Source of the DNA: Candidatus Woesearchaeota archaeon
GTDB taxonomy: Archaea; Nanobdellota; Nanobdellia; Woesearchaeales; JAZDKJ01
Assembly (NCBI GenBank): GCA_043803105.1
Contig: JAZDKJ010000007.1
Span: 1 to 34,571, forward strand
Direction of reading: 5' to 3'
DNA length: 34,571 nucleotides
Below are positions 1 to 34,571 of this stretch, in pieces. Numbering within the stretch: the first letter of the stretch is position 1; every line of letters begins with the position of its first letter. The notes under the pieces are model-generated. The model had not been told where the DNA came from. It saw nothing but the letters and a program-made list of their open reading frames with translations, and did not search any database. The translations under genes were made by a program, and so were the position numbers.

Positions 1-2407
1 AAACCTTGTGCAGCTTCTTCTCTTCCTCAGCAATGATAAGTATTGTCTTTATCACTGCATCAGGGCTTAGCGAGATGCTGTCTATCCCGCACTCAACCAG
101 GAACTTGGCGAACTCTGGGAAGGTTGAGGGCGCGTCACCGCAGATGCCGATCTTCCTGTCGAAGCGCTTGCAGGTCTTTATTGCCTGGTGAACAAGACGC
201 CTCACAGCCTCATTCCTCTCGTCATAGATGCTTGCGACAAGCTCGCTGTCCCTATCAAGGCCGAGGGTGAGCTGGGTCAGGTCATTTGAGCCTATCGAAA
301 AGCCGTCAAAGATCTTGCAGAACTCATCAGCAAGGATAACATTGCTCGGTATCTCGCACATCACATAAACCTCGAGATGATTGACATGCTGCTTCAAGTT
401 GTTCTTTGCCATCTCTGCAAGAACCTGCTGTCCCTCTTTTACAGTCCTGCAGAAAGGGACCATGACCTTTAGATTCATTAAACCCATCTCTTCCCTGACC
501 TTCTTGATTGCCTTGCACTCAAGCGCGAAGGCATCCTTGTAGTCAGTATAATACCTTGAGGCACCCCTCCAGCCAATCATCGGGTTTTCCTCTTTTGGCT
601 CAAAGTCCTTGCCGCCGATGAGATTTGCGTACTCATTGGTCTTGAAGTCGCTAAACCTGAGGATTACATCGTTAGGGTAAAAAGCTGCTGCAATGGTTGC
701 AATACCCTGGGCGAGCTTGTCAACAAAGAAATCTACCTTGTTCTCGTAACCAAAGGTGAGCTCGTCAATTATCTTCTTAAGGCGCTCGTCTTTGATAGAC
801 TTGTAGTTCAAGAGCGCCTTGGGGTGTATCTTTATGTAAGAGTTTATTATAAATTCCTCCCTTGCAAGGCCAACTCCGCTGCAAGGAGTAAAGCTCAAGG
901 CAAAGGCCTCATCCGGGTTGCCAACGTTCATCATAATCCTTGTGTGGGTCGAAGGAATTTTCTTGAGGTCAGTCTTCTTAATCTCAAACTTGAGCAGCCC
1001 GTCATAGACATTACCTATTTCGCCCTCAGCACAAGAAACAGTGACCTTCTGGCCAGTGCGTACCTTGGAGGTTGCGTTAAGGCAGCCTACAAGGCATGGG
1101 ATGCCGAGCTCACGCGAGATGATAGCTGCATGACAAGTGCGGCCTCCCCTATTGGTTACTATGGCTGAGGCAATCTTCATTATCGGCTCCCAATCAGGAT
1201 CAGTCATATCAGTAACGAGAATCTCGCCTTTCTTGAACTGCTTGATATGGTGCGCATTCTCTATGACATGAGCCCTTCCAGCGCCAATGCGGTCTCCAAC
1301 ACTATGGCCTTGCACAATGGACTTGCCCTTCTGCTTCAAGACATACTGCTCCAGCTTTGTCTTGTCTTTCTGGCTCTGCACAGTCTCAGGCCGAGCCTGC
1401 ACAATGAACAGCTTGTTTGTCTTTCCATCCTTTGCCCACTCTATGTCCATTGGGGTAAAGGTAGAACGCTTCAGGGAGTAATGCTCCTCAATAATCACAG
1501 CCCACTCAGCGAGCTGCAGAACTTCCTTATCTGAAAGCACAAACTTTTTCCTGTCATTAGGAGGAACTGGAACGTTCTTTGTGTGGTGGCTTCCCTGGTT
1601 ATCGTAAATAAGCTTTGTTTCCTTTGAACCAACTTTTTTTGAAAGTATGGGTTTAAAGCCCTGCTTCAAGGTTGGCTTGAAAACATAAAACTCATCAGGA
1701 TTGACCTTGCCTTGCACAACATTCTCACCAAGACCATAAGACCCTGTGATGAAGATAGCATTCTGGAATCCTGTCTCTGTATCTATCGTAAAAATCACTC
1801 CAGAGCATGCAAGGTCTGAGCGCACCATTTTCTGCACTCCAATCGAGAGTGCAACACTGAAATGGTCAAAATGCTTGTCATGCCTATAAGAGATGGCCCT
1901 GTTGGTAAACAATGATGCAAAACACTTTTTACAGGCTTCAATCAACGCGAACTCTCCCTTAACATTAAGGTAGCTCTCCTGTTGTCCTGCAAAACTAGCG
2001 TCGGGAAGGTCTTCTGCGGTAGCTGAACTTCTGACAGCAACGTCAGTATTCTCGCCGTACTGCTTGCAGAGCACCTTGTAGGCTGAGAGGATATCATGTT
2101 TTAAGTCATCTGGGAATTGTGCACCCCTTATGAGGTCGCGCACCTTCTGGCCTCTTGATGCAAGGTTATCCATATCCTTTGTGTTAAGACCCTTCAACAC
2201 CTTGTGGATCTCTGCTTTTATGCCTGACTTTTCGAGAAGATAGCGATATGCATGAGCAGTTATTGCAAAACCGTTAGGGACAGAAACACCTTTTTTTGTA
2301 AGATTGGCATACATTTCTCCGAGCGAGGCGTTCTTTCCGCCAACCAAGCCAACGTTATTTATGCCAACATCCTTGAACCAGAGAACAAAACTATTTTCAT
2401 CATTCAT
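1..2407 (-). CDS. ppsA: phosphoenolpyruvate synthase (pyruvate,water dikinase); stop codon lies at or beyond the window edge
   Basis: Not in the ORF track because it runs off the edge. Manual translation from ATG 2407 gives MNDENSFVLWFKDVGINNVGLVGGKNASLGEM, then AVRSSATAEDLPDASFAGQQ, GGRTCHAAIISRELG (phospho-His motif) and C-terminal GIDSISLSPDAV. GAGGTG SD lies upstream. About 802 codons. Confidence 0.97.
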   Translation of the reverse strand, partial: MNDENSFVLWFKDVGINNVGLVGGKNASLGEMYANLTKKGVSVPNGFAITAHAYRYLLEKSGIKAEIHKVLKGLNTKDMDNLASRGQKVRDLIRGAQFPDDLKHDILSAYKVLCKQYGENTDVAVRSSATAEDLPDASFAGQQESYLNVKGEFALIEACKKCFASLFTNRAISYRHDKHFDHFSVALSIGVQKMVRSDLACSGVIFTIDTETGFQNAIFITGSYGLGENVVQGKVNPDEFYVFKPTLKQGFKPILSKKVGSKETKLIYDNQGSHHTKNVPVPPNDRKKFVLSDKEVLQLAEWAVIIEEHYSLKRSTFTPMDIEWAKDGKTNKLFIVQARPETVQSQKDKTKLEQYVLKQKGKSIVQGHSVGDRIGAGRAHVIENAHHIKQFKKGEILVTDMTDPDWEPIMKIASAIVTNRGGRTCHAAIISRELGIPCLVGCLNATSKVRTGQKVTVSCAEGEIGNVYDGLLKFEIKKTDLKKIPSTHTRIMMNVGNPDEAFALSFTPCSGVGLAREEFIINSYIKIHPKALLNYKSIKDERLKKIIDELTFGYENKVDFFVDKLAQGIATIAAAFYPNDVILRFSDFKTNEYANLIGGKDFEPKEENPMIGWRGASRYYTDYKDAFALECKAIKKVREEMGLMNLKVMVPFCRTVKEGQQVLAEMAKNNLKQHVNHLEVYVMCEIPSNVILADEFCKIFDGFSIGSNDLTQLTLGLDRDSELVASIYDERNEAVRRLVHQAIKTCKRFDRKIGICGDAPSTFPEFAKFLVECGIDSISLSPDAVIKTILIIAEEEKKLHKV

Positions 2408-2502
2408 CCAAAGCACCTCTTTTCCAGTCAGAGGCTCTTGGATTTAGTATTTAAAGGTTGTGCTTGCAAAAATTCTTATATGCAGACTACTTACAGACAA
2501 GC

Positions 2503-3126
2503 ATGAAAGAGCATCTCATTGACCGTTGGCAAAAGACTGGCCTTGTGAAAAACAAGGCAATCATCAAGGCGTTCAAGGAAGTGCCCAGGGAAAACTTTGT
2601 CCTTGCAGAAAGCGCTGATGAGGCTTACGGGGATTATCCGCTGCCGATAGGGCAGGGCCAGACTATTTCCCAGCCCACCACAATAATGATAATGCTTGAA
2701 GCCCTTGAATTGGAGCAGACAGACAAGGTGCTGGAGGTTGGCGCAGGCTCTGGTTATAGCGCGGCACTGATTGCAAAAATCGCAAAGAAGGTGTACAGTT
2801 TAGAGATAATCAAAGACCTTGCAATGATGGCGAGAGAGAACATCAGCAGGCTGAAGATAAATAATATTGAGATAATCAATGGCGATGGTAGCTTAGGACA
2901 TCCTGACCATGCGCCGTATGACAAAATAGTTGTGACTGCTGCAAGCCCAAAAATACCATTGCCTTGGGTAACACAGCTCAAAGAGGGAGGCATCATTGTC
3001 GCCCCTGTAGGAGACCTTTGGGGCCAGAAGATGATAAAGGGAAGGAAAATGAAGGGCGAGATGCATTATGAAGAGCTCGGATACTTCACATTTGTTCCAT
3101 TGAAGGGAAAACATGGCTACAACTAA
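2503..3126 (+). CDS. pcm: protein-L-isoaspartate O-methyltransferase
   Basis: Motifs VPRENF, AYGDYPLPIGQGQTISQP, VLEVGAGSGY, APYDKIVVTAA and FVPL. ATG 2503 is preferred over the GTG in the track. Confidence 0.95.
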   Translation: MKEHLIDRWQKTGLVKNKAIIKAFKEVPRENFVLAESADEAYGDYPLPIGQGQTISQPTTIMIMLEALELEQTDKVLEVGAGSGYSAALIAKIAKKVYSLEIIKDLAMMARENISRLKINNIEIINGDGSLGHPDHAPYDKIVVTAASPKIPLPWVTQLKEGGIIVAPVGDLWGQKMIKGRKMKGEMHYEELGYFTFVPLKGKHGYN

Positions 3127-3169
3127 AATTCGGTAAAATATAAATACTAAAACCATTGAATCAACTCTT

Positions 3170-3727
3170 GTGCAAACCTGGAAGTCCATAATTGCAGTAT
3201 TTCTCATTGCTGCAGCTTTTTTTGCAGGCATGTATCTTGAAGGAACACTCACAGGAAAGGCGGTAATGAAACTCAATAAAACGAGCGTTGAAAGGCCTGA
3301 CATGGATGTTCCTAATGTCAAGGAAGGAACAATAGTCTTGTGGACAAACGAAAACTACAACTCGAGAACAGAAGGGCTGATAGAGTTCTTCTCATCAAAG
3401 AAAATACCTGGATTGTGGATAAGGTACAACTTTGCAGAGAAGAAATTGTTAGCGGGATTGCCTCCAATGAAATCTGAGGTGCAGGTAGAGTTTGACGGCA
3501 ATACACATTATATTACTTATGTATACAATAAAGAACAGGCAGGACAGGCATTGTTCTTTGACGACCAATTGGTTGCGCAAGGGGAATATACCGGAAGCAC
3601 AGAGGGTTTGCCTGTTGGGATGGTGACTGGATATCCTGCAGAGCAGGCGAAGGTTCACATTGAATTCTTTTCCAAGCAATTAACCAAAGAGGGTCTCTTG
3701 GCAGCGAGCCAGAATAGCTTTAAATAA
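3170..3727 (+). CDS. membrane-anchored hypothetical protein, possible LamG/ConA-like beta-sandwich
   Basis: N-terminal hydrophobic helix followed by LTGKAV, which is common in DPANN exported proteins. HYITYVYN...ALFFDDQLVAQG resembles LamG strands. Confidence 0.6.
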   Translation: MQTWKSIIAVFLIAAAFFAGMYLEGTLTGKAVMKLNKTSVERPDMDVPNVKEGTIVLWTNENYNSRTEGLIEFFSSKKIPGLWIRYNFAEKKLLAGLPPMKSEVQVEFDGNTHYITYVYNKEQAGQALFFDDQLVAQGEYTGSTEGLPVGMVTGYPAEQAKVHIEFFSKQLTKEGLLAASQNSFK

Positions 3728-3748
3728 GCAACATGCGTTCTCCTGCCT

Positions 3749-4612
3749 ATGGTAGAAATCACGGGAGAGAAAACACCATTGCTTTTCGACAAGTGGAAGC
3801 CAGCAAGCTTGCACGGATTTAGTGGGGAGTCTGGTGAAGAAGGGCAAAAACTGCTCGATTTCACATACATATTCCATAACGGATTTGTAGAATTTTGTTA
3901 TAACAGTCTGCAATGCCATATACAGGGAAGTTTTCCTTCAATGACGCTTGAGCTCAAGGAGAGATATAGCCCTGAACTGTTGGAAATGTTCAAGGACGCT
4001 AAAACCTATGCGTCGCACCTCATTAAGGGTCTTTCGGCAATACACGATGATTTTGGCAGGGTTTCAGTCGATAAGATTAGCTGGTTTGGAAGAATTGTTA
4101 ACTTATGCATAAATATTGACTACAATAAGGCAGGGTTAAGATTCGAGGATTCGACACCACAAGCTGCCTTGGCAAAAGGAATTTATGAAAGGCTAGAGCA
4201 AAAGCTCAAAGAAAGGCATGGATTCTCAAAGGATTTGGTCCAACCAGGATGGTTGATGGATTTTATGGAAGCTGGTGATGAAAAACGAATCTGGTCGCCT
4301 GAAGGATTGCATTTCATTAGCACGAAATATAGCTGCGAAAATCCTTTTCCAGGTTTACTTTATCTTAAGCTCGTTGGCGATCACACAGCAGTTAAGCAAA
4401 AGCAAGAGGCAGTTCTAAGTGATATTATCAGCGAAATTGAGTGCCACCATGAAGTCCTTCAAGAATACGACGGAAGGTTCTTTGACGCAGAACTAAAAGA
4501 GAATGGGACTTATTGGCAGATTGACCTTAGACAGATAAAATTCCCAAAAAGATTGACTGAAAGGGCTAAAGTTGAACAAAAACTTTTGGAATTCTTCAGT
4601 CCAAAGACTTAA
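3749..4612 (+). CDS. hypothetical protein
   Basis: 287-aa ORF preceded by TTTAAATA; no motif recognised. Confidence 0.65.
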   Translation: MVEITGEKTPLLFDKWKPASLHGFSGESGEEGQKLLDFTYIFHNGFVEFCYNSLQCHIQGSFPSMTLELKERYSPELLEMFKDAKTYASHLIKGLSAIHDDFGRVSVDKISWFGRIVNLCINIDYNKAGLRFEDSTPQAALAKGIYERLEQKLKERHGFSKDLVQPGWLMDFMEAGDEKRIWSPEGLHFISTKYSCENPFPGLLYLKLVGDHTAVKQKQEAVLSDIISEIECHHEVLQEYDGRFFDAELKENGTYWQIDLRQIKFPKRLTERAKVEQKLLEFFSPKT

Positions 4613-5372
4613 GAGCCTCATTAACAGAGGCACCATCAAAAACAACCTTCCTCAATGCTTCCGTTATCTTCAATGGCTCCTTGTTCTGCCAGATATTCCT
4701 TCCGACAGCAAGGCCAAAACAGCCTGCTGAGATAACATCACTTGCTTCCTGCAGGAAATTCTTATCAGTAGTCTTTGAGCCGCCAGCAATCATTACCTTG
4801 GCCTGGCCAGCGACTTTAATTATCCATTTAAGGTCTTCAACAGAACCGTTATATTTCATCTTCAAGATATCTGCACCGAGCTCAAGGCCTATCCTTGCAG
4901 AATAGGCAAGGGTGTTCTTGTCAAGTTCGTTCTTGATTGCTGCTCCTCTTGGATACATCCATGCAATGACAGGCAAACCCCTGTCATGGGCCTGCTCCTG
5001 CACCTTCCTAAACTCCCTGAACATCATAGCTTCATGAGCACTTCCGACATAGATAGTGTAACCGACTGCACAGGCTCCAATATCAATCGCTTCCTTTACA
5101 CTGCAGAGCAGAGGTGCAATAGGCTCCTGCTTCTGAAAGTTTGTCTTGCCATTAAGCTTGACAATCAAGGGAACTGAACCATCATAGTACTTTTCTGCAA
5201 TGCCTTTCTGGAGAATAACTGCATTATACTTTCCTTTTTTGGCTATTTCGAGGATGTAATTTGGGTCAACATTGACATCATCAAAATCTGTAGGGCCATG
5301 CTCTAAGCCTTGGTCATAGGCCAAAATCAGGCTCTTTTCATCAGTGCTCAACTTCTTTAATGACAGTCTCAA
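4596..5372 (-). CDS. fba: class I fructose-bisphosphate aldolase (DhnA/FbaB type)
   Basis: Motifs LAYDQGLEHGP, WMYPRG, ELGADILKMKY (Schiff-base Lys) and GLAVGRNIWQ. Confidence 0.93.
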   Translation of the reverse strand: MRLSLKKLSTDEKSLILAYDQGLEHGPTDFDDVNVDPNYILEIAKKGKYNAVILQKGIAEKYYDGSVPLIVKLNGKTNFQKQEPIAPLLCSVKEAIDIGACAVGYTIYVGSAHEAMMFREFRKVQEQAHDRGLPVIAWMYPRGAAIKNELDKNTLAYSARIGLELGADILKMKYNGSVEDLKWIIKVAGQAKVMIAGGSKTTDKNFLQEASDVISAGCFGLAVGRNIWQNKEPLKITEALRKVVFDGASVNEALKSLD

Positions 5373-5373
5373 C

Positions 5374-6342
5374 TTATAACCTCTGCATGCTTATAGGTGT
5401 TTCAAGCTTTTTCATAGTGGACACTGCTTCTTTGTATGTTGGAAGATTGCGCTTGCCGCCAACTTTCTGGATAACAGACTCTGCTGTTATCAGCCCGAGC
5501 TTTAGGGAAAACTCTATGTCCCCAGTCTTAATCCAGCCAGACAAAAACCCTGCACCAAAAGCATCGCCTGCGCCAGTGGTCTCAACAACATCAATCTTGT
5601 GCGGCCTAATGCTGTAGGCCATTCGCTGATAAAGAGCGTGCACCCCGTTCTCACCGTCGGTAATCAGCACAATTTCGGGGCCCAACTTCCTTAAAGAAAC
5701 GAGCAGGTCCTCAATCCTGTTCCTTTGGGCAAGCATCATTGCCTCCTGTTTGTTTAAGACAAGAACGCTGCAGTTGGCAAGAATAGTCTTTAGGAAGGAA
5801 GGTCCCTTCTCTGTCAGGTAGCTGCTAGGATTGAACATCAGGCCAATCCTCTTTTTCTTTGCCCAGACAAAGACCTTCTCAATTGTCTTCAAAGACTCAT
5901 TCATCATGGATGAGCAGTACAACCATCTGGTTTTTAGCCTGTTAAGTTTTACCTCTGAAAATTTTAGGGTATCGTTGCTGCCCTTAAATGTGAGGATTGT
6001 TCGCTCATGCTTGAAAGCGTCGAGGATTACTGAAAAACCAGTCCTTCCAGTGCCTCTCTTGATCAAGGAAGTGTCAATACCCTCTTTTTTTAGGAGCTTA
6101 AGCACACGCTCTGAGTTTGTACCTCGGCCAATCTTGCCTAGAAAAGCAACCTTGAAGCCCATCCTGGCAAAACAGACTGCAGTATTTGTGCCTCCACCGC
6201 CGACATCAAACATTATATCATCAACGCAAATCTTTGAGCCAAAAGGGACAGAAACCATGCCGTCAGAGCCTCTGAAGAGCTTGTCACCAGTCTGGACAAA
6301 TGCATCAACGGTGGCGCTTCCACAAGTTATCACGTCATACAT
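5374..6342 (-). CDS. PfkB/ribokinase-family carbohydrate kinase
   Basis: PfkB signatures GGGGTNTAVCFARMG and VVETTGAGDAFGAGF. Confidence 0.93.
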   Translation of the reverse strand: MYDVITCGSATVDAFVQTGDKLFRGSDGMVSVPFGSKICVDDIMFDVGGGGTNTAVCFARMGFKVAFLGKIGRGTNSERVLKLLKKEGIDTSLIKRGTGRTGFSVILDAFKHERTILTFKGSNDTLKFSEVKLNRLKTRWLYCSSMMNESLKTIEKVFVWAKKKRIGLMFNPSSYLTEKGPSFLKTILANCSVLVLNKQEAMMLAQRNRIEDLLVSLRKLGPEIVLITDGENGVHALYQRMAYSIRPHKIDVVETTGAGDAFGAGFLSGWIKTGDIEFSLKLGLITAESVIQKVGGKRNLPTYKEAVSTMKKLETPISMQRL

Positions 6343-6366
6343 CTTTAAAAATCCTTGAGAAAGGTA

Positions 6367-7410
6367 TTATTTAAACGTATCGGGAGTTGTGGCAGAGTCT
6401 AGCACATCATGTGCATCCACAGACCTGAGATAATCTTCGATGGATTTCCAGCCCTTGCCAGCCCTTGATTGAAACATTGTCAACATTTGCGACCTTTCGC
6501 TTGAGGATATTTTCGCAAGGGCATGCGACTGCTGGAGGCCGTAAGGATAGCCTAAAAAGACCGGGTCAGAGGAGTTAATCGCAAGGGAAGACAAGATTGA
6601 ATCAGACATATGAACAAAGTCACTCAACAACTCAAACCTAAAAACATAGCTGGATGAGGGATGCAACTTGACCATGCCAATCTGGACAGGATGCTCAGGA
6701 TTCTTGTTTATAAATAATGGAGAATAGTGCCAGGTTGCCCGTGGTGCAATTTGCCTTAAAGCGCAAGCAAGCGAGTCACCGCAGTCAGTTAATAGGTCTG
6801 TGGTCTTGCAGAAGCCAGCCAAGGCAACCCTTTTTTCACGGCAGGCTGAGAACAACCTGGAATACCATTGAAGCTCATAACTCATCTTAGGCATCAGCGA
6901 ACCGTCCCTCACAACACAACTGTTTTTTGGCAAAGTCTCGAGATTTTCACTTGCATAATCAATCTCTGAGAGGCTCCTCAAAAGTTCAGGAACCCTGGCA
7001 ATTGTCACCTTGTCCTGCGCAAAACGCATGGTCTGGTCAGAGAAAGAAACCTTGACAGAGGCCAGGGAATTTTCCGGGAATGTTTCAACCTCATATTTTT
7101 CATGAGGGCCTGCGCTTGTAAGGGCTAGGAACTCCTTGCTTTGGGAAGCAAGCCTTTTCTTGCCAGTATAGATAACAGATGCAACCCTGATAAAGTCAAG
7201 GGAAAAGGTTGGTGTGGTGATAATTGATACATTACTACCATCTACAAAGCAGACACTATGTTCCTCGTCAAGTGCTCGAATCTCATGAAAGTTTTGCTTG
7301 CCGAATTGAACAGGCTCATAACGAGGGTCAGCAAATGCAGCGGAGACGCTCTTTCTGGAGGTGCAGGCACCAATGGCAGATAGGATCCTTTCAGTAATAA
7401 TCTTGTCCAT
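6367..7410 (-). CDS. nurA: NurA-family nuclease
   Basis: Motifs FVDGS, VRDGSL, GFCKTT and GYPYGLQQSHALAKI. ATG 7410 (MDKII) is preferred. Confidence 0.85.
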   Translation of the reverse strand: MDKIITERILSAIGACTSRKSVSAAFADPRYEPVQFGKQNFHEIRALDEEHSVCFVDGSNVSIITTPTFSLDFIRVASVIYTGKKRLASQSKEFLALTSAGPHEKYEVETFPENSLASVKVSFSDQTMRFAQDKVTIARVPELLRSLSEIDYASENLETLPKNSCVVRDGSLMPKMSYELQWYSRLFSACREKRVALAGFCKTTDLLTDCGDSLACALRQIAPRATWHYSPLFINKNPEHPVQIGMVKLHPSSSYVFRFELLSDFVHMSDSILSSLAINSSDPVFLGYPYGLQQSHALAKISSSERSQMLTMFQSRAGKGWKSIEDYLRSVDAHDVLDSATTPDTFK

Positions 7411-7576
7411 AAAAAGGAAAAAAGCCTGTGAATATTTATGTTTTGTGAAAATCCATTGTGATTTTAAAGGCAAAATATAAATAAGAAAGAATCTTCTGAA
7501 CAAGCAAAGGGGGTTCTAGGGGTTAGTTTTAAGAAGGTAAAGGATTTCATGCAAACATCAAAAAAAGTGTAAACTG

Positions 7577-8062
7577 ATGAATTTTAGAAAAGAATTGGAA
7601 AACAGCAACTCAATAGCAGAGGTTTGCTACCTGGCAGAACAGGCAGTGCTTGAGACTGTAGGGCTCCTCAACAAGGAAGTGGTTGTCCAGTTCGAAGAGC
7701 TCAAGGGGATGCCTTCAGTAGGTGGATTCTACAGCCCATACCTAAACATAATTGTTGTCAACAAGCATCCTATCAAGAAACTCTTGGAGGCAAATATTGA
7801 GGTTCTGAAGGAATACCTATTTTATGTGCTGCTTCATGAATGCATACACAGTATTGGGATTGTTGACGAAAAGAAGACAAGAAAGCTTACAACACTCATC
7901 AGCTGCAGGCTTTTCGGCAAAGAGCATGCTGTGACAAGGCTGTGCACAGAAGAGCTTATGCCTTTCAATAAGCCGATAAGAAACATACCACTCAAAAGGA
8001 TAATCAGGGAAGAGATAAAGATATTTTACTTTCAACAATGGCCTGACTTTTTGGACCTGTAA
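7577..8062 (+). CDS. small zincin-like (HExxH) protein
   Basis: VGGFY...VLLHECIHSIGIVDE. Confidence 0.75.
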   Translation: MNFRKELENSNSIAEVCYLAEQAVLETVGLLNKEVVVQFEELKGMPSVGGFYSPYLNIIVVNKHPIKKLLEANIEVLKEYLFYVLLHECIHSIGIVDEKKTRKLTTLISCRLFGKEHAVTRLCTEELMPFNKPIRNIPLKRIIREEIKIFYFQQWPDFLDL

Positions 8063-8130
8063 AGAACCCATGGTTCTTTAGCAAGGTTTTAAGCCTCTTT
8101 TACCCTAACAGGCCAAAAGGTCAGGATTTT

Positions 8131-8256
8131 TTAATTACGATTCTTGTAAGCTGTTGAGCAGGCGTTCTTGATCCAGCAGCGCTTGCATTGCTCAATCAGC
8201 TCATACTTCTTGCCATAGCAAGGGTCTTCCTTCAACTTGAACATCTTGACATCCAT
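8131..8256 (-). CDS. 41-aa Cys-rich small protein, putative metal binding
   Basis: Manual translation MDVKMFKLKEDPCYGKKYELIEQCKRCWIKNACSTAYKNRN*. A TTTATATA box lies about 25 nt upstream on the minus strand. Confidence 0.6.
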   Translation of the reverse strand: MDVKMFKLKEDPCYGKKYELIEQCKRCWIKNACSTAYKNRN

Positions 8257-8302
8257 AATTTATGTTGAACAGTGTTGGTATATAAAAGTTTTTGGAAAAT
8301 AA

Positions 8303-8509
8303 TTATCCGGACAAAAAATCCAATACCACAAGAAAGACCAAGAACAGGACATTGAAGCAGAGCAAAGCAGCAAAGAGGTACCTGATCCTGTCGCTCATGA
8401 ACTTGTGCTTGTAAAGGTAGAAAGCGATTGCAAGAGGACAAATTATGTAGATAAGGACAAGGGCGACCAGGAAAGAGTAACCAAGAATAAGCCCTTTGAC
8501 CATATTCAT
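8303..8509 (-). CDS. small two-TM membrane protein
   Basis: Two hydrophobic segments; ATGA overlap with the upstream gene. Confidence 0.6.
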   Translation of the reverse strand: MNMVKGLILGYSFLVALVLIYIICPLAIAFYLYKHKFMSDRIRYLFAALLCFNVLFLVFLVVLDFLSG

Positions 8510-9939
8510 CCCATTTTCAGGTAAAGAACATTAGAGTTGGTATTACCTTCAATACCGTCGCGATCGTAGCTAACAAAGGACCTGGAGAGGCTCAAGCCAC
8601 CAAGGATGCTCAGCCTTGAGATGGCACTGTAGGTAAGCACTCTTTCCTCAAAAGGCTCAAGAGTACCGAGTTTCCATTTAAGGATTGTACCCTTTCTCTC
8701 ATGCCTTAACACGCTATCAGGCTCCACCATGCCAAGCTTAGCCTCTTTTTGGAAGTCAAGGAGGTTAGGCAACTTGTCGATGATGTGAACATTCCTTAAA
8801 GACACCTTGCCCCTATTAATAATATCAAGCTGAATCTTTATCTCAGAGATTCCACCATGCTTAAAGGCCACAATCTGGGACGACTTTCTAACAACAATGG
8901 GGCTCCTCAATATATAATACATCGCTGTAACTAGCAAGGCTGCCAGAATGAAAATGACCAAAGGCCAATAGTTGACAGTAACAGTAATCTGCGCTGACTC
9001 TTTAGGACCTAGCACCATAGCCCATTGATAATATTTTTTGCCCTCAAGAGTTACAATCTGAGGTTTTGGGTTTGAATAGGTAAAGATTGCAGAAAGAAGG
9101 CTGCGACGCCAATTAACCGGGTATTGCCTTTCAGCATTGCCGTCATTCTCAAGATTAACCTTGGTAACGGTCTTCAGTATTCCGGATTGGACAGACCTTG
9201 TCTCTATGACCTTGCCATAATCTATGACACTAAAATCCACAGGGAACGAATCGAACTGGTAAGCTTTGCCGTTACGCTTTGTCGAAGCAACAACCTTGAC
9301 TAAGTCTTTTACCGGCGGCTGGTTTGGATCTAAGCTGATGGAGAAGTCAACTGATTTTGCCTCCAAAGGCTTAAGGCTTGTGGTATAATCCTGCTTGAAA
9401 ATACTGCTCGAAACCTCAAGCTCAACCTGCGCAAGGTCTAAGGTATTCTGGTTAACCAGGTCAACTCGAACCTTAAATGTGTTTCTGGGGTCAACCTGCT
9501 CCGGAATGTTTACGTCAAGGTGAAGCGATGGTATGTATTGGCCGAAATTTGCAGCTGAAGATTTTATCTCCACGATTAGTTTTTTTGAAATAACCTCATT
9601 GGTTTCAAGGCCCTTCACATTTAACGTAACACCGTAGAGTCCAGCTTTTGTGTAGTAGTAAGGTGTTACCTTAACAAGGGTCTCGGTGGCTGAGTTCGGA
9701 TAGACCTTGATTATATAGTCCTTTGAAGGCTCGGTTGTGACAACCCACTCAACATCAGGGGAATAAATGGAGTATTGCTCAATGGTTTCCAAAGGGTTCC
9801 TTACAGCAATCCTAAAGACTGCAGTCTCGTTGGCAAAAATCTCATTCTTGATGACACTTACCGAGACACTATGGACAGCAATCGCAAGCGGCGACGCTAG
9901 AAGCAAGAATGCAAGAATCACTATCACTGTCTTTTTCAT
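8506..9939 (-). CDS. exported/membrane protein with Ig-like beta-sandwich domains (cell-surface type)
   Basis: Signal peptide MKKTVIVILAFLLL, beta-rich domains, internal TM helix (YWPLVIFILAALLVTAMYYIL) and a C-terminal Ig-like domain. Confidence 0.8.
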   Translation of the reverse strand: MKKTVIVILAFLLLASPLAIAVHSVSVSVIKNEIFANETAVFRIAVRNPLETIEQYSIYSPDVEWVVTTEPSKDYIIKVYPNSATETLVKVTPYYYTKAGLYGVTLNVKGLETNEVISKKLIVEIKSSAANFGQYIPSLHLDVNIPEQVDPRNTFKVRVDLVNQNTLDLAQVELEVSSSIFKQDYTTSLKPLEAKSVDFSISLDPNQPPVKDLVKVVASTKRNGKAYQFDSFPVDFSVIDYGKVIETRSVQSGILKTVTKVNLENDGNAERQYPVNWRRSLLSAIFTYSNPKPQIVTLEGKKYYQWAMVLGPKESAQITVTVNYWPLVIFILAALLVTAMYYILRSPIVVRKSSQIVAFKHGGISEIKIQLDIINRGKVSLRNVHIIDKLPNLLDFQKEAKLGMVEPDSVLRHERKGTILKWKLGTLEPFEERVLTYSAISRLSILGGLSLSRSFVSYDRDGIEGNTNSNVLYLKMG

Positions 9940-9984
9940 AAGCCCTTCTGGGTTCAAACAGCTTTCACTTGTATATAAATGTTT

Positions 9985-10710
9985 TCAATAATGCAGAGGA
10001 CACTTACATGGAAACCTTGGAGTGCTGGAGAAACTGGTAGTAGGCAGAAGACCCCTTGAACGAATATACTCCTGAACCCATCCCTGGTCAGTTCCCAGTA
10101 GGGCAGCCATTTCGACAGTGGTCTTTTTCTGATGTATCAGATGGTCAAGGGAAGATAGCCTCTGCAGCCTTGGATTTTTCAACAAGAAAACACTTCGCAG
10201 GTAATCTCGCAAAACCCTCTCCTTAATGCCGATAAAAACTCTATAATTGAATTGGCTCTTCAATTCCAGAATCCTTGAAAGCCCCCAAGCAGGCTTGTCA
10301 GCCTCATACAACTCAACAAGCTTTTCGTGGACTAGCTGATTCTTAGTGCTAAAGTAAGCTTGGAGAACATCCCAATCGTGCACAAGATAGGTTGCTCCCA
10401 AAGCCTTGGCGTCATAATCAGACCATTTTGTCATGCTTTCAAACAACTGATATGTATCCTTGACCTTTTTCCTCCTATTGCGCTTGCTTAGGCTTTGATC
10501 ACGGCGATGCTGCTCTTTCTTGAGATAATTAATCCTTTCGATGTCCCACAAATCCGGAAACGCTTCTGCCTGTCTCTCAAGCACCTTCAAAAGGCTGTGA
10601 GGCTTTATTTCTAGATTCTCGACCAGCTGAGAAATGTCTTTTGTAGCATAAATCTCGTGAAGAGTGGAAAGCTGTTTGAGGTTAATCTTGTTATAGTTCA
10701 GCATATTCAA
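9985..10710 (-). CDS. hypothetical protein, possible C-terminal HTH
   Basis: 241-aa ORF; KTTVEMAALLGTDQGWVQEYIR resembles an HTH. Confidence 0.6.
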   Translation of the reverse strand: MNMLNYNKINLKQLSTLHEIYATKDISQLVENLEIKPHSLLKVLERQAEAFPDLWDIERINYLKKEQHRRDQSLSKRNRRKKVKDTYQLFESMTKWSDYDAKALGATYLVHDWDVLQAYFSTKNQLVHEKLVELYEADKPAWGLSRILELKSQFNYRVFIGIKERVLRDYLRSVFLLKNPRLQRLSSLDHLIHQKKTTVEMAALLGTDQGWVQEYIRSRGLLPTTSFSSTPRFPCKCPLHY

Positions 10711-10752
10711 TTAGAATTTCTTGCAATTCTTAAAAATATTTGCCAAAATTAT

Positions 10753-11268
10753 TTAAGGGCTGTGATACGCCATTTTAGCGATTTGAGCGAGAAAAACAAA
10801 CTTGTTTTGCTCTTTCTCCCTTCCATATTTTTCCATTACGTAGGCAACAGCCTTCACTTCGCTGGTCAGCTTTAAGAATTCTAGGTCATTCTTCAAAGCC
10901 TGCTGAATGTCGTTTGCCTTTGCTTGTCCTTCTTTTTTCAAAATTCCTATACAGTTCACGCAAAAGTCAGGGTCACCAAAAGCTTTCTTCTCCTTTTTGC
11001 ACTTCGTGCATAATTCTTCTTCAGAGATTTTTTCTGCCTCTTGTCCAGCAGCACTTAGCAGTTCTTTCATAGCTCTTTCTGCTTCATCTTTGTCAACAAA
11101 GTCTTCTTCAATTATTCTTCTGTAGAAAGTATAGTAGGCATCAAAACCTAGCTTTTGTTGGAACTCTTTCGGCAGTTCCTTGTAAACGTCATAAATTGCC
11201 AAGTCTCTATCTTTCCGGTTTAATAAATAATCCTTAATATGCTTCTTCAAGTCTTGCTCGTCTTCCAT
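10753..11268 (-). CDS. hypothetical protein with a CxxC...CxxC zinc ribbon
   Basis: CTKCKKEKKAFGDPDFCVNC within a charged helical protein. Confidence 0.7.
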   Translation of the reverse strand: MEDEQDLKKHIKDYLLNRKDRDLAIYDVYKELPKEFQQKLGFDAYYTFYRRIIEEDFVDKDEAERAMKELLSAAGQEAEKISEEELCTKCKKEKKAFGDPDFCVNCIGILKKEGQAKANDIQQALKNDLEFLKLTSEVKAVAYVMEKYGREKEQNKFVFLAQIAKMAYHSP

Positions 11269-11481
11269 TGGCGTCTGGCTGCCACGCTTCTTTTGTGTTG
11301 TGTTATGGGTTTTGGTATAAAAATCTTCCCTAATCTTTTTTCCAAAACATTCTGAATCACAAAGGAGTCATATATACTCTTGAACAAAGAAAGGGAGAAA
11401 ACAAAACTGGCTTAGAAAGGCTGTAACCAAAGAATTTATAAGAGTTAGGCGTTTCGCAAAGGAGCGTAGCAAAGCTACAAT

Positions 11482-11494
11482 TGGGGCTGTAGTG
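11482..11494 (+). repeat. 13-bp copy of the tRNA-Pro 5' end (putative att site)
   Basis: TGGGGCTGTAGTG is identical to 13022-13034 and is preceded by a BRE/TATA-like AAAGAATTTATAA at about 11429-11441. Confidence 0.65.
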
Positions 11495-11541
11495 CTGCTC
11501 AGCAGGCTGAACTGCGAAGCAACAAATATTGATGAGCGAAT

Positions 11542-11826
11542 TTAGCACCAATGGCTGTAGGCAGTATCATGATGCTGTAAGTCCTCAAAACGGATAATCT
11601 TTTTCTGGCCATCAATCTTAAAGATAAGAATAAAGTGATTGTCTATATGCACCCTTCTGAATTGTTTCAGGTCATAACACAGGTTCTTGTAATGCTCAGG
11701 CTCTTCAGAATTGATTATCTCATCAATCTTCTTCATCGTGGCCTCATAGCGAGCCCTGTCCTTTTTGAACAGCTTTTTCAGTATCTTGATGAGTTTGTCG
11801 CTTCTTTCAGAACTATACACGCTCAA
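11542..11826 (-). CDS. RelE/ParE-superfamily (YafQ-like) toxin
   Basis: Basic protein of about 93 aa with HYKNLCYDLKQFRRVHIDNHFILIFKID...HHDTAY. Overlaps the antitoxin; alternative GTG start at 11820. Confidence 0.88.
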   Translation of the reverse strand: MSVYSSERSDKLIKILKKLFKKDRARYEATMKKIDEIINSEEPEHYKNLCYDLKQFRRVHIDNHFILIFKIDGQKKIIRFEDLQHHDTAYSHWC

Positions 11827-12055
11827 TCTCTTTCCTCAAGTCAGCAATGCTGGAAAACCGCTTGAAATTTCCCTTGTCTATCTTCAACAACTCTTCCCTA
11901 TACTCAGGCCTAAGCTTCGGCTCAAGCATCTCTTCCTCAAACTTTTTTATGACAAAGTTCACAGCCTGGGACTTGTTCTTGAAGCCGTACTTGCCCTTGA
12001 CAATGTTCAAAACCCTGTCCTCATGCTCACCAAAATTAACAATCGCTTGCGTCAT
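11813..12055 (-). CDS. antitoxin (DUF2683-like, RHH)
   Basis: MTQAIVNFGEHEDRVLNIVKGKYGFKNKSQAVNFVI...LEPKLRPEY, directly upstream of the toxin, with a GAGGTTGA SD. Confidence 0.85.
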   Translation of the reverse strand: MTQAIVNFGEHEDRVLNIVKGKYGFKNKSQAVNFVIKKFEEEMLEPKLRPEYREELLKIDKGNFKRFSSIADLRKEIERV

Positions 12056-12124
12056 TTTATCAACCTCAAGATAACAATGTATTATATTTTGTTACTGTTA
12101 ATTATTAAACATAATGAATTATTA

Positions 12125-12305
12125 TATAAATCTTCCTGTCCAAAAAAGCTCTAAGAACTCCCCGACATCTTTTTTTGGAGAACCACTTTGGATCCTTGTG
12201 GCAATTTTTTAGGAATTTTCTGATACAGAACAGGTAAGTAATCACAGTCCTGTGGCTCAGCTTCCTCCTGAGCATCTCTTTCTTCATAGCTTCTAGAACA
12301 TCCAT
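12125..12305 (-). pseudogene. truncated tyrosine recombinase (N-terminal SAM-like domain only)
   Basis: MKKEMLRRKLSHRTVITYLFCIRKFL matches the integron/Xer-type integrase N-terminus. Removing one A from the A7 run (12170-12176) continues the frame as SKKDVGEFLE. No catalytic domain follows. Confidence 0.7.
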
Positions 12306-12502
12306 AAGAAATCTCGTGTACTGAATCTTAAAATATGTGATGCAGGAAAAAGAGAATAATTTTCATCTTATCCGAAAAAACTACCGATTAAATTCACTTG
12401 GAAGTTACAATACTTTTTCTAATTTGGTCATCACAAAACATCCCTCCCAGAGCCCCGGAAACAAGAATCCTTGGTTTTTCGTTTATATGTTGTTAAATTC
12501 AA

Positions 12503-12866
12503 TTGCGAAAAGAGGCGTCAGAGTATTTTTCCGTATTTTCCTAGAATCTCTCTTACTTTGTCTGCGTAATTGTCTGGCAAAGGTGGTTTGACACATGAGA
12601 AAATGATTTTCACAGAGTATTGTCCAAGTCCCCAGCCTCGTTTGCCCATAAAATCTACTGGTACAGCAATCCATTCTCTGCTTGGTTCACGCACTTTTAT
12701 TTCAAGAGTTTCGGTGTGAAAACAAATATAAGGGCATAGTTCGAAGGCCTGTAGTGCTTTCCGACCCTCATCGAATTCGACATTAAACTCCAAGTCTTTG
12801 CCTTCATCCATAACAAATGAAGTTTCTGCTAGGCTTATAAAGATTCCTCGTCGCCTCTTTTCGCAA
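12503..12866. repeat. perfect 15-bp inverted repeat flanking one ORF
   Basis: TTGCGAAAAGAGGCG (12503-12517) and CGCCTCTTTTCGCAA (12852-12866). Confidence 0.85.
12518..12811 (-). CDS. hypothetical protein (cassette-like)
   Basis: 97-aa ORF with a TTTATAA box about 25 nt upstream; its stop codon abuts the inverted repeat. Confidence 0.7.
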   Translation of the reverse strand: MDEGKDLEFNVEFDEGRKALQAFELCPYICFHTETLEIKVREPSREWIAVPVDFMGKRGWGLGQYSVKIIFSCVKPPLPDNYADKVREILGKYGKIL

Positions 12867-13022
12867 CTTCAACGGTGCTCACTTCGTTGCGCTCCTCGAT
12901 CTTCCTCGCTGTTGCTCGTCAGAGAATTTAACACGATTAGTTCATCGCAACCTTTTTAACGCCTTGCCAGTTAGCCGTAGCAGGAAGGTCATACAACAGT
13001 GTGGCTTTCCACTTCAACCTAT

Positions 13023-13290
13023 GGGGCTGTAGTGTAGCTTGGACAGAACAAGCTTGGTCTTGCTCTGGAGATACTATCACTCACGCTTGGGGAGCAATCC
13101 CAGAATGCGTGCAACCGGAGTTCGAACAGCTTTTTTTGCTTCGCAAAAACCCAAAGAAAACCGAGGGTTTTCTTGGGCCCATCCGAATTGTTGAATTCGG
13201 ATAGGGAACCTGGGAAAAGGCTTTTTTCCTCGACGGAAAAAAGAACGGTTTTGCAGCGTCAAGAGAAGCTCGAAAGTCTTCGCAGCCCCA
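13023..13290 (+). tRNA. tRNA-Pro(GGG) with three introns (D-loop about 13043-13073; 37/38 at 13093-13105; 59/60 at 13127-13276)
   Basis: The spliced 74-nt sequence GGGGCTGTAGTGTAGCTTGG|CTATCACTCACGCTTGGGG|TGCGTGCAACCGGAGTTCGAA|TCTTCGCAGCCCCA folds as a complete cloverleaf. BHB-type motifs occur at the junctions. The D-loop boundaries are the least certain. Confidence 0.9.
13127..13276 (+). other. 150-nt structured BHB intron at tRNA position 59/60
   Basis: Strict BHB: TTCG/CGAA central helix, AA|C and AG|T bulges, outer helix AGCTTTTTTTG/CAAGAGAAGCT, plus several internal hairpins. Confidence 0.85.
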
Positions 13291-13669
13291 TTTTTTTTCT
13301 ACCAATTGGTGACTAGCAAAAGAGCTTAAGTCAAAGCTTGACAGTTTCTTCGAGTCGTAGGGTATGTCTTCAAACAGCATATTTCCTGCAAAAAAGAATA
13401 ACCTATTTTCTCTTGAACTCTTCTAGCCAATGTCCATAAAGTCTTAACAGATTGCCCATACAGGTCGTTATGGCTTGCCATTATAGTTATCATATTATAT
13501 AAATGATACCGAGGTAAAAGAGGTCTGCACATTCTCAGTGGATAAGATTATTACGCCGAATCTAACTGGCCTGCGACGAGATGATAGATAAGAAAGATAT
13601 TTCTGAATACAAGTTATTTCCTTTTGACAAGAAGAATTGAATCTCAACAAATAACTTCTTATTTATTGA

Positions 13670-14143
13670 TTATTTCTTGACGCGATTTAGTTTGAGAAGC
13701 TTTTCGCTAGTAATGTTCAAAAAGACGTTCTGTTCCATTCGCGCAAGATATTCTGACGCTATCGTGATGGTACCGAGGCCTTTCACGGAAGATTTGACGA
13801 CAAGGTCCTGAATAGTGTTGGTCTTTGGCACGAGATTGACCGCTTCCACAGTGCCAATCTTTCCACCTTTAACTCCAAACACAGTCATTCCTTTCAAGCG
13901 AAAAGAGGGTTCGATGGTAAGAAACACGGCGTATTTCGTAACTTCTCGAATGTGGTCTGACCCAATAAGAAATCCTTTTCGCATAAAACCTTTATCGACG
14001 GATATACCCACAACTTTCAAGGTCTTTGGATGGATATAGAGTTTGTCGCTAACTCCAAGAAACGCTCCTCGCGAATCTATAACATCCTTGCCAAGCACAT
14101 CTTCCGATGTTATAACGCCCTTAATGCTGGGATTTTCGGTCAC
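13670..14143 (-). CDS. PRC-barrel domain protein (two domains)
   Basis: DVLGKDVIDSRGAFLGVSDKLYI and LKGMTVFGVKGGKIGTVEAV. Confidence 0.85.
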   Translation of the reverse strand: MTENPSIKGVITSEDVLGKDVIDSRGAFLGVSDKLYIHPKTLKVVGISVDKGFMRKGFLIGSDHIREVTKYAVFLTIEPSFRLKGMTVFGVKGGKIGTVEAVNLVPKTNTIQDLVVKSSVKGLGTITIASEYLARMEQNVFLNITSEKLLKLNRVKK

Positions 14144-14597
14144 GTTTTAGTTGCTCGTAAGTTTTTGAAAGAATGATGGAAGTTCCGAGGTGTTCGATGT
14201 CGGCGTGGCGCACCTCCATTGTTCGGAACCATCCGCGGCTGACAGTGAGTGACGCAACGCGATTTGTTTCACTAACGCGGTGCACTTTTATTGCAGTGCC
14301 CACTTTTTTGCCATCGTGACTGACCACTGTGCATCCTTCAAAGAGCGTTGCAGGTTCAATCGAAAGAATGACGGCTTGTGGTGTCATCACATTAACGTAG
14401 GTGATACAGATATACTTGTCTTCTTTGAAGAATTTTCGAACAACGATTCCTTCAACATAGTATTTTTTTTTGTTGAAGTGAACAGCCTTTACTCGTCCGA
14501 GCACTGCGCCAGATTTTGTGAGTACTCGCTTGCCAAGAATATCTTGTATTCGAAGGGTTTCATCAACGGCACTTGCTTTCTCAACAAACACTTCCAT
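14121..14597 (-). CDS. PRC-barrel domain protein (two domains)
   Basis: DILGKRVLTKSGAVLGRVKAVHF and FEGCTVVSHDGKKVGTAIKV. Confidence 0.85.
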   Translation of the reverse strand: MEVFVEKASAVDETLRIQDILGKRVLTKSGAVLGRVKAVHFNKKKYYVEGIVVRKFFKEDKYICITYVNVMTPQAVILSIEPATLFEGCTVVSHDGKKVGTAIKVHRVSETNRVASLTVSRGWFRTMEVRHADIEHLGTSIILSKTYEQLKRDRKSQH

Positions 14598-14651
14598 GAA
14601 AATAGTTGAATGGTAGGGTGTTTAAAAATGCTTTGGTGTTTGCAAAAGTAA

Positions 14652-15260
14652 TTAGTGCACAAAGTAAACAAAGGTCGCAATTGCAATGAGTTTCACAATA
14701 ACTGCTAGCATAAGAAAAAAGAAGAGTCGTTTTGCATTGTATTTTACGATACCAAGACTGAAACTGAGCACGTCGCTTGGGGCCGGAACAAGATTCATCA
14801 GAATGATAGCATACGCGCCATACTTATTTACTTTTCTGCGTATTGCATGTATTTTCCTTGTCGAGAGAAGATATACTACTTGTTGACTGAGTTTCCAGCC
14901 AGTGAGATAGCTAATTGCACTTCCAATCACGAAACCAAGGAGCGCAGCTGCCATCGAGAGAAGGACAGGATTGCCTTGCTTTAAGCCAATATAGAATGTG
15001 AGTTCAACCGGAGCAGGAACAGGAATGAACACTATACCGCTTATGATACCAAGAATAAACTGCTTGAGTGGCGTGATGTCGTGCACGATGTCGGGCGTAT
15101 AGCGTGAATAAAATGATTCTGAACTAACTTTACCGTTCACACGCCCATAGTTTACTGCTGCAATAACAAGGCCGCTTATTATAAGAACAATCATCACAAA
15201 TAACGCAACAACTCGTTTCACTTGATTGTTGGAGGTTTCGTGAACAAACGTGTGTGACAT
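14652..15260 (-). CDS. DedA/VTT (SNARE-associated) family membrane protein
   Basis: FIPVPAPVE, GSAISYLTGW, KYGAYAIILMNLVPAPSDVLSFSLGIVKY. Confidence 0.85.
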   Translation of the reverse strand: MSHTFVHETSNNQVKRVVALFVMIVLIISGLVIAAVNYGRVNGKVSSESFYSRYTPDIVHDITPLKQFILGIISGIVFIPVPAPVELTFYIGLKQGNPVLLSMAAALLGFVIGSAISYLTGWKLSQQVVYLLSTRKIHAIRRKVNKYGAYAIILMNLVPAPSDVLSFSLGIVKYNAKRLFFFLMLAVIVKLIAIATFVYFVH

Positions 15261-15343
15261 ACACGAGCGCAGCCCTGGTCGTATTTAATTATGTTGATTT
15301 GCCTAATGTGCAAAGTGTTATTTTAGATAGAAGCGGCGCCTAA

Positions 15344-15392
15344 TCTTCGCAGCCCTATTATTTTTCTACCAATTGGTGACTAGGCAAAGAGC
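15344..15392 (+). repeat. attR-like copy of the tRNA-Pro 3' end and trailer
   Basis: TCTTCGCAGCCCTATTATTTTTCTACCAATTGGTGACTAGGCAAAGAGC versus 13277-13325. Confidence 0.88.
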
Positions 15393-15452
15393 ATGAATTT
15401 TTTCCAAAGATTTATAAGCGGGGACCAAGCGAGAAAATAGTTGGTGATAAGT

Positions 15453-17201
15453 ATGAAAAAAGCATTTCTGTTTTTATTGACATCTTTGATTTTAGCGAGC
15501 ACAGTTCTGGCTGCTTCAGTGACTATAGGGCCTGATGGGATGGGTGCCTATAATTCGTGGACCAACCAAGGCCGCACAGCAGCAACTGAATGGCAGTGCG
15601 TTAACGAGGCAACTGCGAACACAAGCGATTATGTTTACACCAACGGAAAGAACACAAAGGAAAGCTTTAGCTACTCTAACTCAGGCCAGAGTGGGTATAC
15701 GATTAACAGCGTAACCTTGTATTATTATGCAAAATATTACAGCAGCTCAAAATACAAGATACAGCCGATGATCAGAAGCGGCGGGACAAACTATCTCGGA
15801 AATACATTAACATTAACTTCAGGCTATGCATCTTATAACCAACAGTATAACACAAACCCTGCAACAGGAAGCGCCTGGACTTGGGCACAGGTTGATGCGC
15901 TTGAGGCTGGAATGAATTCTTACAATTCAAACAATGGCGGTGGTTATGTGGCCCAGACCTATGCGGTGGTTGCCTATACCATCCCAGATTCTTGCAGCGA
16001 TACAGACGGAGGAAACAATATTGTTATCCTAGGTACAACTTCAGGCATAAAAAATGAAGCATCTTACAGCGACACCGACTACTGCGTGGACAGCTCTAAT
16101 GTGTTTGAATACTATTGCTCAGGAACGCAAGAAACAAGCCAACAGCAAAGCTGCGGAACTGATGGTTACGGAAGCAATTATTGCCTTGGCAACGCGGTGT
16201 ATCACAACTACACTGACTATTCCTGCAATGCGGGAGCATGCGCTCATACGCACACACCTGAACTTGTCCAGACCTGCGGAGCCGACCAGTATTGCTACTA
16301 TGGAACTTGCCGTTACTCTGACACATGCAGCGACACTGATGGAGGGGACGTACCCTTGGTTTTTGGAACCGTTTCCGGGTATGCTTATGGTTATCCATAC
16401 AGCGTTGACGATAAGTGCATGGGAGACAGCAACCTAAATGAGACTTACTGTTATGGAACTCAAAAGGCAATACACTTCCAAAGCTGTGGAACTGATGCAT
16501 ACGGCAGCGCTTACTGCAGCGATGATGATGTGTACAAGGATTACACTGACTATTATTGCAGCGGAGGAGTGTGCGACTCAGACACCACACCAGAACTGCA
16601 GCAAGACTGCGGAACAGATGGATACGGAGCAAACTTCTGTGTTGGGACCCAGGTCTACCATAACTACACTGATAATTATTGCAGCAGCGGAGCGTGCGGC
16701 TATTCAATCACGCCAGAGCTTGTTGAAACATGCCTGACAGGGCAGTACTGCAGCAGCGGAGCATGCCATTGGACAAACTCTTGTAGCGACACAGACGGAG
16801 GAGTGATGCCCAACATATTTGGGACTGTGAGCGGCTATTACAGCGATGCATCTTACAGTTATGATGACTTCTGCAATACAAGCGCTCAGTTGAAGGAGTA
16901 TTGGTGCAATGGTGCCTTGGCTAAACTGTCCAGTCAGACCTGTTCTTATGGCTGCGCTGACGGCAAATGCAATCCTGCACCTGATTCATGCACTGACACA
17001 GACGGTGGTATAGTACCCCTCATAGGCGGAAACACCTACGGATATTATCAGGGCAATTTTTATTATAACCCTGACCTCTGCTTGAACGGCACAGCCTCCA
17101 TGATGACAGAGTGGTATTGTTCTGGGACCAGCAGCAACAGCCAGGATATCGACTGCAATTCCAACGGAACAACGTATTGCACACAGGGCCATTGCGCCTA
17201 A
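15453..17201 (+). CDS. secreted Cys-rich repeat protein (CxDTDGG repeats)
   Basis: Signal peptide, GGTGA SD, four CxDTDGG modules and three CGTDxYG..C...VY..YTD..C..G.C....TPEL...C modules. Confidence 0.9.
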   Translation: MKKAFLFLLTSLILASTVLAASVTIGPDGMGAYNSWTNQGRTAATEWQCVNEATANTSDYVYTNGKNTKESFSYSNSGQSGYTINSVTLYYYAKYYSSSKYKIQPMIRSGGTNYLGNTLTLTSGYASYNQQYNTNPATGSAWTWAQVDALEAGMNSYNSNNGGGYVAQTYAVVAYTIPDSCSDTDGGNNIVILGTTSGIKNEASYSDTDYCVDSSNVFEYYCSGTQETSQQQSCGTDGYGSNYCLGNAVYHNYTDYSCNAGACAHTHTPELVQTCGADQYCYYGTCRYSDTCSDTDGGDVPLVFGTVSGYAYGYPYSVDDKCMGDSNLNETYCYGTQKAIHFQSCGTDAYGSAYCSDDDVYKDYTDYYCSGGVCDSDTTPELQQDCGTDGYGANFCVGTQVYHNYTDNYCSSGACGYSITPELVETCLTGQYCSSGACHWTNSCSDTDGGVMPNIFGTVSGYYSDASYSYDDFCNTSAQLKEYWCNGALAKLSSQTCSYGCADGKCNPAPDSCTDTDGGIVPLIGGNTYGYYQGNFYYNPDLCLNGTASMMTEWYCSGTSSNSQDIDCNSNGTTYCTQGHCA

Positions 17202-17202
17202 A

Positions 17203-17223
17203 TTTTTTCTTTTTCTTTTTTCT
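17203..17223 (+). terminator. oligo-T archaeal terminator
   Basis: TTTTTTCTTTTTCTTTTTTC immediately follows the stop codon. Confidence 0.55.
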
Positions 17224-17257
17224 AGTAAGTTATTTATAGCCATTCAAGGAAATACTA

Positions 17258-17830
17258 TTGATGGTAGGCAATCCGCCCAAATTCAACAAATATGATGTTC
17301 TAAGATGCTTGCTGGGAATACAAAAGGATATTTCAAGACTTGATCTTGGAAGATTATTGGAGCTTGGAGAGGGTACGGTGAGAACTATACTTGACATACT
17401 AAAAATTAAGAGGCTAATTGACTCAGACAGGCAAGGGCACACCCTTACTGCCAAAGGAAAGCAGACAAAGGAGAACCTTGCGGCAGAATTCGAATTTATT
17501 GAAATAGCTAAGACAAAGGAACTCGGAGGAAAGCACACATTTGCATTCAAGATAAGGAATGAGAGAAGACTCGAGGTAGGGTACAAGCAAAGAGACATCG
17601 CAATCAAGAACGGGGCAGAAGGGGCTTTACTAATGGTCTATGACAAAGGATTGAGGATGCCTGGAATAAGCAGGTTTGATGTTCAGCTATACTCCTCAAT
17701 ATTCGAGCTGACAGATTATGACATACTGGTTGTATGCTCTGCAGCCACAAGAAGAATGGCAGAATGGGCGGGGATTGCTGTGGCTGAATCGCTGAACGGC
17801 AAGGTGAAAAGGATATTGAAGATGTTCTAA
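17258..17830 (+). CDS. winged-helix protein (DUF4443/DUF2111-like)
   Basis: SRLDLGRLLELGEGTVRTILDILK...GHTLTAKG wHTH, followed by QRDIAIKNGAEGALL. Confidence 0.75.
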   Translation: MMVGNPPKFNKYDVLRCLLGIQKDISRLDLGRLLELGEGTVRTILDILKIKRLIDSDRQGHTLTAKGKQTKENLAAEFEFIEIAKTKELGGKHTFAFKIRNERRLEVGYKQRDIAIKNGAEGALLMVYDKGLRMPGISRFDVQLYSSIFELTDYDILVVCSAATRRMAEWAGIAVAESLNGKVKRILKMF

Positions 17831-17835
17831 ATTTG

Positions 17836-19287
17836 CTAGTAACTTTTACCGAAGTAAACCATAAAAGATGCTTCCTTGCCGCAGTAAACGCACTTCTTGC
17901 CCTTGATGCTTGGCTGTTTCAATGGGATGTTAAGCGCCTTTGCACCACCAGCCTTGTCCTTGATCAAATCCTCGCACTCAGAATTATCGCAGTAAGGCGC
18001 AAGGACTATCTTATTATTGTCGACGGCATTCTTTAATTGCTCAAAGTTTGAAGCCTCAACTACGGTGTCGTGCATCAACTTTTTTGCTTTGTCAAAAAGG
18101 CTCTTTTGAATGTCGTCCAAAACCTCCTTGACTGTGTCTTTCAAGTCGGCAATTGGGACTGGCTGCTTCTTGGAAGTGTCTCGCCTGACTAACATTACCT
18201 GCCTCTTCTCGATGTCTTTTGGGCCGATCTCAAGGCGCAAAGGAACTCCCTTGAGCTCCCACTCATTAAATTTCCAGCCGGCAGAATATTCGTCGCGGTC
18301 GTCTAAGATAACGGAGAACTGTTTTAAGGCATCTTTAAGCTCTTTGGCTTTCTTAAGGGTGGCTTCCTTAGTTTTTTCGAAGATAATAGGAACAATGACA
18401 ATCTGGGTTGGGGCAAGCATTGGAGGCAAAACAAGGCCTTTATCATCACTGTGTACTGCAACCATGATGCCTATCATCCGTGTTGTAATGGCAAAAGTGT
18501 TCTGGTAGGCAAACTCCAGATTCTCAGCCTTGTTGATGAATTTGATATCGAAAGCTTTAGCAAAATTCTGGCCATCATGGTGGAAATCAGGTCCTTGAAT
18601 CGCTTTGCCGTTAGGAAGCACATGCTCAAATGAAATTGTGTATTCTGCCCCTGCAAACTTTTCCTTGTCAGTCTTCCTGCCTATGAGAGCGGGCAGGGCC
18701 ATGTAATTCTCGGTCACATCCTTGTAGATGCTGATGATTTCGTCAGCTTCTGCTTCTGCCTCTTGCTTTGAAGCAAAGACCGTATGTCCTTCATTCCAGA
18801 GGAACTCTCTTGTCCTTAAGAAAGGCACAGGGTGCTTGAACTCCCACCTGACGACATTGTTCCACTGGTTGAGCCGCAAGGGCAAGTCACGCCAGCTCCT
18901 GATCCATTTGGAGAAGCTCTCGTACATTATGGTCTCTGAAGTAGGCCTTATCGCCAATCTTTCATTGAGCTTTGTGTCACCTGATTCAGTCACCCAGGCA
19001 ACCTCAGGGCTAAAGCCTTCCATGTGCTCAGATTCCTTTTTCAAGAGCCTTTCAGGGATAAAAAGAGGGAAATAACAATTCCTTATGCCAGATTTGCGGA
19101 AGTCAGAGTCAACCTTTGACTTAATCTTTTCCCAGATATCATAGGAGTCAGGCCGAAAGACAATGCAGCCTGAGACAGAGCTATAATCTGCCAAACCAGA
19201 CTTGATGATGAGCTGCTGATACCACTCAGAGAAATCATCAGACTTCTTTACTGTTATGCCAACTTCAGACTCTTCCTTTTCAGCCAT
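17836..19287 (-). CDS. proS: prolyl-tRNA synthetase, archaeal/eukaryotic type
   Basis: DDFSEWY, AIRPTSET, FLRTREFLWNEGHT, C-terminal zinc domain ending FGKSY. Confidence 0.98.
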   Translation of the reverse strand: MAEKEESEVGITVKKSDDFSEWYQQLIIKSGLADYSSVSGCIVFRPDSYDIWEKIKSKVDSDFRKSGIRNCYFPLFIPERLLKKESEHMEGFSPEVAWVTESGDTKLNERLAIRPTSETIMYESFSKWIRSWRDLPLRLNQWNNVVRWEFKHPVPFLRTREFLWNEGHTVFASKQEAEAEADEIISIYKDVTENYMALPALIGRKTDKEKFAGAEYTISFEHVLPNGKAIQGPDFHHDGQNFAKAFDIKFINKAENLEFAYQNTFAITTRMIGIMVAVHSDDKGLVLPPMLAPTQIVIVPIIFEKTKEATLKKAKELKDALKQFSVILDDRDEYSAGWKFNEWELKGVPLRLEIGPKDIEKRQVMLVRRDTSKKQPVPIADLKDTVKEVLDDIQKSLFDKAKKLMHDTVVEASNFEQLKNAVDNNKIVLAPYCDNSECEDLIKDKAGGAKALNIPLKQPSIKGKKCVYCGKEASFMVYFGKSY

Positions 19288-19390
19288 GCAAAGCCTTAAT
19301 TGTGTGCTTTATAAAAATGTTTTGACTGGCACAACCAATAATGTTTTTAAGTAATACGAGATTCGCATTGTCAAGGAAATTGGAATCAAA

Positions 19391-19708
19391 ATGAAAGAGC
19401 AACTACAACCAATTGATTTGTCAACCGCAACTATAGATCCCGAACTTGTTAAGGAGCTGGAAAATATAGTATTTGGAGATTTTTGCGCCCGTCGTCATGT
19501 GGCAGACTACTTTGGCATGGTTCCTATTAGGTATGTAAACGATAAAGCAATAGAGGTTGCCCTGAGCTATGAACCTACAAAAAGGCAAGCAGATAATATT
19601 ACTAAAGTCCTGAGCAATCTTACAGGCAGGGAGAAAATCATCTTTAGGATTGCCTCTCAAGAGCAAATAGACCAGGCAATTAGCAAATACTACTCTCTTC
19701 TTTTGTGA
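19391..19708 (+). CDS. stand-alone GspE/PilB N-terminal (T2SSE_N-like) domain protein
   Basis: VADYFGMVPIRYVNDKAIEVALSYEP...LSNLTGREKIIFRIASQEQIDQAISKYY matches the typical pattern of this domain. Confidence 0.7.
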   Translation: MKEQLQPIDLSTATIDPELVKELENIVFGDFCARRHVADYFGMVPIRYVNDKAIEVALSYEPTKRQADNITKVLSNLTGREKIIFRIASQEQIDQAISKYYSLLL

Positions 19709-19729
19709 ACCAAAAATAAAGAGAAAAAA

Positions 19730-20260
19730 TTATCTCTTGTTCCCGAAATAAAAGAACTTATCCAAAGCAACATCATCAGACTTATACGAGCCTGACCTTG
19801 GATGATCAACAAGGGCTGGCCTCGGCTGCTCCATTGGCGAGGTGAATCCCCTAGGATGCTGCACAACCTCTGGCTGAGGCATAGGTATGACTGTGTCCTT
19901 TGTGCTGTCAATCTCCTCAGGCTTGATGTGCTTTGGCGCCTGCTGCTTTATTCCCTCAACAGCCTGCCAGAGCTGCTTTAACTCAGACTTCAAGCTCTCA
20001 TGGCTTTCTGATACCCTTTTGAGCTCGTTGTTCAACCCTTCAGAGGCATTAGCCAGGTGGTGGCGGATGCGCTCATCAATAAGCTGGCGCACCCGATCAC
20101 CCTCCTTAGCTAAAACTACTGATGCGGTTGTTTCGGGAAGGCCTTCCTCATACACATTGCCTGCCATCGCTACAGCATCGTCAAAACTGGAGGCTGCACC
20201 TGTCCTCGTCAACTCCTTAATCATGAAGTTGAGCTTCTTGGTCTGTTCTATATCAATCAT
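19730..20260 (-). CDS. hypothetical coiled-coil protein directly downstream of ftsZ
   Basis: Starts 10 nt after the ftsZ stop. Coiled coil, Pro-rich linker and an aromatic C-terminal tail DVALDKFFYFGNKR. Confidence 0.75.
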   Translation of the reverse strand: MIDIEQTKKLNFMIKELTRTGAASSFDDAVAMAGNVYEEGLPETTASVVLAKEGDRVRQLIDERIRHHLANASEGLNNELKRVSESHESLKSELKQLWQAVEGIKQQAPKHIKPEEIDSTKDTVIPMPQPEVVQHPRGFTSPMEQPRPALVDHPRSGSYKSDDVALDKFFYFGNKR

Positions 20261-20270
20261 CTTGGAGCAC

Positions 20271-21302
20271 CTAAACTGTTCGAATGCCCAATTCGCTGTG
20301 GAAACTCTTGGCCTTCTGAAAGCTCTCTTTGCTTGAAGGCTTGCCCAAAATCCACGGTGACTTCACTCCTGTGATGATGGTCATGACGCAAAGTTTGCCC
20401 TTCATCGCGTCATTGACACGTGCGCCCCAGATTACATTAGCATCCTCGTCAAGGTTCTTTGTCACTGCATTTCCTATGTCCTCAACCTCATCAAGGGTCA
20501 TGTCAGGCCCGCCTTCAATGTGAATCAAGGCGCCTGTAGCACCTACATAGTTGATGTCGAGCAGCGGGTTTGATAGCGCACCCCTCACAGCCTCCTCAGC
20601 CCTATTAGTTGTGTCTGAGAAGCCTACTCCAATGGCAGCTACTCCGCCTTCGCTCATTATCGCTTTCACGTCAGCAAAGTCGAGATTTACCAGGCTTGGG
20701 ACTGCAATAGTCTCGACAATACCCCTAATCATTGTTGAAATAAGTTCGTTCGCAACAGCAAAAGCCTGCTGAACTGGCAGATTTCCTGCAATGTTGACAA
20801 GCCTGTTGTTGTCTATCACTATAACGGTGTCTGCAACCTGCCTTAACTGCTGAAGCCCAAACTCTGCCTTGTCTATCCTTGCCCTTTCAATATTGAAAGG
20901 CATAGTAACTGTTCCTATAACAATAGAGCCTGATTCCTTGGCAATCTTTGCAATAACTGGTGCGGCTCCTGTTCCAGTGCCACCGCCCATTCCTGCGCAG
21001 ACAAAGGTCATGTCGCAATTCTTCAGAAGCTCCCTTATCTCGTTAAGGTTCTCTTGAGCTGCTGCAGCTCCCTTGTCTGGGAAACCACCGCATCCGAGGC
21101 CTCTTGTTACATTTTTTCCTATCAAAAACTTGTAATCTGCATTAGTGATCTCCAGGTGCTGCTTGTCGGTATTGCACGCCAAAATCTTTGCTCCCTGCAC
21201 TCCTTTCCTGTAGAGCCATGAAACCATATTGCATCCAGCGCCACCGCAGCCGATAACTTCGATATTTGCTGTTCCGACCTGGAGTTCGAATCCTTCTACC
21301 AT
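20271..21302 (-). CDS. ftsZ: cell division protein FtsZ (FtsZ2-like)
   Basis: GGGTGTGAAP tubulin motif; PFNIERARI and PSLVNLDFAD resemble the FtsZ2 clade. GAGGTG SD precedes ATG 21302. Confidence 0.97.
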   Translation of the reverse strand: MVEGFELQVGTANIEVIGCGGAGCNMVSWLYRKGVQGAKILACNTDKQHLEITNADYKFLIGKNVTRGLGCGGFPDKGAAAAQENLNEIRELLKNCDMTFVCAGMGGGTGTGAAPVIAKIAKESGSIVIGTVTMPFNIERARIDKAEFGLQQLRQVADTVIVIDNNRLVNIAGNLPVQQAFAVANELISTMIRGIVETIAVPSLVNLDFADVKAIMSEGGVAAIGVGFSDTTNRAEEAVRGALSNPLLDINYVGATGALIHIEGGPDMTLDEVEDIGNAVTKNLDEDANVIWGARVNDAMKGKLCVMTIITGVKSPWILGKPSSKESFQKAKSFHSELGIRTV

Positions 21303-21511
21303 CGTTTTCACCTCAAATTTTGTTTTTTGTGCTTATAAGCTGTATATAAATAACACAAAGTGTGCCTTTCATTAAGGCTACTAATATATAAATGTTACGT
21401 TTTTATACATGAATATAGCTTTTTGTATATTAGGATATGATTGATTGATATAGTTGCTTCACAGGCATTGAATGTGGCAAGGCTTAAAAGCTCCAATATC
21501 AACACTAATTC

Positions 21512-21919
21512 ATGCTCAAAAAGGCAGTACTTACAACGATGGTCACAATCCTCACAACAGTATATCCTATCCACTCTCAAATCAAGGAAAGAAATATCGC
21601 TCCAGTGCCTATCGTTGACGAAATAAACACAAAAGGCTGGGCAATCCCTGACTACAAGGGCTGCATCGACAAAGGAATAGATTATATAGACACAAACAAG
21701 GATGGGCTCACAGAAGTGTTCGTCTTCAAATGCCTAAAAGAAGATCGGATGATATTGTTCTACAACGGAATAAATGCAGTGTTCGGATGGACAGAACTTA
21801 GAGATGGCAAGAGGCAACAGACGACAATAAGCCCTAACTGCGACGGCAAATACACTCACAGATTCTTCACAGGCACATTGCCTTATGCACCGGATTGTGC
21901 GACAAAAGGAAGGGAATGA
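21512..21919 (+). CDS. secreted hypothetical protein with a DxNxDG motif
   Basis: Signal-like N-terminus, DTNKDG, four Cys. Confidence 0.6.
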   Translation: MLKKAVLTTMVTILTTVYPIHSQIKERNIAPVPIVDEINTKGWAIPDYKGCIDKGIDYIDTNKDGLTEVFVFKCLKEDRMILFYNGINAVFGWTELRDGKRQQTTISPNCDGKYTHRFFTGTLPYAPDCATKGRE

Positions 21920-22032
21920 TATTCTTCTTGCGAACCAGATACATTATTTGATTATGGATTTACGCTGCGGCCAGAGAATCCTGCAGAATCACGTAGGAAA
22001 ACTTATAAAGAAGCAGACCAAAATCAATCCAC

Positions 22033-22206
22033 ATGAACAAGCGAACAGGAAATATATTGGCTGTTGCAGGAGTCATAAGCACAGTCCTTGGAATCGTCAT
22101 TGCAATTCCGGCTTTTCTCCAGGAAAAATTTGTTGTGGCAACAGGCTCTTTTATATTGATTGTCGGAGGTCTAGTGCTTTTGGCAATAGCGTTTGGGGAT
22201 GAATAA
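22033..22206 (+). CDS. 57-aa two-TM membrane protein
   Basis: Manual translation MNKRTGNILAVAGVISTVLGIVIAIPAFLQEKFVVATGSFILIVGGLVLLAIAFGDE*. TTATAAA lies about 25 nt upstream. Confidence 0.7.
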   Translation: MNKRTGNILAVAGVISTVLGIVIAIPAFLQEKFVVATGSFILIVGGLVLLAIAFGDE

Positions 22207-22208
22207 TT

Positions 22209-22487
22209 GTGAACCAGTTGTCTGACAGAGTTAAGAAAAATCTGCTGGACTTGCATTACAACAAATATCTGCAGTTCTACACTACGTCAATAATAATTTT
22301 GTTTACCTATGCCATCGGCGTGGGAATAGCATTCATAACAAAACAGGTTAACTACCAAAACTTAAGCCAAATTCTCTTGGTGGGCTCTATCTCGGTAGTG
22401 GTTATCTCAACAATAGTCCTGTTGATGAAAAAACAAAAGGTGCATATGGCCAATATTCTGCGAGAAATTCGAGAACTTAGATTGTAG
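22209..22487 (+). CDS. small two-TM membrane protein
   Basis: Starts 2 nt after the previous stop; two hydrophobic helices. Confidence 0.7.
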   Translation: MNQLSDRVKKNLLDLHYNKYLQFYTTSIIILFTYAIGVGIAFITKQVNYQNLSQILLVGSISVVVISTIVLLMKKQKVHMANILREIRELRL

Positions 22488-22577
22488 GACTTGTGGGTTT
22501 GATGCCAACATGCTTTGTGTAGAAAGTCCTGAATAACCTTGGCTTTTTACACAGATATAATATCGGTAACCACCTCA

Positions 22578-22928
22578 TTAATGTTTCCACCTCAACAGTA
22601 TGAGGACTATACCTAAAATAAAAACTCCTAAACCAAAGAAGCCACCAATATCACCATTGAGAAAAGGAATTGGTGAATATCCGAATATAGTAGTCATTGC
22701 TACTGCAATTATACATACCCATACTCCGTTTCTTCTTGATAACAATTTAGATGAATGTTTCATATAACTTCCACAGGCTATTACAATAACTAAGCCAAGA
22801 ACAAAAATCATCACGCCAAGAATATCAATGTCAATATCCCATAATGTTAAAGTCAAGAAATTAAGTAAGAATACCGCAATTCCTATAACACATAACCAGA
22901 TTCCGTTATTTCTTGTAAGCATATTCAT
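22578..22928 (-). CDS. four-TM membrane protein with an internal duplication
   Basis: LTRNNGIWLCVIGIAV and LSRRNGVWVCIIAVAM halves. Confidence 0.7.
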   Translation of the reverse strand: MNMLTRNNGIWLCVIGIAVFLLNFLTLTLWDIDIDILGVMIFVLGLVIVIACGSYMKHSSKLLSRRNGVWVCIIAVAMTTIFGYSPIPFLNGDIGGFFGLGVFILGIVLILLRWKH

Positions 22929-23039
22929 ATTTTAACCTGCCTGTAATTGTATTTGTTGCTGGATTATTTAAACATTTGGTGTCCAATTATAGGACTTTTT
23001 ACGCAAGAGTCACGTAATACACAAAGCCATGCCAACAGT

Positions 23040-23150
23040 AATCTTTATAAACCCCCTATAAACTCTTGAGCATACCAGTGACTGATGACGGCTGAAGAGG
23101 CCGGAAAGAGGTATAATTTCTGAATTTACCTCTTAATCCTCACGGAGGTT
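23040..23150 (+). promoter_or_regulatory. rpl7ae promoter and 5' UTR with a box C/D K-turn/K-loop motif
   Basis: TTTATAAA at 23044-23051; TGATGA (23083-23088) followed by CTGA (23092-23095); AAGAGGTA/TACCTCTT hairpin before the GGAGG SD. Confidence 0.6.
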
Positions 23151-23156
23151 ATGAAA

Positions 23157-23492
23157 ATGGCAGATGAATTAATTGAAAAAGTGTATGAAGCCATCGAGCT
23201 AGCAAAATCAACAGGAAAACTGAAGGTCGGAACCAACGAAGTGACCAAGATGATAGAAAGGGGCACAGCCAAGTTTGTGGCTATAGCCAAGGACGTCAGC
23301 CCTCCAGAGATAACAATGCACATACCTCTTCTATGCAACGAGAAAGACATACCGTGTGCAACAGTAACAAGCAAGGAAGAGCTTGGTTCAGCAGCAGGTT
23401 TAACTGTACCTACAGCAAGCGTGGCGATCATACAAGAAGGAGAAGCAAAGAATCTCATCAAAGAGCTTAAGGACAAACTCAAGGCAAAATGA
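23157..23492 (+). CDS. rpl7ae: 50S ribosomal protein L7Ae
   Basis: [37 protein letters not shown] 23151 is an alternative start. Confidence 0.97.
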
Positions 23493-23896
23493 AACCGGAC
23501 CAAACAGAGGCCAAGGCGCCTGAGGCAAAAACCCAGAAGGCAAAGCCCGCAGAGGGAAAACACACAAAGCCTGAACAAGCCAAAACTGACCAACCAAAAC
23601 AAGAGCAAAGACGAGAGGCACCAAAGCAACCAACAGAAGAGGTCAAGAGAGGACCTCAAGTGACTTTCTCGATGGCGACTCCGGCAAGGGTTGAAGAGAT
23701 CATAGGAAGGACGGGAATGAGGGGAGAGGCAGTTCAGGTAAGGGTAAAAATACTTGATGGAAGGGACGCCAACAAGATCATAAGGAGAAATGTCAAAGGC
23801 CCAGTACAAGTGGGAGACATACTCATGCTAAGGGAAACAGAGTTTGAAGCAAGACAACTTTCACGCGGAGGCCGAGGCGGACTAGCCTACGGATAA
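23489..23896 (+). CDS. rps28e: 30S ribosomal protein S28e with an N-terminal extension
   Basis: [25 protein letters not shown]...[23 protein letters not shown]. Confidence 0.95.
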
Positions 23897-23899
23897 AAA

Positions 23900-24079
23900 A
23901 TGGCAAAATGCAGTTTTTGCGGAGAAACACTCAAGCCTGGAACAGGCAAGATGTATGTAAAGAAAGACGGAAAGATTTTGTATTTTGATTCGAACAAATG
24001 CGAGAAGAACATGATAAAGCTTGGGAGAAACCCGAGAAAATTCAAATGGACCAAGAACTACCAGAAAGGTGGAAAATGA
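23900..24079 (+). CDS. rpl24e: 50S ribosomal protein L24e
   Basis: Not in the track (59 aa): [51 protein letters not shown]. Confidence 0.96.
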
Positions 24080-24648
24080 AAGATTTGCTGGAAAAAACAT
24101 TCGTTGCTGTGAAGCACGACGGAGTACAGCGAGGACTAGTTGGAGAAGTGATAAAGAGGTTCGAGCAAAGAGGCTTAAGGCTTGCTGCAATAAAGATGGT
24201 GCACCCTGACAATGAGATGGCAAAAAAGCACTATCCGATGACTGAGGAATGGATAAAGAACACAGCCGCAACAACGAGAAAAGCCTGGGAGGCAAAGGGC
24301 ATCAAGATGAAAGAGACAGACCAGGAGATATGCAAGCGCATCAACTCATGGCTGTTGAAGTATCTCACTGAAGGCCCAATGGTGGCGATGGTCTGGGAAG
24401 GAATCCATGCAATAGAGATGGGAAGAAAGATCGTCGGCACTGCAGGACCAAAGAATGCTGCTCCAGGAACAATAAGAGGGGACTATAGTATTGACAGCTA
24501 TGAATTAGCAGACCAAAAGCAAAGGGCACTAAGGAACATAGTCCACGCATCAGGAAACAAAGAAGAGGCTGCAAACGAAGTAAACCTCTGGTTCAAAAAG
24601 GACGAAATGCTTGACTATTATAGAAAAGATTGGGACATAATGCATTAA
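24076..24648 (+). CDS. ndk: nucleoside diphosphate kinase
   Basis: [43 protein letters not shown] overlap with rpl24e. Confidence 0.96.
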
Positions 24649-24657
24649 GGTGAAACT

Positions 24658-26829
24658 ATGGCAGAGAAGATGTCTGAAAAAGTGAAGAGGATCATGAGCA
24701 ATCCTGCACAGATAAGAAATATTGCTACATCAGCGCACATCGACCACGGAAAAACAACCTTCACTGACAACCTGCTTGCGGGAGCGGGAATGATGTCTGA
24801 AGAGCTTGCTGGAAAGCAGCTAGTCATGGACTTTCACGAAGATGAAAAGTCAAGAGGCATCACAATAGACACAGGAGCGGTGTCAATGGTGCACGTCTAC
24901 GGGGGAAAGGAGTACCTCATCAACCTGCTTGACACTCCAGGACACGTAGATTTTGGCGGAGAAGTCACAAGGGCAATGAGAGCAGTTGACGGAACCATAG
25001 TCCTTATCGACGCAGTGGAAGGGATAATGCCGCAAACAGAGACAGTATTAAGGCAGTCATTGAGGGAAAAGGTAAAGCCAGTCCTGTTCATAAACAAGGT
25101 TGACAGGCTGATCAAAGAATTGCAGCTCACCCCGGAGAAGATGCAAGAGAGATTCGTAAAGATAATCACAAACGTCAATGAACTAATAAGAGAGATTGCA
25201 CCACAAGAAATGAAAGAGAAATGGCAGGTAAACGTACAGGATGGAAGCGTCGCATTCGGGTCAGCGTTCCACAACTGGGCGCTATCAGTACCATATATGA
25301 AGCAGAAAAACATCACATTCAAGGAAATAATCGACGCATACCTCGGAGGGGATTACAAGCCGTTGGCAAAAAAAGCACCATTGCACGAGATTGTGCTTGA
25401 CATGGTGGTAAAGCAATTGCCAAACCCGGCAGACGCGCAAAAATACCGGATTCCGAAAATCTGGCACGGAGACCTTGAATCAGTTGAGGGCAAATCACTG
25501 ATAAATTGCGACCCTAAAGGGCCTTTATTTTTTGTCATCACAAAGATAGTAGTTGACCCGCAGGCAGGAGAGATTTCTGCGGGAAGGATATTCTCAGGAA
25601 CTGTGAAGAAAAGCCAGGATGTCTACCTAAACAGGCAGAAGCAATACTCGAAGATACAGCAGGTCTATATCTACAATGGGCCGAAAAAGGAGATTGTGGA
25701 TGAGGTACCTTGCGGAAATATCATAGGCATCGCAGGGGTAAAGTCTTTTGCAGGCGAAACAGTCACTGAAAATCCAACAGAACCATTTGAGAAGATACAG
25801 CACATATTCGAGCCAGTAATCACAAAAGCGATTGAGGCAAAAAGGCCAAGCGACCTGCCAAAATTAATCGAGGTGCTAAGACAAGTCGGCAAGGAAGACC
25901 CAACAGTACAGATAGAGATCAATGAAGAGACCGGAGAGCACCTTTTGCATGGCATGGGAGAGCTTCACCTCGAAATAATTGAGAACAGGATAAAGACCGA
26001 AAAACATGTTGAAGTCCAAACCTCAGAGCCAATCGTGGTTTACAGAGAAGCAATACAAAAACTCTCCCAAGAGGTAGAGGGAAAAAGCCCGAACAAACAC
26101 AACAAATTCTATTTTATCACTGAGCCGTTAGAAGACAACGTGCATGCAGCGATAAAGAATGGCGACATACCAGAGATGAGAATAAAGAAGAAAGACCAGG
26201 CACTTGTTGACAAATTTGTTGACTTAGGCTACGATTCAAAAATAGCATCCAAACTAAAAGACATATACCACGGAAATATACTCATTGACGGAACAAGGGG
26301 GCAGGTCCACATAGGGGAAGTAATAGAATTGATATTGGACATGTTCGAAGATGTTATGAGGAAAGGTCCGCTGGCAAGAGAGCCCTGCCTAAAGGTCAAG
26401 GTCACTTTAACAGATTGCAAACTGCACGAAGACGCAATCCACAGAGGCCCAGCGCAGGTCTATCCTGCAGTAAGGGAAGGAATGAGGGGTGCGATGATGA
26501 CAGCAAAGCCAGTACTCTTCGAGCCACTGCAATTACTGCACATAGAAGCACCGGTAGAATACATGGGAGAGTTAAGTAAGCTTGTAGGAAACAAGAGGGG
26601 ACAATTGCTTGAGATGAACCAGGAAGGAAGCCTGGTAATCATAAAGGCAAAGCTGCCGGTAGCAGAAATGATAGGATGGAGCTCAAACCTACGGAGCGCC
26701 ACAGGCGGCAGAGGATCAAGCTCGCTAATAGACCAGAGTTTCGAGAAGCTCCCAGATGAACTGCAGGCTAAAGTGCGGGCACAAATCGTGTCCAGAAAGG
26801 GCTTGAGCGAGGCGCAATTGGGTGCGTAG
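24658..26829 (+). CDS. fusA: translation elongation factor aEF-2
   Basis: AHIDHGKTT, RGITI, DTPGHVDF, NKVD and the diphthamide motif HEDAIHRG. Confidence 0.98.
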   Translation: MAEKMSEKVKRIMSNPAQIRNIATSAHIDHGKTTFTDNLLAGAGMMSEELAGKQLVMDFHEDEKSRGITIDTGAVSMVHVYGGKEYLINLLDTPGHVDFGGEVTRAMRAVDGTIVLIDAVEGIMPQTETVLRQSLREKVKPVLFINKVDRLIKELQLTPEKMQERFVKIITNVNELIREIAPQEMKEKWQVNVQDGSVAFGSAFHNWALSVPYMKQKNITFKEIIDAYLGGDYKPLAKKAPLHEIVLDMVVKQLPNPADAQKYRIPKIWHGDLESVEGKSLINCDPKGPLFFVITKIVVDPQAGEISAGRIFSGTVKKSQDVYLNRQKQYSKIQQVYIYNGPKKEIVDEVPCGNIIGIAGVKSFAGETVTENPTEPFEKIQHIFEPVITKAIEAKRPSDLPKLIEVLRQVGKEDPTVQIEINEETGEHLLHGMGELHLEIIENRIKTEKHVEVQTSEPIVVYREAIQKLSQEVEGKSPNKHNKFYFITEPLEDNVHAAIKNGDIPEMRIKKKDQALVDKFVDLGYDSKIASKLKDIYHGNILIDGTRGQVHIGEVIELILDMFEDVMRKGPLAREPCLKVKVTLTDCKLHEDAIHRGPAQVYPAVREGMRGAMMTAKPVLFEPLQLLHIEAPVEYMGELSKLVGNKRGQLLEMNQEGSLVIIKAKLPVAEMIGWSSNLRSATGGRGSSSLIDQSFEKLPDELQAKVRAQIVSRKGLSEAQLGA

Positions 26830-26912
26830 GCGTTATCGATAACTTTATAAACAAATGCGGTATCCCAAACATCGTTTCGCGTTACTAAAAACGAGCAAAA
26901 CTGGAGGTCAAA

Positions 26913-28193
26913 ATGGGAAAGGATAAAACTCACATCAACCTCGTGTTCATCGGACACGTAGATCACGGGAAGTCCACGACAGTTGGAAGGCTGCTATACG
27001 ACACTAAAAATGTGGACGAGCAGACAATGAAAAAGCTCAAGGAGAAAGCACAAGAGCTCGGAAAGGCAGGATTTGAATTCGCCTTTGTCATGGACAACCT
27101 GAAGGAAGAGCGAGAGAGAGGAGTCACAATAGACCTTGCGCACAAGAGATTTGACACACCAAAATACTATTTCACAATAATTGACGCACCAGGCCACAAG
27201 GACTTTATCAAGAACATGATAACGGGTGCGTCACAAGCAGACGCTGGTGTGCTTGTAGTTGCAGCAAACGACGGCGTAATGGCACAGACAAGGGAACACG
27301 TATTCCTTGCAAAAACACTCGGGGTTGACCAGCTCATAATCGCAGTCAACAAGATGGACATGAAGAACTATGACCAGAAAGTGTTCGAGCAGGTCAAGGC
27401 AGATGTCTCTGCACTACTCAAGACCGTCAATTACAAACCAGAGAACATACCCTTCATTCCAATTGCATCGCTTCACGGCGAGAATGTTGCAACAAAGAGC
27501 ACAAAGATGCCCTGGTATACTGGACATACCCTGCTTGAGACATTGGACACACTAAAAGAACCTGAAAAGCCAACACAGCTTCCTTTGAGGCTTCCGCTCC
27601 AGGATGTGTATAACATCACAGGAATTGGCGTGGTACCAGTAGGAAGAGTAGAGACAGGAGTGCTAAAGGTTGGAGACAAGGTCGTTATAATGCCTGGCAG
27701 GGAAGGGAAGGGAGTGCATGGGGAAGTAAAGACCATAGAGATGCACCACGAACAGATGACAAAGGCAGAGCCAGGAGACAACATTGGCTTCAACGTAAGG
27801 GGAGTGGGCAAGAAGGACATAGCGCGAGGAGACGTGCTTGGCCATGAGGACACGCCACCCCAGGTTGCAGTCGAATTCATCGCAAACATTATAGTATTGA
27901 ACCATCCAACAGTTATCACCGTAGGCTATACGCCAGTGTTCCACATACACACAGCACAGGTAGCCTGCCAGATAACTGCAATACAAAAGAAACTAAATCC
28001 AACAACTGGAGAAGTGCTGCAGGAAAACCCAGACTTTATCAAGAATGGCGATGCGGCCATCGTGAAAGTAAAACCGATGCACCCACTCTGCATTGAAAGG
28101 CAGAAAGACATTCCACAGATGTCACGGTTTGCTGTAAGGGATTCAGGAGCAACCGTAGCAGCGGGAATGTGCATTGAAATAGTCGGCAGGTAA
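26913..28193 (+). CDS. tuf: translation elongation factor aEF-1 alpha
   Basis: [30 protein letters not shown]. Confidence 0.98.
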
Positions 28194-28257
28194 AAACTCA
28201 CTTGCCGTCCATGGTAAACCGGGTTTATCATGGTGCACACAACTCCAGCCACACAAG

Positions 28258-28569
28258 ATGCAAAGGGCTAGAATAAAAATCGCAAGCACAGAGATAGGAA
28301 AGGTCAACGAAGTGTGTGACTACATAAAGGACATAGCCACAAAGACTGGAGTTGAAATAAGGGGTCCTATTCCTTTACCTACTAAGAAGCTTAGGGTGAC
28401 CACTAGAAAGAGCCCTTGCGGAAACGGAAAGGCGACCTGGGATAGATATGAAATAAGGGTGCACAAGAGGCTTGTTGATTTAGGGATTGACGAACGAGCA
28501 CTTCGTCTTGTTATGAGAGTGCCTATACCAGAAGGGCTTAACATCGAAATAGAAATGATTGAAGTCTAG
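28258..28569 (+). CDS. rpsJ: 30S ribosomal protein S10 (uS10)
   Basis: [27 protein letters not shown]. Confidence 0.97.
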
Positions 28570-29231
28570 ATAAGTTCTAGTTTGACTAATTCGTTCTTTA
28601 ACTGTTTGCTGTTCTTGTAAAGGATTACGTGCATGCCCATCGATTTTGCAGCCTTCACGTTCTCAAGAACATCATCTATAAATAATGCTTCGTCAGGCTT
28701 GTAGCCTTCTTCAATGAGCACATGCTGGAAGCCTTTTCGTGTTGGCTTTCTTAAGCCGATTTCTGGTGAGTTGTAAGCCTTATCAAAAATCTCAAAGAGG
28801 TCTTTCCTTTTCCTCCAGTATTCTGTAATCTCAGGTTCCTGATTTGAAAAACAGATAACTCTGGCTTTGTTCTTCATCCTGTTTATGATTGTTAGCACAT
28901 TATGGTCAAGTCCGGTGGATGTTCTTATGTAGGCAGACAGATGTTTCGCAATGAGCTTAGTTGGCTTGTGGCCTTTCCCGAGCTTTTTGGCAATTTGTCC
29001 GTACATCTCAAGAAGGCTGCTTTTACCAACCTGGACTCTTGGAAGATATCCCTTAGTTAGCTTTGTGAATTGTCTGACAGAAATCCCTAACTCTTCAGCT
29101 ATGGCCCTGTCTATCAAATGACCTTTCCACAAGACAAGAACCTTACCCAAATCAAAAATAACTAGCTTTATCACAGAACTGTGTTCATCTACCTTGTTTA
29201 TAAAACTTACTCCGGGCTTGAAACTAGTCAA
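28566..29231 (-). CDS. HAD-superfamily hydrolase
   Basis: [18 protein letters not shown]...NVKAAKSMG. Confidence 0.9.
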
Positions 29232-29581
29232 TAACCTGAATTGCTAAAGGTGGAGCCAGTAAATGGCATGTAGTTTGGCATTGCGTACCTGGTGCAGACA
29301 TTTGTCTTATGCCTTAATGTTTTCTTGCCTGCCCGACAGTCAATTTGGTCGCCACCAGCATATACACATTGTCCCTGCCTGCTTCCTGTATGAATCCAAA
29401 AAGGGCTCATTGCACCATAGTTCTGGCAGGGTGACAGATTGTTGTTCAAAGGCACAAAATCTGGCATCTGATAAGTAGAGTACGAGGTATAACCTGAACC
29501 GTACGAATATCCGTCGTATTGTTGGGCCATCACAGGCATTGCTGCCAGAGCAAGAACAAACAAAAAAACGTACTTCTTCAT
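29228..29581 (-). CDS. small secreted hypothetical protein
   Basis: Signal peptide MKKYVFLFVLALAAMPVMA, GGAGGTGA SD, four Cys. Confidence 0.75.
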   Translation of the reverse strand: MKKYVFLFVLALAAMPVMAQQYDGYSYGSGYTSYSTYQMPDFVPLNNNLSPCQNYGAMSPFWIHTGSRQGQCVYAGGDQIDCRAGKKTLRHKTNVCTRYAMPNYMPFTGSTFSNSGY

Positions 29582-29682
29582 CCACGTCACCTCCAAGAAA
29601 ACCTAAGTGCAAGCAAGACTTTCTAATATTTAATGGTTGCGGAAGGTCAAGCTATTTAAACGAATTGGGGTTTTTTCTGGCT

Positions 29683-30501
29683 ATGGAGCTAAACATTGAA
29701 ACCAGGACTATTGCCGTCATGCAACAGGAACTTAGGGATGAATTAGAAGGAAGCCTGGAGGAGATAAAATTTATAGTCGCGAATGCAAAGGACCTTGCAG
29801 GCCTGGAGAGTGAACTTGAGCCATTCTATCTTGACCTGCAGCCAACAGAAAAAGACAAGGCTATATTCAAAGCGTCGTTGGGCTTATCTTACAAGATCCA
29901 TGTACAGCGTCTTGAACAGGCAAGAGACAGCGGGCACTCAGCCATTATACATCCGCTGCAGGTGGGATACATCAGTCAGGAGCTTGGGCTTTCGCCGATG
30001 CATGTTGGCATAGACTTCTTGCATGATGCAGTAATAGAGAATGATTATAAGCATAGGATAGAAAACATGAAGATGGTTATCGAAGTGTTCAATAGTATTA
30101 ACAAGGGCCTTGGAAATTATATGAGGTATTACCTCATTGCTTTGAGTGCAAAGCCCAATAATGACCCAATTAAGAAGAAGGATGACCTAATGCAAAAAAT
30201 TGTTCGGATGGGCTCAAATGCAAATAGGCAGGGCCTATTCCCGGGAGAAGATACACTTGCAAATTTGCTTATACACAAACAGTGCGACAATGTGGGCAAT
30301 CTGTATGACTTAAGGTTCATGAGCGGTAAAAACGGAATTGAAAGTGTTGTCAGGCAAGCGAACAAGCTGAGGATATCTGACAAATACCTTTCGCTTGTGC
30401 GAGAGAAGGGCATTAACATGATCGGAAAGTCCGGCCTGGATTTTAACGAGTACACCCAGATATTAGTCAAAGAGCATAAAGAAAGGCTCCACTTACAGTA
30501 A
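29683..30501 (+). CDS. HD-domain protein resembling the RelA/SpoT hydrolase domain
   Basis: RDSGHSAIIHPLQV...LHDAVIEND...KQCDNVGNL parallels RxSGxPYIxHP...LHDxxED...KLADRxxN. TATTTAAA lies about 25 nt before ATG 29683. Confidence 0.7.
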   Translation: MELNIETRTIAVMQQELRDELEGSLEEIKFIVANAKDLAGLESELEPFYLDLQPTEKDKAIFKASLGLSYKIHVQRLEQARDSGHSAIIHPLQVGYISQELGLSPMHVGIDFLHDAVIENDYKHRIENMKMVIEVFNSINKGLGNYMRYYLIALSAKPNNDPIKKKDDLMQKIVRMGSNANRQGLFPGEDTLANLLIHKQCDNVGNLYDLRFMSGKNGIESVVRQANKLRISDKYLSLVREKGINMIGKSGLDFNEYTQILVKEHKERLHLQ

Positions 30502-30535
30502 ACTTATTAAACCTGACTTCTCCTCTTTGGTTTGC

Positions 30536-30757
30536 GCCGTGGTGGCACAACCTGGTACTGCGCAAGCCTGGAACCTACGTTCGAAAGCTTGTGGCCGCAA
30601 GGCTTTCCCGGACAGCTTTTTTCCATAGGAAAAAACCTGGGAAAAGACATCGCTTGTTTAAGCGAGTTTGTCTTTTTTCATGGTATTCGAGAGAATGGCT
30701 GGGGGAATTCAAAGGTCTTGGGGCAACGCCCCGGACAAGAAAGTCCGGGCCACGGCG
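30536..30757 (+). tRNA. tRNA-Ser(GGA) with three introns (37/38 at 30574-30585; 53/54 at 30612-30707; 59/60 at 30714-30743)
   Basis: The spliced 84-nt sequence GCCGTGGTGGCACAACCTGGTACTGCGCAAGCCTGGAA|AGCTTGTGGCCGCAAGGCTTTCCCGG|TTCAAA|TCCGGGCCACGGCG forms a cloverleaf with a long variable arm and G73. A TTATTAAA promoter lies about 25 nt upstream. Confidence 0.9.
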
Positions 30758-30769
30758 TTTTACTTTCAA

Positions 30770-31045
30770 TTCAGCGCCCAGACAGGGAGTTTGGCGTTAA
30801 ATTGGGAGACCATCGTTCCCCCTCGGCGTTACACTCTGGATATAACGCCCAAGGCAGTCAGGACCTGAACTCGCAGTTCAAGTCCGCATTTGGGCTTTGT
30901 ATCATGACAAAAACGCTTCAGTTTGAACGATGGCGTTGTATTATGGTTTAAAAGCAGGGCCGCGGCGTCTTATCCCTGTTTCAGCGCCTGCCAAGGTTGG
31001 GATTTGCATTAAGGGATGAAATCCCGACTCAGGCTCTGAAGCCTC
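30770..31045. ncRNA. putative structured non-coding element between tRNA-Ser and the integrase
   Basis: Pairings AGACAGGGA/TCCCTGTTT, CCATCGTTC/GAACGATGG, internal hairpins and a long hairpin at 30980-31040. No family recognised. Confidence 0.35.
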
Positions 31046-31118
31046 ATTCTTAAGCCCGTTTTGGTGCCCTTTTTGGTACCAAACCTATATTAAAGTCTGC
31101 TCCTTAGGAGGATGTAAG

Positions 31119-32375
31119 ATGAAACAGGCCATAGATATCCACAACTACGAAATAAGGCTAAAAAGCGCCATTGAGCAGGTCAAATCTGCTGATATCTCTG
31201 CAAGGAATAAGAAGCTGATAATGCAGCTATACAGCGATCTGGTAATAGGGAACATAAGCAAGCCAAGGCTCATCAAATACTTGAACTACCTGAAGATTAT
31301 TGCCCAGCGTGTCAATATAGACTTCGACAAGATGACTATTGATGATGTTAAGGAATTTATTCGCAGCATTCAGGAGAGAGCAGACTATTCCCCTTGGACA
31401 AAGCAAGCGTATAAAGTGATACTTAGGAAGCTCTTCAAATGGATGAAAGGGGATAATAAAGAATATCCGCCAGAAGTTAAGTGGATTAATATCAACATCA
31501 AGAGAACAGAGACCAAGCTTCCAGGAGAGAATGATCTTCTTACAGAGCAGGAGATTAAGAAGATGATTGATGTTGCAACTCATCCTAGAGACAAGGCTCT
31601 GGTTTCTATCATCTTTGAATCTGGCGGAAGAATTGGCGAGATTGCTTCCTTGCAGATTCAAAACGTCAAGTTTGACAAATTCGGAGCAATGCTTACTGTT
31701 GAAGGCAAGACGGGCTCAAGGCCTATCAGGATAATAAGCTCAACTGCTTACCTGATGACATGGATGGAAAATCATCCCTTGAAGCATGACAAGACTGCTC
31801 CTTTATGGGTTAATAATGTTGGGCAAAATAAGCACCAGCTGATGCATTATGGCACAATAAGAATGCTTTTCCTTAAAATTGGGAAACGGGCAGGTGTCAA
31901 TAAAAGATTAAACCCGCACATTTTCCGTCATTCAAGGGCTACTTTGATGGCTAACCACCTTACTGAATTCCAGATGAACCAGTATTTTGGCTGGATTCAG
32001 GGCAGCGACATGCCATCAACTTATGTGCACATGTCTGGAAAGAATATTGATAATGCAATCCTTCAGATGAATGGCTTGGCTACTGAGGAATCTAAAGCAC
32101 AACAGTCTGAATTAAAACCAATGATCTGTCCTAGATGCGAGACAATCAATGCTCCTAGCAGCAAGTTCTGCACTAGATGTGCCTGTATTCTTGATATGAA
32201 GACAGCAATGGAAATGCAGCAGGTCAGGGAGAAGGAGCTTGAAGTGCAGACTGTTCAGGATGATTTAATGACTACATTAATGCAAGACCCAAAGATTAAG
32301 GACATGATAGTCAGCAAGATTCTTGAGCTTGGTCTGGGTGGAAAGTTGAAAGCTATTGTTGGACAGAATGTCTGA
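31119..32375 (+). CDS. int: tyrosine integrase with a C-terminal zinc ribbon
   Basis: ESGGRIGE (R), GKTG (K), HIFRH, FGW and STYVH (Y); CPRC...CTRC. Architecture resembles tRNA-targeting SNJ2-like integrases. Confidence 0.95.
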   Translation: MKQAIDIHNYEIRLKSAIEQVKSADISARNKKLIMQLYSDLVIGNISKPRLIKYLNYLKIIAQRVNIDFDKMTIDDVKEFIRSIQERADYSPWTKQAYKVILRKLFKWMKGDNKEYPPEVKWININIKRTETKLPGENDLLTEQEIKKMIDVATHPRDKALVSIIFESGGRIGEIASLQIQNVKFDKFGAMLTVEGKTGSRPIRIISSTAYLMTWMENHPLKHDKTAPLWVNNVGQNKHQLMHYGTIRMLFLKIGKRAGVNKRLNPHIFRHSRATLMANHLTEFQMNQYFGWIQGSDMPSTYVHMSGKNIDNAILQMNGLATEESKAQQSELKPMICPRCETINAPSSKFCTRCACILDMKTAMEMQQVREKELEVQTVQDDLMTTLMQDPKIKDMIVSKILELGLGGKLKAIVGQNV

Positions 32376-32446
32376 AAATAAGATTTACTCTTCAGCAATA
32401 CACATCAAATAATTTATTAAGTAGCCATCTCCTTTTATGAGATAAT

Positions 32447-33034
32447 ATGCAATTCAAAGAAACAAAAGTTGGAAAGCTTATCCCAAAAGCTGTAAATTGG
32501 ATACATGATCGATGGGTCTTACTCCTTCTTTCAATGGTAATGGTACTGGCCTATTCCATCATTCATGAGTATATCCATTATTTTGCCAACTTAGCGCTTG
32601 GGCACACAGGCTATATCACCTATGGATTGATGGCTTACTTTTTTCATTTTAATGACTTGGGTACAATGCCAGTGGTTCATTATTTTCTAATTGGTTCTGC
32701 TCCTTATTTCTTTGATATGACCCTATTATTAATTGTATTTTGTATTTATAATATACGACCAAGATACAAAACAATATTGGCAAAAATTGCCTTTTTCCCT
32801 GCCTTAGATATAGTATGGAATTGTTTCATGATACTGCCAAGTTTTATTACTCAGAGCAGTGATGATTTTCTTAATATGCTTAGAATAGCTGCACTTCATA
32901 ATCGAGAAACAGTAGCTATCATGATTGGGTTTATTACTCTAGTATTGTTGCTCGGTATTTTTCTCTTCACCCCGTTCTGGCCTGCGATAAAAGATTTGCT
33001 TTGGGTAAGCAAAAAAGAATTAGTTAAATCATGA
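32447..33034 (+). CDS. membrane protein with HExxH (putative zinc metalloprotease)
   Basis: IIHEYIHY following a TM helix; SAPYFF; SDDF; AT-rich. Confidence 0.7.
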   Translation: MQFKETKVGKLIPKAVNWIHDRWVLLLLSMVMVLAYSIIHEYIHYFANLALGHTGYITYGLMAYFFHFNDLGTMPVVHYFLIGSAPYFFDMTLLLIVFCIYNIRPRYKTILAKIAFFPALDIVWNCFMILPSFITQSSDDFLNMLRIAALHNRETVAIMIGFITLVLLLGIFLFTPFWPAIKDLLWVSKKELVKS

Positions 33035-33107
33035 GCCTAATTTCTTCAGTTCTGCAATTACTATCCTTATCCACTCTGGTACTTTGATTTTCAATTCATC
33101 TTCTTGA

Positions 33108-33323
33108 TTATTTTCCATTGTGCTCCACCCCTAGTTTATCCATTATTTTCTTGATATAAATTTCCAGAAGAGCTATTCTCTCTTCATAAATTTGAGGCTT
33201 CTTGAGAATCATGTCCCTGCAATAAGTTGCAGTCTTTGAGTAGCCGCAAGCCTCTGAATTCTGAATTATTTTCTGCTTTTCCTCAAGGCTAACGGAAAAC
33301 CTGACCTTGTGATTCTTAGGCAT
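33108..33323 (-). CDS. ribbon-helix-helix protein (MobC/CopG-like)
   Basis: MPKNHKVRFSVSLEEKQKIIQNSEACGYSKTATYCRDMIL. Confidence 0.7.
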   Translation of the reverse strand: MPKNHKVRFSVSLEEKQKIIQNSEACGYSKTATYCRDMILKKPQIYEERIALLEIYIKKIMDKLGVEHNGK

Positions 33324-33456
33324 GTATAATGAAAAGGAATGGTGTATAAAATATTCTCGGACGTATTTTTTGTACAAGAATTTGTACAAATGTTCCTTCC
33401 GACGGGATATATAGGTCGAACCCTTATTGATTTTATCAGCGATGGAGGTTGATAAA

Positions 33457-33651
33457 ATGGAATGCGTAATCTGCAAAAAAGAGCTCAATCAGGATGAGCT
33501 TGAAAACATAAACGAGATTTGCTTTGACTGTCAAAGGATTCTGGAATGGATTTACCAAGAGCAGGATTACGAGGATAAGCCAGAGAGGCTTGAGGCTGTT
33601 GTTGATTACCTGAAAAACCAGAGAGGTGATGATAATGGCAGAGACAAATAA
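33457..33651 (+). CDS. small CxxC zinc-finger protein
   Basis: MECVIC...ICFDC; GGAGGT SD. Confidence 0.7.
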   Translation: MECVICKKELNQDELENINEICFDCQRILEWIYQEQDYEDKPERLEAVVDYLKNQRGDDNGRDK

Positions 33652-34387
33652 AATTCAATGCTGTGATGCCCTTGAATATCTCAAGGCCATTCCTGACGAA
33701 AGCGTTGCATTGACCATAATTGATCCACCTTATAATATCAGTAAGGAGCGTTATAAATACATTAGGGGGAGAAAGGTGACCTCTGACTTTGGTAATTGGG
33801 ATCACTTCAGCAGCCATCAAGAATACAAGGATTTCATGTCCTCAATAATCAGCGAGATTTCTAGAGTCAGCAAGAAAGACGCGTCTGTTGTGATTTGGTG
33901 CCCTGAGCAATATTATGGCCTAATAAGAATGCTGGTCAAGCAAGCGGGCTTCTCAAGGACATGGATGCATTACTGGGTTAAGAGCAATAGCGTTCCAGTT
34001 CCAAATAGGGATAAATGGAGAGGAGCAGTTGAGTGCTGCTGGTTCGGTTCCAGAGGGCAGGCTCCATTCAATTTTATCTCTCAGAGAAGCATGGTCAATT
34101 TTACAATCAGGAGAACTGTTGACGCACCTGAGAGAATCAGAGTTGACGGGAGAACAGCCCACCCCACCCAAAAGCCCCTAGACGTTACTATGAAGTTTGT
34201 GAAAATAGCCAGCAACAAGGGGGATGTCGTATTGGATTGCTTCATTGGTGTCGGCACAACTGCAGTCGCTGCCAAAATCCTTGGCAGGGATTTCTTGGGT
34301 TGCGATAATAATGAGTTCTTTGTCAAATTAGCAGAGCAAAGGCTCAAGGATTGTGACTTTCAAAATTCAGATGAGGTGAGAGCATGA
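33635..34387 (+). CDS. N6-adenine/N4-cytosine DNA methyltransferase, beta class
   Basis: DPPY precedes HPTQKP and VLDCFIGVGTT; GAGGTGA SD. Confidence 0.93.
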   Translation: MAETNKIQCCDALEYLKAIPDESVALTIIDPPYNISKERYKYIRGRKVTSDFGNWDHFSSHQEYKDFMSSIISEISRVSKKDASVVIWCPEQYYGLIRMLVKQAGFSRTWMHYWVKSNSVPVPNRDKWRGAVECCWFGSRGQAPFNFISQRSMVNFTIRRTVDAPERIRVDGRTAHPTQKPLDVTMKFVKIASNKGDVVLDCFIGVGTTAVAAKILGRDFLGCDNNEFFVKLAEQRLKDCDFQNSDEVRA

Positions 34388-34571
34388 AAAAAGCATTTGT
34401 CTGTATCATCATGTTTGTGATGCTAGTACAATTTGTTTTAGCCATCAACTACGGTAAGGTATCTCAGGATGATAAGGAGGCATTTGATGAGATATTGACT
34501 CCTGTACTTAGAATCTACAATCTTGTAAAATATGTAGCCTCAGCGATAGCAGTAATCTTCCTGATGTTCTC
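34384..34571 (+). CDS. partial exported/membrane protein, possible TrbC/VirB2-like pilin
   Basis: MKKAFVCIIMFVMLVQFVLA|INYGKVSQDDKEAFDEILTPVLRIYNLVKYVASAIAVIFLMF: signal peptide, amphipathic helix, then a TM helix. Truncated by the window. Confidence 0.5.
   Translation, partial: MKKAFVCIIMFVMLVQFVLAINYGKVSQDDKEAFDEILTPVLRIYNLVKYVASAIAVIFLMF

Follow-up and report, generated by a model that had tools for sequence, protein, structure and literature searches.

A predicted four-exon tRNA-Pro(GGG) gene in a Woesearchaeote, with a long T-loop intron of a dispersed, probably mobile or formerly mobile module family

How can a tRNA gene consist mostly of intron and still yield a tRNA, and where would such an intron come from? 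These questions are raised by positions 13023-13290 (+ strand) of a 34,571-nt stretch of DNA from a DPANN Woesearchaeota archaeon (GCA_043803105.1, JAZDKJ010000007.1:1-34571), which is called the window here. Sequence comparison confirmed this locus as a predicted tRNA-Pro(GGG) gene composed of four exons and three introns. The full reading that we hold to be highly probable is that of a working, singly transcribed gene whose transcript would be spliced by EndA and RtcB, and whose 150-nt intron would come from a mobile or formerly mobile family.

All exons and introns lie on the + strand. Exon 1 (13023-13042, 20 nt) holds the 5′ strand of the acceptor stem, U8, the 5′ strand of the D-stem and the D-loop up to G18 G19, and it is identical or almost so to the 5′ ends of relatives' tRNA-Pro genes. 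The end of the D-loop, the 3′ strand of the D-stem, the 5′ strand of the anticodon stem and positions 32-37, including the anticodon GGG and G37, are found in exon 2 (13074-13092, 19 nt). Exon 3 (13106-13126, 21 nt) runs from position 38 through the 3′ strand of the anticodon stem, a variable region of 4 nt and the 5′ strand of the T-stem to T-loop positions 54-59. Exon 4 (13277-13290, 14 nt) contributes position 60, the 3′ strand of the T-stem, the 3′ strand of the acceptor stem, which ends at 13289, and the discriminator A73; it encodes no CCA. All seven acceptor pairs between exons 1 and 4 are Watson-Crick, the anticodon stem has 5 bp, the anticodon loop holds TTGGGG and the T-loop TTCGAA is interrupted after its sixth base. 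The exons add up to 20+19+21+14 = 74 nt, and introns occupy 194 of the 268 nt (72%).

Once spliced in silico, the 74-mer was called tRNA-Pro(ggg), 74 bases, by ARAGORN, whose drawing shows U8, A14, G18 G19, A21, U33 and G53 T54 T55 C56 A58 C61. This cloverleaf departs from ideal pairing at two points: 13:22 is a U-U pair, and the T-stem contains a G-U pair. As a control, the same exon/intron geometry was applied to 20,000 random places of the genome and produced 0 tRNA calls. When junctions were shifted by up to 2 nt, 2,573 of 15,625 variants were still called Pro(ggg); as ARAGORN tolerates small shifts, the exact junctions rest on motif geometry together with relatives. The locus can also be read as tRNA-Asp(gtc), either by removing the T-loop intron alone or by ARAGORN with a lowered threshold; we rejected this reading because it requires a misplaced 24-nt "intron" and an over-long variable arm.

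Splice motifs were assessed by scoring every pair of cut sites for a BHB, defined as a central helix of 4 bp between two bulges of 3 nt, one per strand, with each cut placed two bases inside its bulge. Intron 1 (13043-13073, 31 nt) follows G19 in the D-loop and has a relaxed BHB, with three of four central pairs, a 3-bp outer helix and a 4-bp inner helix. Given this relaxed motif and the tolerance of ARAGORN, the exact D-loop junction rests on intron-free relatives and not on the motif. Intron 2 (13093-13105, 13 nt) occupies the canonical position 37/38; its central helix is complete (4/4, one pair being G-U), the 5-bp anticodon stem forms the outer helix and a single inner base pair closes a 4-nt loop.

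Intron 3 (13127-13276, 150 nt) sits at 59/60 of the T-loop with a strict hBHBh′ motif: four of four central pairs, a pair of 3-nt bulges, an outer helix supplied by the 5-bp T-stem and an inner helix of 11 bp, formed as the last 58 nt of the intron pair back to its start. Within 13023-13290, 27 pairs of cut sites combine a complete central helix with 2 bp or more in both the outer and the inner helix, and 13126/13277 is the only one in which both reach at least 5 bp. Folded alone, the intron reaches −59.4 kcal/mol (z = −5.3; 0 of 200 shuffles as good) with its closing stem and several hairpins, and the minimum free energy fold of the whole 268 nt (−106.0 kcal/mol) displays the acceptor stem and exactly the 59/60 BHB. 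The strict motif and multibranch hairpin interior described in the first-pass annotation were thus borne out. So was its remark that no C/D box is visible in the intron: TGATGA and CTGA are both missing from 13127-13276. No ORF overlapping the region, of which the longest is 99 aa on the minus strand, has a Pfam match. Searching 12900-13400 against Rfam gave a single snoRNA-like match, on the opposite strand (14.7 bits, E 9.3). Introns of this kind had further been said to be usually short, which agrees with the range of 11-129 nt and the medians of 12-25 nt that the accessible text of a 2014 review gives for archaeal tRNA introns (PMC4090602).

We then compared the gene with relatives. To gather them, 61 genomes of its order were searched with the locus, five genomes were searched by pattern, and the loci were read. 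The tRNA-Pro(GGG) genes of G051 and G143, from two other families of the order, each carry a sole intron, of 44 nt and 31 nt respectively, at 59/60, and match the spliced sequence at 67/74 and 68/74 positions. The differences to G051 are mostly paired changes in the anticodon stem. In G143 the anticodon loop is uninterrupted and the same as the spliced loop of the window gene, and both relatives have an identical variable region and T-arm. Two tRNA-Pro(CGG) genes are intron-free, those of G048 (66/74 identity; 56.8 bits against the Rfam tRNA model) and G050 (62/74; 49.7 bits), and the D-loop of the latter equals that of the window gene once intron 1 is removed. The same D-loop site holds a 31-nt intron in the Pro(CGG) gene of G045 (63/74) and a 24-nt intron in this genome's own Pro(CGG) gene, which has a D-loop as well as a T-loop intron; both are absent from Pro(CGG) in G001, a genome of the same genus, which would fit a recent gain or loss. 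A Pro(GGG) gene was not found in G001, which is 84% complete.

This comparison with the tRNA-Pro genes of relatives shows that exons are conserved across families and that introns vary in length and content. Because it relies on near-identical tRNA-Pro genes that lack one or more of the introns, the confirmation of the gene is independent of the motif reading. Those same genes corroborate all three intron positions that had been proposed (D-loop, 37/38 and 59/60) and, together with the ARAGORN call, the proposed identity as tRNA-Pro(GGG). The prediction of a 74-nt cloverleaf after removal of introns of 31, 13 and 150 nt, with about 72% of the gene being intron, likewise held in coordinates, sizes and the 194/268 proportion.

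Unspliced, the gene escapes detection. ARAGORN made no tRNA call in the window, Rfam at gathering level returned nothing at either the unspliced gene or the 150-nt intron, and five weak, unrelated matches, none of them a tRNA, appeared for 12900-13400 when E values up to 10 were allowed. The suspicion that standard annotation would miss the gene is therefore correct for ARAGORN and Rfam/Infernal. A second locus with a Pro(GGG) anticodon exon was not found in the genome by blastn-short with the spliced query or by a cloverleaf census. The blastn-short query also matched the beginnings of the Pro(CGG) and Pro(TGG) genes, which resemble exon 1, as well as two 12-nt stubs and a repeat of the 3′ end. 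A decayed Pro copy lies at C6:405333-405404 (locus C6:405294-405412), with the anticodon GAG and no visible 3′ exon. A regular-expression scan for GGG anticodon arms yielded 2,197 matches and is far too permissive to inform. From these searches the window gene is apparently the sole tRNA-Pro(GGG) gene of the genome, and no other reader of the proline codons with U or C in third position turned up. As this sole reader is missed by two common finders, automatic annotation would report an essential proline tRNA as absent. For some DPANN genomes, prediction has failed to give a full set of tRNAs (PMC5829648).

The flanks suggest how the gene would be transcribed. A TATA-like box (T5AA; 12951..12960, +), read from the sequence as a putative promoter, precedes the mature 5′ end by about 65 nt. 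The 73 nt upstream, taken together with exon 1, share 88% identity with the sequence that precedes tRNA-Pro(CGG) (G000:C6:403855-403948). Directly after the discriminator comes a run of eight T (13291..13298, +); oligo-T acts as a terminator in archaea, and this run is a putative one. A single precursor of about 300 nt, from the TATA-like box to the T8 run, would thus be made. Its three introns and the adjoining exons would fold as BHB motifs, to be cut by EndA and joined by RtcB, and the 74-nt product would then receive its CCA. Once excised, intron 3 would, as judged from other archaea, probably form a circle, itself of no proven function. Within intron 3, runs of seven T (13131-13137) and six T (13222-13227) also resemble archaeal termination signals, and may be a possible premature stop for part of the precursor transcripts.

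These T-runs bear on two other explanations of the locus. It could be a decaying or non-functional Pro copy, with the U- and C-ending proline codons read by another tRNA. Besides T-runs that could halt transcription, this explanation can point to the decayed Pro copy and the Pro-end stubs elsewhere in the genome, and to the C for U at position 55 of the neighboring Pro(CGG) gene. We consider it very unlikely: the cloverleaf is intact with its 7/7 acceptor pairs, the central helices of all three BHBs are retained, 67-68/74 identity to orthologues of other families goes along with paired stem changes, and no further GGG-anticodon gene was found in the genome. The T-run, moreover, is the same as the one that opens the introns of other single-copy tRNA genes. 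The gene could also be made in pieces, its 5′ part ending at the T7 run, which starts 5 nt past the 5′ splice site, and its 3′ exon being transcribed from a second start and joined in trans by means of the 11-bp inner helix, which is similar in length to those that bring split tRNA halves together. Yet there is no TATA-like box visible within the intron, the minimum free energy fold of the contiguous 268 nt contains both the acceptor stem and the 59/60 BHB, and the orthologues carry short, ordinary introns at 59/60, so that expression in pieces is hardly to be expected. A single transcript, spliced in cis, is the reading that we keep below.

The origin of intron 3 was approached through its repeats. 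BLAST and nhmmer searches of the genome revealed that its first 92 nt (13127..13218, +) are the long form of a repeated module, which consists of CAGC, a T-run, one or more hairpins, an A-run and CCTGGGAAAA. In intron 3, CAGC and the T-run are followed by hairpin 1 and two further hairpins, and then by AACCTGGGAAAA. A two-motif scan found 18 copies in the genome, and a strict pattern 17. Of the 18, eleven are short (32-35 nt), one has 48 nt and the other six are long forms (81-94 nt) that carry two additional hairpins. The module is located inside introns of five genes whose spliced form is accepted by ARAGORN, namely Pro-GGG, Pro-CGG, Leu-TAA and Phe-GAA, where it is at 59/60, and Ser-GCT, where it is in the D-loop. 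Three more accepted tRNA genes (Gly-GCC, Ala-CGC and Thr-CGU) have it within 30 nt. Copies also occur outside tRNA genes, in both orientations. Judged by eye, several other copies stand in tRNA-like contexts.

The 93-nt T-loop intron of the Phe(GAA) gene (C12:181423-181652) matches intron 3 at 23/23 positions at its start and at 87% over 71 nt at its end, lacking only the middle 57 nt, whereas the Pro(GGG) and Phe(GAA) tRNA bodies have just 45 of 79 aligned positions in common. The intron bases that face T-loop positions 54-57 follow the host: CGAA/TTCG in Pro-GGG and Leu, TGAA/TTCA in Phe and TGGA/TCCA in Pro-CGG. Such paired changes of intron and T-loop between hosts are expected if the splice motif is under selection. 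RNAalifold applied to eight long forms from three genomes predicted 18 pairs, 12 of which show compensatory changes, with the third hairpin left unaligned.

The module is also present elsewhere in the order. Its strict pattern was detected in 10 of 201 genomes of the order (17 copies in G000, 15 in G143, 5 in G059 and 1-2 in the others), a distribution that is a lower bound because it is based on this strict pattern alone. The reversed pattern, used as a control, had 0 hits in all 201 genomes, and the strict pattern had 0 in the same-genus G001. In other genomes the module often comes right after GGTTCRAA or GGTTCRAAT, which places it in a T-loop, and it is also found next to tRNA genes and arranged in tandem with stubs of tRNA 3′ ends. 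Another tRNA gene, in G186, is interrupted at 59/60 by a 145-nt intron that has the three-hairpin architecture of intron 3. The introns that G051 and G143 have at 59/60 of Pro(GGG) are unrelated to intron 3 in sequence and lack the module. Because three families have an intron at 59/60 of Pro(GGG), this position may be ancient, with only the intron content exchanged.

The presence of the module at 59/60 of several tRNAs of different identity, in several families, and beside tRNA genes makes a mobile or formerly mobile intron family the most likely source of intron 3. Such a family would be copied between tRNA genes at the DNA level and tolerated wherever splicing still works. With some reservation, and at somewhat less than even chances, we put forward a stronger version, in which intron 3 would belong to a still-active family of structured, non-coding mobile elements that homes to T-loop 59/60 regardless of tRNA identity, adapts its last bases to the loop of the host so as to keep the BHB, and sometimes duplicates the 3′ end of the tRNA. 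If true, this would offer a concrete and traceable route of archaeal tRNA intron gain, a question called still open in a 2026 preprint on Asgard tRNA introns (10.64898/2026.10.13.758758). A module that prefers one exact site, in different tRNAs and with paired changes is material for asking how protein-spliced introns enter tRNA genes. Our searches found no mover enzyme for the module, no target duplication at the intron 3 copy and no empty site for Pro(GGG) itself. A Y1 transposase of the IS200/IS605 type was considered as mover and rejected: the sole Y1_Tnp gene (C6:210483-210827) is flanked by a different hairpin, and no module. One match to a TnpB-like domain stayed below threshold.

Could the host instead use intron 3 as a stable circular RNA, acting as guide, scaffold or protein-binding RNA through a core of CAGC, U-run ... 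A-run and CCUGGGAAAA? The strong fold of the intron (z −5.3), hairpins that covary over copies and genomes (12/18 pairs) and module ends that are conserved in 10/201 genomes around a variable interior would all fit such a use, and functional, stable circular tRNA introns are known, as the available text on the tRNA-Trp intron with its C/D box RNA reports (PMC3326292). However, the covariation would also be kept by any element needing hairpins at the DNA level. Intron 3 has neither a C nor a D box and no Rfam family, splicing would not set free the copies that lie outside tRNA genes and in both orientations, the module has a patchy distribution, with 0 strict copies in the same-genus G001, and the Pro(GGG) genes of G051 and G143 manage without the module. 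A host-used RNA is therefore improbable in our view, and we retain the mobile or formerly mobile family as the source of intron 3.

A 49-nt direct repeat (92%; 15344..15392, +) consists of exon 4 and 35 nt of its downstream flank, and its left edge coincides exactly with the junction of intron 3 and exon 4. The 2,067 nt of spacing hold two PRC-barrel ORFs and one VTT/DedA ORF. We rejected a single integration event that brought in the intron together with the repeat, because it would set the module before the second copy of the repeat and not before the first. This arrangement recalls Caldiarchaeum subterraneum, in which disruption of tRNA genes by inserted DNA was described (Sugahara et al. 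2012, PMC3293823, available text): in both, the interruption of a tRNA gene is tied to inserted DNA and to a duplicated piece of the gene, here the 49-nt repeat 2 kb downstream. In contrast to that case, as far as its accessible text goes, the repeat here brackets three ordinary-looking genes with no integrase, and a single integration that brought in the intron would have left its parts in another order.

Set against known systems, the Pro(GGG) gene is an ordinary if extreme member of the multi-intron class. In Thermoproteales, a tRNA gene can contain as many as three introns, and some introns are common to tRNAs of different identity (PMC4033280 and PMC4090602, in the text available), and multi-intron tRNA genes are listed for ARMAN too (PMC4033280, same limit); the original descriptions in Thermoproteales and ARMAN/DPANN, Sugahara 2008 and Fujishima 2011, are taken here as cited in the accessible text of PMC4033280 and PMC5829648. 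With these genes the window gene shares up to three introns, sites at 37/38 and in the D- and T-loops, strict or relaxed BHBs, removal by EndA (here predicted) and a tendency to be overlooked by standard gene finders. Unlike them, it belongs to a Woesearchaeote with a single-subunit EndA gene, and its 150-nt T-loop intron, in a gene that is 72% intron, lies beyond the 11-129 nt range given in the accessible text of PMC4090602.

The intron family, for its part, would, as judged by sequence, match intron transposition of the Thermoproteales type and be new to a Woesearchaeote. As in the 2010 work on Thermoproteales, known to us through the available text of PMC4090602 and PMC4033280, similar introns sit in much less similar tRNA bodies, here those of Pro-GGG, Phe-GAA, Pro-CGG and Leu-TAA. 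What is new is the phylum, the long structured unit, the single preferred site and the copies beside as well as inside genes. In contrast to the transposing introns of Thermoproteales, the module is spread over several families of an order in a different phylum, has conserved ends, a variable interior and a strong preference for 59/60, and has copies next to tRNA genes as well as in tandem with stubs of tRNA 3′ ends. We found no description of a T-loop intron family or of the module in Woesearchaeota in the literature; supplements (the tables of PMC5829648 Figure 7 and of the 2026 preprint) could hold cases. This family may show how archaeal tRNA introns spread.

Another relevant comparison is the tRNA-Trp intron with its box C/D RNA, 105 nt long in Haloferax and 65 nt in Sulfolobus; excised archaeal tRNA introns are circularized and that of tRNA-Trp is a stable circle (PMC3326292, in the text available). 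Intron 3 is likewise an unusually long, self-folding BHB intron that is predicted to form a circle. It differs in having no C/D boxes or guide-like match, in its location in the T-loop and not at 37/38, and in being a dispersed repeat rather than a gene-specific guide.

We finally considered the tRNA set and the splicing enzymes of the genome (1.56 Mb in 13 contigs, 96% complete). ARAGORN reports 9 tRNAs, and 6 of the 15 Rfam matches at E up to 1 are above threshold. A cloverleaf search with expanded loops went from 2,305 acceptor/T-arm combinations through 396 full candidates and 13,233 spliced variants to 586 accepted by ARAGORN. These fall into 34 loci; many have splice motifs of poor quality and are likely false positives. 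In 14 of the 34, every intron has at least three of four central pairs, and 11 of the 14 include a T-loop intron of 15-150 nt, the longest being those of Pro(GGG) with 150 nt, Leu(TAA) with 133 nt and His with 91 nt. This search was strict and incomplete, missing for example Pro(CGG) and Phe(GAA), which were confirmed separately; a census allowing a single excision gave 25 hits only. Interruptions of this kind affect the majority of the tRNA genes here. Neither this habit nor the place of intron 3 in a repeated, tRNA-associated hairpin family had been noticed in the first-pass annotation.

EndA is encoded by one gene (C4:37141-37623), as a single ORF of 203 aa with both Pfam domains. Its closest solved relatives are the Nanoarchaeum alpha subunit and the homotetrameric enzyme of M. 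jannaschii, and its five nearest relatives in public genomes are labelled Candidatus Woesearchaeota (four) and Nanoarchaeota (one). A single-subunit EndA was for long believed to cut strict motifs only. In this genome, relaxed motifs appear to be managed by such an endonuclease, and single-subunit EndAs were reported in DPANN lineages rich in disrupted tRNA genes (PMC5829648, accessible text). The combination bears on the joint evolution of substrate range and intron load. RtcB has one match in the genome (E 1.5e-165), with one in-frame TAG.

The last exon of the tRNA-Pro(GGG) gene (exon 4) is part of a 49-nt direct repeat, whose two copies (window 13277-13325 and 15344-15392) share 92% identity and are spaced 2,067 nt apart, the second lying downstream. 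The repeat comprises exon 4 and 35 nt of its 3' flank, and its left edge coincides exactly with the junction between intron 3 and exon 4. The downstream copy has drifted: its acceptor strand carries one C-to-T change, and its T-run is interrupted. The segment separating the copies encodes two PRC-barrel ORFs and one VTT/DedA membrane ORF, and no integrase was found among its ORFs. This arrangement suggests that DNA was inserted into the 3' end of the tRNA long ago.

Repeated tRNA 3' ends are also found with the hairpin module that forms the first part of intron 3. In G143, a genome from another family of the order, locus L032 (G143:C6:10325-13390) contains four or more units in tandem, most of them ∼97 nt apart. 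Each unit combines a 66-nt module copy with a tRNA 3' end that is truncated, and a full tRNA 3' half on the opposite strand closes the array. Module insertion and duplication of the tRNA segment past the T-loop seem to go together.

Two further tRNA-like pieces are present in the window. A second tRNA-like gene (30536-30757) has a Ser-like 5' part and carries a short module copy at 30613-30645; it was called by neither ARAGORN nor Rfam. At 11483-11494, 1.5 kb upstream of the tRNA-Pro(GGG) gene, 12 nt repeat the 5' end of tRNA-Pro, and a TATA-like TTTATAA precedes them by ∼40 nt. This copy could be a remnant of 5'-end duplication, or it could have arisen by chance, a match of this kind being expected ∼0.2 times per genome.

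Further observations concern the tRNA-Pro genes of the genome (G000). A conserved leader lies directly 5' of tRNA-Pro genes (window 12950-13022; G000:C6:403876-403948). The Pro(GGG) and Pro(CGG) leaders are 88% identical over 94 nt when exon 1 is counted in, and in the same-genus genome G001 (locus L002) conservation covers the last 20 nt before the tRNA-Pro gene. The tRNA-Pro(CGG) gene of G000 (C6:403600-404010, minus strand; L053) has three introns and carries C at T-loop position 55 in place of the near-universal U; the facing intron base is also altered, which keeps the BHB central helix. Its G001 counterpart has a normal loop and lacks both the D-loop and T-loop introns. A decayed paralogue of the tRNA-Pro(GGG) gene (C6:405294-405412, minus strand) shares its D-loop and 37/38 intron sites, with a GAG anticodon, a mismatch within its anticodon stem and no recognizable 3' exon. 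The intron-free "tRNA-Pro(tgg)" called by ARAGORN at C6:92591-92668 has only 42 of 81 aligned positions in common with the Pro family and is probably a false call; the real Pro(TGG) looks to be a two-intron gene at C6:393932-394048.

The only gene found in G000 for the splicing endonuclease EndA (C4:37141-37623, minus strand; L016:1474-2085) encodes one subunit of 203 aa, whose N-terminal tail is rich in lysine. Despite this single EndA gene, non-canonical and relaxed intron motifs are abundant in the genome. A DPANN-specific loop of EndA is described in PMC5829648. The RtcB ligase is matched at C6:10055-11377 (L017; E = 1.5e-165), with one in-frame TAG.

Follow-up and report, generated by a model that had tools for sequence, protein, structure and literature searches.

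Transposed groups of tRNA introns were reportedly described in Thermoproteales by Fujishima et al. in Mol Biol Evol in 2010. In bacteria, short ORF-less hairpin repeats that are tolerated inside genes include the REP/REPIN-RAYT systems, the PATEs of IS200/IS605 and the Rickettsia palindromic elements. According to a summary account, the Thermoproteales introns form transposed groups of related sequences (PMC4090602), and, in partial accounts, DPANN archaea possess multi-intron tRNA genes together with splicing endonucleases of broad specificity (PMC3239211, PMC5829648). An excerpted description of Caldiarchaeum subterraneum reports a tRNA-Thr gene disrupted by a recombinase-bearing 1.8-kb element (PMC3293823), and one of Pyrobaculum calidifontis reports a MITE-like element resembling C/D box sRNAs (PMC6009581). 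In a 34,571-nt stretch of DNA from a Candidatus Woesearchaeota archaeon (GCA_043803105.1 JAZDKJ010000007.1:1-34571; hereafter designated the window), we found that an intron of a tRNA-Pro gene and one of a tRNA-Ser gene belong to a genuine family of repeats lacking ORFs, as an earlier note on this DNA had proposed. Both are probably copies of a mobile element that is small, structured and non-coding and occurs widely across the archaeal class to which Woesearchaeota belong.

The tRNA-Pro gene, which was missed by ARAGORN and Rfam in its unspliced form, contains the following features.

13023–13290, + strand: tRNA-Pro gene, 268 nt, with several introns (anticodon GGG read by eye)
13127–13276, + strand: 150-nt intron in the T-loop (59/60), a long form of the element
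13127–13149, + strand: 5' part of the core, CAGC plus hairpin 1 (U7-GC-UUCG-GC-A5)
13150–13206, + strand: 57-nt insert with two hairpins that splits the core (long-form module; a gap in the alignment with the related C12 intron)
13207–13219, + strand: 3' part of the core, AACCUG closing strand plus GGAAAAG tail (an exact 13-mer in common with tRNA-Ser)
13220–13243, + strand: hairpin 2 (GCU6CC-UCGAC-GGA6G), downstream of the core
13262–13276, + strand: 3' splice half with AAGCU, CGAA and bulge AG↓U (AAGCU pairs with AGCUU at 13128–13132, and CGAA with the T-loop UUCG)

The sequence after the T-loop intron completes the T-stem with the 3' strand CTTCG and the acceptor stem with the 3' strand CAGCCCC, and continues with discriminator A and a T-run; the acceptor strand has a perfect 7/7 complement (GGGGCTG) located 104 nt before the intron. 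Removing the intron gives the T-arm CGGAG-UUCGAAU-CUUCG and an acceptor stem paired at 7/7 positions. ARAGORN called a tRNA, with the anticodon not fixed, after in silico removal of 13127–13276 and a D-region segment. The intron conforms to a strict hBHBh' motif, with an outer helix of 5 bp (the T-stem), a central helix of 4 bp (TTCG/CGAA), an inner helix of 8 bp and the bulges AAC and AGT, and has a predicted folding energy of −59.4 kcal/mol (z −5.3). Moreover, it shares 85 of 92 aligned bases with an intron of another tRNA (C12:181546-181638; acceptor GGGGACG), including 23/23 between 13127–13149 and C12:181546-181568, and its hairpin 2 is homologous to C12:181582-181605, inside a block with 45/47 identities. 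In this relative the T-loop reads UUCA and the matching block UGAA, a compensating change relative to the UUCG/CGAA of tRNA-Pro. Hairpin 1 aligns with hairpin 1 in four further long-form copies, and 13207–13219 forms an invariant block of the long-form alignment, from which compensating changes were read off in both hairpins of the 57-nt module; this module is homologous in C6:521476, C8:7981, C6:36804 and C6:303953.

The tRNA-Ser gene was compared with the same isoacceptor gene in three related genomes (G001, G143 and G096) and with 56 metagenomic copies sharing its 30-nt 5' segment.

30536–30757, + strand: tRNA-Ser gene (anticodon GGA) with three introns
about 30574–30585, + strand: canonical 37/38 intron (by eye only)
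30612–30707, + strand: 53/54 intron, 96 nt (an insertion relative to G001, where CCCGG-TTCAAA is uninterrupted)
30613–30646, + strand: 34-nt core, consisting of CAGC, hairpin 1 (U6CC-AUA-GGA6) and CCUG-GGAAAAG
30708–30713, + strand: six-base exon UUCAAA (T-loop 54–59) between two introns (aligned with G001, G143 and G096)
30714–30743, + strand: 59/60 intron, 30 nt, without the core (by comparison with relatives; no match of the covariance model R1 here)

Intron removal yields CCCGG-UUCAAAU-CCGGG, the uninterrupted form found in relatives. The 53/54 intron has a predicted folding energy of −34.3 kcal/mol (z −4.7), and its bulge-helix-bulge (BHB), read by hand only, as the strict scan did not return the parse, comprises exon UCCC/GGGG, the bulges GG↓A and AA↓U, and CAGC/GCUG. 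The Ser core is the best match of R1, the covariance model of the core (58 bits, E 2.9e-13), and is identical at 33/33 bases to C6:187267-187299, part of a 59/60 intron of another tRNA.

Reading of the window and pattern scans bore out all coordinates given in the earlier note for the motifs shared by the two introns; the span that it gave, 13127–30707, opens with the Pro T-loop intron and closes where the Ser 53/54 intron ends. ACAGCTTTTTT occurs twice in the window, at 13126 and 30612 (shuffle mean 0.11; two matches reached in 1/100 shuffles), and two matches each were found for AACCTGGGAAAAG (13207–13219 in Pro and 30634–30646 in Ser; 0/100 shuffles with any) and for the GCTTTTTTCC-N3-5-GGAAAAAA hairpin (13220–13242 and 30615–30635; 0/100 shuffles). 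Across the 1.56-Mb genome, the shared 13-mer has 6 occurrences, compared with about 0.05 expected by uniform-frequency arithmetic. The motifs had also been placed outside the BHB core, which proved not wholly correct, as C13127 of Pro is the third base of the 5' bulge. In Pro the AGCUU-AAGCU pairing is the intron-side helix adjoining the bulge, and in Ser the hand-read CAGC-GCUG pairing adjoins the 3' splice site; because the 5' CAGC belongs to the helix flanking the 5' bulge, the motifs are not independent of the BHB. The swapped order of the hairpins described previously is literally true but misleading, since Ser 30615–30635 corresponds to Pro 13130–13149. In both introns hairpin 1 stands upstream of the 13-mer, and the Pro hairpin at 13220–13242 is a second, downstream one that the Ser intron lacks. 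Hairpin shuffling was accordingly not supported: the modules are collinear, and the Pro intron equals the C12:181546-181638 intron plus a 57-nt insertion.

The core of the family is 34 nt long and consists of N-AGC, a U-run/A-run hairpin and CCU-N'-GG-R-AAA; the whole window had no match at E≤1 among 4227 Rfam families. When 13 own-genome cores were aligned, 100% of 103 stem cells were paired, and four of the eight stem pairs change on both sides, with a covariation score reached by 0/500 shuffles. The own genome and the order together gave 53 matches, 50 of which have a Watson-Crick pair at N1:N30 (CG 35, AU 8, GC 6, UA 1) and 49 of which retain the C4/C27 mismatch. The stem sequence varies freely while the hairpin shape is kept. 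Moreover, the purine tail GGRAAAR mirrors the purine strand of the stem: tail positions 33 and 37 track positions 5 and 9 of the stem in 60 of 83 distinct cores (shuffle mean 21, maximum 35 in 10,000 shuffles), and all four stem state combinations occur with the matching tail. Intramolecular purine-motif triple helices (H-DNA) form at purine mirror repeats, and the core resembles them in its succession of pyrimidine strand, loop, purine strand, linker and mirrored purine strand, and in linked changes of the T-A/A and C-G/G type. It differs in that only five positions are involved, two of them varying, and the likeness is one of sequence. To our knowledge, purine-motif triples are poorly documented for RNA.

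R1 gave 17 matches in the own genome at E<0.01, of which 15, in a by-eye tally, lie in or against tRNA or 16S rRNA genes: tRNA introns hold 8 of them and a 16S rRNA intron one, and 6 adjoin a tRNA gene end with a duplicated stub. The others, again by eye, comprise one at a non-tRNA site with a 19-nt exact flanking repeat and one in a probably false ORF. Four of the 17 have a tRNA called independently by Rfam no more than 200 nt away (random mean 0.09; four reached in 0/20,000 randomizations). Each of the nine T-loop copies precedes one strand of a T-stem and one of an acceptor stem, the acceptor strand having its 7/7 complement 80–148 nt upstream, and removing the intron restores the canonical sequence at all nine; the 16S copy falls within a match to the Rfam SSU model that is full-length (1598 nt versus 1478 model positions). 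Core matches were also found in 30 of 150 other genomes of the order, where 21 of 29 loci are in or against a tRNA gene by eye, and in 19 genomes from other orders of the class; G096, a 100% complete genome, is rich in the core with 8 matches. The core pattern was absent from the viral contigs searched. The conserved part of the element is the 5' hairpin, longer copies carrying one to three extra hairpins and the 3' parts being heterogeneous. The family is strongly concentrated in tRNA/rRNA introns and at tRNA gene ends, its pairs covary, and it is patchily distributed, as a mobile element would be expected to be. The outcome that the earlier note had set beforehand as counting against its reading was background frequency with no enrichment in introns and no covariation, and the motifs are far above background and the pairs covary.

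Signs of mobility were found at several levels. The same core occupies three tRNA positions, 37/38, 53/54 and 59/60, being located at 59/60 of tRNA-Ser(GGA) in G143 and at 37/38 of tRNA-Ser(GCU) in G222. In G001, the sole congener compared (84% complete, 240 contigs), tRNA-Ser(GGA) lacks the 53/54 intron and tRNA-Pro(CGG) lacks a T-loop intron; since the Pro and Ser loci are non-syntenic with G001, these are comparisons of isoacceptor genes, not of proven orthologous sites. No core was detected in the 55–56 metagenomic Ser(GGA) loci sharing the 30-nt 5' segment (best E 0.45). An exact repeat of at least 11 nt of the upstream flank occurs just downstream of 13/52 copies, compared with 2/52 for a control segment; these exact repeats range from 12 to 22 nt and are longer if mismatches are allowed. 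Non-intron copies, examples of which lie antisense behind tRNA 3' ends, at the 5' ends of protein genes (G057 and G187) and at a non-tRNA site, are flanked by duplicated gene ends. As target duplication is confined to them and lacking at intron copies, the two classes may arise by different routes.

With regard to splicing, one EndA homologue is encoded (203-aa ORF, C4:37141-37398; PF01974, 96.8 bits). The strict BHB scan was passed by the Pro intron only and gave no acceptable parse in the 11 other copies tested, among them Ser 53/54, the 16S copy and the remaining T-loop copies; in hand-read T-loop copies, relaxed motifs have UUCG, UUCA or UCCA facing CGAA, UGAA or UGGA. Splicing of the element from tRNA and rRNA is predicted from these motifs. 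Runs of 6–7 T stand at intron 5' ends, which is awkward for a transcribed intron; T runs of such length resemble archaeal terminators.

The mobile element that we propose would have as its core an A/U-rich hairpin closed by N-A-G / C-U-N' around the conserved C-C mismatch and followed by GGRAAAR. In tRNA and rRNA genes the closing helix would serve as the intron-side helix of the BHB, so that the host splicing endonuclease and ligase could excise the element and leave the gene functional. Spread would occur at the DNA level to new sites (tRNA 37/38, 53/54 and 59/60, 16S rRNA, and, in either orientation, the ends of genes). A copy landing where a BHB can form may persist as an intron, without target duplication, and other copies may persist where a duplicated gene end leaves one gene copy intact. 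As to insertion, we tentatively favour a process of host replication or repair, for example template switching where single-stranded DNA folds into structures, over a dedicated transposase or a reverse transcriptase, which seem less likely; profile searches for enzyme candidates gave no match to RVT_1, TnpB or Cas1. A protein-less hairpin element scattered through tRNA and rRNA genes would make the spread of archaeal introns easier to test.

The core may have been conserved for a function, for instance in splicing or in binding a protein, and not through mobility. It might then be an RNA module, not a selfish one, that aids recognition or folding for the DPANN-type splicing endonuclease or serves as a protein-binding site on the excised intron, and that tRNA genes come to share by recombination or by gene conversion. 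In all intron copies seen, it lies no more than 1 base from the 5' splice site; the helix that closes it flanks the BHB, the C-C mismatch and tail are conserved across orders, and conserved T-arm sequence would favour exchange among T-loop introns. We nevertheless consider this explanation unlikely: the copies that are antisense, at protein-gene 5' ends or at the non-tRNA site lie outside the RNA gene contexts where splicing matters, the same core occurs in 16S rRNA as well as at three tRNA positions, and many introns of the same genes lack it, including all 16 T-arm introns among the 56 metagenomic Ser genes. Chance resemblance among low-complexity A/T runs might be suggested by motifs that are short and rich in homopolymer runs, and by the one shuffle in 100 with two ACAGCTTTTTT matches. 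It is refuted by covariation and context enrichment; shuffle tests of motifs, covariation and mirror rule all exceed background, and 39.8 kb of related tRNA-rich DNA gave no R1 match below E 0.45.

The element is a hairpin in which a mismatch and the 5' tetranucleotide are conserved, the genome encodes one Y1_Tnp (C6:210483-210827), and of the 22 own copies 18 lie on whichever strand has positive GC skew over ±30 kb, as would fit a strand-specific mechanism; these features are consistent with a REP/PATE-like repeat moved on single-stranded DNA by an IS200/IS605-type Y1 (HUH) transposase. This is highly improbable, however, as the hairpins flanking the Y1 gene itself (CGCACTTTAGTGCG) are unrelated to the core, Y1 matches occur in 15/30 core-positive versus 40/120 core-negative genomes of the order, and core-rich near-complete genomes such as G096 have none. 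Moreover, IS200/IS605 elements generate no target duplication; flank repeats of 11–22 nt and longer are common here, and the stem sequence is free to vary. We likewise hold it very doubtful that the copies are remnants of integrase-borne elements, with duplicated tRNA ends as att sites and arm sequences gained secondarily by the introns, even though tRNA-Ser is followed, 360 nt on, by a gene for a tyrosine recombinase (window 31119–32375), the tRNA-Pro 3' end and flank are repeated 2 kb downstream, around three genes, and Caldiarchaeum elements, in the excerpted account, integrate into tRNA genes and leave fragments (PMC3293823). The repeats differ at every site, the sites being in many tRNAs and in protein genes, at both ends of genes and in both orientations, so that site-specific integration would call for a separate att each time. 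The smallest insert is the 34–37-nt core alone (C5:47110), intron copies have no flanking repeat, and no full-length integrase element with core-bearing ends was seen.

The mobile element compares with the known systems as follows. The MITE-like character suggested in the earlier note fits only loosely, and a MITE was rejected: terminal inverted repeats, a fixed-length target duplication and an autonomous, transposase-bearing parent were not seen, 3' parts are heterogeneous and repeat lengths vary. The Pyrobaculum calidifontis element, in its excerpted description, is likewise a small non-coding archaeal repeat tied to the spread of an RNA gene class, but concerns another RNA class, has terminal inverted repeats and is confined to one genome (PMC6009581). 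Like the REP/REPIN, PATE and Rickettsia elements, the present one is a short ORF-less hairpin repeat; it differs from them in showing no dependence on Y1, in its long, variable flank duplications, in its tie to splice sites and in keeping its shape with a free stem sequence. The Caldiarchaeum element, as far as its partial account goes, shares the tRNA fragment beside the insertion and an intron gain tied to a mobile element, but measures 1.8 kb and carries a recombinase, compared with 34–150 nt and no coding capacity here. Shared with the DPANN systems, as partially described, are introns of non-canonical type in the D-, anticodon- and T-loops, one small gene for EndA and incomplete tRNA sets from standard predictors; the portions considered of these papers treat the enzyme and intron positions, not a shared mobile intron sequence (PMC3239211, PMC5829648). 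As to the system being undescribed, our literature search found no paper on the core family, but the kind of system, in which related introns move from one tRNA gene to another, is already known in Thermoproteales. The groups there, known by summary only, are similarly ORF-less and BHB-spliced (as predicted here), with gain thought to occur at the DNA level, and near-identical introns across tRNAs of differing identity or position, by which they are recognized, are found here with 33/33 and 85/92 identities. Compared with that summary, the present element differs in occurring class-wide in DPANN, in its 34-nt core with covarying pairs and a mirror tail, in its 16S copies and in its non-intron copies with duplicated gene ends.

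All three motifs that the earlier note had described as shared by the two large tRNA introns were found in place on reading the window, and all three stood above chance. None of 100 shuffles contained AACCTGGGAAAAG, the 13-mer, or the hairpin, both of which occur twice in the window; ACAGCTTTTTT likewise occurs twice there, where shuffles averaged 0.11. Both introns fold far better than shuffled sequences, with z values of -5.3 (Pro intron) and -4.7 (Ser 53/54 intron).

tRNA genes and introns of the window
13023-13290: tRNA-Pro gene
13127-13276: Pro T-loop intron (59/60), textbook hBHBh' motif
30536-30757: tRNA-Ser gene with three introns, from comparison with the same isoacceptor in other genomes
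Ser intron 1: 37/38 position
30612-30707: Ser intron 2, 53/54 position, 96 nt
Ser intron 3: 59/60 position, 30 nt, after the six-base exon UUCAAA

The BHB of the Pro intron comprises a T-stem of 5 bp, UUCG/CGAA, bulges AA|C and AG|U and an inner helix of 8 bp, and this intron alone passed a strict BHB script; a looser BHB listing was too noisy to serve as evidence except in individual rows. When the Pro T-loop intron was removed in silico, ARAGORN called a tRNA; because this program is too permissive to settle the Pro D-loop intron or the anticodon, the isotype was read by eye. Removal of the introns would fall to the host endonuclease, to judge from the BHB motifs together with the one EndA gene of the genome (203 aa; C4:37141-37398 region). 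Sense-strand T-runs open both introns (seven T at 13131-13137 and six T at 30617-30622), and runs of 6-7 T resemble archaeal termination signals.

Two further features adjoin these genes. The 3'-terminal 14 bases of tRNA-Pro, together with some 35 nt beyond the gene, recur at a distance of 2 kb (window 13277-13324 and 15344-15392), bracketing three minus-strand genes, two PRC-barrel and one VTT-domain; the segment is a gene-bearing insertion with a flank duplication of about 49 nt. Past tRNA-Ser, a tyrosine recombinase gene (PF00589, E 9e-18) begins after 360 nt, with a DNA methylase gene behind it (window 31119-32375 and 33626-34387), which together look like an element integrated at tRNA-Ser and reaching the contig end; a search of the genome for a second copy of the tRNA-Ser ends found none.

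The motifs were found together at about 20 further places in this genome (G000), and 13 short copies align as CAGC, U-run, stem, loop, stem, A-run and CCUGGGAAAA, with all 103 of 103 stem cells paired and both sides changing in four of eight pairs. The proposed covariance model (R1) was built on this 34-nt core, with covariation present, and gave 17 matches in the genome at E<0.01; a fuzzy 13-mer scan was uninformative (150 matches at up to two substitutions), and nhmmer and the covariance model were used instead. The Ser core (30613-30646) is the top R1 match and is identical at 33 of 33 bases to the start of the 59/60 intron of another tRNA. The Pro intron is not a single match because its core is split: its sequence is that of a 93-nt intron on another contig (C12:181546-181638; 85 identities over 92 aligned bases), from a tRNA whose acceptor is GGGGACG, with 57 nt inserted between hairpin 1 and the AACCUGGGAAAAG block. 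This insert is a conserved two-hairpin module, common to four other long-form copies. The modules are therefore collinear and not shuffled; the swapped order reported by the earlier note had matched to the Ser hairpin the second, downstream hairpin of the Pro intron. At their 3' ends, the T-loop introns have a four-base complement to the T-loop of their own tRNA (CGAA/UUCG, UGAA/UUCA, UGGA/UCCA). In tRNA-Pro(CGG) of this genome (C6:403687-403790, minus strand), the T-loop is UCCAAAU, in which position 55, normally invariant, is C, and the pairing block of the intron is altered to UGGA to match UCCA.

In 50 of 53 matches, base 1 of the core is Watson-Crick complementary to the base following CCU, with all four pair types represented, so the hairpin reaches right to the start of the element. 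A2:U29 and G3:C28 hold in 52 of 53 apiece, and the C-C mismatch beyond them in 49 of 53. The tail, GGRAAAR, was examined in 100 matches (53 from this genome and order, 47 from other orders), of which 11 out of fixed register were dropped, leaving 89 (83 distinct). Position 33 is A with U5 in 46 of 47 and G with C5 in 38 of 41 of these 89, a rule kept in the nine C/C/G-class cases, where C26 is unable to pair with C5. Among the 83 distinct cores, position 37 likewise tracks pair 9:22, all four stem-state combinations show their own matching tail, and both rules are kept jointly in 60 (shuffle mean 21, maximum 35). A Watson-Crick partner for the tail was sought within the element, on the complementary strand and across the circular junction, and none was found. 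We hypothesize that the tail, as a purine mirror repeat, can align antiparallel with the purine strand of the stem and form U-A/A and C-G/G triples; the mirror-tail rule is a new and directly testable structural prediction.

Contexts of the 17 R1 matches in this genome, assigned by reading their surroundings
tRNA introns: 8
16S rRNA gene intron, at GGAUUAGAUA|C: 1
Adjoining a tRNA gene end, with a duplicated stub of the same end: 6
Core-only insert of about 36 nt at a non-tRNA site, with a 19-nt exact flank repeat: 1
Within an ORF, probably false: 1

Enrichment at tRNA genes was seen independently of this reading: four of the 17 matches are no more than 200 nt from a tRNA called by Rfam (random mean 0.09; 0 of 20,000 randomisations reached four). 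Behind all nine T-loop copies come a T-stem strand and an acceptor strand, the latter with its perfect 7-base complement 80-148 nt upstream. The 16S rRNA gene (C8:150105-151702; locus L070, 806-2403) measures 1598 nt against the 1478 positions of the SSU model, and its intron opens with the core, the junction pairing by hand as UUAG/CUAA and CAGC/GCUG. At C6:303868-304034, two differing forms of the element, inserted successively, lie behind one tRNA together with three copies of its 3' end. A strand bias is suggestive: 18 of 22 copies, among them five of the six antisense to the neighbouring tRNA, lie on the positive-GC-skew strand (±30 kb), a count confounded by gene orientation and two tandem copies.

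The family reaches well beyond this genome. Elsewhere in the order, R1 matched 30 of 150 genomes (E<=0.001), or 23 of 115 when only high-quality genomes, G000 included, are counted, and in a class-level sample 22 of 151 genomes (G000 included; 19 labelled as other orders), one family having a match in six of seven genomes. Among core-rich relatives, G199 has seven matches on a 956-kb contig. The only congener, G001, gave no R1 match, and as a negative control 55 related metagenomic tRNA-Ser loci (39.8 kb) gave none below E 0.45. Viral contigs held 0 matches to the core pattern CAGCTTTTT-N4-24-AAAAACCTGGGAAAA, a weak result for an exact and narrow pattern.

Contexts of 29 loci of the order, classified by eye
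T-loop introns: 7
Introns elsewhere (Ser 53/54; variable region): 2
Duplicated tRNA-end stub: 7
Directly after a tRNA 3' end: 3
Adjoining a tRNA in antisense: 2
Duplicated protein-gene start: 1
Context unclear: 7

In other orders, nine of 47 matches are T-loop introns by script; in a worked example the core occupies the canonical 37/38 site of tRNA-Ser(GCU), and several further matches have anticodon-loop-like upstream flanks, as judged by eye only. Short tandem arrays of the core at 65-130-nt spacing occur in four genomes (G143:C6:11824-12215, G034:C48:17307-17565, G056:C12:9507-9636 and G210:C39:130598-130700), and could stem from several insertions into a single site or from flank repeats crossing over unequally.

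Core sites include tRNA positions 37/38, 53/54 and 59/60, the 16S rRNA and places outside genes. In the comparison of close relatives proposed in the earlier note, the tRNA-Ser(GGA) 53/54 intron is present in G000 and absent from the congener, a fragmentary genome in which the locus is non-syntenic, and in G143 the core sits at 59/60 of the same tRNA. Similarly, tRNA-Pro(CGG) has a core-bearing T-loop intron in G000 and none in the congener (T-loop UUCAAAU), again fragmentary; synteny was sought at both loci and found at neither. Among 56 metagenomic tRNA-Ser(GGA) copies chosen by an identical 30-nt 5' segment, a script scored the T-arm as intact in 40 and flagged a 59/60 intron in 14, one of which (L158) by eye has an intact arm and then a duplicated 3' end; two have 53/54 introns by eye, and the core is in none. 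As a separate observation, tRNA-Ser genes lacking T-arm introns (L062 and L063 of G096:C3, L158, L168 and L197) have their last 13-17 bases duplicated 60-110 nt downstream, with no core between.

The tRNA genes themselves are largely concealed. The window, contig C7 in a 13-contig genome of 1.56 Mb that is 96% complete, gave 0 tRNAs by ARAGORN when unspliced and no match to the Rfam tRNA model; in the whole genome, ARAGORN called five tRNAs and the Rfam model exceeded its cut-off six times. These calls are few because most tRNA genes of this genome are interrupted by introns and hidden from standard finders, and the core model could aid annotation of DPANN tRNA genes. EF-2 of this genome has at most 76% identity to proteins of MAGs, mostly labelled Woesearchaeota, Nanoarchaeota or Nanoarchaeia, which places the genome with these DPANN archaea; the EF-2 match spans 2,172 nt here versus 2,600-3,000 nt in many relatives (L079, L083-L085, L087-L090 and others), the extra 400-800 nt being perhaps an intein or insertion.

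As to how the element enters new sites, exact flank repeats of at least 11 nt accompany 13 of 52 copies versus two of 52 for a control segment; around non-intron copies they are 12-22 nt when exact, longer if mismatches are allowed, and occur at either tRNA gene end in either orientation. Insertion by a trans-acting enzyme or an RNA-templated route is possible. Y1 transposase matches occur in 15 of 30 core-positive versus 40 of 120 core-negative genomes of the order; the core-rich G096 is without one, and the single Y1_Tnp copy in G000, an IS200-like unit (C6:210283-210890; L069, 2784-3389) with a 151-aa Y1 ORF and CAGxAAxCxCCGCACTTTAGTGCG hairpins on both sides, has ends unrelated to the core. 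RVT_1 (reverse transcriptase), TnpB/Cas12f-like proteins and Cas1 were sought in G000 without a match. A duplicated stub always starting exactly at the RNA 5' end would have pointed to an RNA-templated event; this idea was dropped, as the repeats of G082 and G083 run 8-40 nt upstream of the tRNA. Variable flank duplications, structure-forming DNA, a bias towards tRNA genes and the failure to find a candidate enzyme make a template switch during replication or repair our preferred guess.

A stronger version of template switching, which we consider improbable, would make the 34-nt core a complete, protein-free mobile unit. With its purine tail folded back on the U/A-rich stem, the core would form a short triple helix of the Y-R/R type, accounting for the mirror rule at 5/26/33 and 9/22/37. 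When single-stranded at the replication fork, this structure would stall DNA synthesis, and template switching would copy it into other sites that are prone to form structure and heavily transcribed, tRNA genes foremost. Variable flank duplications would be left behind by the switch, and a new copy would become an intron where a BHB can form around the core. If true, archaeal endonuclease-spliced introns would have, for the first time, a concrete and testable route of gain.

Among known systems, related introns have spread between tRNA genes in the Thermoproteales, by a transposition mechanism called unknown in a 2014 review (PMC4090602), and the abstract of a 2026 preprint on Asgard archaea leaves open how introns arrive. 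DPANN archaea are known to have non-canonical introns and special endonucleases (PMC5829648). A literature search of full main texts found no description of this element family or its core. New here are the placing of the Pro and Ser introns in a family, the collinear architecture, the closing-pair and mirror-tail rules, the order- and class-level counts and the 16S rRNA copy. For the question of how archaeal BHB introns arrive at new sites, the core family is unusually good material: it is short and alignable, with a defined 5' end and dozens of copies per lineage, patchily distributed over the entire class, and one unit is seen in two states, as putatively spliced introns (three tRNA positions and 16S rRNA) and as simple insertions beside duplicated gene ends.

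Follow-up and report, generated by a model that had tools for sequence, protein, structure and literature searches.

The 49-bp direct repeat associated with the tRNA-Pro(GGG) gene of this archaeal genome is most likely the mark of an insertion at the tRNA 3' end that has since decayed. The reading that we favour, at a probability of about one half, combines this insertion scar with two apparently independent habits of the genome, namely the placing of introns at tRNA position 59/60 and the starting of tRNA 3'-end duplications at positions 59-63, which would meet at a splice site. The coincidence of these two habits mostly explains why the edge of the repeat falls where it does.

The tRNA-Pro(GGG) gene, with three introns, occupies positions 13023-13290 of the window, which is the whole stretch of 34,571 nucleotides that was analysed. 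Its exons were mapped by hand reading because ARAGORN and Rfam, run on the whole window, found no tRNA (Table 1). When the four exons were joined in a script, a canonical 73-nt cloverleaf was obtained, which ARAGORN called tRNA-Pro(ggg), and among 410 deletion variants tried on the gene, 204 were called tRNA, mostly Pro(ggg). The precursor folds with a z score of -4.86, none of 200 shuffled sequences folding as well. At the 37/38 intron, the anticodon stem CACGC/GCGUG is accompanied in this fold by an inner helix. No canonical bulge-helix-bulge appears at the D-loop intron in the minimum-energy precursor fold; here the mature join was fixed by comparison with G001, the only same-genus genome (84% complete), whose tRNA-Pro(CGG) has a D arm without an intron, and with the metagenome relative L078, which has an insert at the same site. 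Upstream, positions 12943-13043 are 89% identical over 101 nt to the region preceding tRNA-Pro(CGG) on contig C6, with a 62-nt core that is 97% identical. Outside promoter, stub and gene, no paralogy was found between the C6 locus and the present one on contig C7.

Table 1. Features of the tRNA-Pro(GGG) locus (window coordinates).
Feature	Position	Strand	Basis or remark
5' stub of tRNA-Pro, then the hairpin start CTGCTCAGC	11482..11499	+	Begins 1.54 kb before the tRNA gene
RelE/ParE-like toxin gene and DUF2683 gene, probable toxin-antitoxin pair	11542..12055	-	
Possible integrase N-terminal fragment, 66 aa, outside the repeat-bounded segment	12105..12305	-	Pfam PF13495
Probable promoter or leader, conserved upstream of tRNA-Pro genes	12943..13022	+	Similarity to C6 tRNA-Pro(CGG) upstream region
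Exon 1: acceptor 5' strand, D stem 5' strand, D loop	13023..13042	+	Hand reading, exon join
D-loop intron, 32 nt	13043..13074	+	Ends inferred by comparison
Exon 2: D stem 3' strand, anticodon stem 5' strand, anticodon GGG, G37	13075..13092	+	
Canonical-position (37/38) intron, 13 nt, relaxed bulge-helix-bulge	13093..13105	+	Hand reading, fold
Exon 3: anticodon stem 3' strand, 4-nt variable loop, T stem 5' strand, T loop to A59	13106..13126	+	
T-loop (59/60) intron, 150 nt, canonical bulge-helix-bulge, hairpin modules	13127..13276	+	Fold, family alignments
Exon 4: T60, T stem 3' strand, acceptor 3' strand, discriminator A	13277..13290	+	
Proximal repeat copy: exon 4 and 35 nt of 3' flank	13277..13325	+	
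Lrp/AsnC-type regulator, C-terminal fragment, frameshifted (pseudogene)	13475..13631	+	tblastn
PRC-barrel protein, 157 aa	13670..14143	-	Pfam PF05239, E = 2.7e-8
PRC-barrel protein, 158 aa	14121..14597	-	Pfam PF05239, E = 2.7e-13
VTT/DedA-type membrane protein, 202 aa, first operon gene	14652..15260	-	Pfam PF09335, E = 1.7e-12
Distal repeat copy: dead 3' stub, C72 now T	15344..15392	+	Preceded by AA at 15342-15343

The position of the last splice site follows from two observations. In the minimum-energy precursor fold, the bulge-helix-bulge of the T-loop intron runs from the T stem through a 4-bp helix (UUCG/CGAA), which has a 3-nt bulge on either side (AAC and AGU), into an 11-bp inner helix; in L078, the T arm and the acceptor end form one unbroken stretch that equals the spliced form. 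Therefore, the first base of the last exon is position 13277. The sequence-only reading had placed the beginning of the direct repeat exactly on this base, and the exon map, the fold and L078 all bear this out.

The two copies of the repeat are 49 nt long, 45/49 identical (92%) and spaced by 2067, and comprise the last 14 bases of the tRNA-Pro(GGG) gene and the 35 bases beyond it. These are the only two copies in the 1.56 Mb genome (blastn, E of about 1e-11), and in a Smith-Waterman scan of the window the distal copy scored 82, whereas the best of 30 shuffled repeats reached 34, and no third copy was found. The 35-nt flanking part is partially similar to the flank of the paralogous tRNA-Pro(CGG) gene. 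The 19-nt core of the repeat had no match in viral contigs and a single one in genome contigs, in a coding region of a contig labelled Melainabacteria and not at a tRNA end; this match was taken as chance, since about four chance matches were estimated for that collection.

Between the copies, a segment of about 2 kb carries a frameshifted fragment of an Lrp gene and a VTT/PRC-barrel/PRC-barrel operon. The Lrp fragment corresponds, in two frames, to residues 133-185 of a protein from a genome of another family (G026), to whose DNA it is 74% identical over 179 nt, the similarity continuing beyond the stop codon; to a gene on contig C5 of its own genome the identity is 69% over 78 nt. In other families the operon is an ordinary chromosomal one, its VTT/PRC/PRC gene order being present in 7 of 11 loci fetched, and no flanking repeats were seen in the six of these 11 loci that were examined. 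Matches to the PRC2 protein were obtained in 38 of 301 genomes of the order (a tally that includes the unpublished genome G205), with a best identity of 45%, and the VTT protein was not found in G001. Judged by the affinity of the Lrp fragment, the patchy occurrence of the operon and the lack of VTT in G001, the cargo may have been acquired; against this, the G+C content of the segment (0.42) does not depart from that of the genome (0.43).

No integrase or replication gene was detected between the repeat copies by Pfam analysis of the three genes, and tblastn with the four integrases of this genome gave no match in window positions 9000-16000. The cargo proteins yielded one 26-residue match in viral contigs and nothing else. 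A casposon-like or transposon reading was dropped, as no terminal inverted repeats were seen by eye at the island ends. Upstream of the tRNA gene, the integrase-like fragment at 12105-12305 scores 24.2 bits with PF13495, under the 27-bit cut-off, shows 23% identity to the genome's own Xer-like protein (blastp, E = 0.007) and has no PHROG match.

Four integrase-family genes above the Pfam cut-off are present in the genome. Three of them are large (418-438 aa), and each of these lies about 80-360 nt downstream of a tRNA, on the same strand; the 59/60 insert is clear in two of the three tRNAs, and in the third (window 30534-30757) an insert is seen in the T region. The large integrase genes are situated at window 31119-32375, on C10 from 28832 and on C6 from about 521255. 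The integrase element on contig C10 is bounded by a perfect 17-nt repeat, with copies 36 kb apart, which starts at tRNA position 63 and extends 6 nt past the tRNA end. Given this start, the exchange falls downstream of the splice site rather than on it. Position 63 is likewise the start of a candidate 12-nt repeat for the C6 element, which is weak (E = 0.2 within 81 kb). Further 3' stubs have their first base at about 63 (window 30951), about 47 and about 59 (C6:303.9k) and 61 (G001). Overall, tRNA 3'-end duplications begin at positions 59-63, with one exception near 47. As a separate observation on length, the 49-bp repeat, which reaches 35 nt past the tRNA, is long for an attachment (att) core when compared to the 12-17 nt in two integrase-bearing elements.

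The other habit concerns the introns. An insert at position 59/60 was found in 18 of 25 tRNA-like genes of the genome, as counted by a custom script that missed some tRNAs. The hairpin modules of the tRNA-Pro(GGG) T-loop intron are common to at least eight other tRNA introns, and the intron of an unrelated tRNA on contig C12 shares matching blocks of 25/25 and 45/47 with the C7 intron, the latter being 57 nt longer. Near-identical introns occupy position 59/60 in tRNAs of different identity. Neither the C12 tRNA nor tRNA-Pro(CGG) on C6, both with 59/60 introns of the same family, has a 3'-exon repeat nearby. The insert is lacking in the tRNA-Pro of G001 and in three of the six tRNA-Pro genes next to ProRS in metagenome loci (L054, L078 and L082).

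These data bear directly on the proposal of the sequence-only reading that the element integrated at the T loop of an intron-less allele, with tRNA identity from A58 onwards, and that the intron arrived later at the crossover site, where it was perhaps kept for disrupting the att site. The insertion itself finds support in the repeat, the Lrp fragment, the patchy operon and the integrases. The later arrival of the intron is not supported. The AA before the distal copy does match the spliced form, but over exactly 2 nt; the frequency of AA in the window is 0.10, so that such a match is expected about once in ten cases by chance, and farther upstream no similarity is seen, the 12 nt before the distal copy matching the spliced form at 4/12 positions and the genomic, intron-containing form at 2/12, where chance gives about 3/12. 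The self-copying of the intron family appears recent in the C12 comparison, and set beside 45/49 for the repeat this would make the intron the younger of the two; however, the difference between 2/72 and 4/49 mismatches is not significant, and the two sequences are differently constrained. The relatives whose tRNA-Pro lacks the insert are compatible with a late gain, but inserts of this family are the rule in the genome, whether an island is present or not. In addition, the repeats of the integrase elements start 3 nt inside the last exon, so that a 59/60 intron leaves their core uninterrupted, and the tRNAs adjacent to integrases carry inserts of their own. For this last reason, no protection is visible of the kind supposed in the further claim that tRNA introns shield attB sites. 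All together, we regard a later intron at the crossover site as unlikely.

A different origin of the repeat is suggested by the places where the modules of the intron family occur outside introns. They lie between a tRNA 3' end and its stubs at C6:303.8k, and between 5' stubs and tRNA starts at C6:187k, C8:119.7k and C10:28.5k. The tRNA-Pro(GGG) gene has a comparable 5' stub upstream, at 11482, which together with its hairpin start is 25/26 identical to a stub on C6. The repeat could accordingly be a target duplication made by small hairpin-module elements, with the cargo entering between the copies later and without any island integrase. Some likeness to module A is seen in a TTTGC..GCAAA hairpin that precedes the distal copy by 29 nt, although 97 of 2000 shuffles score as well. 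Against this, no recognisable module abuts either copy, the sequence upstream of the distal copy is not significantly similar to the C7 and C12 introns (1546 and 1648 of 2000 shuffles, respectively), the junction regions are single-copy in the genome, and a second insertion exactly between the copies is needed. A duplication of this kind is improbable on present evidence.

The distal copy could also be the 3' part of a dead second tRNA-Pro(GGG) gene that broke at 59/60, the 5' part being perhaps a paralog on contig C6. At C6:405405-405297 there is indeed a tRNA-Pro(GGG)-like sequence that stops at A59; it shares the D-loop and anticodon intron sites, its anticodon is mutated (GAG), and its exons agree with those of the live gene at 53/59 positions, a value similar to the 45/49 found between the repeat copies. 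The hexamer AGAAGC occurs 2 nt after the A59 of this paralog and 9 nt before the distal copy, and at its frequency of 4.3e-4 per position it is expected in any 15-nt window with a probability of about 0.0065. This hexamer was noticed post hoc, however, and the two pieces lie on different contigs with no link between them. The distal leader GCCT cannot pair with UUCG, which leaves no 4-bp trans-splicing helix, and for the same reason the distal copy was rejected as the 3' half of a split (trans-spliced) tRNA. A broken second gene is consequently very unlikely.

It may further be asked whether the element brought the intron with it, by the route proposed for the 24/25 intron of tRNA-Thr in Caldiarchaeum, in the account given in PMC3293823. 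The attP would then have consisted of intron and last exon, and the original intron-less 3' end would have been left behind as the distal copy, which has in fact no intron before it. Such a route requires an exchange upstream of the intron, yet the tRNA identity there amounts to just 2 nt, and the intron is 97% identical in shared blocks to the resident C12 intron, which fits a local origin. We consider this course highly improbable.

In a more general scheme, position 59/60 would be a breakpoint at the DNA level, and the introns, the stubs starting at 59-63, the paralog truncated at A59 and the att repeats of the resident integrases would all derive from one recombination system that acts on the T loop and last exon. 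If this were true, the introns would be non-autonomous insertions that owe their survival to a splice motif formed by chance from their ends, and the tRNA-Pro locus would be a preserved intermediate in which tRNA introns and fragments arise together. We judge such a common origin decidedly unlikely.

Comparison with relatives was limited by distance. The closest genomes found have a ProRS identity of just 53-64% and lack the locus, and none of them is related closely enough for intron and island to be placed in order; searches gave no empty site, no excision product and no element with a matching attP. In G001, tRNA-Pro(GGG) was not found with three patterns, nor was the 483-aa upstream gene, and its ProRS contig is syntenic solely with window positions 17258-21239 and ends 1.2 kb further on. 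The cargo genes are absent from all 80 metagenome loci kept around ProRS, where tRNA-Pro genes close to ProRS are of the CGG type and differently arranged.

Under the favoured reading of a decayed insertion, the 49-bp copies would be the attL-like and attR-like scars of about 2 kb inserted at the 3' end of tRNA-Pro(GGG). We infer that an integrase acted here, most likely a tRNA-targeting tyrosine integrase of a kind still present in the genome. The insert would have decayed since, being left with no integrase, a broken Lrp fragment and an intact VTT/PRC-barrel/PRC-barrel operon, while the proximal copy would complete a working tRNA and the distal copy would persist as a dead stub. The T-loop intron is an ordinary member of the hairpin-module family and is predicted to be removed by the splicing endonuclease, for which the genome has one gene (PF01974, 96.8 bits).

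In conclusion, the locus has the appearance of a worn scar left by the insertion of an ordinary mobile element. A scar that abuts a splice site is a useful test case both for the idea of introns shielding att sites and for that of elements delivering introns, and the evidence in this genome points to a plainer picture, in which two frequent habits meet in the T loop. The genome is a good test system, in which introns at 59/60 are pervasive, three integrases with readable repeats adjoin tRNA genes, and tRNA stubs are numerous.

Among known systems, the cis-mobilisable elements of bacteria are att-flanked remnants of integrative elements that lost their integrase. Similarly, attachment-like repeats flank a recombinase-less cargo here, and related integrases occur elsewhere in the genome; the present repeats are, in comparison, 8% diverged, with two mismatches in the stretch that corresponds to the cores of integrase-bearing elements. 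For archaeal elements of the pNOB8 type, which keep their integrase whole, the account in PMC3293823 describes insertion into tRNA genes that restores the tRNA and leaves its end duplicated as a direct repeat. Like these, the insert described here is bracketed by a direct repeat that contains the tRNA 3' end, and tRNA-adjacent integrases on the same strand are present in the genome; unlike them, as far as they are described there, it has no integrase between the copies, and its 49-bp repeat includes 35 bp beyond the tRNA and starts at an exon boundary.

A parallel in layout is tRNA-Thr(GGU) of Caldiarchaeum subterraneum, where, according to the account given by Sugahara et al. (2012, PMC3293823), a multi-intron tRNA and, about 2 kb from it, a partial tRNA copy are situated around an insertion; those authors explicitly tie integration, intron gain and the dispersal of pieces of tRNA together. 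The tRNA-Pro(GGG) locus shows the same layout. In Caldiarchaeum, as described there, the partial copy is a 5' piece and the insert has a recombinase, whereas here it is the 3' end and the insert is without one; alleles with and without the insert coexist in one population, whereas no second allele was found here; and the intron lies inside the exchanged part, whereas here the repeat begins just after the intron.

The hypothesis of Randau and Soll (2008), as cited in PMC3293823 and PMC4090602, holds that tRNA introns or splits block integration. The present locus resembles the situation envisaged in those citations in that an intron adjoins an attachment-like repeat, and differs in that the repeats lie wholly in the last exon and its flank, with no protection visible from position 59/60. 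Finally, families of transposed tRNA introns have been reported in the Thermoproteales (Fujishima et al. 2010, as summarised in PMC4090602), and as in that summary, near-identical introns occupy the same non-canonical position in tRNAs of different identity. In contrast to the families summarised there, those of the present genome belong to another lineage and are made of short hairpin modules that also occur beside duplicated tRNA stubs.

The two copies of the 49-bp direct repeat that bracket the roughly 2-kb insert beside tRNA-Pro(GGG) are 45/49 identical, lie 2067 bp apart and are the only ones in the genome. Their alignment scored 82, compared with at most 34 in 30 shuffles, and the window holds no third copy. 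Specifically, the repeat begins at the first base of the last tRNA exon (13277), as the sequence-only reading had proposed; the exon map bears this out, and the placement follows from the fold motif of the T-loop intron and from metagenome relative L078, in which an identical T arm and acceptor end run uninterrupted.

The four exons, read by hand, join exactly into a canonical cloverleaf of 73 nt, and the minimum-energy fold of the precursor reaches -106 kcal/mol (z = -4.86), a stability equalled by 0/200 shuffles. The T-loop intron folds into a canonical bulge-helix-bulge, in which a 4-bp helix (UUCG/CGAA) separates two 3-nt bulges, AAC and AGU, with the T stem on one side and an 11-bp inner helix on the other; the same motif was sought in the D-loop intron and could not be demonstrated. 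When the two downstream introns were removed, 204/410 variants with a single deletion in the D region scored as tRNA, for the most part Pro(ggg).

Coordinates of the features at and around tRNA-Pro(GGG) and of the candidate integrated elements (window positions unless a contig is named)
Feature	Position	Remark
tRNA-Pro(GGG) gene, four exons	13023-13290	hand reading
Exon 1	13023-13042	
D-loop intron	13043-13074	ends set by comparison with the same-genus genome G001 and L078
Exon 2	13075-13092	
Exon 3	13106-13126	
T-loop intron, 150 nt	13127-13276	between A59 and T60
Exon 4 (last)	13277-13290	
Proximal repeat copy	13277-13325	
Unique sequence, 117 nt		first part of insert
Lrp/AsnC regulator gene, C-terminal fragment		frameshifted; after the unique sequence
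VTT/DedA membrane protein gene and two PRC-barrel genes		strand opposite to the Lrp/AsnC fragment
Distal repeat copy	15344-15392	
Second multi-intron tRNA (long-arm type)	30534-30757	T-region insert
Diverged copy of its 3' end and flank	about 30951-31012	~200 nt downstream
Full-length 418-aa integrase gene	31119-32375	after the stub at ~30951
Membrane protein gene and DNA methyltransferase gene	after 31119-32375; 33626-34387 also listed	reaching contig end
C10 candidate integrated element, ~36 kb	tRNA 28590-28733; integrase 28832 onward; repeats 64631-64647, 65627-65641	contig C10

The distal copy is indeed preceded by AA, a dinucleotide with a frequency of 0.10 in the window. Of the 12 bases upstream of this copy, 4 agree with the spliced form and 2 with the intron form, where about 3 would be expected by chance. 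We therefore conclude that the likeness of the distal copy to the spliced junction is at chance level, and the initial reservation that a 2-nt match is weak proved justified. Both repeat copies share an identical stretch of 23 nt (13295-13317 and 15362-15384), within which, directly after the T-run of the tRNA terminator, lies a perfect 10-bp palindrome (ACCAATTGGT) that might serve for protein binding or for crossover.

The genome comprises 1.56 Mb in 13 contigs, the window being the entire contig C7 (34.6 kb), and its archaeal-type ProRS, splicing endonuclease gene and bulge-helix-bulge introns are consistent with an archaeal host. ARAGORN and Rfam both returned 0 tRNAs in the window; over the whole genome ARAGORN found 5 and the Rfam model gave 17 matches at E <= 10, 6 of them above the cut-off. 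Standard finders detect just 5-6 tRNAs in this 96%-complete genome because most of its tRNA genes carry non-canonical introns. A custom script that looked for a T arm and an acceptor pairing, and allowed an insert bearing a 4-bp helix at 59/60, recovered 25 tRNA-like genes, 18 with the insert and 7 with none; these counts are lower bounds, some tRNAs having been missed, and a looser version gave 49 candidates, obvious false ones included.

Blocks of the tRNA-Pro(GGG) T-loop intron recur across the genome. A C12 tRNA, also interrupted at 59/60, shares blocks of 25/25 and 45/47 identical bases and lacks the 57-nt hairpin pair; tRNA-Pro(CGG) on C6 carries a shorter relative, and the same short hairpin modules build the T-loop introns of at least 6 further tRNAs. 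As neither the C12 tRNA nor the C6 tRNA-Pro(CGG) has a copy of its last exon nearby, the intron position follows the habit of the family and not the presence of the island. Among the tRNA-Pro genes of relatives the 59/60 insert is variable: G001 lacks it, and of the six tRNA-Pro genes seen beside ProRS in metagenome loci, those of L073, L081 and L100 carry it whereas those of L054, L078 and L082 do not. The shared intron blocks are 70/72 identical compared with 45/49 for the repeat copies, a difference that is not significant between sequences under different constraints; it hints that the intron copy may be the younger.

Position 59/60 may alternatively be a breakpoint at the DNA level, and several observations are compatible with this hypothesis. 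The hairpin modules of the T-loop introns also sit between tRNAs and stubs, that is, duplicated partial tRNA ends. A 5' stub of tRNA-Pro(GGG) with a hairpin start lies 1.54 kb upstream of the gene (25/26 identical to a C6 stub), the interval holding a RelE/ParE pair as well as a fragment weakly resembling an integrase, and the distal copy is preceded, at 29 nt, by a hairpin similar to a module of the family (p ~ 0.05). On C6 (405405-405297, minus strand), a truncated pseudogene resembling tRNA-Pro(GGG), its anticodon now GAG, ends exactly at A59 and lies 1.4 kb upstream of the live tRNA-Pro(CGG); its exons are 53/59 identical to the live tRNA-Pro(GGG), similar to the repeat, and the hexamer AGAAGC adjoins both its end and the distal copy. 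Before this pseudogene stands another 5' stub, 12 nt long, together with a hairpin.

Four integrase-family genes exceed the Pfam cut-off in the genome, one Xer-like and three large (418-438 aa); each large one lies directly downstream of a tRNA gene, and those tRNAs on C10 and C6 both carry a 59/60 intron. The part of the window from 30534 to the contig end probably represents an integrated element whose attachment scars lie in tandem, its 3' stub starting at about position 63 with an alignment that takes in the last 4 intron bases (AAAG). In the C10 element, a perfect 17-nt repeat, 36 kb apart, runs from tRNA position 63 to 6 nt beyond the tRNA end, with a second copy of 15 nt 1 kb further on; the C6 element has a weak candidate repeat of 12 nt (E = 0.2), at a distance of 11 kb and likewise beginning at position 63. 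The 3' stubs behind the intron-free tRNA at C6:303.8k begin near positions 47 and 59, and the one at G001 tRNA-Pro(CGG), which has no T-loop intron, begins at 61. Thus, 3'-end duplications in this lineage start in the last T-loop bases or the 3' strand of the T stem, intron or not, and the tRNA-Pro(GGG) repeat, which starts at T60, falls within this range.

Further stubs were seen at these loci. A 5' stub and hairpin element stand immediately before the C10 tRNA. At C6 303770-304000 the intron-free tRNA is followed by two module copies in reverse orientation, each ending at a duplicated tRNA 3' end, which is a perfect repeat of 28 nt for the first and a shorter, decayed one for the second. On the minus strand of G001 contig C49 (L003), a 5' stub of 23 nt at about 2058-2036 derives from a tRNA-Pro of GGG type and lacks the D-loop intron; at about 770-680 tRNA-Pro(CGG) has a second copy of its 3' end 68 nt downstream, preceded by sequence whose last bases (CTTGAAG) resemble the end of an intron.

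Between the copies, G+C is unremarkable. The Lrp/AsnC fragment there shares 74% identity across 179 nt with a genome from a different family, the likeness extending beyond the stop codon, and 69% across 78 nt with this genome's own intact gene on C5. The VTT/PRC/PRC order recurs in 7/11 loci fetched from other families; flanking repeats were absent from the 6 of these 11 that were examined, and Rfam placed a tRNA near just 1/11. The second PRC-barrel protein has matches in 38/301 genomes of the order (a tally that takes in the unpublished G205), with a best identity of 45%, and the VTT protein was not found in G001 (84% complete). Beyond the distal copy, 15441-17201 encodes a secreted protein of 586 aa that is rich in Cys and contains internal repeats (333 and 123 nt); two PHROG families with no assigned function match its N-terminal part, it has paralogs on C5, and its gene is absent at the syntenic place in G001.

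All together, we give about even odds (roughly 0.5) to the reading that the 49-bp copies are scars of an insertion at the tRNA-Pro(GGG) 3' end, probably made by an integrase, after which the insert would have decayed; the repeat edge would meet the splice site through the overlap of two independent habits. Against an integrase scar count the lack of an integrase between the copies, the length of the repeat, which reaches 35 nt into host-native-looking flank, and a cargo that elsewhere is an ordinary chromosomal operon; an empty site, a circle and a matching attP were also sought, and none was found. Of the original interpretation, integration into an intron-less allele followed by intron arrival, which is thus partly supported, the insertion scar at the tRNA 3' end is retained, while the intron site is mostly explained by family habit and the AA match stands at chance level. 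No genome close enough to put intron and insertion in sequence was found; the closest (ProRS identity 53% for G001 and at most 64% for metagenome loci) lack the locus.

In a full-text literature search we found no paper on T-loop introns beside attachment repeats in Woesearchaeota, which is not proof of absence. According to Sugahara et al. 2012 (PMC3293823), a two-intron tRNA-Thr and a tRNA fragment 1.8 kb away from it lie around a recombinase-encoding insert; the authors propose intron gain via an intron-carrying attP and cite Randau and Soll 2008 for attB protection. Yoshihisa 2014 (PMC4090602) summarizes that hypothesis as well as the report of intron transposition by Fujishima et al. 2010, and a 2026 preprint on Asgard tRNA introns found no general arrival route. 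In conclusion, the locus offers another instance of things already described: insertion scars at tRNA ends, bulge-helix-bulge introns at non-canonical positions, and intron families that transpose.

Follow-up and report, generated by a model that had tools for sequence, protein, structure and literature searches.

The window, a stretch of 34,571 nt that constitutes an entire 34.6-kb contig, carries at positions 30536–30757 of its + strand a tRNA-Ser(GGA) gene divided by introns at tRNA positions 37/38, 53/54, and 59/60, the latter two of which leave six bases of the T-loop as an isolated micro-exon. We are highly confident that this is a real spliced gene. Scripted splicing joined exons 30536–30573, 30586–30611, 30708–30713, and 30744–30757 into a clean product of 84 nt, which ARAGORN recognized as tRNA-Ser(gga); its acceptor stem has 7 bp and its T-stem 5 bp, the T-loop is standard, the variable arm is long, and the discriminator is G. 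Exon 1 (30536–30573; tRNA positions 1–37) provides the 5' strand of the acceptor stem, the D-arm, the 5' strand of the anticodon stem, and the anticodon GGA. It is followed by the 12-nt intron 1 at 37/38 (30574–30585), with a weak bulge-helix-loop-like motif. Exon 2 (30586–30611; positions 38–53) comprises the 3' strand of the anticodon stem, the long variable arm, and the 5' strand of the T-stem, CCCGG. The 96-nt intron 2 at 53/54 (30612–30707) separates it from the 6-nt micro-exon TTCAAA (30708–30713), which corresponds to T-loop positions 54–59. The 30-nt intron 3 at 59/60 (30714–30743) contains an internal GGGGC/GCCCC hairpin and precedes exon 4 (30744–30757; positions 60–73), which supplies T60, the 3' strand of the T-stem, CCGGG, the 3' strand of the acceptor stem, and the discriminator G; CCA is not encoded. 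All of these features, together with the flanking elements, lie on the + strand. A TATA-like box, TTATTAAA (30504–30511), lies 25–32 nt before the mature 5' end as a putative promoter, and A/T boxes at a matching distance also precede the Ser(UGA) paralogue and the orthologue in another genome of the order (G012). The T-run directly behind the discriminator (30758–30761) may serve as a terminator. The intron lengths and positions and the micro-exon boundaries given in the earlier note on this DNA proved exact on re-reading, and its assignment of the gene to tRNA-Ser(GGA) agrees with both the ARAGORN result and the end-to-end alignment of uninterrupted homologues.

In the unspliced DNA of the window, ARAGORN detected no tRNA, and Rfam gave no match at the gathering threshold; a permissive Rfam match within 30400–30900, to an lncRNA (E = 0.44), was dismissed as spurious. 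ARAGORN is lenient, since it also accepted a mis-spliced product of the genome G119 as a tRNA, and the parse therefore rests also on uninterrupted homologues and on a blind genome scan. Intron-free tRNA-Ser genes elsewhere in the order match the joined exons end to end. Among 19 tRNA-Ser loci from other genomes of the order, 5 are intron-free and 14 have an uninterrupted T-arm. Exon 1 is identical at 38 of 38 positions to its counterpart in G025, from another genus, and at 97% to that in G016. The blind scan for the two-intron T-arm layout (T-stem strand, intron, TTCRAN, intron, T-stem strand, acceptor) yielded 26 candidates genome-wide, only two of which produce a tRNA, namely the present Ser(GGA) gene and its Ser(UGA) paralogue. 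On the T-arm-spliced sequence, the intron mode of ARAGORN proposed Ser(gct) and an intron of 4 nt; this reading was rejected, as CCTGGAA and AGCTTG are retained in the orthologues on either side of introns that are unrelated.

The splice motifs were scored by a bulge-helix-bulge (BHB) rule with a 4-bp central helix and two 3-nt bulges, each of which is cut behind its second base. At 53/54, the central helix TCCC/GGGG (30606–30609/30702–30705), which had been proposed from the letters alone, forms all four pairs, flanked by the bulges GG|A and AA|T and a 5-bp inner helix (30613–30617/30697–30701). The outer helix is absent, which places this motif in the relaxed HBh' class rather than in the strict hBHBh' class, where h and h' each comprise at least 2 bp. 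The other two motifs are imperfect, as also noted earlier. The 59/60 central helix, TTCA/AGAA, forms three of four pairs with one A·A mismatch, its inner helix is one base out of register, and its outer helix, the T-stem, forms only once the 53/54 intron is gone. At 37/38, the pairing CTGG/TTCG consists of one Watson–Crick pair, two G·U pairs, and one mismatch and thus resembles a BHB central helix weakly; the anticodon stem serves as the outer helix, and the inner helix h' has just 1 bp. The boundary of this intron can shift over 34/35–37/38 without changing the product, and only the 37/38 register sets the anticodon stem beside a 3-nt bulge. Poorer central helices were obtained for intron 1 in registers 34/35, 35/36, and 36/37 and for intron 3 in register 58/59, while the 33/34 register, which gives the anticodon CGA, formed 0 of 4 helix pairs. 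In the orthologues, the introns at 37/38 are unrelated sequences of 13–14 nt at the same site. With the boundaries fixed, 77 of 400,000 random genomic positions (0.019%) show the 53/54 geometry, and approximately 15.7% show a central helix of at least three of four pairs. In the present gene taken alone, the motifs at 59/60 and 37/38 consequently lie within chance, and only the 53/54 motif is significant.

The same layout recurs in other tRNA-Ser genes. A 17-nt degenerate pattern for the junction between the 53/54 intron and TTCAAA, allowing at most one mismatch, was searched in 401 genomes of the order and matched 16 places in 14 genomes, compared with 1 match for a reversed-pattern control. 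These matches comprise seven tRNA-Ser genes and nine chance matches in apparently coding sequence. The seven genes are Ser(GGA) and Ser(UGA) in both G000, the genome of the present gene, and G119, Ser(GGA) in G012 and G365, and Ser(UGA) in G349; they represent five genomes from five families. The exons of the Ser(GGA) genes of G012 and G119 were parsed by BHB geometry, and ARAGORN identified all seven spliced products as tRNA-Ser. In every gene, the central helix of the 53/54 motif is complete at 4 bp, the bulge AA|T is present, the inner helix extends over 4 bp or more, and no outer helix exists. Across the set, compensatory substitutions are seen in the inner helix (CAGC/GCTG, CGGC/GCCG, CAGCC/GGTTG). 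The demand for an endonuclease of relaxed specificity, raised earlier on account of the imperfect 37/38 and 59/60 motifs, holds chiefly because the 53/54 motif is of the HBh' class in all seven genes. The 59/60 central helix forms four of four pairs in six genes (TGAA in four, TGAG in two) and three of four only in the present one. Its outer helix is missing from the precursor and becomes a perfect 5-bp T-stem after removal of the 53/54 intron (7/7). For both T-arm introns, the splice sites set by the BHB rule coincide with the cloverleaf boundaries in each of the seven genes. The micro-exon TTCAAA is identical at all six bases throughout, although the search pattern already demanded it with no more than one mismatch, and the flanking introns have diverged. 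Specifically, the present gene and its G012 counterpart share 11 of 12 positions in the T-arm exon, 6 of 6 in the micro-exon, and 14 of 14 in the 3' exon, as against 62 of 96 and 17 of 30 in the two introns. Single-intron forms also exist: G001, from the same genus, has a 59/60 intron with the same A·A mismatch and no 53/54 intron, and G039 has the 53/54 intron only. These patterns indicate rapid intron gain and loss.

The structure, motifs, conservation, covariation, and enzyme inventory are observed, and the explanation that we regard as probable on the whole is as follows. The gene would be a functional, single-copy tRNA-Ser(GGA) of a Woesearchaeota-like DPANN archaeon, expressed, to judge from its sequence, as one 222-nt precursor, and its maturation would be carried out by proteins only, with EndA cleaving at BHB motifs and RtcB ligating the exons. 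The three introns differ in quality. The 96-nt intron at 53/54, a copy of a hairpin family, has a strong HBh' motif with co-varying pairs. At 59/60, the motif of the 30-nt intron is marginal in the precursor, owing to its 3-bp central helix and absent outer helix, and would become hBHBh'-like once the T-stem forms; the 12-nt anticodon intron has a weak bulge-helix-loop. Since the CCC of the T-stem and T54 are shared, one endonuclease complex would act on one T-arm motif at a time, and since the 6-nt exon would otherwise be released, ligation would have to fall between the two T-arm cuts. The likeliest order of removal would be 53/54, then 59/60, then 37/38, by a single α-type EndA that is presumed to be a homotetramer.

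The competition between the two T-arm motifs can be traced to individual bases. The 53/54 central helix takes 30606–30609 and the T-stem takes 30607–30611, and T54 (30708) has two roles, as third base in the 3' bulge of 53/54 and as first base in the central helix of 59/60. The earlier note had held the two structures to be mutually exclusive; that they compete for shared bases is borne out. In the Ser(UGA) paralogue, the predicted ensemble contains both central helices side by side (0.46 and 0.65). Folding of the partially spliced intermediates, the check proposed in the note, differed in its outcome between genes. Plain folding by minimum free energy and pair probability was uninformative for both G000 genes, in which the T-stem of the mature tRNA reached only 0.28 and 0.04, and the costs of forming each motif under constrained folding were used instead. 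For the present gene, the value of 0.28 in the mature tRNA and of 0.00 for the 59/60 central helix and T-stem in every intermediate mark the energy model as unreliable. For G012, plain folding agreed with removal of the 53/54 intron first: the full precursor gave 0.94 and 0.99 for the 53/54 helices and 0.02 for the T-stem; the T-stem rose to 0.77–0.90 once the 53/54 intron was gone, and the 53/54 helix stood at 0.18–0.45 if the 59/60 intron left first. The constrained costs favor removal of the 53/54 intron first in all seven genes. In the precursors, the predicted cost of the 53/54 motif is 0.1–4.0 kcal/mol, compared with 3.3–8.6 kcal/mol for the 59/60 motif, and the former is lower in each gene (2.7 versus 8.6 kcal/mol in the present one). 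The 59/60 cost drops after removal of the 53/54 intron in 7/7, here from 8.6 to 4.9 kcal/mol. In the reverse direction, the 53/54 cost is slightly higher if the 59/60 intron leaves first in six of seven genes, with G365 behaving oppositely (4.0 to 1.5 kcal/mol). For the anticodon motif, the cost is the same, 8.9 kcal/mol, in all states.

On these modeled costs, the order 53/54, then 59/60, then 37/38 is slightly favored, whereas a strictly obligatory order appears doubtful. A tentative alternative, to which we give an appreciably lower probability than to the favored order, has no fixed sequence at all: either T-arm intron could be removed first, the overlapping motifs merely not being occupied together, with cleavage and ligation alternating. 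As the 53/54 motif lacks an outer helix in all seven genes, the enzyme would need none, and the 59/60 intron might then be removed first; the precursor form of the 59/60 motif belongs to the same HBh' class, with a complete central helix in six of the seven. This shared class, the coexistence of the two helices in Ser(UGA), and the reversal in G365 also led us to abandon the stronger statement of the earlier note that the 53/54 intron must be removed first. A precedent is described for the tRNA-Ile(UAU) of Cyanidioschyzon merolae, in which two of three introns are reported to be removable in either order. Against the absence of any order stand the greater cost of the 59/60 motif in every precursor and its decrease in every gene after 53/54 removal, as well as the weakness of the present 59/60 central helix, which has three pairs, one of which involves the T54 claimed by the 53/54 bulge.

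The favored scheme assigns all cuts to one enzyme. The genome encodes EndA in one ORF of 203 aa that contains both domains (PF01974, 9.6e-28; PF02778, 2.6e-15), and a search of all six-frame ORFs with the family profile (hmmsearch --max) revealed no paralogue or β subunit in this 96%-complete genome, the next match having E = 0.085. The identification of the EndA architecture, called for earlier, thus succeeded in that a single α-type gene was found, but the loop insert of the Nanoarchaeum equitans type is absent. From the gene inventory, the enzyme is presumably a homotetramer. The catalytic residues Tyr139, His149, and Lys180 are invariant in 120 of the 120 homologues listed. Its nearest matches among solved structures are the α4 enzyme of Methanocaldococcus jannaschii (PDB 1a79, E = 1.5e-35) and the α subunit of N. 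equitans (3iey_A, E = 8.1e-40); it shares the two-domain α unit with both, and its alignment with 1a79 is nearly gapless over residues 43–203. Three inserted loops have been published: L1, which is the CSL, L2, which is the ASL, and L3, the N. equitans/ARMAN-2 loop, which corresponds to residues 90–98 of N. equitans EndA between the catalytic Tyr and His. The six extra residues of L3 are missing here, the Tyr–His spacing being that of M. jannaschii, although Kaneta 2018 may score this differently, and they are likewise missing in all 120 homologues listed, including that of the published Woesearchaeote RBG_13_36_6 (P0023). The N-domain loop, the site of L1 and L2, carries no long insert; compared with 1a79 it has one residue more, and the two residues inserted in ARMAN-2, K161 among them, are absent from it. 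This ASL-equivalent loop, which aligns with the specificity loop of ARMAN-2, has a Lys in 109 and an Arg in 10 of the 120 homologues listed. The C-terminal Trp is present in all 120 listed. This residue was described as conserved only in α2β2-type EndAs of Crenarchaea and Nanoarchaea (Hirata 2012), with W384 as the ARMAN-2 equivalent. The present enzyme has the C-terminal Trp in common with the N. equitans α subunit but not its 6-residue loop.

According to the literature, only (αβ)2 and ε2 EndAs cut relaxed motifs, through inserted loops, and α4 enzymes are limited to the strict BHB, while "L3-harbouring" α4 EndAs have been noted in DPANN. The present EndA would have to handle HBh' motifs, and this predicted specificity would run against the rule that α4 architecture means strict specificity. 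The most demanding form of the proposal, namely that a plain α4-architecture EndA without the three published inserts processes HBh' introns in strict alternation with RtcB and in an order that the micro-exon makes obligatory, seems to us rather unlikely. If true, it would imply that broad specificity arises from an undescribed source, such as the conserved Lys66-type residue, the C-terminal Trp, the N-terminal tail with its many Lys residues, or some accessory factor. RtcB is also encoded in the genome (PF01139, 1.5e-165). Its gene has an in-frame stop inside a 30-nt BHB insert, which suggests that the RtcB ligase itself depends on splicing, a point that weighs against the favored scheme.

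The genome comprises 1.56 Mb with 43% G+C, and the closest named relatives of its EndA are from Woesearchaeota or Nanoarchaeota, both DPANN archaea. ARAGORN with intron mode found only 9 tRNA genes in it, a number suggesting that most of its tRNA genes are disrupted beyond the reach of this program and that DPANN tRNA genes escape standard finders wholesale. BLAST with exon 1 located Ser(UGA) at C8:105988–106204, with introns at 53/54 and 59/60, and Ser(GCU) on contig C10, with introns in the anticodon loop and at 59/60; these and the present gene are the three Ser genes detected (GGA, UGA, and GCU), and the same search of the 96%-complete genome gave no second Ser(GGA) copy. Downstream of the tRNA by 361 nt, and outside it, lies a tyrosine integrase gene (31119–32375, + strand; PF00589, E = 9.3e-18), and neither 30400–34571 nor the rest of the genome yielded an att-like repeat of the 3' end of the tRNA. 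The neighboring mobile-element integrase would suit a decaying or non-functional gene whose weak 37/38 and 59/60 motifs are no longer spliced, as would the costs of these motifs (4.9–8.9 kcal/mol) and central helices that are no better than those at 16% of random positions. We nevertheless consider decay very unlikely, because the gene is the only Ser(GGA) found, its exons form a perfect cloverleaf, the sequence of exon 1 is preserved to the last base in another genus, and the G001 orthologue shares the A·A mismatch of the 59/60 helix, which is evidently tolerated.

The 96-nt intron of what we take to be a functional gene has relatives of its own. Within it, a conserved 5' hairpin module (30613–30646, + strand) consists of CAGC, a T-run, a hairpin, an A-run, and CCTGGGAAAAG. 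By BLAST, the first approximately 33 nt of the intron have about nine further copies in the genome, one of them 100% identical over 33 nt, and copies also occur in other genomes. The module resides at 53/54 in Ser(GGA) and Ser(UGA), at 58/59–59/60 in at least four other tRNA T-loops, and also beside tRNA genes, and the pairs of its hairpin co-vary (CC/GG, GCA/TGC, and GCG/CGC). On this sequence similarity, we assign the 96-nt intron to a dispersed family of hairpin introns. It is scarcely credible that this intron instead conceals a terminator and a promoter between the halves of an adjacent split gene joined in trans as in N. equitans, for although a T6 run stands directly behind the CAGC of the 5' BHB strand and TTTAAG lies approximately 48 nt upstream of the micro-exon, the T-run forms one side of a hairpin with co-varying pairs, the homologous introns of G012 and G119 have only T3–T4, the 35-nt intron of G365 is too short for a promoter and leader, and the TATA-like box in the intron is not conserved in the Ser(UGA), G012, and G119 copies.

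As a spliced gene, the present tRNA-Ser(GGA) is another, well-supported example of a known gene type, and its layout has one published precedent, from an archaeon related to this one. The literature search yielded no case of an archaeal tRNA with four introns, nor one for a micro-exon together with BHB. The additions made here are the conservation of the layout in tRNA-Ser across Woesearchaeales, the assignment of the 53/54 intron to a mobile family, and an α-only EndA that appears to lack the known inserts. The seven genes from five genomes offer a compact, conserved substrate for asking how EndA accepts relaxed motifs and how multi-intron precursors keep their pieces, and the overlapping T-arm motifs with a 6-nt exon between them would allow the sequence of cuts and ligations to be followed directly in vitro, for which a single small enzyme suffices.

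The closest known system is the pre-tRNA-Pro(GGG) of ARMAN-2 (Candidatus Micrarchaeum acidiphilum), in which adjacent introns at 53/54 and 59/60 are described (Fujishima et al. 2011, PMC3239211). It likewise belongs to a DPANN archaeon and shares the pair of T-loop introns and the six-base exon 54–59. The tRNA is for Pro there and Ser here; both ARMAN-2 motifs are described as strict hBHBh', in contrast to the HBh' form of the 53/54 motif in all seven genes, and a three-unit ε2 EndA with the ASL loop is reported there, as opposed to one α-type gene here. That structure dictates the order of splicing in archaeal multi-intron pre-tRNAs is an idea already described. According to Soma 2013 (PMC3728597) and Soma 2014 (PMC3978253), the BHB of the last intron forms in some archaea only after the others have been processed, and these accounts credit Sugahara 2007/2008 and Tocchini-Valentini 2009 for the multi-intron ("nested") pre-tRNAs of Thermoproteales. 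As presented there, the nested precursors resemble the present one in having up to three BHB introns, non-canonical positions, and a structure-set order, and they differ in coming from Crenarchaeota with an (αβ)2 EndA that carries the CSL loop. For the C. merolae tRNA-Ile(UAU), RT-PCR is reported to show that introns are removed in keeping with BHB free energy and that the anticodon intron leaves last (PMC3728597; PMC9602550). This gene also has three introns, one of them at 53/54, but it is a eukaryotic nuclear gene with independently folding introns and, as described in these sources, lacks both a micro-exon and a further intron in the T-arm. The dispersal of the family of the 53/54 intron resembles a case in Thermoproteales, in which near-identical introns at different positions of different tRNAs are described as intron transposition (Fujishima 2010, via Yoshihisa 2014, PMC4090602). 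One intron family occupies several tRNA positions in both cases; judged by that account, the present family is distinguished by its occurrence in another phylum and by its conserved hairpin module of T-run and A-run.

The hairpin module, the conserved 5' part of the 96-nt 53/54 intron of tRNA-Ser(GGA), recurs elsewhere in G000, the genome that contains this contig. Its copies are located in the T-loops of other tRNA genes and also just beyond tRNA gene ends, at G000:C6:187267-187299 (-), G000:C6:303990-304040 (-), G000:C12:123938-123975 (-), and G000:C10 about 28525-28565. One copy in a T-loop shows 100% identity across 33 nt, and the A-run of some copies is interrupted by an additional insert of ~55 nt. 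When the whole genome, which is 96% complete, was searched with ARAGORN in intron mode, only 9 tRNA genes were called. Therefore, the majority of its tRNA genes are probably interrupted at non-canonical sites. A wrongly spliced 83-nt product of the related genome G119 was still called tRNA-Ser(gga) by ARAGORN, and thus its calls for spliced products are weak evidence by themselves.

The gene for the RNA ligase RtcB on G000:C6 contains a 30-nt insert (about 2721-2750, minus strand, in the local numbering of locus L039), which is in frame, contains a TAG stop, and sits within the conserved PDAHEG.GFPIGG motif. The predicted fold of this insert is a textbook bulge-helix-bulge (BHB) motif. Its central helix has 4 bp (AAGG/CCTT), its bulges read ATT and AGA, and the inner helix spans 8 bp. 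Removal of the insert by the BHB rule restores the PDAHEG.GFPIGG motif, with a Tyr codon spanning the junction. In three related genomes (G001:C198, G012:C5, and G016:C10), the RtcB match is divided into two parts, covering positions 1-50 and about 49-426. These parts are separated by ~1.4 kb within a single open frame of 818-1006 aa, and the intervening stretch looks like an intein at the split point.

The gene for the tRNA splicing endonuclease EndA (L001 1474-2085, minus strand) and a neighboring ORF at L001 2199-3089 (+) are arranged head to head. The translation of this ORF contains an HxHxDH-type metallo-beta-lactamase motif, and it may encode RNase Z. The N-terminal tail of EndA is rich in Lys and Glu, and its length ranges from 6 to 71 residues across the family.

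A tyrosine integrase gene (PF00589; window 31119-32375, plus strand) is located 361 nt downstream of tRNA-Ser(GGA), and the G+C content drops after it, to 0.38 in window 32001-34000. An element is possibly integrated at tRNA-Ser(GGA); the 3' end of the tRNA is not repeated on this contig, whose last position is 34571.

Two tRNA-Ser(GGA) genes, one each in the relatives G012 and G119, contain four introns. The G012 gene (L004 1501-1726) carries introns at 29/30 (19 nt), 37/38 (13 nt), 53/54 (84 nt), and 59/60 (26 nt), while those of the G119 gene (L024 1322-1562) are located at 15/16 (28 nt), 37/38 (43 nt), 53/54 (53 nt), and 59/60 (31 nt). A literature search combining "four introns" with BHB yielded no case of an archaeal tRNA with four introns, and the maximum given in the literature consulted is three per gene.
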